A stretch of 64,000 nt of DNA, taken from Stegostoma tigrinum. Its lineage: Eukaryota. A program made the translations under genes and the position numbers. This document shows positions 1-64,000 of the stretch, one piece after another; within the stretch, counting starts at the first letter, position 1; the number at the start of each line of letters is the position of its first letter. Location of the stretch: the NCBI RefSeq assembly GCF_030684315.1, contig NC_081365.1:34313394-34377393 (forward strand). Reading direction: 5' to 3'. The notes under the pieces were generated by a model. The model did no database searches. It saw only the letters and a program-made list of their open reading frames with translations, and was not told where the DNA came from.

Positions 1-388
1 CATCCACTCCTTCCACCACTAATGCTCAGTAACAGCCGTGTGTACTATCTACAAATGCACTGCAGAAATTCACCAAAGATCTTTAGGCAGAACTTCCCAA
101 ACCCACAAACTCTTCCATCCTGAAGGACAAGGGCAGCAGATACATGGGAACACCGCCAACTTCAAGTTTCCCTCCAAGCCACTCACCATCCTGACTTGGA
201 AATATATGAGCATTCCTTTAAAATCCTGGAATTCCCTCCCTACGGGCATTATCAGTCATCCCACAGCAGGTGGACTGTAGTGCTTCAAGAGGGCAGCTCA
301 CAAACATGTTGTCAAGGACAACTAGGGATGAGCAATAAATGCTGACCAGCCAGCGATGCCCACATCCCGCAAATGAATTTAAAAAACC
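1..388 (+). mobile_element. 3' end of a degenerate LINE (CR1/L2 superfamily)
   Basis: RT C-terminal-like HSFHH..AVCTIYK followed by a 3' UTR ending in an A-rich tail. Related pieces at about 4108-4420 (-), 4940-5350 (+), 5361-5690 and 34417-34660. Confidence 0.55.
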
Positions 389-833
389 TGGTGAAGATAC
401 AACATAGGATAAGTTGCATGCCAAACCACATAAGCATAAAGTGATCCCACAACCATCTCATTAGATGCATGTTCTGCAGTCTTGAACATCTAATTGTGAA
501 CGGTGGTGGACAATTACACAACTGACAGGAGGAAAAAGCCAGTTTCAGTTTGCTGTTACTTCATTCTTGACAAAACACTTCAGTCATTTCATTTTGAAAC
601 AAAAAGGGTTTGTAGAACAATGGATGGGAATTGGTGAAGTGATTTTTATTCATTAAGAGAGAGAAAATAGTGAAAAATACAGATCCATTTCCAGCTTCTT
701 CAGAGAATACGGATGTGTATTTGTCAACATTTGCATTACTTTTCTTCCAATTTATTTTCAGCAATTGCTATTACAAATTATGCATTTAACTAAGCATTTT
801 CCTACTTTCACCTGAAGCCATATCCCAAATAGT

Positions 834-1043
834 GAGATAACAAAATGTGGAGCTGGATGAACACAGCAGGCCAAGCAGCATCTCAGGAGCACAAAAGCTG
901 ACGTTTCAGGCCTAGACCCTTCATCAGAGGTCTAGGCCCAAAATGTCAGCTTTTGTGCTCCGGAGATGCTGCTTGGCCTGCTGTGTTCATCCAGCTCCAC
1001 ACTTTGTTACCTCGGATTCTCCAGCAACTGCAGTTCCCATTAT
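834..1043. mobile_element. Penelope-derived fold-back mini-element with hammerhead motif
   Basis: Inverted arms matching the 3' terminus of the PLE at 43127-43256; TSD tatcccaaatagtgag at 821-836 and 1041-1056. Confidence 0.85.
898..929 (-). ncRNA. Minimal hammerhead ribozyme motif
   Basis: CU-CUGAUGA-A-GGGUCUAGGCCU-GAAAC-GUC-AG; 2-bp stem I (CU/AG). Confidence 0.65.
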
Positions 1044-1191
1044 CCCAAATAGTGAGTACCATTTGCAGCAAAGGTTAATGATTTGTGACTGACAAGTTAA
1101 CTCACCCAACACAATGTAAAGTGTGAATCTCAGTATGCTTGCATCTTACAGCCTTCAAAAGTGGTGGCAAAAAATATTTTCAATCATTGTT

Positions 1192-1353
1192 AGAGATAAC
1201 AAGGTGTAGAGCTGGATGAACACAGCAGGCTAGAGCAGGAAAGCTGACGTTTTGGGTCTGGACCCTTTTCTGAAGAGGTGCGTGTGTGCTCATCCAGCTC
1301 TACACCTTGTTATCTCAGATTCTCCAGCATCTGCAGTTCCTACTATCTCTGAA
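1192..1353. mobile_element. Penelope-derived fold-back mini-element (internally deleted)
   Basis: Same arm sequence family; TSD ttc(a/g)atcattgtt at 1179-1191 and 1354-1366. Confidence 0.8.
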
Positions 1354-1415
1354 TTCGATCATTGTTGCTGTGTTATCCATTTTATTAGATCTGACCCAAA
1401 TCAGGATGCTATTGT

Positions 1416-1640
1416 AACAAAATGCGGAGCTGGATGAACACAGCAGGCCAAGCTGCATCTTAGGAGCACAAAAGCTGACGTTTCGGGCCTAGACCCTTCA
1501 TCAGATGATTTTTCTGATGAAGGGTCTAGGCCCGAACCGTCAATTTTTGTGCTCCTAAGATGCTGCTTGGCCTGCTGTGTTCATCCAGCCCCACACTTTG
1601 TTATCTCGGATTCTCCAGCATCTGCAGTTCCCATTATCTC
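1416..1640. mobile_element. Penelope-derived fold-back mini-element with two opposed hammerheads
   Basis: About 90-bp inverted arms meeting at tcatcag-atgattttt-ctgatga; perfect TSD tcaggatgctattgt at 1401-1415 and 1639-1653. Confidence 0.9.
1475..1505 (-). ncRNA. Minimal type I hammerhead ribozyme, intact core
   Basis: Minus strand reads CUGAUGA-A-GGGUC-UA-GGCCC-GAAAC-GUC-AG: all core nucleotides present, stem II, palindromic ACGU stem III, GUC cleavage triplet. Confidence 0.75.
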
Positions 1641-1707
1641 AGGATGCTATTGTCCCTGTGATATACAAAGAATAGCCAATTTAAAGAAAATGTAAACCGT
1701 TACTTAC

Positions 1708-1776
1708 TTGATATTGGTCTTCTGTATTTGGTTGGTTTGCAGGAAGATCTCCATGTTTTCCTTTTACTTTGGTCAG
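1708..1776 (-). CDS. CD247: CD247-like exon 3 (juxtamembrane segment to first ITAM tyrosine)
   Basis: ttacattttgttttcaaag|CTG...CAA|gtaagt; 69 nt, phase 0/0, in frame with exon 2. Encodes LTKVKGKHGDLPANQPNTEDQYQ and ends at Y-x like mammalian zeta exon 3 (…QNQLYN). This favours zeta over FCER1G. Confidence 0.85.
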
Positions 1777-2570
1777 CTTTGAAAACAAAATGTAAAGGAG
1801 ACATTGCACAAAGTAAATTTCATTTACTAATCCTGCTATATATCACTAATATCACTCATTAAAATAACCAGCAATATTCTCATGCGACAAACTAATTTGT
1901 TTGTTATGTAATGAGAAATTAGTTCATATGTGGCCAGTAGGGTGTCCTGAAAGCACAAAAGAAAAGATTGACCATTCACAGAATAACCTGCACCCGCAAG
2001 GCTGTGTACAGGGGAAAAATGTAACATAAAATTAGCAAAATCTCCAATGATTTGTTTGTGAGTATAGTAATAGTAAATAAATACCATGTTAAGATATGCA
2101 AGGAAGAAAATGTATATGGAGCAAAACACTAAATATCCTTTTAACTGATACCAGTACTACTTTAGTAGCAGAATTTAATCAGAAATCTGCTAAAATTAAT
2201 ATGCTAATTGTTGTTGACTGATCGTAAACTCCCTGCTGTACAAGCTTACGACCTGTATCAGAAAGGAAACAAGATGTTCCCACAGATGAATAAACAACCA
2301 TCTCACTTTTTTTTAAAGAAAATGTCAGTTTCATCCATGTGGTTTCATTAATTTAATGCTTGGTAAAGAGATGAAGCATTGAAACATCCAAATAAATTGG
2401 TTTCTATGCTGGTAATTGTCACAGATCCCACAGGGCAAAAAGAAATCAGCTCCACTAAATCATGCTGTGATAAAGCAGAAAAACATGTATATATTTAAAA
2501 ATATAATGCTTTATGTGTTTACAGCCACATTCACATTGTTTGAAGTATCTATACAATTAGAGGAGTTGGC

Positions 2571-2600
2571 GGGGGGGGGGGGGGGGGGGGGGTGGGGGGG
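2571..2600 (+). repeat. Poly-G tract (G22-T-G7)
   Basis: Read directly from the sequence; lies in CD247 intron 2. Confidence 0.95.
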
Positions 2601-3004
2601 TGCAGGGGAGCTTCCTATTCCACTTCAAAAAAACTCATAGCAAAAACATTTGAAGTTAGATTACCAAGTTTAACATTAGCAAAATAATTGGAGACTGTTG
2701 CCCTAGTTTAGCCAAACCAGGAAATTTCTGGGATGGGAAGTCATTGATGCTGTAATGTACCATTAAACACTGCAGCACATTGTTACATTAAAGTGTACCT
2801 TGTGGCACCCACTAAAACTGTTCGCATGTCACAGAAACAATGTTGATTGATTGTACAGGTTCAACTAGTTCATTATCTGTATGTTTAAGAAAAATTACAT
2901 TTAATGCTACAAAATGACCTACGTACTGTTCCTCATTTATAACCAATATTTAATTTATAGTCCATCTGAAGCTCAACAACAACAGGTAGTGGTAAATGAC
3001 TTAC

Positions 3005-3108
3005 CCTCAGCTTAAGGTAGAGACCAGTGACTATAATCCCATACACAAAGAGAACTCCATCAAGAATATAACACAACTTAGGGTCATCCAGGTTCATAAC
3101 GTCAGCAT
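3005..3108 (-). CDS. CD247: CD3 zeta chain (CD247)-like, exon 2 (short ectodomain plus transmembrane helix)
   Basis: Exon bounded by tttgccattttgacag|AT and AGG|gtaagt; 104 nt, phase 1 to phase 0. Encodes (x)ADVMNLDDPKLCYILDGVLFVYGIIVTGLYLKLR, closely matching the zeta TM (human [29 protein letters not shown]), with C, D, Y and T at the dimer-interface spacing. Confidence 0.92.
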
Positions 3109-3559
3109 CTGTCAAAATGGCAAACAAAAAAATGCCTCCTCAGTCATGATCCAAATATCTTTTCTAATATTAATTTATTTCTGGATTCTTCACTAAATAT
3201 TCCAAGGTATTTTGACATTAGCTTGCAGTTGATCACAATACATTGCATTTCACTTGAATACTTAAAGCTAATTTGGTGAATGTGATGGTTCTCCACTCAG
3301 TTAGGTGTTATTAGTTGGTCACAGTCAGAGTGTTGGTGATCTTTGAGGAATACAATGTATGCAGTAAGATACAAAATAGACTAAGTTAAGGTTAAAGGTA
3401 GGAGGAGTATTTATTAGGGGACTGCACTTGAAAATGTTCTTCATCAATGACATGGGTCAGGTCCGATGGACCAACTAGTCCATGCTTGCTCATTTATTTT
3501 GTCCATATGTATGTATTTCGAAGGTTGTGATTCATCTGTGTCAGCCTTTGCATTATTCC

Positions 3560-4100
3560 AGCTGCTGTTGAAGCCTTCATTCATGCTAGAATCACCTCCA
3601 GATCACGTCACCCACTTTTCATAAACGTACACTCACCCGCCCATATCCCATTCTGCAGGAATCACATTGACCCATTAATTCTATCCCGCCATGGCCATTA
3701 GACACCAGTTCCCCAATGCCTCAGATTTAAAAGTTTCATTCTCTCATTTAAATCCATTCATGGTCGTACCCATCCCTAACTCTGTAACCTCCTCTGGATT
3801 CTCTATTCTTCTGATCCTGGCCTCAAATGTCCTCAAATAAAACAAAGAACTGCTGATGCTGAAGCTCTGACAGTGCTCAGAAGTTCTCACACCTTCCACC
3901 CCACTTCACCTTAATGTCGGCAGTCTTGTCTTCAGCCAACTTGGTCGTATCTTCTGGGATTCACTCCCTAAATCTCACAAACACTCCCACTCATTCAACT
4001 CAATCCTTAAAACCCTCTGCACTCATGTCACATGTCATCACCTCACTTCATATTTCTTTCTTTGGTGTGACATTCATTTTTATGATTGCGTTATTATTTT
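3560..4100 (+). mobile_element. Old L2-like LINE 3' remnant
   Basis: Degenerate FIHA..TSR / PVPQ.L.FK..IL coding traces typical of the L2 ORF2 C-terminus. Confidence 0.45.
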
Positions 4101-5699
4101 ATTATTCCTGGGATGTCACCGCTGTTGGCAGGACTGGTATTTACTGCCCACCGCCAATTGCCCTTCAGAATTAAGGTGCTGGTGAGCTGGCTCCTTGAAC
4201 AACTACATCCCACATGGTGTAGGTACACCCACAAGTGCTGTTTGGAAGGGAATTCCAGGATTTTGTCCCAGCAACTCTGAGGGAATGATGACACTTCTCC
4301 AAGTCAAGATGGTGAGTAGCTTAGAAGGGGAACTTACAGGTGGTGGTGTTCTTATGTATCGGCTGCCCTTGTCCTCAGAGATTGTCATGGCTACAGGGTG
4401 GGAAGGTGCTGGTGAGGCAACTTCATGAAACATTTTGCATTTGAGGTGCCTACGTGTAAACTGCACATTACTGTTACAAAGTTATTTTGGCCGATATTTC
4501 CTTGAGGTGACGGGGTCTTGGTTAGCCAGCTGCAGAGCTGGCAAAAACCCTGGGTTGCCTCCTGTGGAAGGCCTGACTAGTTAGGTGCCACTCCGCATTC
4601 TTCTACCTTATTAAATGTCCATTGGCACAAAGCTTGCTATGGAGCAGATGTGAAATTCTGCCTCTGGTTTGTTCATTGAGATGTTTGCTGATCTTCTCAA
4701 TTATTAATGTTTTAATGTTCAAACCTGAACAAAGAAATTAGATTTTGGAGAGGAGCTGCCTGTGAATGGTGAATTCGGATTTATTACATCCATCTGAGAG
4801 GGCAGACAGTGAGCCAGACCGCAAGAATGTTCTAATTTAGTTTCCAAGTGGCTCACAACTCCCGATTCCTGCTTTTCCTACCAATCATAATGTCACTCCT
4901 GTAAATTTCAGTGAAGAGTGAAACCTGAACAATCCGATGGACAGAAACTGAGCTCACCACATAAACATAATGGCTACAAGACCTTCAGCAAGTAGCTCAC
5001 CTCCTGTCTCCCCAGTGGCTGCCCACCATCTACAAGGCACATGACAACAGTGTGATGGAATACTGTCCAATTGCTTGAGGAGTATAGATCTAATTACAGT
5101 CAGGAAGCCTGACACCATCCAAGACAATGCAGCCTGCCTGATTCATACCCCACCTGACTCCCTAACCACTGACTCCCTTCAGTCCAAGCACCGATGATAG
5201 CAGCATTACCAGCCACAAGATTGACTACAGCCACTTCTGAATCTATGACTTCACAACCTAAAAGAAAAGGAGCAGCAAATATTTGGGAACACTATCACCA
5301 CCAAGTTCCCGCCAGATCACACAACATCCTGCTAGGAATATATTTTGTTTCCTTAATTCATGGGATGAGGGAGTCATTGGCTAGGCAGCACTTATTGCCC
5401 ATCCCTTTAACCGCCCGGAAAGTCAACCACATTGCTGTGGGTCTGGAGTCACGTGTAGTCCAGACCAGATAAGGATGGCAGTTTCCTTCGCTAAAGGACA
5501 TTAATGAACCAGGTGAGTTTTTCTGACAATTGACAATGGATTCATGATCATCATTAGACTCTTAATTCCAGATTTGTTTTTATTAAATTCAAATACAAAT
5601 TCAACCCAGGGTTTGAACCTGGGTCCACGGAACATTACCTGCATTCCTGGATTAACAATCCAGCGATAGGACTACTGGGCTGTCACCTCCCATAAACAT

Positions 5700-6962
5700 A
5701 GACATTATATATTTATTAACAAAAATAGAAAATGTAGCTAGGAGGACATTTCTGAATTGAAGAGTGTTTTTCATTAGATCATCTGAGTGTCTGGGGGAAG
5801 CCAAAAAGGTAAAAGATAACATGTGGTTATTTGTTCTTAACTTGAAAAGGAAATAGCTTTGCAAAAAAGTCCATAAAGCTTTTAAAAAGAGATGCTGTGG
5901 TAGATTTAATGGCTTTTAATCGCTGGGAAAACTGTGGAAAAGAAAACTAAGATCTGTGCTGTATGTTGCCCAGCAACAGTCTTGAGACTGAAGTTGCTGT
6001 GTATTTTCACAGACCTAGGTATGGACAGTTGGAGAGGCTTGCAGGGAGAAACAAGAGTGTTCTCTCTGTCTCAGGAACAGAAGCAGTAAACTAACAGTGT
6101 GGAGTATTTGTGAAATCTACTTAAGTTTCAATATCAGGGTTCCTAACAGCTTCTGATCTGAATTTGTAATCTAACCTGAGGCTCTTCCATCATGCTGCCA
6201 CGAACAACAATTTTGTTTTATCGACAGGGAATTAAAGGAACTATGAGACATCAACCAATTGCATTTTCTCAGTTTGGACTCTTGATCTACAGAGGTGTTA
6301 TTAATTTTTACCTTTTCTTTCATCCTGAAATATCTCTCCAGAGCTGTATTGTCCCATATTGACTGTGTGAATGGGTATCATAGGATCCCTACAGAATGTA
6401 AGCAGGCTATTCAGCCCATCAAGTCCACACCAACCCTCTGAAAAGCATCCCACTCAGGCTTACCCCCGGAACTCTACATTTCCCATGCCTAACTCACTCA
6501 ACCTATGCATTGCTGGTCACCCTGGGCAACTTAACATGACCAATCCACGTAACTGCACATCTTTGGACTGTGAGGAAACTGGAGCATCCAGAGGAAACCC
6601 ACAGAGACATGGGGAGAACGTGCAAACTCCACACAGTCACCAGTGAGGGAGGAATCAAACCCAGGTCCTTAGCACTGTGAGGCAGCAGTGCTAACCACTG
6701 AGTTATCACGACACCCTATGTTGGGATTAAGGGAATATTCTTTATTTCTGAATTGTTTAGGGAATAAATTTTGCTTATTAATAAATGAGTTCTTATTCGG
6801 TCCACTAACGAAGCCTGATTGATTTCATTTTGCTCTGGATGGGTAGTTAGGAAAGGGAAACAAATTGACCATTTTGGGGTTGAATAAAACTTTTATTTTT
6901 TGGTACAACTGAAAAAGTGGCCCTTGATTATCAGCGCTTTCCTGCCATCAGAGTCATAACCA
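5700..6962 (+). mobile_element. Possible solo LTR-like element (interrupted by the SINE)
   Basis: 3' end (ccattttgg…cttgatta.cagc…ccatca.agt) resembles the reverse complement of 19701-19790; gttgcc/ttagcaacag block shared with about 57290. Boundaries approximate. Confidence 0.3.
6375..6716 (-). mobile_element. tRNA-derived V-SINE (HE1-like)
   Basis: A/B-box head (taactcagtggttagcac…ggtttgattcc) and V-domain tgtggagtttgcacgttctcccc…gggtttcctc; CR1-type tail. Confidence 0.8.
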
Positions 6963-9727
6963 TTCAACCCAGAACCTCCTAATGGTACTATCTAGACCTC
7001 ATGGACTGCAGCAGTTCACAAGAAGGCAGCTCACCAGTGGCTTCTAAAAAGCTACTTGGAATGGAGAATTAATGTTAGCCTAACTTGTAATAGTCACATC
7101 GCAAGAAAATGTTTAAAAAGATAGATTTAAAATGGCTGTGTCCTCATGTTGAGTAGTCCATGGGGAAACCTCAACACGTCCCTAATCCCACAAGCACTGA
7201 CCTCCACAAATCACCCTGATTTTTAACTCCTGGTGTATCATTTCCAACCTTCTAATGCATCCAAAAAATTAAATGCAGTGTTAACCATCTTCAATTCTAG
7301 CTTCTGGTTACAGCCTGAATATTGTGCGAATGTGGAAAATGTAAATAGGAACCATTAGAGAAATATATGGAGCACCAGCTGAAAGTCTGAGTCACCAGAA
7401 AAGTGCAGCAGAGAAGAACCCGAGTGGGGTTGAACAACTGAGGAGGAGAGAGTGGGTCACTCTCAGTAAGGGAGGAAATGTGTGGTGGAGCCGACATTAA
7501 AAAATGATATCAAAAGTGCGTGTGGGTGATGGCTGGTAGGAGAGGTTCACTGTGAGTTATGGCCAAATGACAAAGGACTGCTGCAATATCGGCATTATTC
7601 AAATTAATAATTTACTTTTAGGTCATTTATTCCGAACCTTCCAGCCTGTGACCACGCTCTCTCCGTCACGTGCTTTTTGAGCTAAGTGAGTGAGATGCAA
7701 TGTTCGACAAGCATTGCAATTAGGGTGTTCACTTGAAATTTCTTTTATCCACAACTAATCTTTCTTTTCTTCTCTTGAACAGAAGACAACTCTGAGCTGT
7801 CATCCTCCTGTGTGTCACCAAATGACCATTATTCATGCATGGTGACTATTCAACTGCAGAGTCATTCCAGCCTTAGTGCAAATAAAACTCACAAGGACTG
7901 CAGCGAGAGAAGAAAAAAAAATGTTCATGCATGTGAATTCCAGCTGGAATATTGCTATGAACATCACCCAATTTTCCTGGCTCAAACCAGGAGTTTGGAA
8001 ACTAATTGTAGCATCAGCTGGGAATAATTAACTCAAATCAGGAATTCACTAGTTAAGAGCATTAAAGTGGAAATATCTCTCTTGTCTGAATCTGTCCTTA
8101 AGTAATGTACTGAAGGATACAGGGTGGTGGTATAATTATTTGCTGTTTTCAGAAGTCTGAGCTTGTTGAACCACAATAACAACACCCACAAGGAACAGCA
8201 GTGCTGAATTTCGGTACATTGCTCCCGATCTCTCACTTTAACTTCAATAGAAATTCTGCCAAAACCTCATCAACAGCCATTTTCCCAAATATTTCTATGG
8301 GGAGGTCCCAAGATTTCCTGCTGGAGAATTCCTGTGGAAATTCCAAACTTCCAAAGCTAAAGGCTCAGAAATCAAAGATCATCCTTTTTGTCAAAAGATA
8401 TGAAAGTACCAAATTGAATGCACAACAGAAGCAGAAGGAGGAATAGGCCAGATTTTCAGAAGACTAGATGACACAGAGACTAAACTGGGTGCATTAGTTC
8501 TTTGGAACATATTCTAAGGGAAATTGTCGTTCAGAGAGATTTTTACCTTAGTTTTGTATGATTGAACTTGAGAACATTATATGCCTGGACAGATGATTAC
8601 AGTCAGTTTTCATCAGATGTACCCCAATTAATATTTAATGTTTTTTATTCAAAGAAGCAGGCTTAAATTAAGCTTCAAATGTAAATGGCTGTGCTGAGTT
8701 TGCTGACTGATGTTTATGTAATGCTGTAGGATATCACTGAACTGCTAGCTCCTGACTGAGCATTGTTATTATTTCAATAGAGCCAATCTGACCTTCAGCC
8801 TTCTTCCAGATGAGTGTTTGAGTAAGTTTATCGTCGACAGAACTGTCTTATTAAAGCACAGGCTGAATTTCCAAACTTATAATGCAGTTAGTGTTAGAAT
8901 AGGATTGAGCTTCTCTCCTACAGTTTATATCATTAAAATCCCTCAATTATATGAGGTCTGAAAAACTGTCAGATATTTATTGTATGTAGAACCTTGCATA
9001 TATTTATTTTGAACACAGACCGCGTAAATATAGGGTAACTGACACTGCACAAATACGTGTATCTAGTGTTTGTATGGTTGGAGAGCAAATGCTTTCAAAG
9101 CTGTTCCAGAAATCTGAACAATGGTCTTTTTGTCAGACACAACCAACCACATCCTTTTACAAAATAAAAGTGTTATTTCTTTGACTCCTCACTGCTAGTC
9201 TTTTTAATTTGTGGTCCTTTATGTAAACCTGTCCAGTAAAGTGTGTGGAAATACACAGTCAATATGTTGAGCTAAAGTTGCTTTCTTCAACAGATAGATG
9301 ATGTTAGAGATAGCTTTCTGCTGCTCATGTTTATACTTCGAGTCATACTGCCCAGAAAGGGGTCATTTGGTTCATTGTACCTTTGGAACTGCTATCCAAT
9401 TAATCCCATTTGGCTGCCCTTTCTCTGCAGAACTGCAAATTTCTCCCCTTTACAAAGTAATTCATATTCTTTTTGAAAATACTAGTGAATCTACTTCCAC
9501 CACCCTTTGGAGGCAAGGCTTTCTAGCTCACAATAAACTATTAAAAAGTTTCTGCAATCTTCCCTCTGGTTCTTGTGGCAATTGCCTTAAATTTGTGACC
9601 TCTGGTTACCAACATTCCTGCCAGTGCAAGCAATTTCTCAGAATGTATTCTACCAAGGCCCTTCAACATTTTGAGCACTTTCATTAAGTTTCTTCCTAGA
9701 CTTCTCTGTTCCATGCAGGACAATCCC

Positions 9728-11364
9728 AACATAGAACATAGAACAGTACAGCACAGAACAGGCCCTTCAGCCCACATTGTTGTGCCGACCATTGATCCTC
9801 ATGTATGCACCCTCAAATTTCTGTGACCATATGCATGTCCAACAGTCTCTTAAATGTCCCCAATGACCTTGCTTCCACAACTGCTGCTGGCAACGCATTC
9901 CATGCTCTCACAACTCTGTGTAAAGAACCCACCTCTGACATCCCCTCTATACTTTCCTCCAACCAGCTTAAAACTATGACCTCTCGTGTTAGCCATTTCT
10001 GCCCTGGGAAATAGTCTTTGGCTATCAACTCTATCTATGCCTCTCACTATCTTGTACACCTCAATTAAGTCCCCTCTCCTCCTCCTTTTTTCCAGTGAAA
10101 AAAGTCCAAGCTCAGTCAACCTCTCTTCATAGGATAAGCCCTCCAGTCCAGGCAGCATCCTGGTAAACCACCTCTGAACCCTCTCCAAAGCATCCACATC
10201 TTTCCTATAATAGGGCGACCAGAACTGGACGCAGTATTCCAAGTGCAGTCTAACCAAAGTTTTATAGAGCTGCAACAAGATCTCACGACTCTTAAATTCA
10301 ATCCCCCTGTTAATGAAAGCCAAAACACCATATGCTTTCTTAACAACCCTGTCACGTAGGTGGCCATTTTAAGGGATCTATGTATCTGCACACCAAGATC
10401 CCTCTGTTCCTCCACACTGCCAAGAATCCTATCCTTAATCCTGTACTCAACTTTCAAATTCGACCTTCCAAAATGCATCACCTCGCATTTATCCAGGTTG
10501 AACTCCATCTGCCACCTCTCAGCCCATCTCTGCATCCTGTCAATGTCCCCCTGCAGGCTACAACAGCCCTCTATATTGTCAACGACACCTCCAACCTTCG
10601 TATCATCTGCAAACTTGCTGACCCATCCTTCAATCCCCTCATCCAAGTCATTAATAAAAATTACAAACAGTAGAGGCCCAAGGACAGAGCCCTGTGGAAC
10701 CCCACTCACCACTGACTTCCAGGCAGAATATTTTCCTTCTACTACCACTCGCTGTCTTCTGTTGGCCAGCCAATTCTGTATCCAAGCAGCTAAGTTCCCC
10801 TGTATCCCATTCCTCCTGACCTTCTGAATGAGCCTACCATGGGGAACCTTATCAAATGCCTTGCTGAAGTCCATATACACCACATCCACAGCTCGACCCT
10901 CATCAACTTTTCTAGTCACATTCTCAAAGAACTCGATAAGGTTTGTGAGGCATGACCTGCCCCCCTCACAGCCGTGTTGACTGCATTTAATCAAGCCATG
11001 CTCTTCCAGATGGTCATAAATCCTATCCCTCAGAATCCTTTCTAACACCTTGCAGACAACAGACGTGAGACTTACTGGTCTGTAATTACCAGGGATTTCC
11101 CTATTTCCTTTCTTGAAGAGAGGAATTGCATTTGCCTCTCTCCAGTCCTCAGGTAGGACTCCAGTGGAGAGCGAGGATGCAAAGATCTTCGCAAGTGGCA
11201 AAGCAATTGCATTTCTCGTTTCCCAAAGCAGCCGAGGACAAATCTGGTCCGAGCCTGGCGACTTGTCAATCTTAATGTTTGACAAAATTTTCAGCACATC
11301 AGCTTCCTCTATCTCTATCCATTCCAGCATGCACACCTGCTCTTCAAAGGTTTCATTCACTACA
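9728..11364 (-). mobile_element. Young 5'-truncated CR1 LINE (RT domain, frameshifted), nested in an older CR1 fragment
   Basis: ORFs 10116-11390 and 9850-10323 carry NYRPVSLTS, DFSKAFDKVPH, GVPQGSVLGP, KFADDTK and TRGHSFKL; (CTATGTT)2 3' tail. Confidence 0.95.
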
Positions 11365-12502
11365 CTACTACTTCTGTCATTTTTCCACAAAGCTTTAGTT
11401 CTTCATCTCTGGGAAAATTCTAATAAATCTCCTCTGCATCTTTCCAAAGGCCTTAGCATTCTTCACTAAGTGTAGTGCCTAGAATTGGATACTATTCTAT
11501 CTGAGGACAATAAAACACAGAAACTAGGTACAGGAGTAGGCTGTGTGGCCCTTCAAGCCTAGTCTACTATGTGATCACTGATTGTTCTTCCATTTCAATG
11601 CCATGTTCCCTCTTTCTAAATTTTGATGCCTTTAGAATAAAAAAAACAAATCTTTCCCAAATATATTTAGTGTTTTGCCTTTGCAGTTTTCTACGATAGC
11701 GAATTCCATACCTTTTGAGTGAATAATTCTTTCCTCATCTTAACCCTAAATGGTCTACCCATATCCTGAGAAGATGTACCCAAATTGTAGACTCCCTAAA
11801 CAAGGAAATCATCTTCACCACATCTAGGCTGTCCAGTCCTCTCACCCTTCCAAACTCCAGTGAATACAGGCCCAGTCAAACCAAGTTTTCCTCATAGGAC
11901 AGTAATGATATCCCTGATATATGTTTAGTGAACTTCTGCTGCAGTCCTTCGATGGCAAGCACATCCTGCCAAGTTTCTACCCTCTGCTCCCCTTTTTCTC
12001 CAGTCCACCTACATCCTTCTGAAATCTGCTTACTGCAATTTTTAGCTCTGTGTCATCCGAAGGTTTGATCAAATTATGTCCAGCTTGCCCAGCTGGACAG
12101 GTTAACCCATGTGGAAAAGGGTGACAGTCCCAACACCAACCCATGAAGACTATGACAGTACCCCTTCAGTCTGAAAAGTATCCTTTATTCACTACTGTCT
12201 GTTTTGTGATGTTTGAACAAGTTTTCTCTCACACTGCTTTTGCTACTTTGATTACATGGATGATAATGTTTCTAACAAATTTATAATGCGGGTATCAAAG
12301 TTTATGAAAGACCGATATACAACAGAGTGCACTTTCCTCACCAGACCTTTACATTACTTCATCATAGGGCTCAATCTTGCTTGTCAAAAACAATTTACCC
12401 CTTCAAAAGATCCATGTCAGCTGTCATTTATAAAATCATGACTTTTTAAGTAATAATGAATTTTATTCCATACTACTTTTGTGATAGTTTCTCCGCAATT
12501 GA

Positions 12503-12803
12503 AGGGCGGCACAGTGGCTCAGTGGTTATCACTACAGCCTCCGAGTACCAGGGACCCGGGTTTGTTTCCAGCCTCGGGCAACTGCCTGTGTGGTGTTTGC
12601 ATATTCTCCCTGTGACTGTGTGGGTCCCCTGTGGCTGCTCCGGTTTCCTCCCACAGTCCAAAGATGTGCAGACTAGGTGGATTAGCCATGCTAAATTACC
12701 TGTAGTGTTCAGAGATATAGAGCTGAAGTGGGTTATAGGGAGGATGGGTCAGTGTGGACTTGTTGGGCTAAAGGGCCTGTTTCCACACTGTAGGGATTCT
12801 ATG
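12503..12803 (+). mobile_element. tRNA-derived V-SINE (HE1-like)
   Basis: ggcggcacagtggctcagtggtt A box, gggttt..ttcc B box, V-domain ctccggtttcctcccacagtccaaagatgtgc, tail gggattctatga. Confidence 0.85.
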
Positions 12804-14599
12804 ATTACACACAATGGATGTAAGGTTAGTTAGTCTGTGCTCTGAGTTTATTTGTTTTTGTTTTGTAGAGTACAACATTTGCAACTCTTCCTCAGTCCTC
12901 TGGCACCGCTCCTTCATTGAAGCAGGGATTGTAGCTACATCCTACACAATTTCTGACCTTAACTCCTTCAGTAACCTAAGCTGCATCACATCTGGCCAAA
13001 AGGACACCAATTTAACATCATTTGCAAAAGTAGTAAGTGCAATATGACAGAGAAAAATAAAACTTCACACAACTTCACACACTGAATACTGAGTCAGGGC
13101 CTGGAATGCACTGCCTGGAACTATGATGGAAGCAGGTTCAATCAAAGGATTTTAGGCCGCATTGGTGATTATTTGAATAGAAACAATGTATTTGGTTATG
13201 GAGAAAAGCCAGGAGAATGGAATCAAGTCATAACGGTTATTTGCAAACCATTGCAGACTACTAGCCCCCTCCTGCACTGTAACAATTTTGTGATTCTCAG
13301 TTGATAGCTCTCTGGCCTCCGAGCGATACAAGTTGGATTTTCAAAGCAAGGTCAGAAACCTGGCACTCAGAGAGGAATTGCAGATTCTAATCTTCCACCT
13401 GATGCATGGCTCTTATCCTGTCGGTTTTTTTAAAAATATAAATGAGATGATTGAACAGGAGAAGAGCTTGACACACAATTACTAACTTTAAGTGCCCGTC
13501 AGCTGAAAAACAAGTAGCAGCTATGTGAGGAGCTGATGCTCCCTTTCTAGGGAGAGAATGCAGCTCACGAAAAGATTTGGAGAACAAGGATGCCACAAAG
13601 TAGCCATGATGCTGAGTCAAGGTACCACATATTACTCAGCACTAGGTAACCCTCCAAATTACACAAAAAGCACAGATGGAAATAAGCTCCCCTTTATCCT
13701 GCAGCAGCCCCAAAAGCAGGAGGTGCTAATTTGAAGAAGAGTAATTTATTTATTCCTCAATGCACATCAGAGAAAAAAAACAGCTAACTTGATCATTATT
13801 ACACTGCAGTTTATGGAAGCATGCAGTATGTAAATTGGTTCCTGCATTATAATGGTGATTATACTTCAAACATACTTCATTAGTTGTAAAATACTTTGGG
13901 GTATCCTCTGGTCATGAAAGGTGCTACGTAAAGTATCTTTCTTTCCCTTTTATTCTACCCACAAATCTATGCTTTCTGTATTTTTCTTGATTCTCTATAA
14001 TGTATCTGATATTTATCGTCAGCATTGTTTCCTGTTTCATTTTAACTTCCTAATTGTACATTGTTCAAGGTACTTCCTTAACCCTTCATAGGAATGTATC
14101 TAATTTGAGCACAAGTGGTCATCTCTTTGAAGATGTCTCAAATTTCTGTTTCATCAGCAAATCTGCATTGAGTCCCTTTACAGTTCACTGAAACTAAACC
14201 TCCACCAATTTAGCATCTCCCCAAAACAGTGGATTTTTTTTTGTTCTGCCACACAATTTTCACTGGTTATAGTTATTGCTAACAATAATCCTAATGTTTT
14301 CAAATTGTTGTTCCTCAGTCGTAATTGAGCATACTGATGATCATTCAAAATGAGCTTATTTGTTTATCCTGGTCAGAAGACAATATTCTGAAGACATTGG
14401 AAAAGTTATGGTAAAGAGCTCAACATTTATGGTTTGAATTCCACTTTTTGACAAGGTGGTATTAAAAGCATTAGGAAAATGAGGCAAAAGGTCCTTCAGT
14501 CATTTTTCTACACCAATCTTGATTGCTCTAACTTTACTGCCACCAGGACCAATGGGGCACTGCACCCAGACTAATCCATTTTCATTCTGCTCACCTCTA

Positions 14600-17140
14600 T
14601 TACAGAAGCTCAGAAGGAATTGCAGTGCAGGAGGATGCAGCACACTGTGCCTGCACCAGTTCTATTACCCAGTGCCAATCCCTTGCCTTTTCCCCGTATC
14701 CTTGTATGTCATTTCCATCCCAGTAATCGTCCAATGCTCTTCTGAATGTCTCAACTGAACCTATCTCCATTACTTCCAGACAGTGCATTCTACACCCTAA
14801 CTATACACTGTGCAAAAAAGTTTTTTCTCATCACCCTTGCTTCATTCACATATCACCTTCAATGTATGCCCTCTAATTTTTTTTTGTGAGGTTGTCGACT
14901 TACTTGTTGAACTGGTTTGTTTTTGTTCAGACGTTTCACCACCATGCGAGGTTACATCATCAGTGAGGCCTCCGATGAAGCGATGTTATTCTACTCCACT
15001 TGGAATTTATACTGTCCGGCCTGTAATGGTGAGTTGTGTCATTTCCAGTTTTGATCTGTGTGCGTTTGTATGTAGGGCCCAATTCTACATGTTTGTTGAT
15101 TGCATTACCGGTGGAGAACAATGCCTCAAGGAAGTCCTGTACGTGTCTATGTTTGGCTTCGGCTACGATAGTTACGTTGTCCCAGTTAAACTGATGGTCC
15201 TTAACTGAACAATGCGACTATAATAGCCCAAGCCAAACACGCACAGGAATTCCTAGAGGTATGGTTCTCCACACATAATGCGATCAACAAACATACAGAA
15301 TTGGACCCTATATACAAACCCAAACAGAACAAAACCGAAATGACAGTACTCACCATAACGGACCGGACAATATAAATTCCAAGTGGAGTAGAACAACATT
15401 GCTTCATCGCAGACTCCACTGATAATGTTACCCATGGTGACGAAACATCTGAACGAAACAAGCCGGCTCAGTGAGCAAGTCAACAACCTCACCCACAACC
15501 GAAGCTACAAATCTTTGCTAAAACTTTAAATTCTTTTATCAGTGATGACCAGGGACACCTATCCACCCTATACAGACTCCTTATGATTTGTAAAGTCTCT
15601 ATCAAATCTCCCTTCAGCCTTCTTCCTTCTGAACAGAACAGTCCCAACTTCTTCAATTCACCTTCATAACTGAAGTTTTCTATTCCTGCAACCATATTTG
15701 GAAATCACTTCCTCACTCTTTCTAACATATTCACATCTTACCCATATTGTGGACCCCACAACTGCACACAACACTCAAGCTGATGTCTAACAAGTGTCTT
15801 CTACAAATTCAACATCACATCCCTGCTCTTGTACTCTATGTCACTATTAATAAAACTGCCGTCTCTGTATGCTTTATGCACTGCTGTCTCCACCTATCCT
15901 GCTACCTTCAGTGTTCTGTGCAAATATTTACCCAGGTTCCTCTGCTCCTATTTCATATTGTTTTTCAATGTTCTTCTTACCGAAGTGCATCACCTCAGAC
16001 TTCTCCTCATTGAACCTCAGCTGCCAGCTCTCCACTTACTCCACCAACTTATGGAGTTATGGAATTATACAGGATGGAGACAGACCCTTCAGTGCAACTC
16101 ATCCATGACAACGAGATATCGTCAACTGATCTAGTCCCATTTGCCAGCATTTGGCCCATATCCCTCGAAACCCTTCCTATTCATATACCCATCCAGATGG
16201 CTTTTAAATTTTGTAATTGTACAGGACTCCACCACTTCCTCTGGCAGCTCAATGCATACACACACCACCCTCTGCATGAAAAAGTTGTCCCTCAGATCCC
16301 CTTTAAATCACTTTAAACCTATGTTTAACAACATTGTTCCTATAGTAGGGAGACCAGAACTAATTACAGTATTCCAAAACTGACCTCAGCAATGTCCTGT
16401 ATAGCTGCAACTTGATGTCCCAATTCCTATACTCAATGCACTGACCAATGAAGGCAAATGTCGTCTTCACTACCTTATCTACCTGCGCCCCTACTTTCAA
16501 GGAACTATACAACTGCATCCCTAGGTCTCTTTGTTCGGCAACCCTCTTCCCAGAGCCTTACCATTAACTGTATAAATCCTGCCCTGATTTGCCTTACCAA
16601 AATGCAACACATCACATTTATATAAATTAAACTCCATCTGCCGCCCCTCAGCCTGTTTGATCAAGGTTCCATTGTGCTCTTTAATGTCATTTGGAGCACC
16701 ACACCGTCCTCCTCACAGTTTACAATTTTTTTTAAGGTTTTGTGTCATCTACAAACTTTGAAATTGTCCCTTACAAACAAATGTCCAAATTATTGCTATA
16801 TATCAGGAGAAGCAAGGGTCCCACTAGTGACACCTGGAAAATTCGACTCCAATCTTCCTCCAGCCCAGAAGATATCCATTGACCAATACTCTCTGTGTCC
16901 TATCATTCAGCCAATTTTGTATCCAAGTTGCAACTGTCCCTTTTATTCTGTGACCGGCCACTATCCTCATATGCCTGTTGTTTGGCAGTGTACCAAATGC
17001 CTTTTGGAAATTCATGTTTAAAGCATTAACAAAGTTACCTTCATCAACGTTTTCTGTTACTTCTTTGAAAAACTCCAGAAAGTTCAAACATGATTTTCCC
17101 TTTAGACATCCACGCTGACTATTCCGAATCAACTCATCTT
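14600..17140 (-). mobile_element. Cluster of old nested CR1 fragments
   Basis: ORF traces LGLF..E.RRLKGDLIE, GKSCL.FLEFF.EVT, WIQNWL.DR.QRV; interrupted by the Penelope at 14885. Confidence 0.75.
14885..15515. mobile_element. Penelope (Poseidon-like) inverted 3'-end pair inserted in a CR1 relic
   Basis: About 320-bp inverted arms. The + arm encodes a GIY-YIG C-terminal trace IIAQAKHAQEFLEVWFS..AINKHTELDPIY. Hammerhead motifs at about 14928-14964 (-) and 15419-15451 (+). Confidence 0.8.
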
Positions 17141-17515
17141 TACCTCAATGAAAATGTTTTTTGATCATGCAGAAAATGTTTTCCCCTGATTTTTCCATGA
17201 TTTCTATCCCAGAAAGGTAGTAGTGAGTCTAGCTGTCAACAGAAACGGCCCAAATTTATTACAGAGAGAACTTGTTTAGTACCTTCTATAGCATTACGTG
17301 CATCGATTTACCTCAGTTTTCATTCACTCGTCCACTTGGATAGCAGCCAAAAGTTCAGAATGTGTACCCATTCCCTTCTATCTTAAGCAGCCATCCTGCC
17401 AATTTACGTACCAAAACATTCATGACTGCTTGATTTTCCATCATCACTGTCATAACTGTCCTTTTCCAAAAATAATTTCCCAAATTATCTGCTCGTAAAC
17501 ATTTATTTTCTTCTC

Positions 17516-17659
17516 AACTTCCCAGTTCTGAGGAAGGGTCCCCAGACCCGAAACATTAACTCTGCTTTTTCCTTCACAGGCGCTGCCAGACCTGCTGAGC
17601 TTTTCCAGCAACTTTGTTTTTGTTTCTGATTTACAGCATCCACAGTTCTTTTGGTTTTT
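17516..17659 (+). mobile_element. Penelope 3'-terminal monomer (CUGAGGA family)
   Basis: CTGAGGA-A-GGGTC-CCCA-GACCC-GAAAC-ATT at 17528; perfect TSD atttattttcttctc at 17501-17515 and 17660-17674; same terminus as the PLE at 55352. Confidence 0.8.
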
Positions 17660-18859
17660 ATTTATTTTCTTCTCTAGGTTTGCAGCTCTAAATGATGGAG
17701 TGAGCTGTTGATGTCCTTCCAATAAATGGACTAATTCTAGGAAAAATTCTGAACTATAAATTAAAGTGGGAAAGGCGATCACTCCAAAACTGGTGCTTTG
17801 CAAGATAGGTATTTCGTATGGTATGCGTTGGTCTGTCTACAATTATATAACAAATAATACACTTAATTTTTCAGATTTAATTATACAGTACTGAAATCAG
17901 ATGCAATAATGCTTGAAAAGCAAATGTTCTTGATTCATTTCAATATGGGTGAATTTTCCCGAGAATCATGTACATATCCACTTTATGAAGGTCGCAGTAG
18001 GTCTAGAAACTGTCAGGTAACTTGGACAATTTCTCATTCTTAGCATTGAAGATGGAGTAACAGACTCAAATGGAGTGTTCAGCAGGAACAGAATTACAAT
18101 GGTGTCGCCCTGTATGCCTGAACCCTATCTCCTTCAAGCACAGCTCAACATGGGAGTCATGCGTTCATTGAATTTACCCTGCACTTTGTAAAAACAGAAG
18201 GTGGATTGAATATAACAGTACATTCTTCTAACATCATCTTCGAGAAGTGTAATATGTGAAAGAGATCTTTCTTGCCAATTTGGCAGACAGATATTTTGGC
18301 GCAAAATTATTTAAGCACCTGATAATTGGATCTTCAAAATAGTTTCCTTATGTGTGCTTCAAAAGGAACTAAGTTAACAAGCTATAAATTATTCAAAACC
18401 TGAACGAATCATGATTTTAGAAGATTCTTGAGAGGGATTTGAGATCAAAAGAGATTCTACAGAAATGAATTCTGTGGCCCTCCTTTAGACTATGTGCATG
18501 AAATTATCAGAATGGGAGATTTATTTAGGTCAATGTCACTTCTCCTTCTGGATACTTTAAATAAGGTTATCCAAATCCTACAGGATCACAAAAATTTTGT
18601 GACATTTATTAAAAGGTATGTCATATTTGATTGAGATAATTGTTGAAGCAATAGAGGGTGAATGAAGGTAGTATGGTTGATGTTGTGCACTTAAAAACTT
18701 TTAAAAGCTATTTGATAGTCTACAATGTATAAACTTGGCAGTAAAATTAATGCTGTTGGGATTGTAAGAACAATAAAAGTAGTGGGGACCTGCTGTTTTC
18801 AGAGTGGATGAACACATTCAGTGGAATTGCCCCGTTGAAGGTCAGCAGTACACTTTAAA

Positions 18860-19640
18860 GAGATTCAGACACTTACAGTACATTTGGAGGCTATTTGGCT
18901 CATTGTGTCTGTGCCAATTGACAAAGATCTGACCAAGCCAATCCCATTTTCAGCTTTTGGCCCGTAAACAGTGGAGGATGTGGCAACATAAGTACATTAC
19001 AAAATCCTGCTTAAACATTACAAGAGTTTCTGGCTCAACCGCACTTTCAAACAGTGAGGTCCAAACTCTCACCAGTCCCTGAGTGGACATAAAATCTCCC
19101 TAAGTCTCTCCAGAGCTGTCTACATTTTGCATTATAACTATGCCCCCCAATTATTGACCCCTTTACTAACGCACAAAGTGCTTTCCTATCCACTCTATCT
19201 ATGCCCTTCATAATCTTATTCACCTCGATCAGATCACCTCTCAAGGAACTGCTCCAAAGAAAATAACTCCAGTCTATCAAATCTTTCCTCAGAGCTCAGG
19301 CTCTCTGGCCCAGGCAGCATCCTGGTAAATCTGCTCTGCAATCTCTCTAGTACAATCCCATCCTTCCTATAAATGCAATGACTAGAACTGTACACTGTAC
19401 TCCATACAGTTTCAGATAATCTCCTTGTTCTTCTATACTATTTCGCAGCAAATAAAAGCAAGTATTCAAAATGCATTTTAAACCATCTTACCTACCTGCC
19501 CTGCCCCCTTCAGGAATACGTGGATATGCACACCAATGTCCCTGTGATCTTTGATACATTCCAGAGTCCTACTATTCTTAGTGTAATCTCTTGTCTTGCT
19601 AGTCTTCCCCAAATGCATTACCTCTCACTTTTCCATAAAT
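18860..19640 (-). mobile_element. Old CR1 3' fragment
   Basis: LRGDLIEV.KIMKGIDRVD trace (ORF 19047-19280). Confidence 0.7.
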
Positions 19641-20752
19641 ATATTAATGGCTTGGACATGCATGGCTAATAACACCAAATGCAGAAATGTCATGAGGAAG
19701 TGTCAGAACTGTGATGGGAGCAATGTGCTGCTAATCAAGCTGATTGCACCATTTGTTGAATGATTCAATTACCAAAATGGCCAGTTGCTTCTCTTTAATA
19801 CAATAATAAAAAACAAAAGAAACATACACCAGGCTTCTTGAATGAACTCAAAATAATCCACTTCTTGTGAACAAAAAAACTTATTCTTAAAGCAAGTGAC
19901 AAACTTGATTAACACCGATCCAGAACTAAACTATAACACCTTTCGTCTCACACACACACAGACACTCACATCACTCAGAAAGACAAGTCTCTGCTGAGAT
20001 GATGCTTTGAAATGAAAAAGACAAACGAGGGAAGCAACTCGAGATGAGCCAAGGGTCTGAAAACAAAGGATACAATATCATGACTTCTCATATCCCCTGA
20101 AGTTTTTGTTGATGCAGCTGAAATTCTCAGTTTGTCAATATCAAAACTGATAAATGTCTTACTCTGATTCCATTCAATTTGAGTCATCCAGGATTGGACA
20201 GAGTCAACTCCTTCAGATTTTACCAAGTGGACAGGTATGCTGGCATACGAAACTCCAGCATTTTCTCAGAAAATTCTACTGAACAGGATTTCAGGAGAAA
20301 GCCTACAGCTTCTGGAGTGTCTTCCTTACTTAGAGCTCTGTTCTACATACTCAGAGAATGTTGCTAGGCAAACATTAGCATGGGGCCCCTAATCTGTTAA
20401 AAGCTAAAATTAATTAGGCAAAAAAAAACTCCATCTCTTCTTGAAAAGTTCTGCTTAGCAACTGCTCCAAAGTCACTTGATTTCTAGTAAAACGGTAAGC
20501 AGCTTACAGGAAATATTAAACTATTGCTTTATTTACAATAAATCATATGGTACTCTTGCTCAATTCAGAGAATTTCCAAGTGAATCCAAAGTCTTCCAGT
20601 ACTTCCCAAATATTCTTTAAATACAAATATATATTGAAATTAGAAGATAGAAAACAGACTTTAGAAGCATATTGACTGAAATTTAGCAGAAGTCTTAAGT
20701 AATTAGTCATTTTAGTGGTAAAACTGAGGGAGAAGGTAACACAAATTAAGTG

Positions 20753-21452
20753 AAATAATAGTGTGGAGTTTGATGAACACAGCAGGCCAGGCAGCATCAG
20801 AGGAGCAGGAAAACTGGCATTTCAGGTCAGGACCCGTCTTCAGAAATGGGGGAGGGGAAGGGGGTTCTGAAATAAATAGAGAGGAGGGGTGGGGCTGGGA
20901 AGGTGGGTGGGATGGTGATAGGTGAGTGCGGGCAGGCAATTGGTCATTGGTCAGTGAGGTGAGAGGAGCTGAGAGGTGGGAGAAAAGGTGGACAGGCCAA
21001 GGAGACAGGGATGAGATGGAGGGTTTGTCATGTGATGAGGCCGTGGGTGGGGAGATTTTGAAACTAGTAAAGTCCACATTGATCTCAATATGGACGTACT
21101 GGTTTCAAAATCTCCCCACCCATGGCCTTATCCCAGGACCAACCCTCCCCCTCATCCCCACCTCCTTTTCTTGTCCATCTTCTCTCCCACCTATCTGCTC
21201 CTCCCACCTCACTGACCAATCCCCACCACTGCCTGCCCGCTCTCACCTATCACCATCCCATCTACCTTCCCTAGCCCCAACCCTCCTCTATTTATTTCAG
21301 AGCTCCCTTCCCCCTCCCCCATTTCTGAAGAAGGGTCCTGACTCGAAATGCCAGCTTTCCTGCTCCTCTGATGCTGCCTGGCCTATTGTGTTCCTCCAGC
21401 TCTACATCATGTTATCTCTGACTCCAGCACCAGCAGTTCTTACTATCTCTGA
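20753..21452. mobile_element. Penelope (Neptune-like) long inverted 3'-UTR pair
   Basis: About 340-bp inverted arms including the ORF end (VDFTSFKISPP, shared with 43478-44299), pyrimidine-rich 3' UTR and degenerate CUGAAGA hammerheads. Confidence 0.85.
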
Positions 21453-22299
21453 ATAAATTAAATGTTACAGTTTAACTGGGATGTAAGAATGAGATGTTTA
21501 TTCAAATCACTGAAGACGAGAAAACAAGTGGGGAAGCCTGATCAAAAAGCTTGAGTGATCTTAGGGCTTATAAACGCAAATGTAAGGAAGTTATAATTCT
21601 TCACAAGGCCAAAGTCTTGGATAGGCTGCTGAATTATCATAAGATATTTGGGTCTTCAGTTAGATAGAGTGATTCAAAAAACTTCTTTACAAGAGGTGAG
21701 GTTATAATTAATTAAATTCCTAATTGAAATACAGTTTTTAAGTAACGAACCAGTTAACCATCCAGGATGATTGAACAGACTGGGACATTTCTGTTCTCGA
21801 AGGGATGAGACCAAAAGGTGACATGGTAATAACCTTGGAGTGTCACATAGGAATTTCACTCTGCTACACTCTTGCAGGAGCAGTGGGCTCTAATGTTTGG
21901 GTCTTACCACTCTATTTCTAAGAATGGTCAATGTTGTGCATTATTGTTTTTACAAACGGTGTTGCTTTCAGAGTTGAATATGATAACGATTGAGGGATCG
22001 GGTTGAAACTGCATGACTTTGGCAGCCCAGCAAAGCATACGAGGTGGATGTGTAAGTTATCTATCATGGCAAGTCATCGTCTGAACTGTTATATAAACCA
22101 GCGTCAGATTTTCAACTGAATCCACACACCATTATCCACATTACCTTCCAAGAACACTGGAACACTGGAAGTACGACAATCAGTACTTGTAACTGGGTGC
22201 CCAACAGACCATTGGAAGTGAAGTTCTAAGTGGATGGATGGATGGATTCTATTTGTAATAACGTCCCAATTAAAGAATTGATGAAGTAAAAAGATATTT

Positions 22300-23650
22300 A
22301 ATGCTCAAACTGCATTTTATCCAAACGTACAGATGCAGGCCATTCCACTGCTCTCTTTGCCATTTAAAAAGATCATGGCTGATCCTGACCTCAAATCCCG
22401 ATTCCTGCCTAACGTGATAATCCTTCACTCCCTTTCTTACCGAGGATCTATCCACCTCCACTACGAAACTATTCAAAGACTCTTCTCCCACTGTATTTTG
22501 AGCAAGTGAATTTCAAAGACTCGTGTCTGTTTCAAATGGGTGACCCCTTATTTTTGAACAGTAGCCCCAAAATTTCAGATTCTCTGAAAGAGGAAACATT
22601 CTCTCCAAACCTACCCCTTTGAAGACACCTCAGGGTCTTACATGATTCAATAGTCACCTCTTTTCTTTAAGGCTGCAGTGGCACAAGCCTATCCTGTCCA
22701 TTCTAGGTATCGGTCTGGGAAACCTTACACTGACAGACACAGAAGGAGGCCATCTGGCTCATTATATTCACATCATTAACAAAGATCTAACAACACTAAT
22801 TTCATTTTCCAGTTCTTTGCTCATAGTCCTACAGGGGACTATCTAAACACTGCGTAAATGTTATCAGAGATTATAATTCAAAATCCCTTTCAAAAAATGA
22901 ATTTCACCATGAGTGAAAAAAAACATTTTCCTCTTAGCCTTCTATCTCTTACTTTAAATCTATCTAACTGAAAACTTCCTATCCAACCTATTCATGCCCC
23001 TCACTCTTAAACACTCTAAGAGGTCCCCTTTGTTGCTCTCTGAATGCCTTGATCATACTCCCTATATTTAAGTCCAAATCATTAAAGTACATCACAAAGA
23101 GCAAGGGCCCAGCACCGAGCTCTGCAGAACCCCACCTGAAACAGACGCCCAGCTACAGAAACATCTCTTTCTCATTACTGTCTGCTTCCGGCCTCTCAGC
23201 CAATTTAGCATCCAACGTGGTAGTTTTCCTTGAATCTTATGGGTTCTTATTTCTTGACCAGTCTGCATTGAGAGACTTTATCAAAAGCTTTGCTAAGAAC
23301 CATGAGGACTACATAAAATCCATCATTCTTGTCAATGCTCCCACTGACCTCCTCAAAAAAATTCTATCAAATTTTCCAAACACAATTTCCTTGTTACAAT
23401 CCATGCTGACTTTGTTTAATCTTTATCATTCCAACTGCAGATATAGTCTGTCAGAATTAGCTCTAATAATTTCCCCACCACCGAGGTTAGACTGGGTAGC
23501 TTGTAAGTTCCTGGTCTATCCCGTCTTCGTTTTCTTTATTAATGAGGCAACATTAGCAGTCTTCCAGTCCTCTAGATTTGAAAACTGCTGTGAGAATCCC
23601 TGATATCTCCTTCCTCAACGGCCTAGGATAAGCCTCATCTAGACCTGCGG
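22300..23650 (-). mobile_element. Old CR1 fragments
   Basis: Degenerate CR1 RT and 3' UTR blocks on the minus strand. Confidence 0.55.
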
Positions 23651-23689
23651 ATTTAGTCATTTTAAAGGTTGCTGAATCTGTTAGTATCT

Positions 23690-23708
23690 TCTCTCTCTCT
23701 CTCTCTCT
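23690..23708 (+). repeat. (CT)n microsatellite
   Basis: Read directly from the sequence. Confidence 0.85.
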
Positions 23709-24504
23709 GTGTCTCTATTAATTGCTTCTAATATCTCACGGTCCTCCAGGCTAATGTCAATACCTACATTACTCTTTTCCACTGTCTGAACTAATTCCAA
23801 TGTAGTTACATTCCTTCCTTGAATAAGGTGACCAATATGGCACACCAGGCTTCAAATGTGGTATCACATGTATAACTGAATAATCTCTTTCTTTTCTATT
23901 CAATTCCATTTGCAATATTTGAGAACATTCTAATGGCTTTCACAATTACTTACGTTGCTTTTGCAACTCATACAAGAGGACACCAGATGCCACTGCATCT
24001 CAGAACCTTACAATCTTTCACTATCTCGGTAACATATTTTATTATTCTTCCTCTCAAAACAGATGATTTCACATTTTCCCACATTACGCTTTTTCTAAGT
24101 CAGTTGTCCATGGAATGACGGCATTGTTGGCTTACATTTATAGCTCAGCCCTAATCACCCAGAGGGCAATTAAGAATCAATTATATTTCTGTGGCTGTGC
24201 TGAAACCATTTCCACATCCCAGTTTCCTGAACTTTGGCACAATAGCAAGGGATAACCTAAGTGATCATTAACTGACAGAGTCAGCCCTCTACTTTTTTCC
24301 TAGCTTTATGTCCTATATTCTATGACTTTCAATATTCAAACCTCAATCTAGATCATCTTGCAGCCTCATTGTTGCAAATGTTGACCAAGAGACTCAGAAA
24401 ATGACAAACACAACTATTCAAAGTTTTACCTTTAGTTCTTCCTGTAGCTGGTTGCAATGGGAGATTGATAGGAATATAAACCAACATTTTCCTAGCTACC
24501 ATCA

Positions 24505-24590
24505 ATTCTGAGGAAGGGTCACCAGACCCTAAATGTTAACTCTGATTTTTCTTCACAGATGCTGCCAGTCCTGCTGAGCTTTGTTGTTTA
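24505..24590 (+). mobile_element. Penelope 3'-terminal fragment (CUGAGGA family); a similar copy lies at 25687-25820
   Basis: ctgaggaagggtcaccagaccc.aaatgttaactctg…gatgctgccag. Confidence 0.65.
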
Positions 24591-24699
24591 TTGATAGAAC
24601 TGTAATGTGATTGTACATGACTCAATCTCAAAACATTTGTATACTCTCTAAATGGAGGCACCTCATCATTCAAAAGATTAACATTCAGAAAGAAGGCTG

Positions 24700-25330
24700 C
24701 CTCTGAAAATAAGTTAGGTGCTTGCTTTTAAACTCTGCATAAAGTTTAAAAGCAGGAAGCTTCTGCTGGAACTGTATGAAATGTTGGTTAGGCCTCAGCT
24801 ATTGTTTGCAGTTCTGGAATCCATGCGAAAGGAAGAATGAAATAGCACTGGACGGGGTGCGAAGAAAATTCACCAGAATGTTGCCTGGGCTGGAGAGTTG
24901 TAAAGAGAGATTGGACAGACAGGGGTTGTTTTTCTTGAAGCAGAGGAGACTGTCGGGGAAATGGGTTTGAGATGTGTAAAATGATGAGAGGTATAGATAG
25001 CGTTGACAGGATGAAATTTTGGTGGAGGGATCAATGACCAGGAGACACAGATTTAAGATAAGGGGCAGAAAGTTCAGAGAGGATGTGAGGAAAGATTTTT
25101 TCACCTAGAGGGGGTGGGAATCTAAACTGCACCGTCTGTAAGGGAGATAGAGGCACGATCCTCATAATATTTAGTAAGTATTTAGCTGTACACTTGTGAT
25201 GCCAAAGCAGACAAGTATGGGCCAAGTGCTGGAAAATGGGATTTGCATAGTTAGGTGCTTGCTTTTGACCATTGCAGACTCAATGGGCCAAAGGGCCTCC
25301 TTCTATACCATAGGCCTCCATGTGTTTAAC
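24700..25330 (+). mobile_element. CR1 3' fragment
   Basis: YCLQFWNP…RKFTRMLPGLE…GLFFLKQRRL. Confidence 0.75.
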
Positions 25331-28300
25331 AAATTTATCAGAGTCAATGCCTATTTCATAAAACCACATTGGTTCTGTCTGATACTTTTTTAGGTGCATT
25401 GTTAAGATTTCCTTAACAATTAACATTCCAGCAATTTCTCGATAAAGAGATGTCGGGCTAAATGGCCTGCAGTTCCCAGGTTTCTCTTTCTATCCTTTCT
25501 TGAACAACATTGCTCCATTTGCCATTTTAGAATTTAGCCGTTACAATGACTGGCAATTGCCATGACCAGATGAGAATGGGTGAATAAACTCCTCCTTTTT
25601 CAGTTTCTTTCACTGATCATGACAAAGGTTTAAGTTTTTTTTTGCAGAAGACAATGTCTCTCTCCAGCTAAAATGTAGTTAACTGTGTTCTGAAGAAAGA
25701 TCACTGGACCTCAAATGTTAACTCTGCTTTCTGACCACAGATACTGCCAGACCTGCTGAGTTTTTCCAGCAATTTCTGGTTTTGTTTCTGATTTCCAGCA
25801 TTCATAGTTCTGTGGGTTTTCTCTTAAGTTTTTTTTTCTGGGAGCCATTAGACGCCAATAAGCAATGTTTTCCTGAGTGATAGGGCAGAATAAAGTTTTT
25901 AACTGTTAAACCAAAGGAAAATAATAAAAACATGAAGTATATGGTCCTTAAATCCACACACACACAAGAGATATGAAGTTAAAGAAAAATAATGATAATA
26001 AAAATAGGAGTTGAAAGAAAATATGGTTTAGTTTCTTTTGACTGTCTTTAAATGCAAGTTTTTAACCCAGGGTTAATGTTGATTAGTTGCTTCGTTGGCT
26101 GTATTCAGACCTAACAAATGTGCAGTTATTAAAAATTCGCAGTTCTTGAGGTTTTTCTCTGATTGTTTCTGTGGTAACCAGGTGCTAACTTCTTCATAAT
26201 TTGCCAGGTTGCTCTTGGATCCTTTCCTGAAATATTGGCTCCAGTATGTATTGCCTGGAAGTTCTTTGAGTAGCTCTCTCTGTGACAGTTAGTGTGTTAA
26301 TGCCCAGTAAAAATAAAGTCATCGTAGTCCCAGAGTATCTCAGGGCTGCTCTTTCATTCGAGAGAGATGAGTAGTAGTGGTTTGACCTGAGAGTCACCAC
26401 ACATCAGGAGAGGCAAGAGTTTGCAAAGGAAAGTCCTTCCTACATTTGCTGAGGTTTCCTGAAGGTTCAACTGTTTTAGAAAGAAGTTATCTCCAAAAAC
26501 CTACTAATATATCCTACTCTACGCCACGGCCATTCTTCAAGGGCACGGGCAAATGAAAGAAATACCACCTTCTCAAATCCCTCACTCTTTGCAACTCCAC
26601 TTCAACTCCAGTGCCAAGTTTAAAGTGGATTTCTTAATTTTTAAAAATGAGACCAACTTTGTAGCCGGTTCCCTCACTTTGACGATCCATCCCTCTCTTC
26701 CGATTCAGCCTGATACTCTTGCCTCTAACGGCCCAACCTCCCCACTCTTCCTAACCTTTGTATTTCTATGAAACCCATGACTTAATCCCTTGGTTCTGGT
26801 CCAATTCAGTTGGTGACATTTCAATTCCCCATCCTGGTCCCGATGCTAATTACGTTGTTAAAGATTCCCCTTTACATAGGCAAGAGCCCGGGTTATGTGA
26901 AAACTGCAGTCATCAACCACTTTCTTAACCATGCACCTTGTCAACTCCCATCCCGTCGCTAATATTTTCTTCATGTCTAATGTAGTTTTCAGCTTAATTT
27001 TTTCATTATGACCTAAATTTAATCTTTTATTAGGCAAGTGCAGTTCTTAAAGAGCTGCTTATGGTAGATGCTTTTCAGTTCTACCTTCTTTCAATCCACA
27101 TCTTAACAGTCAAAAAGTCATCTTATCAACATTCTAGTTCCAGCATCTATAACCACCTATTCCGTCTGAATTTCACTCAATTTTATCATGAAATGCTTTG
27201 AAACTGTGTGAACTTCATCTTCCTTGCGGCGTAACGCACTGCTCGCTGTTTGCTGTATGTTTTCAGTGTGGTCTAAAAGAAATTTCAAAAGCATCTCATT
27301 GCGGCAAGTATGCATGAGTGGAACTACCTCTGAGTTTGTGGATTTCCTGTGTAATAATGTTGTTCTGCACCTTATCATAGTTTCATCTACCACCTAAGTG
27401 CAGAGCTGGTTGAAAGACTGAGACACCCACCTAGTTTGCAAAGCAACCATTCCACGTATCTGCTTTTTCAGCAGTGTATGCATCTTGACCCTCAACAACG
27501 ATGTTGTGGTGACCAAGCTTTAAAATGGACATAATCTATTTTTGGTTACAAATTTGATTCTCACTTAAGAGTTGTGGAGCTTATAATCAAAAACTGGAGC
27601 CAGCACAATCATAAAAAGGCTACTATTTTACTGTTTCCATAACAAAAATTACAATAGTTGATAGGAAGTTGAAGCTAATCAAAATGTCTTTATATCAAAC
27701 AAACAACCATTGATATCAGAGTGGCAATATATAAATCTGACCTGTATTCTTAAATTTGTAATCGTTGCTCAGATATTTTCTACAGAGGAAATAGAATATT
27801 TATTTACACAACTACAGCATGTGTTGAGACACTGTGGAAAACTGACAAAAATAGCCCCCAAAAACAGCATCCTCAAATGCATCTACAAAATAAAACACTC
27901 CATATTAAAATAATCAGCGAGTAAAGAACAAGACATTGCTCACTTTTTCATGTCAATCTTAAAACACACATTTGTGGTTTTTGAAAGCAAATGTGAACCT
28001 AGGCATACATCCTAGTAGAAAATAAATCATTTGGCCCATGGATTCTGTTGCCGCGTCGACAATTTTACTTGATCACTATTAATAATGTTCCAATTAGCCC
28101 ACAGAAAATGTGACTCTCATATGGTATCACAGTTTCTGTACCATCTTATATTTGATCCTTGTCAGGAAAACACTGTCTGCAGTGAACAGAACATCCAAAC
28201 TGATTCATCTTCAGAAATTGAACCACAGTCATCCCAAATGGGATACTTTCCTTTGGTTTCCCACAGGAACCTTTTTAAGCAGAAAGTCTCAAATCTGGAG

Positions 28301-29009
28301 CCTAGACTAAATTATATTGCCAGAAGTGTTGTAGGATAGGATTTCTGCTCATCATTATGGCTCCACGGTGCCCCAGCTCCAATGCCAGGAATAGGCTCTT
28401 TTCAATGATAAGAGCCAGAGTCATGCATCACTGGTACAGCTGGAGGAACTCAATGTGGTTCCATGTTTTCCCAGAGGAAGAATCAGAGGCCGCGGGCAAG
28501 CACAGGCAAAATATTTTGGTATTTATTTTCTGGATTAACAGGGCCTGTCAGTAACCCAGCATCAATTGCCTTTGGACTCTGCAATTTTTGATCTTTAACT
28601 AAGCCCAGAGCAGGACAGCTACAGCTCTTCTTGGCTTGGTGTTGAGTGGAGAAGACAGAACATGTTCTTTCTCATCAGCCTCTATCCTACAGCTCTGCAC
28701 TCCCTGTCCACCCAGTGGATGGACACCAACCAAATTAAGATCCCTCACCAGAGGTTCAAGCAAATTCCGCCCTTTCCCAACCACAGGCAGAATTCAGAGC
28801 ACTGGATATTCGTCTATTTTAGATTTACATCATGCACTGTTCCACTACAGGACTGTTCACATTTCTAAAGAAAAGAATTGGTGTGAGAATTCTCAATTTG
28901 TCACAGGTTAAAAGTAACTGGAGGTTTAAGTAAATACATTTAGGTCCAAGTTTAAACAGTGCGTTCACTGAAACAAAATTTTATGTTTTAGCTGGATTTT
29001 TTGACATAG

Positions 29010-31440
29010 AAATAATAATCTGCATTTATGTAGTGCTTTCACCAGCGACCAAGGGACATCATAAAGCATGCAGTCACTGTTGGAATGTAAGAAATACAAT
29101 AAACAAGTTGAGCACAGGAAGGTGATATTTATGATATTGATTATGAATTAAATATTTGCTAGGACACCAAGGATAAACTCCCTGCTCTCTTTGAAAAGTG
29201 TCATAACATCCTTTGGATCTACCCGAGAGGCAAACAGGATTTCAGTTAAACACCTCAGCCAAAACATAGAACATAGAACATAGAACATAGAACAGTACAG
29301 CACAGAACAGGCCCTTCAGCCCACAATGTTGTGCCGACCATTGATCCTCATGTATGCACCCTCAAATTTCTGTGACCATATGCATGTCCAGCAGTCTCTT
29401 AAATGACCCCAATGGCCTTGCTTCCACAACTGCTGCTGGCAACGCATTCCATGCTCTCACAACTCTCTGTGTAAAGAACCCGCCTCTGACATCCCCTCTA
29501 TACCATCCACCAACCAGCTTAAAACTATGACCCCTCGTGTTAGCCATTTATGCCCTGGGAAATAGTCTCTGGCTATCAACTCTATCTATGCCTCTCATTA
29601 TCTTGTATAACTCAATTAGGTCCCCTCTCCTCCTCCGTTTCTCCAATGAAAAGAGACCGAGCTCAGTCAACCTCTCTTCATAAGATAAGCCCTCCAGTCC
29701 AGGCAGCATCCTGGTAAACCTCCTCTGAACCCTCTCCAAAGCATCCACATCTTTCCTATAATAGGGCGACCAGAACTGGATGCAGTATTCCAAGTGCGGT
29801 CTAACCAAAGTTTTATAGAGCTGCAACAAGATCTCACGACTCTTAAACTCAATCCCCCTGTTAATGAAAGCCAAAACACCATATGCTTTCTTAACAACCC
29901 TGTCCACTTGGGTGGCCATTTTAAGGGATCTATGTATCTGCACACCAAGATCCCTCTGTTCCTCCACACTGCCAAGAATCCTATCCTTAATCCTGTACTC
30001 AGCTTTCAAATTCGACACTCCAAAATGCATCACCTCGCATTTATCCAGGTTGAACTCCATCTGCCACCTCTCAGCCCATCTCTGCATCCTGTCAATGTCC
30101 CCCTGCAGGCTACAACAGCCCTCTATATTGTCAACGACACCTCCAACCTTCGTATCATCTGCAAACTTGCTGACCCATCCTTCAATCCCCTCATCCAAGT
30201 CATTAATAAAAATTACAAACAGTAGAGGCCCAAGGACAGAGCCCTGTGGAACCCCACTCACCACTGACTTCCAGGCAGAATATTTTCTTTCTACTACCAC
30301 TCGCTGTCTTCTGTTGGCCAGCCAGTTCTGTATCCAAGCAGCTAAGTTCCCCTGTATCCCATTCCTCCTGACCTTCTGAATGAGCCTACCATGGGGAACC
30401 TTATCAAATGCCTTACTGAAGTCCATATACACCACATCCACAGCTCGACCCTCATCAACTTTTCTAGTCACATCCTCAAAAAACTCGATAAGGTTTGTGA
30501 GGCATGGCCGAGCCCTCACAAAGCCGTGTTGACTGTATTTGATCAAGCCATGCTCTTCCAGATGGTCATAAATCCTATCCCTCTGAATCCTTTCTAACAC
30601 CTTGCAGACAACAGACGTGAGACTTACTGGTCTGTAATTGCCAGGGATTTCCCTATTTCCTTTCTTGAAGAGAGGAATTACATTTGCCTCTCTCCAGTCC
30701 TCAGGTACGACTCCAGTGGAGAGCGAGGATACAAAGATCCTCGCAAGTGGCGAAGCAATTGCATTTCTCACTTCCCAAAGCAGCCGAGGACAAATCTGGT
30801 CCGGGCCTGGCGACTTGTCAATCTTAATGTTTGACAAAATTTTCAGCACATCAGCTTCCTCTATCTCTATCCATTCCAGCATGCACACCTGCTCTTCAAA
30901 GGTTTCATTCACTACAAAGTTCATTTCTTTCATAAAGACAGAAGCAAAAAACTCATTTAGGGCTTCCCCTACCTCCTCAGACTCCACACACAAGTTCCCT
31001 ATGCTATCCCTGATCGGCCCTACTCTTTCTTTGACCATTCTCTTATTCCTCACATAAGTGTAAAATGCCTTTGTGTTCTCCCTAATCCGTTCTGCCAAGC
31101 CTTTCTCGTGCCCCCTCCTGGCTCTCCTCAGACCATTTTTGAGCTCCTTCCTTGCCTGCGTGTAATCCTCTAGAGCTGAACTTGACCCTAGCTTCCTCCA
31201 CCTTATGTAAGTTACCTTCTTCCTTTTCACAAGAAGCTCCACCGCTCTTATCATCCAAGGTTCCTTTATCTTACCCCTTCTTGCCTGTCTCAGGTGTCAA
31301 AACGTGACACCTTTAATAAAGTGGCACTTCCTCAATATTACACCAAAGTAACAGCCTTGACCTTTGTGATCTTGGGTGGATTTGGACTTAAATCCACTAC
31401 ATTCTGACTCGCGAGCAAAAGTGCTGCCAACTGAGCCACA
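29010..31440 (-). mobile_element. Deu-domain tRNA SINE (SacSINE-like) split by the CR1 insertion
   Basis: Head gtggctcagttggcagcact at about 31440-31370 and body at about 29260-29010 flank the CR1; similar element at about 36250-36640 (+). Confidence 0.55.
29263..31294 (-). mobile_element. Young 5'-truncated CR1 LINE with near-intact RT ORF
   Basis: 568-aa ORF (29548-31254) continues in frame into 29362-29547 across one TAA; all RT motifs present; (CTATGTT)4 tail. Confidence 0.97.
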
Positions 31441-32535
31441 ACTGATATGGTTAAGTGACTTCTGGAAGCTTCATTTCACTTCACTCAAAGGCCTGATGTT
31501 GTCCATCCTGCAGTCAGTGTGAATGGAGCATCATTGTGAGTGGAGACAGTAGAATTGATTCGAATTTACTTCTTTGGAGCAGGAATCATTCTGATACAGT
31601 CTCCCTTCCATTTCCTCGGTTTAAAATGGTCAACGGTTTATAAAAATCATTGACTTCTTAAATTCATCAATTGAAGCAACTTAAACAAATCCAGAACTGA
31701 GCTTTGAATCCCAGGCCTCGTGTTTTAGAGCTCAGGGCTAGAGTTAATGGACTTCTTCAAAATTTTATCAATTTTCTGAAGAAGGAGAAATTACATTTAG
31801 ATATTTGCCTGTAGCTGAATTCTTTTTAAGGATATACTGTTTCTGACAAAAAAGTTTAATTTGATAAATTATAACTTAAAATATATTCAACAAACTCTAA
31901 ACTACCCTACATTTGGGATAAAATTTCAGTAATTTTCAAATTTTAATGTCACTATGTCCTAAAACAAATACTTGTTGGGTAAGAAAAAATATCACATACC
32001 TGAGGTGAATAAACAATATCTTTTACGAGATTGTTCAATATAAAAACCGCTGGCTTTAATTTGGCTGCACTATTCTTCAATCTTAAACTCAGAAATACCT
32101 GTAACTATGTACAATCCATTGCTCAAAGTAATTGTGATGGAGCATATAGAGTCTGCATCTTACTTATGCGTATTTTTGAAATCACGAGACAATGAGTGAA
32201 TATTTTTGTTAAGCCTAGTGGAAACTAAAAAAAATCCTAAACCGTTTTCAGTCAATACTCACTGTGTTGTTTCCTGTTAGCCAAGTATCGTAAATTCCTG
32301 TTAAATTATATTATTTTGTCTACACGTATTTTAATTTGTGCACCAAAAGCTACTTCTTACCTATTTTTAAGGCATATCAATAAGCAGTGGAAATACAAGT
32401 TTCCAAGAAACAATACCATTGCATGTTTTAGTTTTCGATTTCGAAAACATTTTGCAGTGCCCAACAAACTGTTGTTTTAAACATTTTATACAGCATTTAA
32501 CAGAATAATCGATAATGCTTTTCTGTCAAACATAC

Positions 32536-32662
32536 CTGTTAAAACTTCAGCATGAATTCTTTGTAAATAAATATTCAGAAAGGTAAAACCATTCACGAAA
32601 ACCACGGCTGGTACTGCATCTGTGTTAATGGCACTGGGATATGGTGGGGTGCAGCTGCACAT
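32536..32662 (-). CDS. Tentative first or alternative exon of the CD247-like gene
   Basis: ATG-initiated 127-nt open segment MCSCTPPYPSAINTDAVPAVVFVNGFTFLNIYLQRIHAEVLT ending CAG|gtatgt in phase 1, compatible with exon 2. Lies in a repeat-free, CpG-retaining patch with an ETS site just upstream. Not a textbook signal peptide. Confidence 0.25.
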
Positions 32663-32849
32663 TGAAGCGTCTGCACGACCCGGAAGTTCTGCTCGTCCTT
32701 GTTTTTTATGTGAAGACGTCCATTTGCTTACGTTTTCAATTCACGGAAATTTCAAAATATGAATCAGCGTTCCACGGTACAAGGCCAAATATTCTTTACC
32801 ACTTATCTTTTATTTAATGCTAAATAATAATGGAAATCAATCTACTGAT

Positions 32850-33500
32850 AGTTACGGCACAAAATAAGGCCATTTTTCCCGTCATGTCTGCACTAGTCAA
32901 AGATCAGTCTATACTAATCCCACTGTCCAGCTTTTGGCCCATGCCCCTGGAGTCTATGCCAATGCAAGTGAGTATCTAAATACTGCTTAAATGTTATGAC
33001 AGTTTCTGATGCAATTACACTTTTAGACAGTGAGTTCCAGACTTGCACCATCCTCTGGCTGAAATATTTCTCCTCAACTCTCCTCATAGCCTTCCACCTC
33101 TTGTCTTAAGTACATTCCCTCTAATTTTATGCTTCTACTAGTGGAAAAAAATTGACCTTATTTATGCCCTCATAACCACATACACCTCTACCAGGTCTCC
33201 ACTCAGCCTTCGTTTCTCTGGGGAAAACAACCCCAGCCTGTCCAATCTTTCCTCATAGCTCGGACTCTCCAGCCCATGCAGCAAGCTGTAAAACTCCTCT
33301 ATACATTCTCTCGTGCACTCACTTCTTTTCTATAACATGATAAGCAGGACTGCATGCAAACTCCAGTTGTGGCCTAACCAGCGTTTTATACAACTACTAC
33401 GTAACCTCCCTGCCTCGGTTAATAAAGCTAGTATTTCACAAGCCTTCTTAACCAGCTACCGACCTGTCCTGTTACCTACAGAGATCTCGATTCTATTGAG
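32850..33500 (-). mobile_element. CR1 3' fragment
   Basis: Same family as 18860-19640 and 24700-25330. Confidence 0.65.
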
Positions 33501-36500
33501 TCTTCGCTGTATACTTAAAAAGGCAATTTGCCAACAAGATCCTTTATTAAAAACTCAATGTGGTGAAATCTGATCAACATTGACACCTTTGCCATTCTGT
33601 TCATTTCTAGTTATGGCTGTTTTTTAAATTTTACAAAGACATGATATTTGCTGACATCCTCAGCCAAATGTAATATGGAAGGGTGAAAGAGGAGAGAAAT
33701 AAATCATAGTTGATATTGTCACATATGCTGAAGTAATTGACTGAAAAAAATCAATATGGTGTTCATAATAATCATAAGTCATAAATTACATATTAAGAAG
33801 GGATCTCGGCAAAGACGCACTGTTTAACTAATTAAAAGCTCAAATTTACCACCTATAATTGGTAAAATTTAAATACCTAAACAAACAAGTGGACAAAAAC
33901 AAACTCAAAGTAGGATGAAGAAATCCTAAAATCTACACAAAGGAACTTTTCCAATCAGTTATTTTCCAGTCCAAATGGAAAAGGAGACCAGATGCAATCC
34001 AGCTTTTGGGAGTGAAGCCAGAGAAGTGCCAGGTTTTTTTTTTAGCTGGACAGCAACGTGGTAACAATGATCAAGATATCATCAGCTTTCATGTGGTTAC
34101 AGAAAGGGGCAAGAAAAATCCAAACCAAAACATCGAACCAGCAAAAGCCAATTTTGGTAATTTCAGATAAATCTAGTACAACCTGAATCAAAAAGAAATT
34201 CAGCTGTAAATGAGAATGACAGTCGCAAGTAGCTTGGGTATCAAGGCCCACAGCATTCACACAAGAAGGAAGATGGGTCATTCAAAGTTTCAGCTTCCTG
34301 GATGTCAGAGAAAGAGAGATTAAATCAAAACCATAAAAGGTGGCTTAAGTCAAAAGTAAGGCATAGAGAATACTCAAATCCAGGCTGAATACAGTTATTT
34401 TTTAAAACAGAATACACGAGATGAGGAAATGAATTGCTAGGCCAGCATTTATCGCTCATCCCTGATTGCTCAGAGTGAACCACATTGCTGTGGGTCTGCA
34501 GTCACATGTCGGCCAAACCAGGTAAGAATGGGAGTTTCCTTCCCTAACGGACATTTGTGAGCCAGGTGGATTTTTCTGACAATTGACAATGGATTCATGG
34601 TCATCTTTAGACTCTTAATTCCAGATTTTTATTGAATTCAAATTCCACCATCTGCCATAGAGGCAGGGGAACTGTAGGGAAAGGGATAGAAGAAGATTAA
34701 GAAAGAATGAAAAACAAACACAACATCAGAAATTGGAGCAGGAGCAGACTATTCTGCCCCTCAAATTTTCTCCTGCCTGGCAACATATGGCCTTAACTCC
34801 ACTTTCCTGCATATCCTCCATAGCCCTTAATTCCCTCATACAACAGTCCAATGCCTGATTCAAAATATTTAATGACCCAAACTCCATTGCACTCTAAAAG
34901 AGAGAATTCTAAACACTAACCACTTTCCAATAAAAGAAATTCTTCTTTACAAATCTCTCAATATTACAAACATCAGCAGGAATATTGTGTACAATTCTGG
35001 ACATCCTATTTTAGGATTTTTGGCTTTTGGGGGTTGGGAGGGAGGTGGGGTGTGGTTGGTGCACAGAGATGACTAAACTGGGGAATACAAGGGATAATGA
35101 CGTTCAGTTTTGCAGAGAGACTGGAACAGGCGGCTTTTGCTGTTCTTGGAGCAGAAAAGGTGAAGTGGAAACCTACTGTAGGTATTATGAATGGTTTTAA
35201 GTAAAGAGAAACTGTTTCCTCTGGTAACCAATCATCAGGTACTTAAATAATGGGCAACAGTTTGAGGGAACGTAAGGAGGAATATTTTCATGAAAAGAGC
35301 TGTTAAGATCAGAATCACACTGCCTGGAAGAGTGATGGAAGCAGTTTTTGTGGAATCATTCAAAGGAATGTAATTGAAGATCATTCATTTGTAGTGTTAC
35401 AGAGGAAATGGTTGAATTTGGGAACAACTCTTTCAAAGTGTTGATATCAGCATGAAATGCTGAAAGGCCTCTTTCTTTGCTGAAGTACTAGATGGTTTGA
35501 CAGCTAGTTTTACATTCAGATGCTTTTGACCTAGTAACTCAAGCCAGTAAGAAAATGATTCAGTGCCACAATATGCACAATTCACCACAGCAAAAGATTT
35601 CACAAGCTACTTTGTTATCACACATGCCAAAGTGATGTGTGATATTTTATCATGGAGCACCGGTTTAAGATGACTAAAATAAAATTGAATTAAATGTTGT
35701 TTAAAATGTTTTGTTTTCATCAGTTGAAGATGGTTTGATGCTGTAAAACTAAAATGAAAACTTTCACAGTTCAAGAATTCAATGTCAAAATGGAGCCCTC
35801 ATCAATCAGGGTTTAGTATTGGTGGATATATAGTAAGACTTCCTTTAGATTATTATGGTAACTTGCCACACCTCCAATTCTACAACAAGATGCCATTTTG
35901 TTCACTTTACTCATCAACCACCCAGAGATCTTTTAGCTGAATGGTGACAACAGTATCCATTTTGTGTTGTAGGCACAACATTCAGTATTTCAGACACCAA
36001 CCATGATTCACGCTTATCTGAAATACTGCACTTGTACACTCTTCTAATTGTTGACTAAATTGACAACCGATCAAATCTATTCGATTCATACAATACTATC
36101 ACTGGCTACTATCAAGTAATATATTAGGCTTTTGAATTAGAATTTGCTTGGTATGCTTGAAAATCAAGTACTTTACCTAACTGTCCATTTATCAAGTAGC
36201 ACCAATAACGTACAAAAGACAAATGAGTGTAATGCGTCAGTGTTATTTCGATGGTCCTAGGTTCTGCTCATGCTCAGAGATTTGGGCACATTGTCTCCAC
36301 TGTCACTTTAATATTTTATCAATTTGTGTTCAACTTCCACAGGTGCTATCTTTCTGATAAGATATTCAAGTAAATCCCAACCACCTGCCTAGTGGAATCC
36401 CATGGAATTATCTGAGAAAGTGAAGCAAGTTCTCCCAGCGTTCTAGCCAGTAGTTAAAACCACAACCAACACCAACAGAATCGAATGATTGATCTTTTAT

Positions 36501-39500
36501 CCCATTCCTATTTGTGGGAACTTTCTGCATGTAAACTGGCTGCTGATTCTGACAATAACAGCTTTAAAATTCACCCATTCATTGACTGTGAAACAATTCA
36601 GAAAATGTGAAAGGCATTATGTGAAGGCAGATGCTTATTGTGTTATATAACTGTGCATTATTTTAGCAAAGTTATTACAACTTCTTGAAAATAGATTCAT
36701 GATATGTCATGTTATATCAAAACTCTGTGCACTATTCTAACATTGGACTTATGCTGACAATACAAGAAATCTCACCGCCAAAATGTTTTTAAAATGTACG
36801 ACAGAGATAAATGTCAATCTGTCAATATGTCAATCTACTTCGCACTTGTCAGAAACAGAGAGACTTATTGAATTTTGCTTGGTTAGCTAATCTGCATGTT
36901 GAGAAAATTAAAAAGGACATTTAATTCTTAAAGGTTTAATGAACAATATTTTCCATGCTTACGCATTTTTGCATATGAAGTCTACTGCAGTAATGACTAA
37001 GTATTTTTAAACTGTTGATTGAATCATTATATTTCTGGTTACTTCAGCAGATGTCAAATTTGGCAGAAGAGCTATGGGAACCTTGTTAAGATTTTCTAGT
37101 GTTTGTGTAGTTTTGTCGAACACACCATTTTAAGATGTTTTAAAATTAATAGCTGCATTAATCCTTTTGAACAGAAGCACAAATATGCATGCAAGAACAC
37201 TTGATTAGGATGTTTCGCCTTTGTGACGTAGTTGTGGGAAAGGTGCCCTTTTCACTTCTCCATAGCACTATTCTTGTATGCCAACATTTCAGCGTCCTCA
37301 GGAAGAACTAGAAACAGGCGCAAGTGACATAGTGAACAAGACCATCAATGGTGAGATAGTCCTCTGTTCTGCTTTGTAACTAAACATACCTTGATAGTAG
37401 ATGGCACAGCTGTGTATCCATTTATCTGCAGAAGTGCCTGTTGGCAACAGTTAAGGGCAATGTGACTATGTATACATTTGGTGGCATCTTGATGGTCAAT
37501 CAGGCTTTGCTGCGCCAATTGCTCTAGCATGTCTTCCTCCACCTAATGCAAGTATGGTGCTTCTGAATAAACTCATACCATTATAATTATAAATCTTAAC
37601 TCCACGACAATGTAGGAACAGCAATATGTCCAGGTCAAGATGGTGTAGAACATGTGGTGATGTCCCTACAGATTTTCTCCTTTGATATTTTTTGATGCTT
37701 AATGTTGCTGGGAGAGTTGCTGTAGTAGCTCCAGTGGGTAAATAGTGGAGATAACAAAGTGTAGAGCTGGATGAACACAGCAGGCCAAGCAGAATCCTAG
37801 CTGCAATGGTGCTGAAAGGGAGTGGATAATATGGATTGCTGGATTCCAGTACTAATGCACAAAATATCAGAATCCAGTGTAATCTAACTTTGTTAAAGAT
37901 TGTCCACCATTCCAATCCCATCTAAATTTTCATTAAAATGGATTAAGTCTGTCCATATAAATTATATTATCTTCATGATATTGGTACAAAATGGCTAAAC
38001 TAAGCACATTTGTACAGATTTACACAGGGAGCTATGCTTGTTCTACAGTAACTAGGTAGAACGTTATAGATATTGTCTCAAAAGCTGGACTATTATGTTA
38101 AATTGTTGTCTATATGTTAGCTCCATAACAGTAGCCGTAATCGTTTCTCCCTTTGTGTTTCTTTTCTGCAATGTGCATCTTAAAAACTGGTTCAAACAAA
38201 CCAGTGAATGGAAACATTGTGATCTAACAGCTCATTGTTCAAGAGTCAATACAGAGATACTGTAAACATACACCGCGTGTGGAAAGTCAGTCTCATCAGA
38301 TAAGCTACTTCAGCTTTCTGATTAGTAAAATGATCTTGAGAAGAGCATGTACTTACGAAGTCTGGACTGGGGAATCCCTGGAGGAATCCAGAAATTAAAC
38401 AGATGCTTCCTTTCATGTTAAGTCAATCGACACTTTTTTTTCTGCACTCTAATACATGGAAGGAAATCTGCATTTTTCATTTGTCAATGTGAGTACTGTC
38501 ATTGCCGACTTGATCAAAAATTTTCATGTGGTGTGATTAGAAATGATTTGTGCAAGTCAAGCAACATCTAATGCTCAACAAAAGTAAATCATTCAGAGGC
38601 TAATTTACTGTTTTGTGTGGGCTGCTCTACTTTGCTGGTTTTCTGCTGGTAACCGTTCTGGGGACAAGCAACATAAACAGGTCTCTGCTGCTGCTACTAT
38701 CATGCAGGTGTTACAGCATCAGAGGACAGAGATCCCAGTACCACATCTGACACTGACAGTAACTCAACGCAAACTGCACTTGGAGCAACAGTAGCTTTTG
38801 CCACAACAATGAAAGTAATGAAACTGTTTATAACTGTTGGCCTGTTGGGACTCTCTCTAGTCACTGGCATCAGCAACTGACTGTGATAGTTAATTGATGA
38901 TGGGCAAGATGAACATTTATTATGCAATTTTAGTATGTTATCCTGAAATGGACACTTGTCTCTGAAATTCCTAAGAACTGTGCTTACTCGTGCCCTCTTG
39001 CTGATACTGTCAAAGGATGAGAGCCTGGTAGGAAAGCACATAATTAATGTGGTATGTGGGTACATTCACTGCTATGGGAAGAAGCCCTATTAGGATACAG
39101 TATTGTCCAAGTAGCCTTGATCCTCCCCTACCCGCCCCTTTCTCAGCACCTTTAATAAAGTGGCTAATCAGCAAAAATTAAGTTGTGCCTTACTTTGGGG
39201 TTCAGGCTAGGTATAATTCAGCAGGTGTAACAGCATCTGGAGAGAAACAAGAATTAACATTTCAGATTGAAAAGCCGTCAACCTGAAACACCTACATCTC
39301 TTTTCACAGACGCTGCTAAACCTCATGTACATCCAACACTTTCTGCTTTAATTTCAGACCTCCAGACTCACCAGTATTTTGTTTCGGAATAAAAACAAAT
39401 TAATTGCTCACTCAGTCATCACAAAGCAGATGCTGCATTCGCCTACATGGGAGTCACAGCATTTCTTTATACAGATGTTTCTGAGATACGATAATGTGTA

Positions 39501-40155
39501 ACATTTACTTACTTTTCTTTTCTCTTTGCGAGTTAAATGCTAATGTACCGTGCCAAATTACTTCAAGTTAAGTTTGAGATGGAGCCGTGATTCTTTAATT
39601 CACTAACGGACTGTGGGAGTCAGTCAATTATTATCAATTCCTGTTTGGGCTCAGCATCCCGATACTTTTGCATTTAACGTATTTACACGCTATTTGCTAA
39701 ACCAATGGGCCCAACAGAAACTCCAAGGGGCATTTGAAGCCGAGCTGGGTGTTGTGTATGAAACTCAGAGAAAGTTTCAGCCTGTTTGTTGGTTTTTACC
39801 ACAACATGATGAAAGACATTTTTAAAAGTCCACATCAGAGTTCCTTAACTGGGACTTGTAAAGGAACAATCCAAGTACGGAATCTGGAGTAGACTGAGGC
39901 AGCAACGAAAGGGGAAGTGCTACTGTTGGTTTAAGACAGTCTTGGGCTGCACAAATATTGAAGAATTCCTCCTTTGATAGGACACTGGGTCCACAAACGA
40001 ATAGGTCAGAGTTACTATTCCCCTACAACAGGAAGAAGACTGCTACAGTGGCTGACGAATGAGCAACAACTCAATACATGAAGACTTGTATGGCCAAACT
40101 GGATCAGCAAAGAGGAGAACAGTTGCACGTACATGGCTTTGCAGGTTCTGAATCC

Positions 40156-40528
40156 TGATATGATGTGCTCAATGCAGTGTGCGTCTGGTCTGTAGCATCT
40201 AATACCTGCAGAAAGCCAGCTGTTGGCAAAGCCTACAGTGCCATGAAGTGTGTGATCAGGCACAAATGGCATTAGCCACAGCATTGATGCATCTGTGTGT
40301 TGGTGAATGTGAGATCCTGCACATGTCCCCAGGCAGTCCTTGGAACCAGCTGTTAGCAGAATAATTTAGTGCAGTTGTCACGTTGATGGCCACTCACCCC
40401 TTTCAGGGGTGTTTCAGGTTGACTGAAAGCTGGCTTTCTGCAGGTATTAGATGCTACAGACAAGACACACACTGCATTGAGCGCATCATATCATAACATT
40501 ACAGACATCTTCAACAGAAAAAGATTCT
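40156..40528. repeat. Inverted plus direct duplications of the Harbinger relic
   Basis: 40156-40402 is the reverse complement of 41861-42108; 40428-40528 is a direct copy of 42043-42143. Confidence 0.9.
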
Positions 40529-41779
40529 GTCTGGCACCGTAAAGAGGACGACAGACACTTCTGTCTTTGCATACGTTGTTCTCCAGCAATTGGTCAGATG
40601 GTGCTGTGAGTGCTTGAAGGATATTGGTGAAAAGGGGCCATGAGAATAGGGACTCCATTCACAAGTTTTCCACTGCTTAACTACTGCCCTCCTCTCAGCT
40701 GGTCCCAAGATCTGATAGAAAATCTGATGAAAATGTATTACTTCACATTCTTGCCCAGTGTTGCCTATTCTTGCATGCTAGGTAGTAACCTGCCTTTTCA
40801 GATAATAGTTGCCACAAGGACATGGGCACGAATTAACATGGACTAATGGGGAGAGAATGTGCAATAGCTCACCTGTTGGCTACAAAATTATGTTATGTTA
40901 GTGAAATTGTGGTTGGGGCACGGATGGAGTAATGGAATGGACGGAGAGTGACCGTTGGATGTGACAGCTACATCAGTCCAGTGGTAGAGATGAGCTAAGC
41001 CTTACAGCCATTATGTCTTCCCTGAGGCCCCAGCAGCAACATGAGTCATTGGTGATGTGTCTGGGCTGCTATATTTGTTATCCTCTCATAAAGAAAGCAT
41101 ATGGAATGCTCTCCTTCATTGACACAGGCATGGACTTCAAAAGAAGGGATATAATTATGAAACTACAACTGGAGTATTATGTGCAGTTCTGGTCACATTA
41201 CAGGAAGGACATAAATGCTGTGGAGACAGAAAGTGCAGAGAAGATTTATTAGAATGCTGCTAAGTCTGGAGAATTGTATCTACACCAAGAGACTGGAGAG
41301 GTTGGGGCTATTTTCCTTGAAACAGAGAAGGCTGAGTGGAAACATGATTAAGGTGTACTAAATTATGAGCCGTATCATTTCCACAGTTTCTATGATTTCT
41401 GCTTCATTGGATTGGTCCACAGACAATGGGTGGAAGTTTCCAACCTCCTGAACGATGACAGCAATGGCGAGTTGCTTAGGAGAGTAAAACAAATTCAGAA
41501 AATAAAGAGATTCTCAACATCAGGGATGAAAAGTCCAATTCTGCAACAATGTTTGGAAGGTGAGATGAGAATCTTGCTAGTGAGTGAATTGGAAGTTTAT
41601 TCAGGTGGATATGGTATGTAGGGAAATGGGAAAAAGCCAGGAGATAGGCACTGGGTAATAGAACAGGTTGTGGAATAATGGACCAAATGGAGATTCTGTG
41701 ATTCTGGGGATGCTCACAGCATCTCTGCTTCATCTTTTTACACTTTGTCACCTCATTCGGTACTTACAGGCTCACAGTG

Positions 41780-42620
41780 TATAGTCTTGTCACTGACAGA
41801 GGGTGTCCCCAGGAGACTAGCACAGAATGACGCAGGCTGCTGGGCTGGGATTTGTCACTTGAAGGGGTGAGTGGCCATCAACGTGACAACTGCACTAAAT
41901 TATCCTGCTAACAGCTGGTTCCAAGGACTGCCTGGGAACATGTGCAGGATCTCATATTCACCAACACACAGATGTTTCAATGCTGTGGCTAATGCCATTT
42001 GTGCCTGATCACACACTTCATGGCACTGTAGGCTTTGCCAACAGCTGGCTTTCTGCAGGTATTAGATGCTACAGACCGGACACACACTGCATTGAGCGCA
42101 TCATGTCATAACATTACAGACATCTTCAACAGAAAAGGATTCTATTCCAGCAACGTACAAGTCATCTGTGATGTTTGTGCCAGGTATCCAGAGGGGTGCT
42201 ATGATGCTTATATCCTTCATTGACTAAATGTCTTGAAGGATGGTTACTGGGAGACAAGGGCTACCTACAAAGCAACCATGGCTGGTTTCTTCATTACACA
42301 ACCTCCTTGACTGAGCCTGAGAGTGTAGATACAATGCAACCCATTCTTCAAACCAAGCTAATGGTGAAGGGGATGACAGTCTTGATGAAGATGAGGTTTC
42401 AGTGCTTGGATCAGTTCAACGGGCCTTGCATCTAGGCCAGACTGATTGTGCTGGTAATCCTAGCACATTAAGCTCTATATAACTGGAGCAGATAAAGAAG
42501 GGAAATGATGGATGATGAAGAGCTGGGAGAGCAGTAGCAGCACTCTTCCAAGGAGGAAGATGAGCAGGAAGAACATCACCTTCACCATGATAGAGGACTG
42601 CAGCGTCATAAGCAACAAGC
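41780..42620 (+). pseudogene. Harbinger/PIF (HARBI1-like) DDE transposase relic
   Basis: Frameshifted traces VTTALNY..SWFQG, GFLQVLDATDRTH, NRKGFYS.NVQVICD, ARYPEGCYDAYIL, GWLLGDKGY and KMRFQCLD, followed by an acidic tail. Confidence 0.85.
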
Positions 42621-43126
42621 CACACAGGACTGAATAAAAGTGAACATCTTCAAGCATTTGACAGGTTTCCAGTAAAAGGGATGCTCCCACACTGAACTTG
42701 CACTTGCAATGAAGTTCAAGCTGTGCCACCTACATGCTCTCATAATCATTTCTTTTTGGTTCTCCTCCCACTCTGTGTATGAAGAAGGCTGGAACACGTG
42801 ACCTGCTGCATGGTTGGGCTTTAATAATGGCACAGGTATCAGGAATCCTAGCAGATTCCAGTAGTGGCAGGTCCTTCTGCCTCTTGAGAAGGGGACAATA
42901 CTGCGAGTGAAACACCATAGAGGTGTGGAGCATAGCTAATGAAGTGAGCTGTGGAGAATATTGTGTGAAAACTCGCTGGCGTTCTATAAATAACACCATC
43001 AGTGAAACTCTCCTAAACTGCCACATAGCTGATTACTCTTGGACTTTAGTCCACAGTGGGTACCTCTTAAGAGTTTGACAGCTCTGGTGCTCCACTCTCA
43101 AATGATCACGTGCAGGTCTCTTTACA

Positions 43127-44530
43127 GAGATAATGGGAACTGCAGATGCTGGAGAATTCCAAGATAATAAAATGTGAGGCTGGATGAACACAGCAGGCCA
43201 AGCAGCATCTCAGGAGCACAAAAGCTGACGTTTTGGGCCGAGACCCTTCATCAGAGAGGGGGATGGGGAGAGGGAACTGGAATAAATAGGGAGAGAGGGG
43301 AGGCGGACCGAAGATGGAGAGTAAAGAAGATAGGTGGAGAGAGTATAGGTGGGGAGGTAGGGAGGGGATAGGTCAGTCCAGGGAAGACAGACAGGTCAAG
43401 GAGGTGGGATGAGGTTAGTAGGTAGATGGGGGTGCGGCTTGGGGTGGGAGGAAGGGATGGGTGAGAGGAAGAACCGGTTAGGGAGGCAGAGACAGGTTGG
43501 ACTGGTTTTGGGATGCAGTGGGTGGGGGGGAAGAGCTGGGCTGGTTGTGTGGTGCAGTGGGGGGAGGGGACGAACTGGGCTGGTTTAGGGATGCAGTAGG
43601 GGAAGGGGAGATTTTGAAACTGGTGAAGTCCACATTGATACTATTAGGCTGCAGGGTTCCCAGGCGGAATATGAGTTGCTGTTCCTGCAACCTTCGGGTG
43701 GCATCATTGTGGCAGTGCAGGAGGCCCATGATGGACATGTCATCTAGAGAATGGGAGGGGGAGTGGAAATGGTTTGCGACTGGGAGGTGCAGTTGTTTGT
43801 TGCGAACTGAGCGGAGGTGTTCTGCAAAGCGGTCTCCAAGCCTCCGCTTGGTTTCCCCAATGTAGAGGAAGCCACACCGGGTACAGTGGATGCAGTGTAC
43901 CACATTGGCAGATGTGCAGGTGAACCTCTGCTTAATGTGGAATGTCATCTTGGGGCCTGGGATAGGGGTGAGGGAGGAGGTGTGGGGGCAAGTGTAGCAT
44001 TTCCTGCGGTTGCAGGGGAAGGTGCCGGGTGTGGTGGGGTTGGAGGGCAGTGTGGAGCTAACAAGGGAGTCACGGAGAGAGTGGTCTCTGTGGAAGGCAG
44101 ACAGGGGTGGGGATGGAAAAATGTCTTGGGTGGTGGGGTCGGATTGTAAATGGCGAAAGTGTCGGAGGATGATGCGTTGTATCCGGAGGTTGGTAGGGTG
44201 GTGTGTGAGAACGAGGGGGATCCTCTTAGGGCGGTTGTGGGGCGGGGGGGGGGCGGGGTGTGAGGGATGTGTTGCGGGAAATGCGGGAGACGCGGTCAAG
44301 GGCGTTCTCGATCACTGTGGGGGGAAAGTTGCGGTCCTTGAAGAACATGGACATCTGGGATGTGCGGGAGTGGAATGTCTTATCGTGGGAGCAGATGCGG
44401 CGGAGGCGGAGGAATTGGGAATAGGGGATGGAATTTTTGCAGGAGGGTGGGTGGGAGGAGGTGTATTCTAGGTAGCTGTCGGAGTCGGTGGGCTTGAAAT
44501 GGACATCAGTTACAAGCTGGTTGCCTGAGA
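43127..44530 (-). mobile_element. Penelope-like retroelement (Neptune-type), 5'-truncated: RT thumb plus GIY-YIG endonuclease
   Basis: TDVHFKPTDSDSYLEYTSSHP..CKNSIPYSQFLRLRRICS; CNRRKCYTC linker; NVVHCIHCTRCGFLYIGETKRRLGDRFAEH. Hammerhead at about 43226-43256; TSD caggtctctttaca at 43113-43126 and 44540-44553. Confidence 0.95.
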
Positions 44531-45754
44531 TCTTTACAACAGGTCTCTTTACAACAGTCTTTTTCTGCTGATGATCATTTTGCTTCTCATTAGAAGCCAA
44601 TCCAGAGCATCCAATCCAGGACATGACCTATTCTCATCTTGAATTTGAATAACTCCAAAGGGAACAAATTAACTTCTTAACACAAATGCCTTCTGCAGGG
44701 GAAGATGTGAAAGTGGCTATGAACACTGAGTATTGATGTCCATGTGTCAGACGTTATCGAGTCTAATACACTGTCTCCCATTTCTCACCTTTGTTTTAAC
44801 TCAGGCTCAGAAAATCCTGAAAATGTGTGCATGTCTTGCACAATCTTGTGACAATCTTTTTTCAAATCTCCCCCTTTAAATATTCAAAGCAATGGCCTGC
44901 CTGTTGTGAGAGAGCCAAGCACACACATATTGAAATACAAATGAATGGAGCCATTTTCTGAATGAGTTGCCATTTTCACGTATCATAACTTTCCTCATGA
45001 ATCTAAAACCTCATTTCCACAATATTAGAGTCCCCTAATCAGTGTTCATGAAGCACTGAACAGATTGTGCCAAATAATGTTTCAGCTCATTTGAACAATC
45101 ACCTATAAATATTGCTGTTGCTATTCCCTGACTATACAGTAGACCCAAGATCAAGCTTTGGTCAGCAAGTCCGAACTAAATTACTTGATGGTGCCTGCAT
45201 TTTCAGACACATATATTTCTCTGATCTTATCTTGATTTCCTTTAATTGCAAAGTTTGATATTCAAGCTCTGCATTTGTGGTTCAGTAGATTTTGTGAAAA
45301 GATTATTCATTTCGGTAAAATCCCTATAATAATTTAAATCTGTAAATTGGGGATAATGTCAAATTTGGGCAGTAGTGTAAAATAGACAATATTGAATCAG
45401 TAGTCCATCATTTAGCCAAACTCCTCTGGGCCTGGAGGTCGGAAGGGAACATAATTTGGTGGGACAGTGGAGGACCAGAGCCCTGCCACGTTTCCACCTT
45501 TGTCAGGGTGAGCCATTTGAAGGTGGGTGCCTCAGTCTGCAGTAATCTGTGCACCTTCAAGGGACTTGCCAAAGTGCAGCATGGAGGCTGCTCACAGCCT
45601 GTCCTGGTTCCCCTGTCTCCATGACTGCCACCACAAACAACATTTCAATTTTCTCTTGATGGCTCTCCATCTTGGGGAGTCTGATAGATTGTCATACTGA
45701 CAGCAGGCACAGCTTCCCCTGTGGTGCTGCTGGCTGTCCGGTGGGTTATAGGAT

Positions 45755-47330
45755 AATGTAACCCACTATTTATAAAAGGAGGTAAAGAGGGAAGAAGGAA
45801 TTACAGACTGGTTAGCCTGGCATCGGTTATGGGGAAAATATCAGAATCCAATATCTGCAATACAAAATCCAATATATGCAATAGCTGATCACAAGGACAA
45901 TGATCAGACAGAGTCAGCTTGGATTCACAAAGGGATGTCATGCTTGACAAATCTGCTGGAATGTTCTGAAAATCTGACTGGTAGTGTTAATAAGGGGGAG
46001 ACAGTGGATGTGGTTTACTCGAACTTATCAAAAGATCCCACCTAAGAAATTATTATGCAAAATTAAAGTGCATGGGATTGGGGGAATAGAGTACTGATGT
46101 GGATAGAGAACTGATTCACAGACAGAAAAGAGTAGGATTAAATGGGTCATCTTCCAAATGATATCCAGTGACTACTGGGATAACCCAGGGACCTGTGTGT
46201 GGATCTTAGCTATTCATAACATATATTAACAATTCAGATGAGGAAGCAGAGTGTAATATTTCTAAGTTTGCTCATGACACAAAGCTGGGTAAGATGGTGA
46301 TCTGTGAGGAGGATGCAAAGATACTTCAGTGTGATTCGGATAGTTTGAGTGAGTGGACAAATGCATGGCAGATGAAGTTTAATGGACATAAATGTGAGGG
46401 TATCCTCTCTGGTAGAAAAAAAACAGGAAGGCAGGTTACTACCTGATTGGCAATTGACTGGGAAAAGAAGAAGTCCAATGAGATAGCCATACACCAGTTG
46501 CTCAAAGTAAGCATGCAGGTGCAGAAGGCAGTGAAGAAGGCAAATAGTATGTTTGGCTTCACAGCGAGAAGATTCAAGTACAGGAGCAGGGATTAAAACT
46601 GAAAAAAAAACTGTGGGTGCTGAAAATCAGAAACAAAAACAGAAATTGCTGGAAATGCACGGCAAGTCTGGCAGCATCTGTGATGGAGATCCAAGTTAAT
46701 GTTTCAGGTCAAATGACCCTTCCTCAGAACAGGATCAGGGATGTCTTGTTGTAATTGTACAGAGCCTTAGTGAGATCACATGAGGATGTGTGCAGTTTAT
46801 CTGAGGGAAGACGTTCTGGCTATGGAGATAATACAACAAAGTTCACCAGACTGATTTCCTGGGATTATAGGACTGACATATGAAGGCAGATTGGGTTGGT
46901 TAGGACTATACTCCCTAGGGTTCAGAAGAATGAGGAGTGATCTCATAGAAACCTCTAAAATTCTAACAGGGCATGACATGGTTAACAAAGGAAGGATGTT
47001 CCCAATTACTGGGGAGATCGGGAACAAGAGTCACAACCTAATAATACAGGGTTGGCCTGTAGGGCTGAGCTGAGGAGAAATTCCCTCATTCAGAGAGAGA
47101 ATGGTGGCCCTGTGAAATTCTCTACCCCAGAAAGTGGTTGACACCAAAGGATTAAGTGTTTTCAAGAAGGAGTTAAATATCGTTCCTTGTGCTAGAGGAA
47201 TCAAAGGGTATGCAAGAAAACAGGTACAGGGTACTAAGCTGGATGATCAGCGAGGGTCATATTGAATGGTGGAGGCTGAAAGCACTGAATGGGGTACTCC
47301 TATTCTTATTTTCTGTTTCTATATTTCTGT
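45755..47330 (+). mobile_element. Degenerate CR1 RT region plus 3' end
   Basis: NYRLVSL, SCLTNLLE, SKFAHDTK and RRMRSDLIETSKIL traces; interrupted at 46594. Confidence 0.8.
46594..46728 (-). mobile_element. Penelope 3'-terminal monomer nested in CR1
   Basis: Ends at gttCTGAGGAAGGGTC; TSD acagga(g/t)cagggat at 46580-46593 and 46729-46742. Confidence 0.8.
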
Positions 47331-47394
47331 TGTATAAGTATATCAGTTTCTGAATGAGTCAATGTTGATGAGTGCAGTGAGTGCTATCCTGCAT

Positions 47395-47655
47395 AGAATC
47401 GTGCAGCATAGAACAGGCCCTTCAGCCCATTGAATCTGTGCCAAATAGATCAAAGCCAATCCCACTTTCCAGCACCTGGCCGATAGCCTTGAATGTTGTG
47501 ATACTACAAGTGCTCATCCAAGTCCTTTTTAAAAGTCTGAGGCTTCTTGCCTCTCCTATCCTCCCAGACTGTGCATTCCAAATTCCCACCTCCCTCTGGA
47601 TAAATGATCTTTTCCTCAAATCCCCTCTAAACATCCCGCTTTTCACCTTAAAATT
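47395..47655 (-). mobile_element. CR1 3' end
   Basis: FRGDLRK..F.QR.V.IWN trace. Confidence 0.7.
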
Positions 47656-49869
47656 CACAGATTGGGCAGGAGAAGCAGCTTGGATATCAAAGGAGTAAGA
47701 CATTGAGGATTACCACCATCTCAGTAACAATGTCTATGATAGTAACATAACCTGCATCTGGTGCTAAAGTGCAATAAGCTACACTTTATTTAAAACAACA
47801 GCCTCTTCTTGTGACACTACCTTCTGGTTATCCTTGACCACACTAGACAAAGCAGGGTCTGTAGATCCCTACCAAGAAAGAGGTTAGTGGCAGCAAATCT
47901 ACCAGCCGGATCCCACACGGTGGTGTGCTGGTGTGAATTCATGTTACAACACCAGCCTCTGAATTTATTGGAAGCACTTGGCAATCAGGTCACACTCATC
48001 CTGGTCTAATATGAGTGGAGAACTCAGCAGAGCCCAATCAGCTGCTTGACCGCTAGAAGATCCAATGGGCCTCTATATCATGACAAGGCATCGGTGTCTC
48101 TTCTTCGATCTCTTCTGAACTTGGATTTAGTCCAAAAATGAAAAGATACTACCCAATATCTTTGCCGATGTTTCCTTCCTTTGGCATCAGTATTGCACTA
48201 GTCCAAAATTACTTTCATTGGCTTTTCATATTGCTCTTCTCAAGGCCAATTAGGGATAGGCAAGAAATGCCAACGTTGCCAACAACACACACCTTACATG
48301 CATAACTAACCAAACAAAGACAGCCATGACCACGAAGTCGGACTTTAACCTTGAAAAAACATTCTAAATCTGATGATCTCTTTAAGCTGCAGATGCCCAA
48401 TTTAAGTGTAGCCTGTTAACAATAAGCATGCAATAAATCCAGCATTCAAACACTCAATTCTCAAAGATCTCAGTTTTTCTACGTATTATCTACACACTTT
48501 CAAATTCTTCTTTATATCAATCACTTCAACCATGCTTTTGGCTATCCCCCCTGTCATCTTCTTGTGTCTGGTCATTTTTATCTTTTTGCCTTCAAAGCAA
48601 AAGGCATGCAAATCATTTTTGTTGTGTGAACAGAAAATATTCGTCATGTAATATACTCTGGTAAATTCGCATTAGTCATTTTATTTGAAATAGGATCATT
48701 TGAAACAATTTCTCATAGCAAATTGATTGTGAAAAAATTAAATTAAAATTGCTTACATATAATTGTTTACATGCTTAGTTAAGAATACATGTATAAACAT
48801 ATTTAATGTAGGTTTAGGATATAATTATCACAATACTTAATGCAAATTTGAAATATATAGTTTTCCTAAAATTCAACACGTTAGTTTTATATCCTTATTT
48901 GTAATGTGGTTAACAGCATAGTATACATTTGTTCAGACTTAGGACTACGGAAACAAAATTTCTGTTCCGAATTTGAGTCAAAAGACTGGCACGAATTGTA
49001 GGTGAAATATATGTAAGATGTTAATCATGAAGGTTATTTTGTTATCAGGGAGAAACTGTCTTTTAAAAATTATATTGTGCTGCTAAAACACACAGTGGTT
49101 TATGCATTTTAGTGACATCAGAGAGTTTGGATACAAAGTGTAGAAATAAAAAGTAAATATTGGAAATATAACGATTTCATTACACTTAAGTTTCCGCCGC
49201 AAAATATCACAAATAATGAGCAGATTTTCTTTATATAACAAAAACTCTTAAGCTGTACTTTGTATGCTTCTGCATATTGTTACTTCAAAAGGTTACGAAC
49301 AAATGTTTGCAATTAATTCCCTTTAGAGCTATTTTATAGCTGCTGATTTTTGATACAATTTGCAAATACTGTGCAAAAACATCACAAACTTGAACAATCG
49401 CAAGAGACAAATTTAGAAAAAGATGATGTTTAAGTTTAGTTTTGGCTTCTGAAATCCTCTAATTTCAGATTGAATAAAGGAATGTAGAATAAGGAAATTC
49501 AGAGAAATAAATAATTTATTTGTAAAATAAATCGTAACATACTTGATCGGATAGCATTAAAGCAAAACTTAGTTAGTTAATATTGTCATTCTGAATCTGC
49601 TTTTTTATTCCTGAGTTACTCCGTAAATATATATATCATATATATGACTATATATAAATATCGCTAGAAAATAAATTGATAATGTTACTTTATTACAAAT
49701 ATATTCAGTGCTTGTATAAGATTGAAATATTATGACTTTTAGAACTAGTTCACATTATCTACTTGCATTGTTTCTAATGCTTCCTGTTACAAACATGTTT
49801 ATAGACAAACAATTCATCATTAACTATCTTATCTAGTATTTCGATACCTGACTAACCGGTCTACTAGAA

Positions 49870-50103
49870 ACACACAAAAATGGATATTGCTGGAGGAACT
49901 CAGAAGTTCTGGCAGCATCTGTGGACAGAAAACGCAATTAGGTTTTTGAGTCCAGTAACTCTTCTCCAGATGAATCTGAAGAGGATTCATTAGAATTAAA
50001 ATGTTAACTCTGTTTTCTCTCCACTGATACTGCCAGACCTGCTAGGTTTCTTCATCAATGTCTGTTCTTGTGATTTTCAGATCTCCAGTATCTGCGGTTG
50101 TTT
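49870..50103. mobile_element. Old Penelope fold-back mini-element
   Basis: Diverged inverted arms meeting at ctccaga-tgaa-tctgaaga; similar old copies at about 39222-39385 and 62325-62490. Confidence 0.65.
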
Positions 50104-50580
50104 CTGTGATCAATCTGGCTATCTGGCTGCTTTATGATCAAATTAACTGACATTACTGGTCATTTAGTGCCTTACATTTGTTGCAAGTAGCTTTTTCTCA
50201 GTTAAAAACTAATGCAATGTGAATGTGACATTGCAGCATTGTTGGAAATATCAAAGGTTAAATCAATGCTTCAAGCATTAAAGGTAAAAAGCAGGTCTGT
50301 GAAATTGTGGAGATTCGGCTTTCTCCAGATGAACCAATTACTCTTTTCGTATTTCAGATCGTGATTGATTTTCAGTATTTCCTCAAAATTTCTGTTAGTT
50401 TAAAGCTTTAAAGCATAGTTGTATTGGTCCTATGCTGTCATGTTTTGTTATTTAATCAACTTGTAATTGTTCTGATAGGTATAAATAGATTGTAAAACAA
50501 ACACAATATTTCAAACATCATTGCTCTGTCTTCAATCATGTACATAGAATACAGGTAATACCTGCGTAAGTGCTTTTAAA

Positions 50581-50797
50581 GGGATAACGGGAACTGCAGA
50601 TGCTGGAGAATCCAAGATAACAAAGTGTGGAGCTGGATGAACACTGCAGGCCAAGCAGCATCTTAGGAGCACAAAAGCTGACGTTTCGGGCCTATACACT
50701 TTCTTCTGATGAATGGTCTTGGCCCAAAACGTCAGCTTTTGTGCTCCTAAGATGCTGCTTGGCCTGCTGTGTTCATCCAGCTCCACACTTTATTATC
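50581..50797. mobile_element. Penelope fold-back mini-element
   Basis: Inverted arms; TSD taagtgcttt(t)aaa at 50567-50580 and 50798-50810. Confidence 0.85.
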
Positions 50798-51964
50798 TAA
50801 GTGCTTTAAATCCTGGTTATGGCAATGTTGTAAGAGCAAAAAGTCAAATAAGCTATAACAACAACATGCATCTGGTTCAAAAATTGTGACTGAACATTGA
50901 ATTCAAAGTAATTCATCAGGATGGTTTAAAATTTGTGGGCACATTGTGTTAACCATTATGGAAACTGACAACAATTTTGCACCACAATCCAAAACATAAC
51001 CAGCACAAAGTATGCCATAGTTTAAGAATACTATAACTTAATAGCATTTTTGTTTTGGCACATCATAACTTCTGAAATGTGGTGTAACATAGATACTGGC
51101 AGAAAATTATGTCTGCAGGTGGTGTGTGAAAGCAAGGAATTGTGGTTGTAACAGCGAGTCTTCTAATACTCAACATAAGGCAAATCAAAAGTTGCTTCAT
51201 TGATATGTTTGCTTTCACTTGTTATATTTTATGCAACCACAGATTTTGAATAATTATTAATCACTTCTTTTGTTTTTGGTTTTCTAAAGACTATACTGTA
51301 ATCAAAATTTCTCTGTGTTATAGTAAATTAAAATTAGACTGACTGATATCTTTTGGGTTCAGACTGTTTAGCTATCTATTGCTTCCAATGCTTCCACAAT
51401 TGTACAAGCAGGAAAATCTGTTTAATCCTATATATTGAACAACATCTGTTCATAAAGTAGCTTCTTGCATTGTGATTCAGTTATTCAGTTTATTTCCTCC
51501 TCTGTAATTTCTAGAAAGAAAAGTTTTCTGAAATGTTTTGTAAGTTTCTGGAGGTCTACTTATATACAATGGTTTACATTTCATTTTATTATGATGCATC
51601 AGAGACCAGTGAGACCCTGTAAGTTCATTTATTTGGGTTACATGACTAAAATTAATACACAACTTAAACCAGTACTTCCAATATTCAACTCATAAAAGGT
51701 AACAACTTACATTCATTGCAAAAAAAAAGCCTTTAAGATATCCTGTAGGATTCACAACTTTTGGAAAAAAAAATTTCTAAACTTTAGAACTGCAGCATGA
51801 AATGAATTACTGCACTTCTATCAAAGAAGCATTTTTGCAACAAGTACTTTTCCATCAAATAAAACTTTTTAAAAAACACATTTAACACCTATGTGTGTGC
51901 CTTTGAAGAGTAATTAAATGCTCTACTAAGTGTTAAATCCTATTGCAATGTTTTAATAAATACA

Positions 51965-52945
51965 ATAGAGTTATAGGGTCGCGCAACAAGGAAACAGACC
52001 CTACAGACCACCAAGTTCACGCCGATCAAGTTTCCCAAACTGAACTAGTCCCATTTGCCTGCATTTGGTCCATTTCTCTTCAAACCTTTCCTATTCACGT
52101 ACCTATCCAAATGTATGTTAAATGTGCAACTGTACCTCCATCCACCACTTCTGCCCGCAGTTCATTCCACACATGAACCACTCTCTGGATAAAAAAATTT
52201 GCTCCTCGTCGTTTTTAAAATTTTATCCTCTCACTTTATAAAATATGGCCACTAGTTTTGAACTCCCTCACCCTAAGGAAAAAAACCCTGACTATTCATC
52301 CTATCTGTGCCCATCATAATTTTACAAGCCTCTGCAAAGTCACCTCCAACCTCCTACATGCAAATAAAAAAATGCCCCAGCCTATGCAGTCAATTTCATA
52401 GTATCCTTCCTATACAGGGGCAACCAGAACAGCACACAGTATTCCAGAAGAGGCCTCACCAATGTCCTGTACAACCTCAACACGGCATCCCAACTCCTAT
52501 ACTCAAAGATCTGAGCATTGAAGGCAAGTGTACTAAGCGCCTTCATAATGACCCTGTCTGCATGCGATGTAAATGTCAAGGAATTATGTACCTGAATCCC
52601 TAGGTCTCTCTATTCTACAATACCACCCCAGGGCCTACCCATTCACTGTATAAGTTCTGCCCTGGTTTATTTTGTCAAAATGCAAAACTTTGCATTTATC
52701 CAAATTAATCTTCATCTGCCACTCTTCAGCACATTAACCCAAATGATTAACCTTCTTTACCATACCATCAATTTTGGTGTCATCTGCAAAGTTGCTAACC
52801 ATGCCTCCTATATTCTCATCCAAATAGTTTATATAAATGACAAACAAAAGTGCACCCAGTACCTATCCTGTGGAACACCACTGGTCGCAGGTGTCCAGAA
52901 TGATAAACCCTCCAGCACCACCCTCTATCTCCTACCATCAAACCA
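51965..52945 (-). mobile_element. CR1 3' fragment
   Basis: LRLYRTLVRPLLEYCV.FW.P trace. Confidence 0.8.
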
Positions 52946-54732
52946 AGAATACTATTTAAAATAAAACCTTGGTTTTATGCACAGTTGCTGGCCGGACATA
53001 CAGGCTATAATCATGAACAATCTTCATGCAGATGAAGCACTCTTTGTAAGTTCTGAACATCGACGTAATTACTGAAACTTGAGCCGCTGTAACTTTGGGA
53101 AATCTGTAGGATGGAATGGAGGTAGCAGGAGACTTCAAATGGACATATTCTTCACTGACTACACATGAAGTGGGTTACTATGTAGGCCCATATGAAACAA
53201 ATGAAATCTAAAACTGTTCTCCCACATACATTGTATTGGTCCTCCCTATATGGCATCCATATAAAAGCTATGCAAGAAGTCCCACATTATAGTATTATGC
53301 ATACATTTAGCGTAGATGCACAGCTGAACTACATTGAACGTGCAGGTAAGCGGCAATCTAAAAGCAGTTTAGACTGAGCAACTAATGTACAGCGTAGTTC
53401 TCAATATTCACCTGATGAACAGTCCTGAAAGTTAGTGTCTGCAACTTGGGAACGATGTTACTTCTGCTAAAGGGATGAAAGCAAACGCAGCACTGACAGT
53501 GGCCAGGTAAAAGTCACAAAACTAAATAGCGAACGAAGTGAACCAACGCGCCTGCGGTTTGCACTAATAACCTTCGAAGTCCATTGCCAGAGATGCACAG
53601 CTCAGAAGATAAAGTTTGAACACAACATGCGAAGTGTTTAGTGTAATCTGCAGCGAGTACGTCAACAGGGCGAGTTTGCAATACCAGCAGCCCCTTGCAC
53701 TGTACGTTGCTCAAGTATAAAAACCGGGAAAATATTTCAGCTTCAGAGGCTAAATTAAAATAACGCATTGTTTATCATGCGTCACTTTCACATGTCTATG
53801 GAGAGCCACATTTAAACAAAACCCAATGAATTTTGGGGCTTATTTTGCTGGAAGCTTGAACTACTCCGAAAATTACCTGTTCCAAATACGGTGTGGCATC
53901 AATATTCCGATATTGGATCTGTTTTTGTTTTTCAAAACTGCTGGGGGGCGGAGGGAGTTAAACTCCAGATATCACAATACTTAAACTTTAGTAATATTCT
54001 CTCCAACCAATTGAACTCTGAAATGGCAACTTGCATCCTTTCTTTATTTTTCCAAAAAAATCAGTTTTTAAGTTAAAAAAAATGGAAATTTAATCTCATT
54101 TGTTACCAATGAATTCGCCACTATGTTTATTTTGTGATTCATTATGCCAGATCACACCTTTATTTTAAAACTATCCGCTTTACCTTCAAATGTCTGGCCC
54201 TCAATTCAGTCAAAATTGTTTCTATACTTTTTTCTTTAGTTGCCACTTTCAAGCACATGCTGCTTAAATAGTATTTCATTTGCTAACTTAGTGTGAAAAA
54301 ATAAACAATATGTTGAACACCCAGCACATTCACAGGGGCAGTTAGCGATGGGCGATAAGCCAACGATATCCACACCCTATGAATGAATAAAACAAAATTT
54401 CTTTTCAATGCAGGCAAATGCTGCGAAACTTTGATACATTACGCAAATTATTAAATAAAGCTTTTTCTCTTTTTTAAAAATAGCTCACGTAAATAGTTCA
54501 AAAAGCGCTGTAAAATATATTGGCTTTTGGCTTTTGACAGAAACAGTTTACGTGATATCCACGGTGCATGGTGACGAGGGCATTGTGCTGCGGAATAGGT
54601 GGAAATGGCTTCAGTGGTTAGGAGAGTTATACTCTTTCTATCAGTAATGGCCTGACCTTAGTAGAAGAACCTCAATACAATCAAATTAAACATATTTAAT
54701 ATCTTAAACCAAATCATTACCTTGCAGGAAAT

Positions 54733-54764
54733 ATTTGCATTGTTATTTCACACTTCATTTGCAT
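54733..54764 (-). promoter_or_regulatory. Paired octamer motifs (ATGCAAAT x2)
   Basis: atttgcat at 54733-54740 and 54757-54764 in non-repeat DNA. Confidence 0.35.
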
Positions 54765-55351
54765 CAAAGCTTTTCTAAATTAATTTATACCTACTGCCCT
54801 GCAACAAAAAAGTGAAGCATTATGATCACATTTTGTGATTCAGGGAATAATCATGTGATTTTGTACAATTTATGAATTCCAAAATATATTGCTGTATTAT
54901 TTGTGGGTTATCTGACAGAAAACAAGTATTCCGAAGACCTCAAATGTAATTCAGTTATAATTTGTGCTCCTTACAAAACAAAATACTGTTATGACATACT
55001 GTTAATCTCCTTCAGCAGATTACATAATGAAACTATATCTAACCAAAACAATTGAAACAGAAGTAGGTTTTGGTCAACTTCATTAGCAGAAACACCCAAT
55101 GCAACATCTCACAGCTCCACATGACCTTGTATAATTGGAGCATTTCTGCTGCTTTGCCGATCGAGATAAGTGAATTAATCTCTTCATTGAAGCACCACAC
55201 CAGTTTATGCGTAATTTTAGTTTGCACTGCTAATTAATGTTAAAAAAATTAAGTAGGTCAAGTATGATTGAGCAATACGATTTGGCCTAAATTTGAAAGT
55301 AGCCCTTTTTTATGTTCCTTTTCTATTTGAATTCACAAGTTGTAAAAAAAT

Positions 55352-56145
55352 TGGAAAAACCATAAGAACTGTGGATGCTGTAAATCAGGAACAAAAACAA
55401 AGTTGTTGGAAAAACTCAGCAGGTCTGGCAGCATCTGTGAAGGAGAAAACAGAGTCAACATTTCGGGTTCTGAGGAAGGGTCATGGAAGAGGGATTGTTC
55501 CACATAACGTACAAAGAGGCAGGCATAGCTTGGGCCCATGTGGGTATCCACGGCCAACCCCTTTGTCTGTAGGAAATGGGAGGAATTGAAAGGGAAGTTG
55601 TTGAGGGTGAGGACGAATTCAGCGAGGTGGATGAGGGTGTCAGTGGAGGGGGACTAGTCAGGCCTGTGGGACAGGAAGAAGCAGAGGTCCTTTAGGCCAT
55701 CTGCATGGGGAATGCAGGTGTATGGGGACTGGATGTCCATGGTGAAAATGAGATGTTGTGGATTGTGGAATTGGAAGTTCTGGAGGAGGTGGAGGGCGTG
55801 GGTGGTGTCACGGATGTAGGTAGGGACTTCCCGGGGAGAAAATGAAATCAGGATAGGTGGAGATAAGTTCAGTGGGGCAGGAGCAGGCAGAGACAATGCG
55901 TCGACCAGGGAAGTCAGGTTTGTGGATTTTGGGAAGGAGATAGAAGTGGCTGGTGTGTGGTTGGGGAACGATGAGGCTGGAGACTGTGGGTGGGAGGTCA
56001 CCTGAAGTAATGAGGTTGTGGATGGTTTGGGAGATGATGGTTTGGTGGTCGGGGGGGTGGGGTCATGATCAAGGGGGTGGTGGGAGGAGGTGTTGGAGAG
56101 TTGGCGCCTGGCCTCAGCATGTAGAGGTCAGTGCGCCATACTACA
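55352..56145 (-). mobile_element. Penelope (Neptune-type) RT fragment fused to its 3' terminus
   Basis: TYIRDTTHALHLLQNFQF…IFTMDIQS.YTCIPHADGL and HMGPSYACLFV.YVEQSLF, joined directly to the hammerhead-bearing end. Confidence 0.85.
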
Positions 56146-56470
56146 CACAATTTTTCTCATTCTCCACATTCTGAAGAATAACCATGGCCCTTGGCAATAT
56201 TCAAACTCTCATAAATATATATTTATAGATCATTAGAAATGGTAAATGGAACATGTGGACATTTCCTGGGTAGCAAAGAATTTAGCATGTGATTTCTTGG
56301 AACTCAAAAGCCACAAGAGAACTGGAGATTGTCTGCTGTTTACAAATGTCAATCAGTTTTCTGGAGAGCACAAGCCAAAATTTTTGAGAGAGAGATAGAA
56401 GTCGGAATTTATTACATTAGTTGTTCAGCAAACAGACTTTGAAAACACCCTAAGGAGATGTGCTGTTTGT

Positions 56471-57270
56471 CGATGTTGGTGTATTCACTGAGCTGGGAGG
56501 TTTGATAGCAGATGTTTTATCCCCTTACTAGGTGATATCATCAATGCTGTGGAGCCTCCATTGAAACACCATTTCCTTGTGCTGGTTTGAATTTACATGG
56601 TCTGGTTTTTGCTGCTTTCAGTAGGTGCCCATTCCAGTTGTGCGTTGTAATGGTCGGTATATCGGGTCGAATTCAATGTGCTTGTTGATGGAGTCTGTGG
56701 ATGAATGCCAAGCCTCCAAGAATTCCCCAGCTGTCCTCTGTTTGGCTTATCCAATGTTAGTAGTGTTGTCCCAGCTGAAAGAGTAGTTTTTCTCATCTGT
56801 GTGTGTTGAAACTAAGGACATCGTTTAGTTGCTAGCTGGTGTTTGTGGATTTGGGTTGCTAGTTGTCTGCCTAATTGTCCCACATAGTGTTTTGTGCAGT
56901 CTCCACATTGTATCTTGTCAACTACATTTGTCCTGTCCACAGTATCTGTTGGGTCTTTAACCCTGGTCAGTTGCTATCTCAGTGTGGCTGCCTGTTTGTG
57001 TGCTGTCATGATTTCTAGTGGTCTGAGTAGTCTGGCAGTCAGTTCTGAGGTGTTTTTAAAAATGGTTTGGTGGCTATTGTTTCAGGTTTAAATTCAATAG
57101 AAATATAAATTCAAACCAGCACAAGACAACAATGCTTCACAGGAGACTGCGCAGCACTGAGGATGTCACCTAGTAGGGGTAGGAAACGTCTGCTATCAAA
57201 GCTCCCAGCTCAGCGAACACGCCAACATCTACAAACAGCATCCGAGCTACAATCTTCACTCAAACCCTGA
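56471..57270 (-). mobile_element. Penelope (Poseidon-like) GIY-YIG fragment with inverted terminal copy
   Basis: Minus-strand trace NVV.KIQCGDC.KHYVGQ.GR.LAT.I..H…EFLEAWHS..SINKHIEFDPIY; inverted arm at about 57105-57270; TSD agatg(t/a)gctgtttgt at 56456-56470 and 57271-57285. Confidence 0.85.
57153..57194 (+). ncRNA. Minimal hammerhead motif (Poseidon-like family)
   Basis: AGCA-CUGAGGA-U-GUCACC-UAGUA-GGGGUAG-GAAAC-GUC-UGCU; 4-bp stem I, decayed stem II. Confidence 0.55.
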
Positions 57271-57879
57271 AGATGAGCTGTTTGTTGCTTAGCAACAGCC
57301 CCTGGACTGAGGTGCTGGATGTTTTTCCAACACATAACCTAGATGTGGCAGCTGCTGGAGAGGTTTGCAAGGAAAGAATCTCTCAATGAAGCATTTGTGA
57401 ATCCCAAAATTTCAAACATCAGTGTTCCAAGCTGTTTCCCAGCTGAATCTGAAGTCTAGTCTGGAGATCTTTAATTGGTCTGCGAACGCCAGAAATTGGA
57501 CTGGAATCAAAAGGAACTGTACAAATTCAACCCATTCCATTGTGTGCACGCGAACTTTGAACTACAGAGAAGTTTTTCTGCCAATTCCTTTCTTGCCCAA
57601 TAGTACCTCTGCAGAGTTGTGACATCTTGTCCTGTCTCTGTATGAATGATTGTGAATTTTAGATGCAGGGAAATATACTTTAATCCAGATAATGGATTTG
57701 CTTCTTACAAGAATACATTATGCCTTTAGGAAATGTTATTTTTGTGTATTGAAGCAACCTGATAAAAGTCTCTTTTGTTCTAACTGTAGTAAAAAGAAGC
57801 AAGTTGACTATTTTGGCAAATAAGTGAGACACTTACACTTTTACTGTAGCTTTTGGAATATGGGTGCTTAATTTCCAGC

Positions 57880-58430
57880 CCACTCCTGGAAATATTGTGT
57901 AGATTTCTGATCACCACACAACTAGAAGGATCTGAATGCTTTGAAGAGGGAGGAGAAAATGTTGACCAGGATGTTGCCTGGTATGGGCGATTTTAGCTAT
58001 GAAGAAAGATTGAATCGACTGGTTTTGTTTTCACTGGAATGCAGGAAGTTGAGGGGCAACCTGCTAGAAGTTTGTAAGGTTGTAAATGGCCTGGACAGAG
58101 TGGAAAGTATGAGGCTTTTTCCCAGGGAGGAGAAGTCCATTACTAAGGGACACAGGTTCAAAGTGCAAGGAGGGAAGTTTAAAAGAGATGTGCAAGGCAC
58201 GTTTTTCACACAAAGAGTGGTGAGTCACCTAGGAATGCACTGCCAGAGGAGGTGGTGGAAGCAGACATAATAGTAGCATTCAAGAAACACTGGATAAATA
58301 CTTGAATAGGAAGGAATAGAGCAATACGAACCTTGTAAGTGAAGACAGTTTTAGTTTGGAAGGGCAAAATGTGTCAATCCAGGCTTGGAGGTCCAAAGGG
58401 GCCACGTTTCTGTGCTGTATTGTTATTTTG
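57880..58430 (+). mobile_element. CR1 3' fragment
   Basis: TRMLPGM..FSYEERL.RL.LFSLE.RKLRG…TKGHRFKV. Confidence 0.85.
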
Positions 58431-58596
58431 TTCTTTGTACCTCTAATCAGGGTCACGATACAACTCAATTAAACAATAAAAGAAGTAAAAAGAAGTAAAA
58501 AATCACTTCAAACCCAGAAGTCCTTGGTGCTAAAAATTGCTTTAATCTTAGAATTACCTTCTGATTTATGGTGAAAATGAACAATGAGAAAAAGGG

Positions 58597-58760
58597 GTAA
58601 TAGGAACTGCAGATGCTGGAGAATCCAAGATAACAAGTTGTGGAGCTGGATGAACAAAGCAGGCCCTTCATCAAGGGTCTAGGCCCAAAACATCAGCTTT
58701 TGTGCTCCTAAGATGCTGCTTGGCCTGTTGTGTTCATCCAGCTCCACACCTTGTTATCTA
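58597..58760. mobile_element. Penelope fold-back mini-element
   Basis: Inverted arms; TSD aatgaga(a/g)aaaggg at 58583-58596 and 58762-58775. Confidence 0.8.
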
Positions 58761-59625
58761 TAATGAGAGAAAGGGACTGCCCATTCAAGGCACAGCCATT
58801 ACAAGTCTACTGTAATCATTCAAAGATCATAATTAATTCCGTTAAATTTTTGCAAACATCTTTTGCGGTTCCATAACTGAGAGTGAATGGTTAAGGAAAT
58901 GTCAATTAGTCCTCAGCTTTTCAATTTATTTCTGCCATTAAACCCACAATCATCCCAGACCCAGAATGACCTGGGCAATAGTGAGTCAGTTGAGAAAGCA
59001 TGGCAAGGTCAGAAAAATGAGATTCTCAATGTCAAGAAAATACTCTGATTTTGACAAGGAGATGAGATGAGAATCTCGTCATTGAGCAGCAAGAGGCCTA
59101 TTTCCATGAATTTACATTTCAATAGTGCCTGATCTTGGCTTATTATTAATGTAATTTCCATTCTCTCACAGCACAGAGAAACCAGATGGTAATATTTGCT
59201 GACATTGTAGTCAGAGTGGGTTCCTGGTTGTTCTAATCTGCCTCTTTCTCCTTCGGCCCTCCATTTTAGATAGCAGTCTCTAACATATCAGAATGCTCTC
59301 CCCAGGCAGCAACAGTTTGTGCTCCCATTGTATAAAGATTGATGTTGCATATGCACCAGCCTCACCACAGCAACAGGGGACATCTCTGATTCATTTAGAA
59401 TACAATTGTCTACTTCAGTACTCCTCTTTGGCATGCACCAACAACTTGTCATCCTCCTTGAGCAACCCACACGGTGTTGACTCTGGTGTACCCATGTCAC
59501 AGCTAGCGATTGTCCAGATCAATCCCAGCTTTACATGCATCTTGCAATACTTCTGACTCCCCAAACATTAATACTAGACTATGGAACACTGATTTGAACT
59601 GATTCAACCCCCGCTAATCCAGACT

Positions 59626-59830
59626 CAGAGATAGCAAGAACTGCCGATGCTGGAGTCAGAGACAACACAGTGTGGAGCTGGAGGAACACAGCAGGCCAGG
59701 CAGCATCAGAGGAGCAGGAAAGTTGACAGAAAATTTTCTGAAGAAGGGTCCTGACCCACAACGTCAACTTTCCTGTTCCTCTGATTCTGCCTGGCCTGCG
59801 GTGTTCCTCCAGCTCCACACTGTGTTGTTT
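59626..59830. mobile_element. Penelope fold-back mini-element (CUGAAGA family)
   Basis: Inverted arms; TSD ctaatccag(g)act at 59614-59625 and 59831-59843. Confidence 0.8.
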
Positions 59831-60139
59831 CTAATCCAGGACTATTTTCATAAACAAATTCCTCTGAAGCAAATTGTCATCAGGTAAATGCTCATGGCCA
59901 AGGTCGCTGCTCAGATAGGGGGATAATGGTTAGGTGGGTGGGTCCATAACTTGTTGAGTTGGTGATTTTGGGGCAAACAATGGTTTACAATTACATTTTT
60001 TTGTGTCACATTTTTCCAAAACATTTGGGAACCATAAGATCCTGGCATGGTAATCCAAATTGCAATGTTTTAATTGGAATAATATATTTAAAGCCTCATT
60101 TCCATTTGTCAAAATCAATTTAGTAGCTTTTGCCAAGTT

Positions 60140-60620
60140 CTTTTTCTTGGCGAGAAGAAGGCTAAGAGAAGATTTGATAGGTGTTTTCAAAATCATGAGA
60201 GGGTTGGTTACAGTAGATAAGGAGAAGGTGCTTATTTTGGTAAAAGGAACAAGAATGAGAGGCCTAGATAACAAAGTGTGAAGCTGGATGAACACAGTAG
60301 GCCAAGCAGCATCTCAGGAGCACAAAAGCTGATGTTTCGGGTCCAGACCCTTCATCAGAGAGAGTGTTGATTTATAGTGATGCACAAAAGAAGCGAGGGC
60401 GATGAGAGAAAAATGTTTTCCCTCAGAGGATAGTTAAGGCATGGGATGCACTGCCTGGGTGTGTGGTGGAGGCAGGTTCAATTGAAGCATTCAAGAGGGA
60501 GTTGGATGATTATTTGGATAGAAATAATCTGCAACTGTATAGAGAAATAGCAGGGAATTGGCATTAGGCAATGATCGTCATTTGAGGAGCCAACACAGGC
60601 ATAATGGACTGAATGGTCTC
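60140..60620 (+). mobile_element. CR1 3' fragment with nested Penelope monomer (60266-60362, minus strand)
   Basis: RRRLREDLIGVFKIMRGL trace; the insert carries CUGAUGA-A-GGGUC-UG-GACCC-GAAAC-AUC. Confidence 0.75.
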
Positions 60621-62499
60621 CTGGCTAAATGCTAGCAAGTAGAACTGGATTTATGTAGGATATCTGGTCAGCATCGATAACTTGGACTGAAAAGTCTGTT
60701 TCTGTGCTGTAGATCTCTATGATCAGTGTTGAATGTGGTATTAATTCCAATTTTGATCCATGAAGTAAGGCAAATGGCAGTGTTATAAATATTGAATCAG
60801 TTATGATTGCAACTAAAACCAATAAAGATTTGGAAAGTTTTTTTTCTTTAGCAAAGATAGTAGGAGAGGCGATAGCCAAGTATGAAGTGATGTGTTTAAG
60901 CTCGAAGGTTATCTCGTATCAATGGTTAATTTATATACAGGATACATGTTGTGAATTATAGCATTACCTCATAAGCTCTGTACTGCTACAATTCAAAAAC
61001 CAGAACAAATTGGCTTAAAATTGTAGCATTCAACAAGCCACTTTAATTTTATCAAAGTCCACTGGTTTTGTTTTCATTACTAAAGCACTTTGTTGGCCCA
61101 CATGGGATTAATGCTATTAATGTTGCAATGACATGCACACATTAAGAAGGAAAGCCTGAGCAGACACCTGAGTGAATCAAAGAAAGCATACATAACTGAG
61201 GTGAGTTGGAGTCTGTCCATATGTAAGTCATTTAACTAAAACCATATGTACATTCTAATCTAAAAAGAAGACCTCATTAATTCACCTCTTGAACATTAAT
61301 TATTTCCAGTAGTATGAACACATTTATTTCTCATCTTTGCCTGTGTGAAAAATGGCCAGATTTTATGTCAGGTGTTACAGGAGACCAAATCTGATGCCAA
61401 AAGTGAAGTAGAAATACAACGTGGAAATGCTGGTATAATCTGCATGCACTCGTAGTAAGAAATGCATGATAAATGCAGACATGCCAGCAGTGGGCCAGTT
61501 TCAGTATGGAGCCAGTTGGAACACAACCCTCTTGGCACCACGTTTGGACAGGATTTGACAATTTCCTGCCAAAGGGCGAGGGATGGCCAGGGAAATTCTC
61601 TGGGTGGCTTTTTCACATTTCTCTCTCCTGCCCCCGATACGTCCACCATTTTATTTGGGGTGGACAAAGCTCTGCGTAGTCCAAGCGCCCTTGCCCTAAT
61701 TGAGGATCTTACATGTGCAATCGTTTGGCATTTCAGAGCAGCTGAATTTCTGACTTTCCTTTTGAAGCTGCTGGAAGGATCATCGCCCTGCTTGAAACAG
61801 TGAGGAGCTCCCTCCCTGCCCCTTTCCACATGAGGGCACAGGGGACGATTAAATAGGTTATTAACTTGGGGGAAGAGGCTCTCCCCCACTTTTACTTGAT
61901 TGCAGCCTTAGTAATATAAAGTAGAGGTGAGGTGAAGCCCTTCAATATCTGTGCAATGTCTCCATTTCATAGAGTCAAAGAGATATACAGCACGGAAACA
62001 GACCCTTTGGTCCAACTTGACCCTTGGTCCCTTTTAAATCTTTAAATTTCAGGCAGATTAAGACAGAGGATGTGGGAGTGGGGGCTTGGCTGCAGATAGA
62101 TTGCCCTCTGAATTTTGCATGCATCCTCACCTTAAAGTAGAGCGGTGGTGGCAGCATAAAATATAGCCCCTGAGTGACCTCAGGATGCGAAAACCAACAC
62201 AATGTATGGCATGCTTCAGGTGCAGACTGAATATTTGCTATATTGGACCACTCAGTGCCTGTTTCTAACCAAGAAGGAGGTTGAGACCATCGAGTACCAA
62301 ATTTATTAAGAGAAAGATAAAAAAAATGTTTGAAATACTCAGGTTGAGATGAATTTATGCATTGACCTGAAACATTAACTCTGCTTCACTCTACTGATGT
62401 TGATTGACCTACTGGGTATTGACCTATGGGGTCTAGCATGCATTGTTTTCATTTCAAATTTCTACCATCTGCAGTATTTTGCTTTGTATTAATACCCTC

Positions 62500-63500
62500 T
62501 CATTCTTCTTGCTCTTACGGAGGAACAGCTTCTCCCTAGATACTCTGTTCAAGCCACTCTTGATTTTGAAAACCTCTACCAAATCTTCTCCCAGCCTTCT
62601 CTGGGGACAATTGTTGCCAAATTCTCCCTCTATCCTCAGAAGTTTTTCATTTCTGACACCATTGTTGTAAATCACTTTTGCACTCTCTAATGCATTCACC
62701 TATTTCCTGTAACATGACACCCACAACTATACACAATACTTGGGCTGAGATCCAACAAGTTCATGTATAAGTTCCACATAACCTTCCTGCTCTTGTATTC
62801 TTTGCCCTTAAGAAAGTTGTGAACACCATATGATTTACTCACTGCTCTCTCCACTTATCCTGCCATCTCCAATGATCTATGCACATTACAACACTCCTCC
62901 CCCAGTCCCTCTCCTCTTAAACTCCCTTTAGAATTGTACCCCCTATTTTGTATTGTCTTTCAATGTTCTTCTGACCCAAGCGCATCACCTCACACATTGC
63001 ATTGAAGCTTGGCTGCCACCTCCCCACCTACACCACCAAATTATTAATGTCTTTTCAGAATTCCACACCATCCTCCTCACAGTTTATAACTCTTCCAGGT
63101 TTAATGTCATCTGCAAACTTTGAAATTGTCCTCTACAAGCGAATGTCCAGATCATTGATGCATTGTCGGGAAAAGTAAATATCCCAGCACGGACCCCCGG
63201 GGAACTCTACTCCAAACCTGCCTCCAGCCTGAAAAATATCCATTGACAATTACCCTGTCTTTCCTACCATTTAGTCAATTTTGTATCCATGTTCTTATTG
63301 CCCCTTTTATTACATAACCTTCTACTTTCCTCTTGGGTCTATCGTGTCGTTCTGCCTCTGGAAACTGTGCATACCACACCAATAATGTTACCTTCATTGA
63401 GGCCTTCTGTTACATCTTCAAAAAATTCCAACAAGTTAGTTAAACATGTTTTCCCCTTTAGAAATCCATGCCAAGTCTTCCTAATCAATTCAACTTTGAC
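62500..63500 (-). mobile_element. Degenerate CR1 RT fragment
   Basis: QRRLGEDLVEVFKI.SGL.RV and KFADD traces; same family as 15520-17140. Confidence 0.7.
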
Positions 63501-64000
63501 TCTTATTTCTATCCTGAATGACTACCTGCCTGACTCTTATCCAAGATGGATATGGCAGAAACCTATTCCATGATGAGCAAGAGTGCAGACTGCCTTAAAT
63601 AACCTGGTAGTCAGTGGTGAGGATTGCTCATGCAACAGAACATGTGACACTGAAAACTGTGGGGCAGTCAGTCCTCACTATTATCAAAGTATTAACTCTC
63701 AGGTTAACGTGAAAATCTAGAGATTACACTTTGCTCATTGAGTGGTTACATTGTTGTAATGTTTGCAGATGGAATCATGTAGAAATGCTGATTATTTATT
63801 TACATGTTGTTCTTGCTGCAAGGAACAAATAATATTTTAGCCTTGCTCAGTGACGGCTTATTATATAAGGTGCCGGAACAGAGACAGGAAATCCTGCCTC
63901 AAAGAGCAGCCAACTAAATAAAGACTGACGGCTGTCCAGAACTCAAAACATTGGAGCGATGTATTTTGCTGTCTTGTTTGGTGCCCAGCTAGCAGACCCA

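What the first reader, a model, noticed from the sequence alone, without database searches (positions are those of the whole stretch)
834..59830. Stereotyped fold-back insertion: TSD - short arm - inverted long arm - ~30-36 nt one-sided tail - TSD
Seen in at least 10 independent insertions (834, 1192, 1416, 14885, 20753, 49870, 50581, 56471, 58597, 59626) from both Neptune-like and Poseidon-like families. One arm always lacks the last ~30-36 nt (e.g. tail 1605-1640 and about 57232-57268). TSDs are 12-16 bp where readable and often overlap the element end by 2-4 nt (tatc at 1041, tc at 1639). Established: PLEs are known to form inverted pseudo-LTRs with a short tail. Inference: two priming events at fixed RNA positions about 35 nt apart, one on each target strand, generate MITE-like palindromes by retrotransposition. 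These would be misannotated as SINEs or DNA MITEs.
Basis: partly seen in the sequence, partly recalled or inferred. Interest (0 to 1): 0.7.

Follow-up and report, generated by a model that had tools for sequence, protein, structure and literature searches.

The report
Two-ended Penelope retrotransposon insertion scars
These mirror-image inserts are real, one-off insertions of Penelope-like jumping genes in a layout already described for this class; they were likely made by copying the element's RNA from both cut ends of the target DNA, starting at two fixed points about 33 bases apart.

Summary
All ten fold-backs exist. Seven have a detectable target-site duplication (TSD). Three are absent from a related species, whose empty sites carry one TSD copy.

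In 1.09 Mb of evenly spaced stretches from this genome, 48 of 49 pairs with both ends in the two end classes had one tailed and one tail-less arm. In 53 such pairs, 43 had a TSD (median 14 bp; control 0.3%) and all 53 central junctions differed. So there is no palindromic master or MITE. The same rule covers near-full-length copies with intact RT plus GIY-YIG ORFs.

The layout (inverted truncated copy, 30-40 bp one-sided tail, TSD) is published for Penelope-like elements, and two RT start sites with both-strand extension were shown in vitro in 2024. Beyond that, the data argue against fold-back self-priming (the tail-less arm reaches further in 22 pairs versus 9). They favour both arms coming from one source RNA, and arm 5' ends pile up 30 nt below a TATA-like box.

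This scan noted the same thing before, in this and other genomes. Side lead: a 6.3-kb fold-back of about 20 copies of a 315-nt ribozyme-bearing unit hints at circular templates.

The parts
821..1056 (.). Neptune-type fold-back: TSD 821-836, tail-less arm 835-929 (-), tailed arm 929-1044 (+), TSD 1041-1056
   Evidence: empty site 820|1041 in organism B, runs X5 and X6
1179..1366 (.). Older Neptune-type fold-back: TSD 1179-1191/1354-1366 (13 nt, 1 mismatch), tail-less arm 1193-~1275 (-), tailed arm 1285-1351 (+)
   Evidence: also present in organism B
1401..1653 (.). Neptune-type fold-back: TSD 1401-1415, tail-less arm 1416-1505 (-), 8-nt filler, tailed arm 1514-1640 (+), TSD 1639-1653
   Evidence: empty site with one TSD in organism B, runs X5 and X7
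1477..1504 (-). Minimal hammerhead-like core (CTGATGA - stem II - GAAAC GTC). The + strand copy at 1514-1541 has one core base changed.
   Evidence: read; fits the min-HHR description in PMC4209133 (passages); Rfam gave no hammerhead hit; activity untested
14886..15525 (.). Poseidon-like fold-back with GIY-YIG C-terminal remnant in the centre; arms pair 14886-15492, one-sided tail about 15493-15525; no readable TSD
20753..21452 (.). Neptune-type fold-back of a third subfamily, arms about 310-350 nt, tail on the + arm; TSD below threshold
43126..44531 (-). Plain 5'-truncated copy of the same Neptune-type family, tailed end, 14-bp TSD, GIY-YIG coding remnant, no inverted arm
49866..50100 (.). 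Old diverged fold-back of another PLE-end family; no readable TSD
50567..50810 (.). Neptune-type fold-back, tailed arm 50580-50701 (-), tail-less arm 50704-50798 (+), TSD about 13 nt
56456..57285 (.). Poseidon-like fold-back: TSD 56456-56470/57271-57285 (15 nt, 1 mismatch); tail-less arm on - reaches into the GIY-YIG remnant; tailed arm 57103-57268 (+)
   Evidence: also present in organism B
58583..58775 (.). Neptune-type fold-back, tailed arm 58598-58665 (-), tail-less arm 58670-58759 (+), TSD 58583-58596/58762-58775
   Evidence: empty site 58590|58770 in organism B, runs X5 and X7
59614..59839 (.). Neptune-type fold-back (third subfamily), tailed arm 59625-59728 (-), tail-less arm 59735-~59830 (+), TSD 9 nt exact
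   Evidence: also present in organism B

Best explanation
Each palindrome is a single, independent insertion of a Penelope-like retrotransposon between two copies of a ~14-bp target sequence, likely built by reverse transcription primed from both cut target strands at two fixed RNA sites 31-34 nt apart. Steps: (1) the GIY-YIG endonuclease makes a staggered cut of about 13-16 nt (inferred from the TSDs). (2) One target end primes at the downstream site and gives the tailed arm; the other primes at the upstream site and gives the tail-less arm (inferred; the two sites are shown as end peaks here and in vitro elsewhere). (3) Both cDNAs run towards the RNA 5' end, mostly on RNA from the same source copy and likely the same molecule. 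Many stop about 128 nt in, 30 nt below a conserved TATTTA, likely the transcript start (inferred). (4) The two cDNA ends are joined by microhomology or a few filler bases, giving a unique centre each time (uniqueness shown, repair route inferred). Short palindromes are the low end of a size continuum that reaches full-length elements; they are dead ends, not a self-amplifying MITE.
For: Bimodal 3' ends: 112 tailed, 109 tail-less and 24 other among 245 terminal arms in 1.09 Mb. One of each in 48 of 49 classifiable pairs after removing one duplicated locus (p~2e-13 against free pairing). The single tailed-tailed pair has no TSD (L123). TSD in 43 of 53 versus 1 of 300 shuffles. Empty sites with one TSD for 3 of 3 insertions absent from organism B. 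All 53 junctions are distinct. The tail-less arm reaches >=8 nt further 5' in 22 pairs, the tailed arm in 9, and 22 are within 8 nt; a cDNA folding back on itself cannot give the first class. Unpaired copies with a TSD end at either site (11 of 47 tailed, 13 of 51 tail-less), so each site can prime alone. The two arms share rare variants (28 of 8044 sites) more than distance-matched arms (19 of 15945, p=0.0003) or nearest other arms (26 of 15789, p=0.006). In L160, L205 and L207 both arms carry the same deletion junction, seen in no other locus examined. Long copies L208, L210, L211, L212 and L214 follow the same rule with 12-15 bp TSDs; L208 and L212 hold intact 1085 and 1074 aa RT+GIY-YIG frames. 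75 of 242 arm 5' ends fall in 11 nt (13 expected), 30 nt below a TATTTA conserved at 93-99%. PMC11167929 (main text read): the PAc protein cleaves and extends both strands, starts at two internal sites bracketing the tail, and is predicted to be a dimer.
Against: PMC11167929 saw no difference in start site between top and bottom strand, so strict one-of-each pairing is not reproduced in vitro. Arms disagree at 94 of 1316 common polymorphic sites, and a few pairs disagree at 4-8 (L042, L075, L079): some may come from two different RNAs. Shared rare variants could also come from later gene conversion between arms. Sequence cannot tell one RNA molecule from two transcripts of one locus. 12 of 78 pairs have an end outside both classes. 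Upstream boundaries of copies that continue into the ORF are scattered (about -800 to +64; only L151 and L146 lie at -126/-129), so the -128 start is not exclusive. Only 2 of 13 Poseidon-like pairs reach the TSD threshold, with 2 more just under it. A possible second tailed-tailed pair (L100, no TSD) turned up later.
Confidence: 0.7

Rival explanations
1. Two separate RNA molecules held by a dimeric particle are each copied from one target end, with an asymmetry that forces different start sites.
For: Predicted PAc dimer (PMC11167929). The arms overlap the same RNA segment, so one RNA would need strand displacement. Some arm pairs disagree at several subfamily sites.
Against: Excess of shared rare variants and locus-specific junctions in both arms need at least the same source locus. 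A symmetric dimer with two RNAs gives no ready reason for 48 of 49 one-of-each pairs.
Confidence: 0.17
2. One cDNA is made from the tailed end, folds back or self-primes and copies itself. Self-priming was proposed for Adineta Penelopes; endonuclease resolution of the intermediate was proposed as the origin of the tail.
For: Self-priming is discussed in PMC3846280 and resolution in PMC8557442 (passages). It would explain arm similarity. Some junctions overlap by 1-13 nt.
Against: The tail-less arm extends further than the tailed arm in 22 of 53 pairs, once by 774 nt (L057). Tail-less copies occur alone with their own TSD (13 of 51).
Confidence: 0.08
3. A palindromic master element (MITE or SINE) amplifies as a unit.
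For: Lengths cluster at about 125-240 bp and many arms end near -128.
Against: 53 of 53 distinct junctions, a length continuum from 83 bp to over 6 kb, unequal ends, variable 9-20 bp TSDs, and arms identical to the 3' end of an RT/GIY-YIG element.
Confidence: 0.02
4. Two independent insertions landed head to head, or the inversion arose by later rearrangement.
For: The family is dense: 245 terminal arms in 1.09 Mb.
Against: One TSD brackets both arms, and orthologous empty sites lack both arms at once.
Confidence: 0.03

Closest known systems
EN+ Penelope-like insertions with adjacent inverted pLTR, optional tail and TSD (Adineta Pen2a/Pen2, PMC3846280; general scheme PMC8557442; D. virilis Penelope 34-37 bp repeat, PMC2377424)
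   Same: Inverted 5'-truncated copy head to head with the sense copy, a 30-40 bp extension at one end only, and a TSD around the whole unit.
   Different: TSDs here are longer (median 14 versus 8-10 bp reported in Adineta). Most units are ORF-less stubs of 125-240 bp. The tail is close to obligately one-sided, not merely optional.
Poseidon_Ac (PAc) in vitro TPRT, PMC11167929
   Same: Two internal RT start sites that bracket the tail, both target strands cut and extended, AT-rich targets (TSD GC 35% versus 42% background).
   Different: No strand-specific use of the two sites was seen in vitro, and the inverted product was not explained. PAc is Poseidon clade; the main family here is Neptune/Nematis type.
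LINE-1 twin priming (recalled, not read here)
   Same: Both target strands prime cDNA, giving a 5' inversion inside one TSD.
   Different: L1 arms are adjacent non-overlapping RNA segments and the second site is variable. Here the arms overlap the same segment and both sites are fixed.
Metazoan non-LTR retrozymes (PMC7229834) and non-autonomous multicopy Chlamys elements (PMC8557442)
   Same: Applies to the side finding only: 280-450 nt hammerhead-bearing units in head-to-tail arrays.
   Different: The units here are deletion derivatives of the PLE itself, carry a minimal rather than canonical hammerhead, and sit in both arms of a TSD-flanked fold-back.

Membership tests
EN+ Penelope-like elements | Single ORF with RT followed by C-terminal GIY-YIG endonuclease | tested here: met
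   L208 1085 aa and L212 1074 aa: RVT_1 E 2-4e-5 and GIY-YIG E 0.002-0.004, in that order, both below Pfam cut-offs; DKG and YIDD motifs visible
EN+ Penelope-like elements | CCHH motif with two Cys between GIY and YIG | tested here: met
   VVYCIHCTRCGFLYIG followed by two His; definition from PMC8557442
EN+ Penelope-like elements | pLTR/partial tandem, inverted copy, 30-40 bp tail, TSD | tested here: met
EN+ Penelope-like elements | Minimal hammerhead motif in the pLTR | tested here: inconclusive
   Core bases conserved across arms; no Rfam hammerhead hit; stem I covariation weak; activity not testable
Neptune/Nematis clades | CX2-5CxxC zinc finger in the RT-EN linker | tested here: met
   CNRRKCYTC; absent from Penelope/Poseidon per PMC8557442
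Neptune/Nematis clades | RT phylogenetic placement (Neptune versus Nematis) | not tested
   No reference set on hand; no tree built
Penelope/Poseidon clade (14885, 56471) | GIY-YIG without linker zinc finger; RT placement | tested here: inconclusive
   Broken frames resemble a PLE endonuclease end (motif recognition recalled); a 39-aa piece had no Pfam hit
MITE / non-autonomous DNA transposon | Copies share one internal sequence and junction, equal terminal inverted repeats, fixed short TSD | tested here: not met
   53 of 53 unique junctions, unequal ends, TSD 9-20 bp
SINE | Pol III RNA-derived head and fixed 5' end | not tested
   No tRNA or Pol III scan was run; arms align wholly to the PLE 3' end
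Non-LTR retrozymes (side finding) | Tandem 150-450 bp units with a hammerhead | tested here: met
   Units of 283-450 nt holding the hammerhead-like core; core is minimal, not canonical
Non-LTR retrozymes (side finding) | Expressed as circular RNA | not testable with these tools
   No raw RNA reads of this species were offered

The most novel reading that the evidence does not exclude
One Penelope particle loads two reverse transcriptases on a single RNA at two fixed sites and copies it twice, once from each target end. When that RNA is a small ribozyme-made circle, both enzymes roll round it and insert mirror-image multimers, as at L200 (about 4 inverted plus 16 direct copies of a 315-nt unit inside one 14-bp TSD). 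That would be direct genomic evidence that PLEs mobilise retrozyme-like circles and can spawn them.
Probability: 0.25. Interest if true: 0.7.

Novelty: new member of a known kind. Interest (0 to 1): 0.36.

Why it matters
How Penelope-like elements make their inverted repeats and one-sided tail is named as an open question in PMC8557442 and left partly open in PMC11167929. The counts here turn it into sharp predictions for the existing in vitro system: one-of-each start sites, about 14-nt stagger, same-source arms, and a leading tail-less arm. At about 70 Neptune-type fold-backs per Mb (77 in 1.09 Mb; extrapolation gives roughly 2e5 genome-wide), they also matter for repeat annotation and as presence/absence markers between species. 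The layout itself is not new.

Tried and rejected
Rfam scan of 700-1800: only sub-threshold miRNA hairpin matches, no hammerhead; the hairpin matches are taken as generic.

Hammerhead stem I covariation: only 4 of 105 arms show the compensating pair, so it is not claimed.

Arm ends at the predicted ribozyme cut: 1 of 242 exactly there, and 15 within 0-4 nt downstream versus 6 expected (post hoc p=0.0015; boundaries uncertain by about 2 nt). A weak hint only.

Upstream limits of ORF-containing copies as a test of a transcript start at -128: scattered, not decisive.

First microhomology method was noisy because arm mismatches cut it short; 35 of 53 pairs were callable and 27 had a TSD. It was redone with a whole-pipeline simulation.

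Unit variants in the L200 array: 0-2 differences per unit, three of them recurring in non-adjacent units. This does not separate rolling-circle copying from a multimeric RNA or later expansion.

Hidden micro-arms beside 'solo' copies: 3 of 51 and 5 of 47 versus 2.75% background, so most solos are truly single-armed.

No RNA holder was listed for the stretch, so nothing is said on expression. The Poseidon-like remnant at 56.8-57.0 kb was not scanned against Pfam because its frames are broken. MER6 as a misannotated relative (recalled lead): PMC5753468 lists it as Mariner with no PLE link, so it was dropped. Empty sites were not tested for 14885, 20753, 49870 or 50581.
Full report
OBSERVATION. 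Self-BLAST of the window finds inverted arm pairs at 834-1013, 1193-1316, 1415-1603, 14886-15492, 20762-21406, 50615-50798, 56461-57240, 58628-58759 and 59650-59839. The 49870 copy is older and self-aligns only by local alignment. In each, one arm runs on by a tail of roughly 30-40 nt. TSDs scoring >=9 flank 7 of the 10; 1 of 300 shuffled flank pairs reaches that score. No TSD is readable at 14885, 20753 or 49870.

IDENTITY. The arms are the 3' end of a retroelement that is abundant in this 3.2-Gb genome (window = G000:C14:34313394-34377393). Long copies L208 and L212 hold intact 1085 and 1074 aa frames with RVT_1 then GIY-YIG hits, both below Pfam cut-offs. They carry a DKG motif, a CX4CxxC linker finger and a CCHH endonuclease motif. 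By the definitions in PMC8557442 (passages) this is a Neptune/Nematis-type Penelope-like element; no tree was built. The 14885 and 56471 copies carry broken frames resembling a PLE endonuclease end; 'Poseidon-like' is my recalled reading. A minimal hammerhead-like core lies 98-125 nt from the end, as described for PLE pLTRs in PMC4209133 (passages). Rfam does not detect it.

CENSUS. I took 109 evenly spaced 10-kb stretches from large contigs (1.09 Mb; 11 requested stretches did not exist). Only the Neptune-type families were counted. Of 245 terminal arms, 112 end at the tailed site, 109 at the tail-less site and 24 elsewhere. Both sites follow a TTATC-like motif, repeated 31-34 nt apart. Of 78 head-to-head pairs, 49 are one-of-each, 1 is tailed-tailed, 0 are tail-less on both sides, and 28 have an uncalled or off-class end. 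L076 and L124 are one duplicated locus, leaving 48 of 49. The tailed-tailed pair has no TSD. With the 7 window copies added, and two edge loci plus the duplicate dropped, 43 of 53 pairs have a TSD (9-20 nt, median 14; 32 of 43 at 13-16) and the tail is 25-51 nt, median 37. All 53 junctions differ and lengths run from 83 to 3229 bp. Long copies L208, L210, L211, L212 and L214 follow the same rule with 12-15 bp TSDs. In 30 loci of the 56471 family, opposite ends lie mostly 26-51 nt short (two at 63 and 68), but only 2 of 13 scored pairs reach the TSD threshold.

EMPTY SITES. Contigs of a related species (organism B; runs X5, X6, X7 from three studies) join 820 to 1041 (X5, X6). They join 1415 to the flank beyond the second TSD, with a nearby 11-nt deletion (X5, X7), and 58590 to 58770 (X5, X7). 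Each join leaves exactly one TSD copy and lacks both arms.

MECHANISM. (a) Against fold-back of one cDNA: the tail-less arm reaches >=8 nt further 5' in 22 pairs, the tailed arm in 9, and 22 are within 8 nt. Unpaired copies with TSDs end at either site (11 of 47 and 13 of 51). (b) For one source: in 56 pairs the arms share rare non-CpG variants at 28 of 8044 sites, versus 19 of 15945 for distance-matched arms and 26 of 15789 for nearest other arms. L034 shares four variants seen in no other copy. In L160, L205 and L207 both arms carry the same deletion junction. Against: 94 of 1316 common polymorphic sites disagree, a few pairs at 4-8 sites, and gene conversion is not excluded. (c) Why stubs are uniform: 75 of 242 arm 5' ends fall at -132 to -122 (13 expected from flanking density; 10 in the 40 nt further up). 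This is 30 nt below a TATTTA conserved across subfamilies. I found the pile-up; the TATA lead came from earlier scan notes and I then checked it. Run-off at a transcript start is the likely reading. A stall at the C-rich tract is not excluded, and ORF-containing copies have scattered upstream limits. (d) Target microhomology is modest: overlaps of >=2 nt in 19 of 43 tailed ends (24% in simulation) and 13 of 43 tail-less ends (15%). Shown: two end classes, one-of-each pairing, TSDs, empty sites, unique junctions. Inferred: staggered cut, priming from both strands, one RNA, strand displacement, transcript start.

LITERATURE. PMC8557442 (passages) states that an inverted 5'-truncated copy and a 30-40 bp tail often at one end are known PLE features, and calls their origin undefined. 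PMC3846280 (passages) shows the same unit with 8-10 bp TSDs and one empty site, and proposes self-priming. PMC2377424 (passages) describes the 34-37 bp repeat and inverted termini. PMC11167929 (abstract, main text and start of Methods; supplements not seen, and Figs S1-S2 may bear on strand-specific starts) shows two RT start sites bracketing the tail and extension of both strands, with no strand difference. PMC7229834 (passages) names PLEs as candidate movers of retrozymes. Searches for a published two-ended model or MITE-like shark PLE stubs (listings only) showed none, but the library lacks most subscription journals and Repbase. L1 twin priming is recalled. Earlier notes of this scan report the same architecture and similar readings in at least 10 genomes and repeatedly in this one; they are not independent support.

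SIDE LEAD. Searching with the sequence beyond the tail gave multimeric insertions. L200 is 6270 bp inside a perfect 14-bp TSD, tail-less on the left and tailed on the right. It has about 4 inverted and 16 direct copies of a 315-nt unit (element -209 to +110) that holds the hammerhead-like core and both start sites; units differ by 0-2 bases. The same unit occurs at L201 and L202. Other units of 283-450 nt occur at L160, L203-L207. A circular RNA template would explain this, but a long multimeric transcript, repeated template jumps or later expansion also would. No earlier scan note held all my search words for it. Multicopy non-autonomous PLEs are already mentioned in PMC8557442.

VERDICT. Real and correctly read, but a known PLE insertion signature. 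Its value is the quantitative constraint on an open mechanism. Interest 0.36.

Noticed in passing
L200:2028-8297 (G000:C11:34441027-34447296); also L201, L202: 6.3-kb fold-back made of about 4 inverted plus 16 direct near-identical copies of a 315-nt PLE-derived, hammerhead-bearing unit inside one perfect 14-bp TSD, with one-of-each ends. The same unit occurs at two other loci.
   Followed up: partly
L160, L203, L204, L205, L206, L207: Further PLE-derived multimer units of 283-450 nt, each with its own deletion junction; in L160, L205 and L207 both arms share the junction.
   Followed up: partly
L208:3803-7060 and L212:4314-7538: Intact 1085 and 1074 aa Neptune/Nematis-type ORFs with a Thr/Ala/Asp/Pro-rich repeat insert before the RT; the family was recently active.
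   Followed up: partly
window 40156-40528 and 41862-42143: Non-PLE inverted duplication (247 nt, 96%) plus a 101-nt direct duplication (40428-40528 / 42043-42143). Not repeated in the 1.09-Mb sample; it looks like a local template-switch rearrangement.
   Followed up: partly
window 43126-44531 (-): Plain 5'-truncated Neptune-type copy with 14-bp TSD and a partial extra copy of the target sequence at its 5' junction.
   Followed up: partly
window 17526-17648, 37749-37796, 55366-55449, 55485-56144, 60257-60362: Further single-armed or internal fragments of the same families.
   Followed up: no
L105:~1229-1273: Two tailed ends face each other tail to tail across about 40 bp of host DNA.
   Followed up: no
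window 56456-56470: The TSD matches this copy's own tail over about 10 nt, including a base where most family members differ; possible homology-aided priming or later conversion.
   Followed up: no
L076:9562-9644 and L124:8871-8956: The same insertion with the same flanks at two loci: a duplicated region, not two insertions.
   Followed up: yes

Follow-up and report, generated by a model that had tools for sequence, protein, structure and literature searches.

Minimal hammerhead motifs near the 3' ends of decayed Penelope-like element insertions in the zebra shark

A 64,000-nucleotide stretch of the zebra shark genome (the window) carries a SINE-looking repeat with hammerhead-like sequence, raising the questions of what these motifs are, how they came to be dispersed, and whether they act as ribozymes. 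The evidence presented below indicates, with a probability of about 0.9, that they are minimal type I hammerhead ribozyme (HHR) motifs near the 3' end (pseudo-LTR) of Penelope-like element (PLE) units, and that the window copies are dead-on-arrival PLE insertions that have since decayed neutrally. The observation is correct but ordinary, as this kind of motif was already described in 2014 (PMC4209133).

Hammerhead motifs in the window

A covariance model built from 17 copies identifies 22 hammerhead-derived motifs between coordinates 893 and 60364 (window scan, E < 0.1), with the layout CUGANGA, one extra base, stem II, GAAAC, and GUC or GUU. A strict descriptor (CUGANGA, 0–1 extra base, a stem of at least 4 bp, and GAAA) has seven matches, compared to 0.15 ± 0.38 in 200 dinucleotide shuffles of the window, and this excess reflects copies of a few transposon families rather than 22 independent events. 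The families are A (with subfamily D), B, C1, and C2, such that the 'about four' of the preliminary description is a fair count, and the window holds about 17 dead-on-arrival insertions belonging to four to five zebra shark PLE families.

Every family has the core boxes C3-U4-G5-A6-N7-G8-A9 and G12-A13-A14 in its inferred sequence, and all core bases are intact in only one of the 22 motifs, CUGAUGA-A-GGGUCUAGGCCC-GAAAC-GUC at 1477–1504 (minus strand), which has every core position as was first reported. An extra base follows A9 in all seven strict matches and in every aligned copy; it is A in families A, B, and D and in metagenome types, U in family C, and C in a single decayed copy of the families that otherwise have A (A, B, D), so that the earlier claim of one unpaired A or U stands with this one exception. 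When obvious CpG changes are undone, GAAAC-GUC yields the palindrome ACGU and the family B sequence GAAAC-GUU-AAC yields AACGUU, in agreement with the loopless palindromic stem III proposed previously. The motifs have no helix III loop, and the palindromic 15.2-16.2 would let two motifs pair with each other. The Rfam hammerhead models have no matches at gathering score in the whole window and none at E ≤ 10 within 800–1700, and none is expected because the motifs lack helix III and the loop contacts.

The PLE host and its relatives

A 5'-truncated family A PLE is present at 43147–44650 (minus strand), and includes a post-RT region (44229–44627) and an ORF (43481–44311) encoding a CX4CX2C linker and a GIY-YIG endonuclease. 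These are followed by a 3' UTR of ~220 nt between the ORF and the hammerhead, the motif itself (about 43227–43256, minus strand; 51 bits with the covariance model), in which G12 is changed to A by a CpG transition, and a tail of ~110 nt. The family A repeat is 89–94% identical to the 3' end of this element, and the SINE-looking repeat is thus a GIY-YIG PLE terminus, as had been proposed. The GIY-YIG match of the truncated window copy is below the cut-off at 14.9 bits; its closest homologue, whale shark P0001, is 88% identical and scores 23.2 bits for GIY-YIG (above the Pfam cut-off) and 22.7 bits for RVT_1. Family A has the sequence C-NRRK-C-YT-C just upstream of GIY-YIG, corresponding to the CX4CX2C linker of Neptune/Nematis-type PLEs (Arkhipova 2006, as cited in PMC8557442), and this one motif suggests that family A may belong to those clades. 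Relatives of the family C peptide have RVT_1 scores of up to 43.7 bits and GIY-YIG scores of up to 24.6 bits. These domains agree with the layout of endonuclease-positive PLEs, in which one ORF encodes a reverse transcriptase and, C-terminal to it, the GIY-YIG endonuclease.

The association extends to metagenome sequences, where, with a model built from the shark motifs, a motif is detected on the same strand at 40 of 49 loci encoding a relative of the PLE ORF, the modal position being 101 nt past the endonuclease match; in 13 of the loci there is an inverted motif upstream. The copy number of the repeat appears very high, with a summed contig depth ~10^5 times that of unique flanks, although this is a crude measure. 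This lends substance to the abundance part of the proposed 'very large ribozyme load', whereas the notion of a network or active load is overstated, with one of 22 motifs intact.

Helices I and II covary

Both helix I and helix II covary, within the window and when independent metagenome PLE relatives are added. Paired cells make up 80% in the window and 85% with the metagenome relatives, compared to 17–42% in slid controls, and there are 37 double-sided changes versus 13.3 ± 2.9 in shuffles. Stem II sequence varies by family with pairing preserved (89% of helix II cells are paired), and the variants originally listed at 17528, 60330, 15419, and 57157 are as given, the partner strand at 57157 being decayed. 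The 10.1-11.1 pair is nearly invariant (G-C in 15 of 17 sequences) and positions 10.2 and 10.4 each have four to five pair types, while 15.1-16.1 is always A-U (17 of 17 sequences) and 15.2-16.2 mostly C-G (13 of 17). The two proximal pairs of helix I are well kept and covary (U-A/A-U and C-G/U-A), and families B and C2 as well as the metagenome types have a third and a fourth pair, which family A lacks; short copies retain just 0–6 nt of the helix I 5' strand. Helix I is short, with solid support limited to the two proximal pairs.

The preliminary description had looked to either covariation or excess conservation of the core over its flanks for support. Covariation is present, with 80–85% of cells paired compared to 17–42% in the slid controls, but there is no excess conservation within family A, in which the core has 10 changes at 168 sites and the neighbouring tail 17 at 390.

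Organization of the copies

Eight of the copies are short foldbacks, and inverted pairs are present in all families. Three foldbacks lie near the left end of the window. The family A insertion at 835–1044 has a minus arm (835–929) with a near-intact motif at 900–927 (C11.1 to U) and a plus arm (929–1044) that begins at +9 and bears a long tail, and is flanked by a 16 bp target duplication, TATCCCAAATAGTGAG, at 821–836 and 1041–1056. A D-like foldback at 1193–1352 has a minus-arm motif (1239–1278) without the CUGAAGA box, which is gone at the junction, and an internally deleted plus arm. The family A foldback at 1415–1640 has a 15 bp target duplication and two complete motifs arranged head to head 7 nt apart; one is the intact 1477–1504 motif, and the other, in the plus arm at 1515–1542, has A14 changed to C.

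Further rightwards, family A foldbacks are present at 50575–50798 (10 bp target duplication), with a whole plus-arm motif at 50707–50734 (G10.1 to U, G12 to A) and a minus arm that begins at +8 and bears a long tail, and at 58593–58759, whose junction is within the hammerhead. The D-like foldback at 59626–59835 (9 bp target duplication) has a whole plus-arm motif at 59739–59766, decayed at G12 and A13, and a minus arm beginning at +25. Two foldbacks are of family B: an old one at 49867–50103, with arms 71% complementary and its junction at the hammerhead, and one at 55355–55486 with the junction within stem II, its minus arm being long and its plus arm a stub of 17 nt.

Single copies are mostly of family B. 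That at 17516–17659 (plus strand; 15 bp target duplication) contains CUGAGGA-A-GGGUC-CCCA-GACCC-GAAAC-AUU at 17528–17557 (G16.2 to A); those at 24503–24582 (plus; motif 24507–24536, G12 to U, C15.2 to U) and 46604–46733 (minus; motif 46698–46727, two CpG transitions) are also altered, and the motif of the copy at 25687–25842 (plus), found by the covariance model scan, is heavily decayed. A single family A copy is at 60263–60369 (minus), with the motif at about 60331–60358, the stem GGGUC-UG-GACCC, and G16.2 changed to A.

The remaining copies are wider inverted pairs. The family D pair at 20752–21457 has arms of ~335 nt that extend into the end of the endonuclease ORF, and motifs at 20816–20843 (minus) and 21325–21352 (plus) that are both decayed (GAAAU-GCC). 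The family C1 pair at 14886–15492 has arms of ~300 nt and motifs at 14930–14963 (minus) and 15421–15448 (plus), with the extra U and the stem II GUUACC/GGUGAC (GUUACC-CAU-GGUGAC with its loop at 15421). Its minus arm contains 85 open codons (14963–15217) that correspond to the C-terminal half of PLE endonucleases and are terminated by the hammerhead-box UGA-UGA. The family C2 pair at 56461–57240 has 138 nt arms separated by 504 nt and motifs at about 56512–56545 (minus) and 57157–57190 (plus), the latter with a GUCACC arm whose partner is decayed; the frame from A9-U-G10.1 is open for 35 codons through the tail (57163–57267). In family C the UGAUGA box thus terminates the upstream ORF, and insertion of the U gives rise to an AUG (A9-U-G10.1), from which the frame reads as the N-terminus of a next ORF; the peptide MSPRMVTKRL recurs in P0154.

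Decay of the window copies

A CpG transition has occurred at one of the two core CpGs in 14 of the 17 aligned motifs, although CpG transitions are a minority of the substitutions overall (about 4 in 10 for family A), and the proposal that most damage is CpG decay holds for the former count and not for the latter. The failure of the family A core to be better conserved than the tail indicates that the genomic copies are decaying neutrally. Nearly all of the window copies are mutated, truncated, or locked in hairpins. Even the sole copy with an intact core is unlikely to fold as a ribozyme: it is almost without helix I, and RNA of the enclosing foldback (1415–1640) is predicted to form a hairpin of -181.3 kcal/mol in which the partner arm would sequester the motif. 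No host exon was found within the window.

Alternative explanations

Sub-threshold Rfam microRNA matches over the foldbacks might suggest that the motif matches are chance, or are hairpin or microRNA-like genes, but these score 30–39 bits against gathering scores of 69–230 and track the inverted repeat. With seven strict matches versus 0.15 expected, and motifs at a fixed transposon position conserved in distant hosts, we assign this next to no probability; a chance or microRNA-like origin is refuted by the strict matches, the metagenome motif positions, and the covariation. It is also very improbable that the short repeats are non-LTR retrozymes (tandem hammerhead repeats with circular RNAs) rather than by-products of PLE insertion. 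Retrozymes have their origin in PLE pseudo-LTRs, are present in a cartilaginous fish (bioRxiv 10.64898/2026.07.22.740005), and are similar in unit size and motif type; however, the window has no head-to-tail same-strand array, only inverted pairs and solo copies, the arms are inverted with a separate target duplication for each event and end at two RT start sites, and the family A arms match the terminus of a PLE that has an ORF at 89–94% identity.

A closer contender is that the conserved box is maintained for non-catalytic reasons, with the hammerhead-like fold incidental or vestigial, which we consider unlikely. The family C box contains ORF stop codons and, from A9-U-G10.1, what reads as the N-terminus of the next ORF (with MSPRMVTKRL also in P0154), the template of the anole element is the region right after the motif and its hammerhead mutants still insert (PMC11167929), and the 5' ends of short copies cluster at the 5' edge of the motif. 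Yet the motif is in non-coding 3' sequence with an extra A in the other families (A, B, D) and among the metagenome relatives, and the core bases and covarying stems are nonetheless kept. Coding does not explain the compensatory helix I changes across the cleavage site, and the anole motif does cleave in the presence of protein, with C3 and G8 mutants behaving as in true hammerheads (PMC11167929).

Probable insertion by a PLE ribonucleoprotein

We return to the motifs as minimal type I hammerheads of the published PLE kind, which the data support, and to the short repeats as single-event foldback insertions with target duplications. The two arms of each of the six A/D foldbacks differ in where they end, one at +89 to +98 (~+92) and its partner at +125 to +133, which matches the two published RT start sites (PMC11167929). 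The target duplications are 9–16 bp, the flanks of genomic copies are A/T-rich, and the copies are 5'-truncated and have an inverted partner, with a tail of 30–40 nt at one end only. From these data and the published biochemistry we propose that the PLE ribonucleoprotein cuts both strands of an AT-rich target and that both DNA ends prime reverse transcription, starting at either of two internal sites ~90 and ~125–130 nt downstream of C3. The product is often two inverted 5'-truncated copies with a 9–16 bp target duplication and a 30–40 nt tail on one arm.

RNA of an active element could form the core with a helix I of 2–4 bp, a helix II of 4–6 bp, and one unpaired base after A9, whereas helix III would form only by two motifs pairing via ACGU or AACGUU, or if assisted by protein, and the cleavage site would be after GUC, GUU, or GUA. 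Any genomic copy in which the motif is still present upstream of the tail derives from an uncut or religated template. In published tests of such minimal motifs cleavage is weak or protein-dependent, RNA-seq of the anole element has no ends at the cut site (PMC11167929), and PLE clades without hammerheads proliferate well (PMC8557442); for these reasons, the role of the motif in active elements may be other than self-cleavage.

Short copies have 5' ends that accumulate immediately before the hammerhead. In all six short A/D foldbacks the start of one arm or both is 0–6 nt upstream of C3, similarity is lost 2–6 nt upstream of C3 in the four solo family B copies, and all eight short foldback junctions are within the motif or no more than 6 nt before it; of 11 inverted copies among the metagenome relatives, three have their ends at -7 to -13. 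An initiator-like CCA(U/G)UU directly precedes C3 in families D and B. Tentatively, and with considerable doubt, the HHR 5' edge may correspond to a defined 5' terminus of the RNA most often copied, the HHR and the next 90–130 nt being a SINE-like minimal template and the motif chiefly a 5'-terminal module (start-site context, or an RNP or dimer handle) rather than a cutter.

Comparison with known elements

Cervera and de la Pena 2014 (PMC4209133) list a base between A9 and G10.1 as a hallmark of metazoan PLE hammerheads, together with the G10.1-C11.1 pair, a palindromic loopless helix III (15.2-16.2), dimer action, and low activity, and report covarying families and copy numbers in the thousands for each vertebrate genome. 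The minimal hammerheads, dimer action, and 9/10.1 insertion of the preliminary description are thus published and not peculiar to this shark genome. Both sets of motifs share the CUGANGA/GAAA boxes, the unpaired 9/10.1 base, G10.1-C11.1, absence of loop III, a short helix I (4–5 bp across the cleavage site in the published minimal HHR), several families per genome with compensatory changes, and pseudo-LTR location. Most copies are either solo or on opposite strands 100–700 bp apart, as they are here. Nothing essential is different, although the shark host and these families are not named there, and stem II in the shark is 4–6 bp rather than the 7–8 bp reported for Schistosoma. The 5' truncation, inverted upstream copy, and tail at one end are likewise described (PMC8557442).

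The Poseidon element PAc of Anolis carolinensis (PMC11167929) is also closely similar. Both strands of an AT-rich target are cut and extended in PAc as in the shark, two RT start sites ~30–40 nt apart define an optional tail, and the cut site is ~25–28 nt after a start codon, which lies at the start of stem II in PAc and has its family C equivalent at A9-U-G10.1; the PAc HHR is protein-assisted and dispensable for insertion in vitro. Termination of the upstream ORF in the hammerhead UGA-UGA without a spacer, as in family C, is not mentioned in the PAc account, and families A, B, and D differ in that their motif lies in 3' sequence that is non-coding and has an A as the inserted nucleotide. Insertion of an A after A9 is compatible with catalysis in the Chrysanthemum chlorotic mottle viroid HHR (De la Pena and Flores 2001, as cited in PMC4209133), which is nonetheless a type III viroid ribozyme with full helices and an unrelated origin.

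Implications

The 5'-end pile-up and the family C stop/start overlap provide small leads on the role that the hammerhead may have in PLEs (discussed in PMC8557442 and PMC11167929), and leave the picture unchanged, the finding being known biology. Annotation should mask the motifs, which Rfam misses and of which shark genomes contain very many, as tails of PLEs instead of listing them as ribozyme genes; the foldbacks also mimic microRNA hairpins. The shark copies constitute a large natural record of insertion products, with arm ends that fit the RT start sites determined in vitro for the lizard element.

Hammerhead motifs and their families

The motif at 1477-1504(-) reads CUGAUGA-A-GGGUCUAGGCCC-GAAAC-GUC, and each of the motif sites cited in the preliminary description reads as it was written there. 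The core pattern (CUGANGA, 8-30 nt, GAAAN) has 17 matches in the window, ~10 of them with a paired stem II, and a strict descriptor that allows 0-1 extra base and needs a stem of at least 4 bp has seven, versus 0.15 ± 0.38 (maximum 2) in 200 dinucleotide shuffles. Exactly one extra nucleotide, unpaired between A9 and G10.1, is present in 7/7 strict matches, as had been proposed. A covariance model trained on 17 window copies and run unfiltered finds 22 motifs (E < 0.1) spanning 893-60364. Because the copies belong to a few transposon families, repetition rather than 22 separate origins accounts for their excess over chance. Rfam scans gave no hammerhead match to the window motifs, only spurious microRNA matches; motifs that lack a helix III of their own would be expected to escape the hammerhead models.

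An earlier estimate of about four families is fair, given the groups seen here. Family A has the box CUGAUGA, an extra A and a stem II of GGGU/RCCC, with C3, the first base of the box, at 927, 1504, 1515, 43254, 50707, 58667, and 60358; its close relative, family D, has the box CUGAAGA (C3 at 1274, 20843, 21325, and 59739). Family B reads CUGAGGA-A-GGGUC-NNNN-GACCC-GAAAC-GUU-AAC and is found at 17528, 24507, 25691, and 46727, and in two foldbacks (paired inverted tails) at 49970 and 55470; its tail can still be aligned with that of family A (~65-75%). Families C1 (14963, 15421) and C2 (56545, 57157) have an extra U and a 6-bp stem, GUYACC/GGUGAC, and their tails give no alignment with the A or B tails.

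The Penelope-like element origin of the repeats

The SINE-looking repeat had been described as the 3' end of a Penelope-like element (PLE), and the family A repeat indeed matches, at 89-94% identity, the final ~110-130 nt of a 5'-truncated element at 43147-44650(-). This element contains the post-reverse transcriptase region and an ORF with FLYIGETKRRLGDRF. The ORF scores just 14.9 bits for GIY-YIG in Pfam. Among its 110 relatives the best match is a whale shark protein (88% identity), which itself scores 23.2 bits for GIY-YIG (above the cut-off) and 22.7 bits for RVT_1. A CX4CX2C motif precedes the endonuclease; such a linker motif has been ascribed to the Neptune and Nematis clades (PMC8557442).

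In DNA contigs from this species, which show no differences where the DNA is unique, the summed depth is 2-7 million over the repeat versus ~20-50 in unique flanks, and contigs of a related species (~6% divergent) give the same pattern. Summed depth is not a copy number, and points only to very many copies, perhaps of the order of 10^5. Two near-identical LINE copies are also present at 9850-11390(-) and 29548-31254(-); their reverse transcriptase ORFs are 424 and 568 aa long. No host coding exon was seen in the window by an ITAM pattern search and ORF listing.

Covariation and metagenome relatives

The hammerhead reading of the motifs is upheld by covariation, whose absence had been named as grounds for refuting it. 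Helices I and II and a two-pair helix III place 80% of cells in standard pairs in the 17 window copies, versus 17-42% in slid controls with the 3' partner moved by 1-3 columns, and none of 500 shuffles reached the observed covariation score. As an independent test, metagenome contigs were scanned with an alignment of the endonuclease relatives, yielding 80 loci. Of these, 49 extend far enough downstream, and in 40 of them the shark-built model places a motif on the same strand, most often 101 nt beyond where the protein match ends. Thirteen loci also have an inverted motif upstream of the ORF (e.g. L038, 2603-2643(-) with 3608-3648(+)), the same layout with an inverted hammerhead-bearing copy as in the shark PLEs.

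The metagenome motifs, such as CU-CUGACGA-A-GGGC-UAAC-GCUC-GAAAC-GUC-AGCUUU, share with shark family A the extra A and the AGCUUU after the cut site; other types have a helix I of CCA/UGG with GUA, or of CUCA/UGAG. One locus with an extra U (L032) has no long ORF upstream. When shark and metagenome sequences are aligned jointly, 85% of cells are paired versus 17-36% in slid controls, and there are 37 double-sided changes versus 13.3 ± 2.9 in shuffles. Of the 17 sequences, 15 have G-C as the 10.1-11.1 pair and all 17 have A-U as the 15.1-16.1 pair.

Stop and start codons in the family C core

In family C, the minus-strand frame that runs into the stops U4-G5-A6 and U7-G8-A9 stays open over the entire arm (14963-15217, 85 codons), whereas the other two frames of the same segment are open for 9 and 7 codons. 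Searches with the encoded peptide gave no Pfam match, no BLAST match to family A and none by word search, and a profile comparison was not significant. A full HMMER search identified 62 relatives (best 2e-22), and in the long ones, which contain RVT_1, the region matched by the peptide closely follows the first half of GIY-YIG; this layout identifies the family C peptide as the C-terminal half of a PLE endonuclease.

Starting from A9-U-G10.1, where the extra U doubles as the middle base of an AUG, 35 codons are open through the tail (57163-57267(+)), beginning MSPSRGRKRLL. This resembles MSPRMVTKRLQ in a protein relative (P0154), located there 14 residues past the endonuclease half, and back-reading of the P0154 peptide by eye gives a hammerhead-like sequence (extra U, GUCACC, GGUGAC, GAAAC, GUC). 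In PAc, the Poseidon element of Anolis carolinensis, stem II is likewise known to begin with a start codon (PMC11167929), a feature that family C shares. Stop codons inside the CUGAUGA box go unmentioned in two papers searched for the term and were not seen among the matches listed by a full-text search. With the stop of the reverse transcriptase-endonuclease ORF in the CUGAUGA box and an AUG at A9-U-G10.1, stop and start would overlap within the ribozyme core in a tandem array.

Foldback architecture and 5' ends

The SINE-looking units are foldbacks of two inverted, 5'-truncated tails. Each arose in a single insertion and carries a separate target duplication, which measures 16 bp in 835-1044, 15 bp in 1415-1640, 10 bp in 50575-50798, and 9 bp in both 59626-59835 and 1193-1352; a duplication of 15 bp accompanies the solo copy of family B (17516-17659). 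The two arms of every A/D foldback (6/6) end at different distances from C3, one at +89 to +98 and the other at +125 to +133, and arms of the metagenome relatives end at +86-91, +100-107, and +119-120. The PAc protein cuts and extends both DNA strands, and its reverse transcription has two adjacent internal start sites, the stretch between them being an optional 30-40 bp tail (PMC11167929); the shark arm ends match these two start sites. The foldbacks also show the features usual for PLE insertions (PMC8557442), namely truncation at the 5' end, a copy in inverted orientation upstream and a tail on one side, and an A/T-rich consensus in the flanks of other genomic copies (loose contig ends) agrees with an AT-rich target preference.

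Three separate foldback insertions lie within 800 bp at 834-1640, with A/T-rich DNA between them, a pattern suggestive of a local hot spot or of insertion beside earlier copies. The 16 bp duplication of the 835-1044 foldback, TATCCCAAATAGTGAG, is at 821-836 and 1041-1056, and TACC to its right gives GTGAGT, a splice-donor-like hexamer; no coding exon was found next to this duplication, and there are stops in all three plus frames of 763-833. Weak covariance-model matches at 31739-31805 correspond to a short palindrome and are unconvincing as a copy. The palindrome (31745-31800(-), CUUCUUCAGAAAAUUGAUAAAAUUUUGAAGAAG; model E ~0.5-0.8) resembles the middle of a family D foldback that has hardly any arms, and may be a remnant or chance.

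The 5' ends of the short copies lie at the hammerhead. All eight short foldbacks (835-1044, 1193-1352, 1415-1640, 50575-50798, 58593-58759, 59626-59835, 49867-50103, and 55355-55486) have a junction that falls within the motif or no more than 6 nt ahead of it. Each short A/D foldback has one or both arms starting 0-6 nt upstream of C3, and in the solo copies of family B the similarity stops 2-6 nt upstream of that base. Junctions of the longer pairs (D, C1, C2) are 54-335 nt upstream, and 3/11 inverted copies in the metagenome loci end at -7 to -13. Cleavage at the published site would put 5' ends at +28, and since the motif is retained upstream of the tail, the templates were uncut at C17, the expected cleavage position. 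The simplest reading of these positions is that the copied RNA may have a defined 5' end immediately ahead of the motif, either a start or a processing site.

Relation to known elements and state of the copies

Minimal hammerheads have been reported from the flanking repeats of every PLE examined and number in the thousands in coelacanth and Xenopus; they occur as dual motifs on opposite strands 100-700 bp apart and as solo motifs from truncated PLEs, and are described as acting as dimers and cleaving weakly in vitro (PMC4209133). Consensus families full of compensatory changes, a conserved G10.1-C11.1 pair and a palindromic 15.2-16.2 are emergent features noted by Cervera and de la Peña in 2014 (PMC4209133). 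The window motifs are of this known class, and the extra base after A9 is a published PLE hallmark that is not peculiar to this genome; the families of this host are probably not yet catalogued. The preliminary description was right as to the kind of motif but overstated its activity.

Every core base is kept only at 1477-1504(-). The motif at 900-927(-) has C11.1 changed to U, and each remaining motif is altered at one or more essential positions or is incomplete. CpG decay, to which most damage had been attributed, is widespread, with a transition at a core CpG (C11.1-G12 or C15.2-G16.2) in 14/17 aligned motifs, but CpG transitions are fewer than half of the changes. Six family A arms have 10 changes at 168 motif sites and 17 at 390 sites of adjoining tail; the motif is no better kept than the tail, so inserted copies decay neutrally. 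Pairwise identities of the decayed A and B copies likewise gave no clear surplus conservation of motif over tail.

The one intact core lies in a foldback whose RNA is predicted to form a 91 bp hairpin (-181.3 kcal/mol, z = -23.7). Folded alone, its predicted lowest-energy structure pairs CUGAUG with CGUCAG, and its 5' flank offers one helix I pair. The proposed ribozyme load does not fit this state of the copies, and a load of hammerhead-derived sequence is the better wording. Foldbacks 1415-1640 and 835-1044 give sub-threshold Rfam microRNA matches (30-39 bits versus gathering scores of 69-230) because foldbacks are long hairpins. Such foldbacks could be miscalled as microRNA precursors or, if transcribed, could enter small-RNA pathways.
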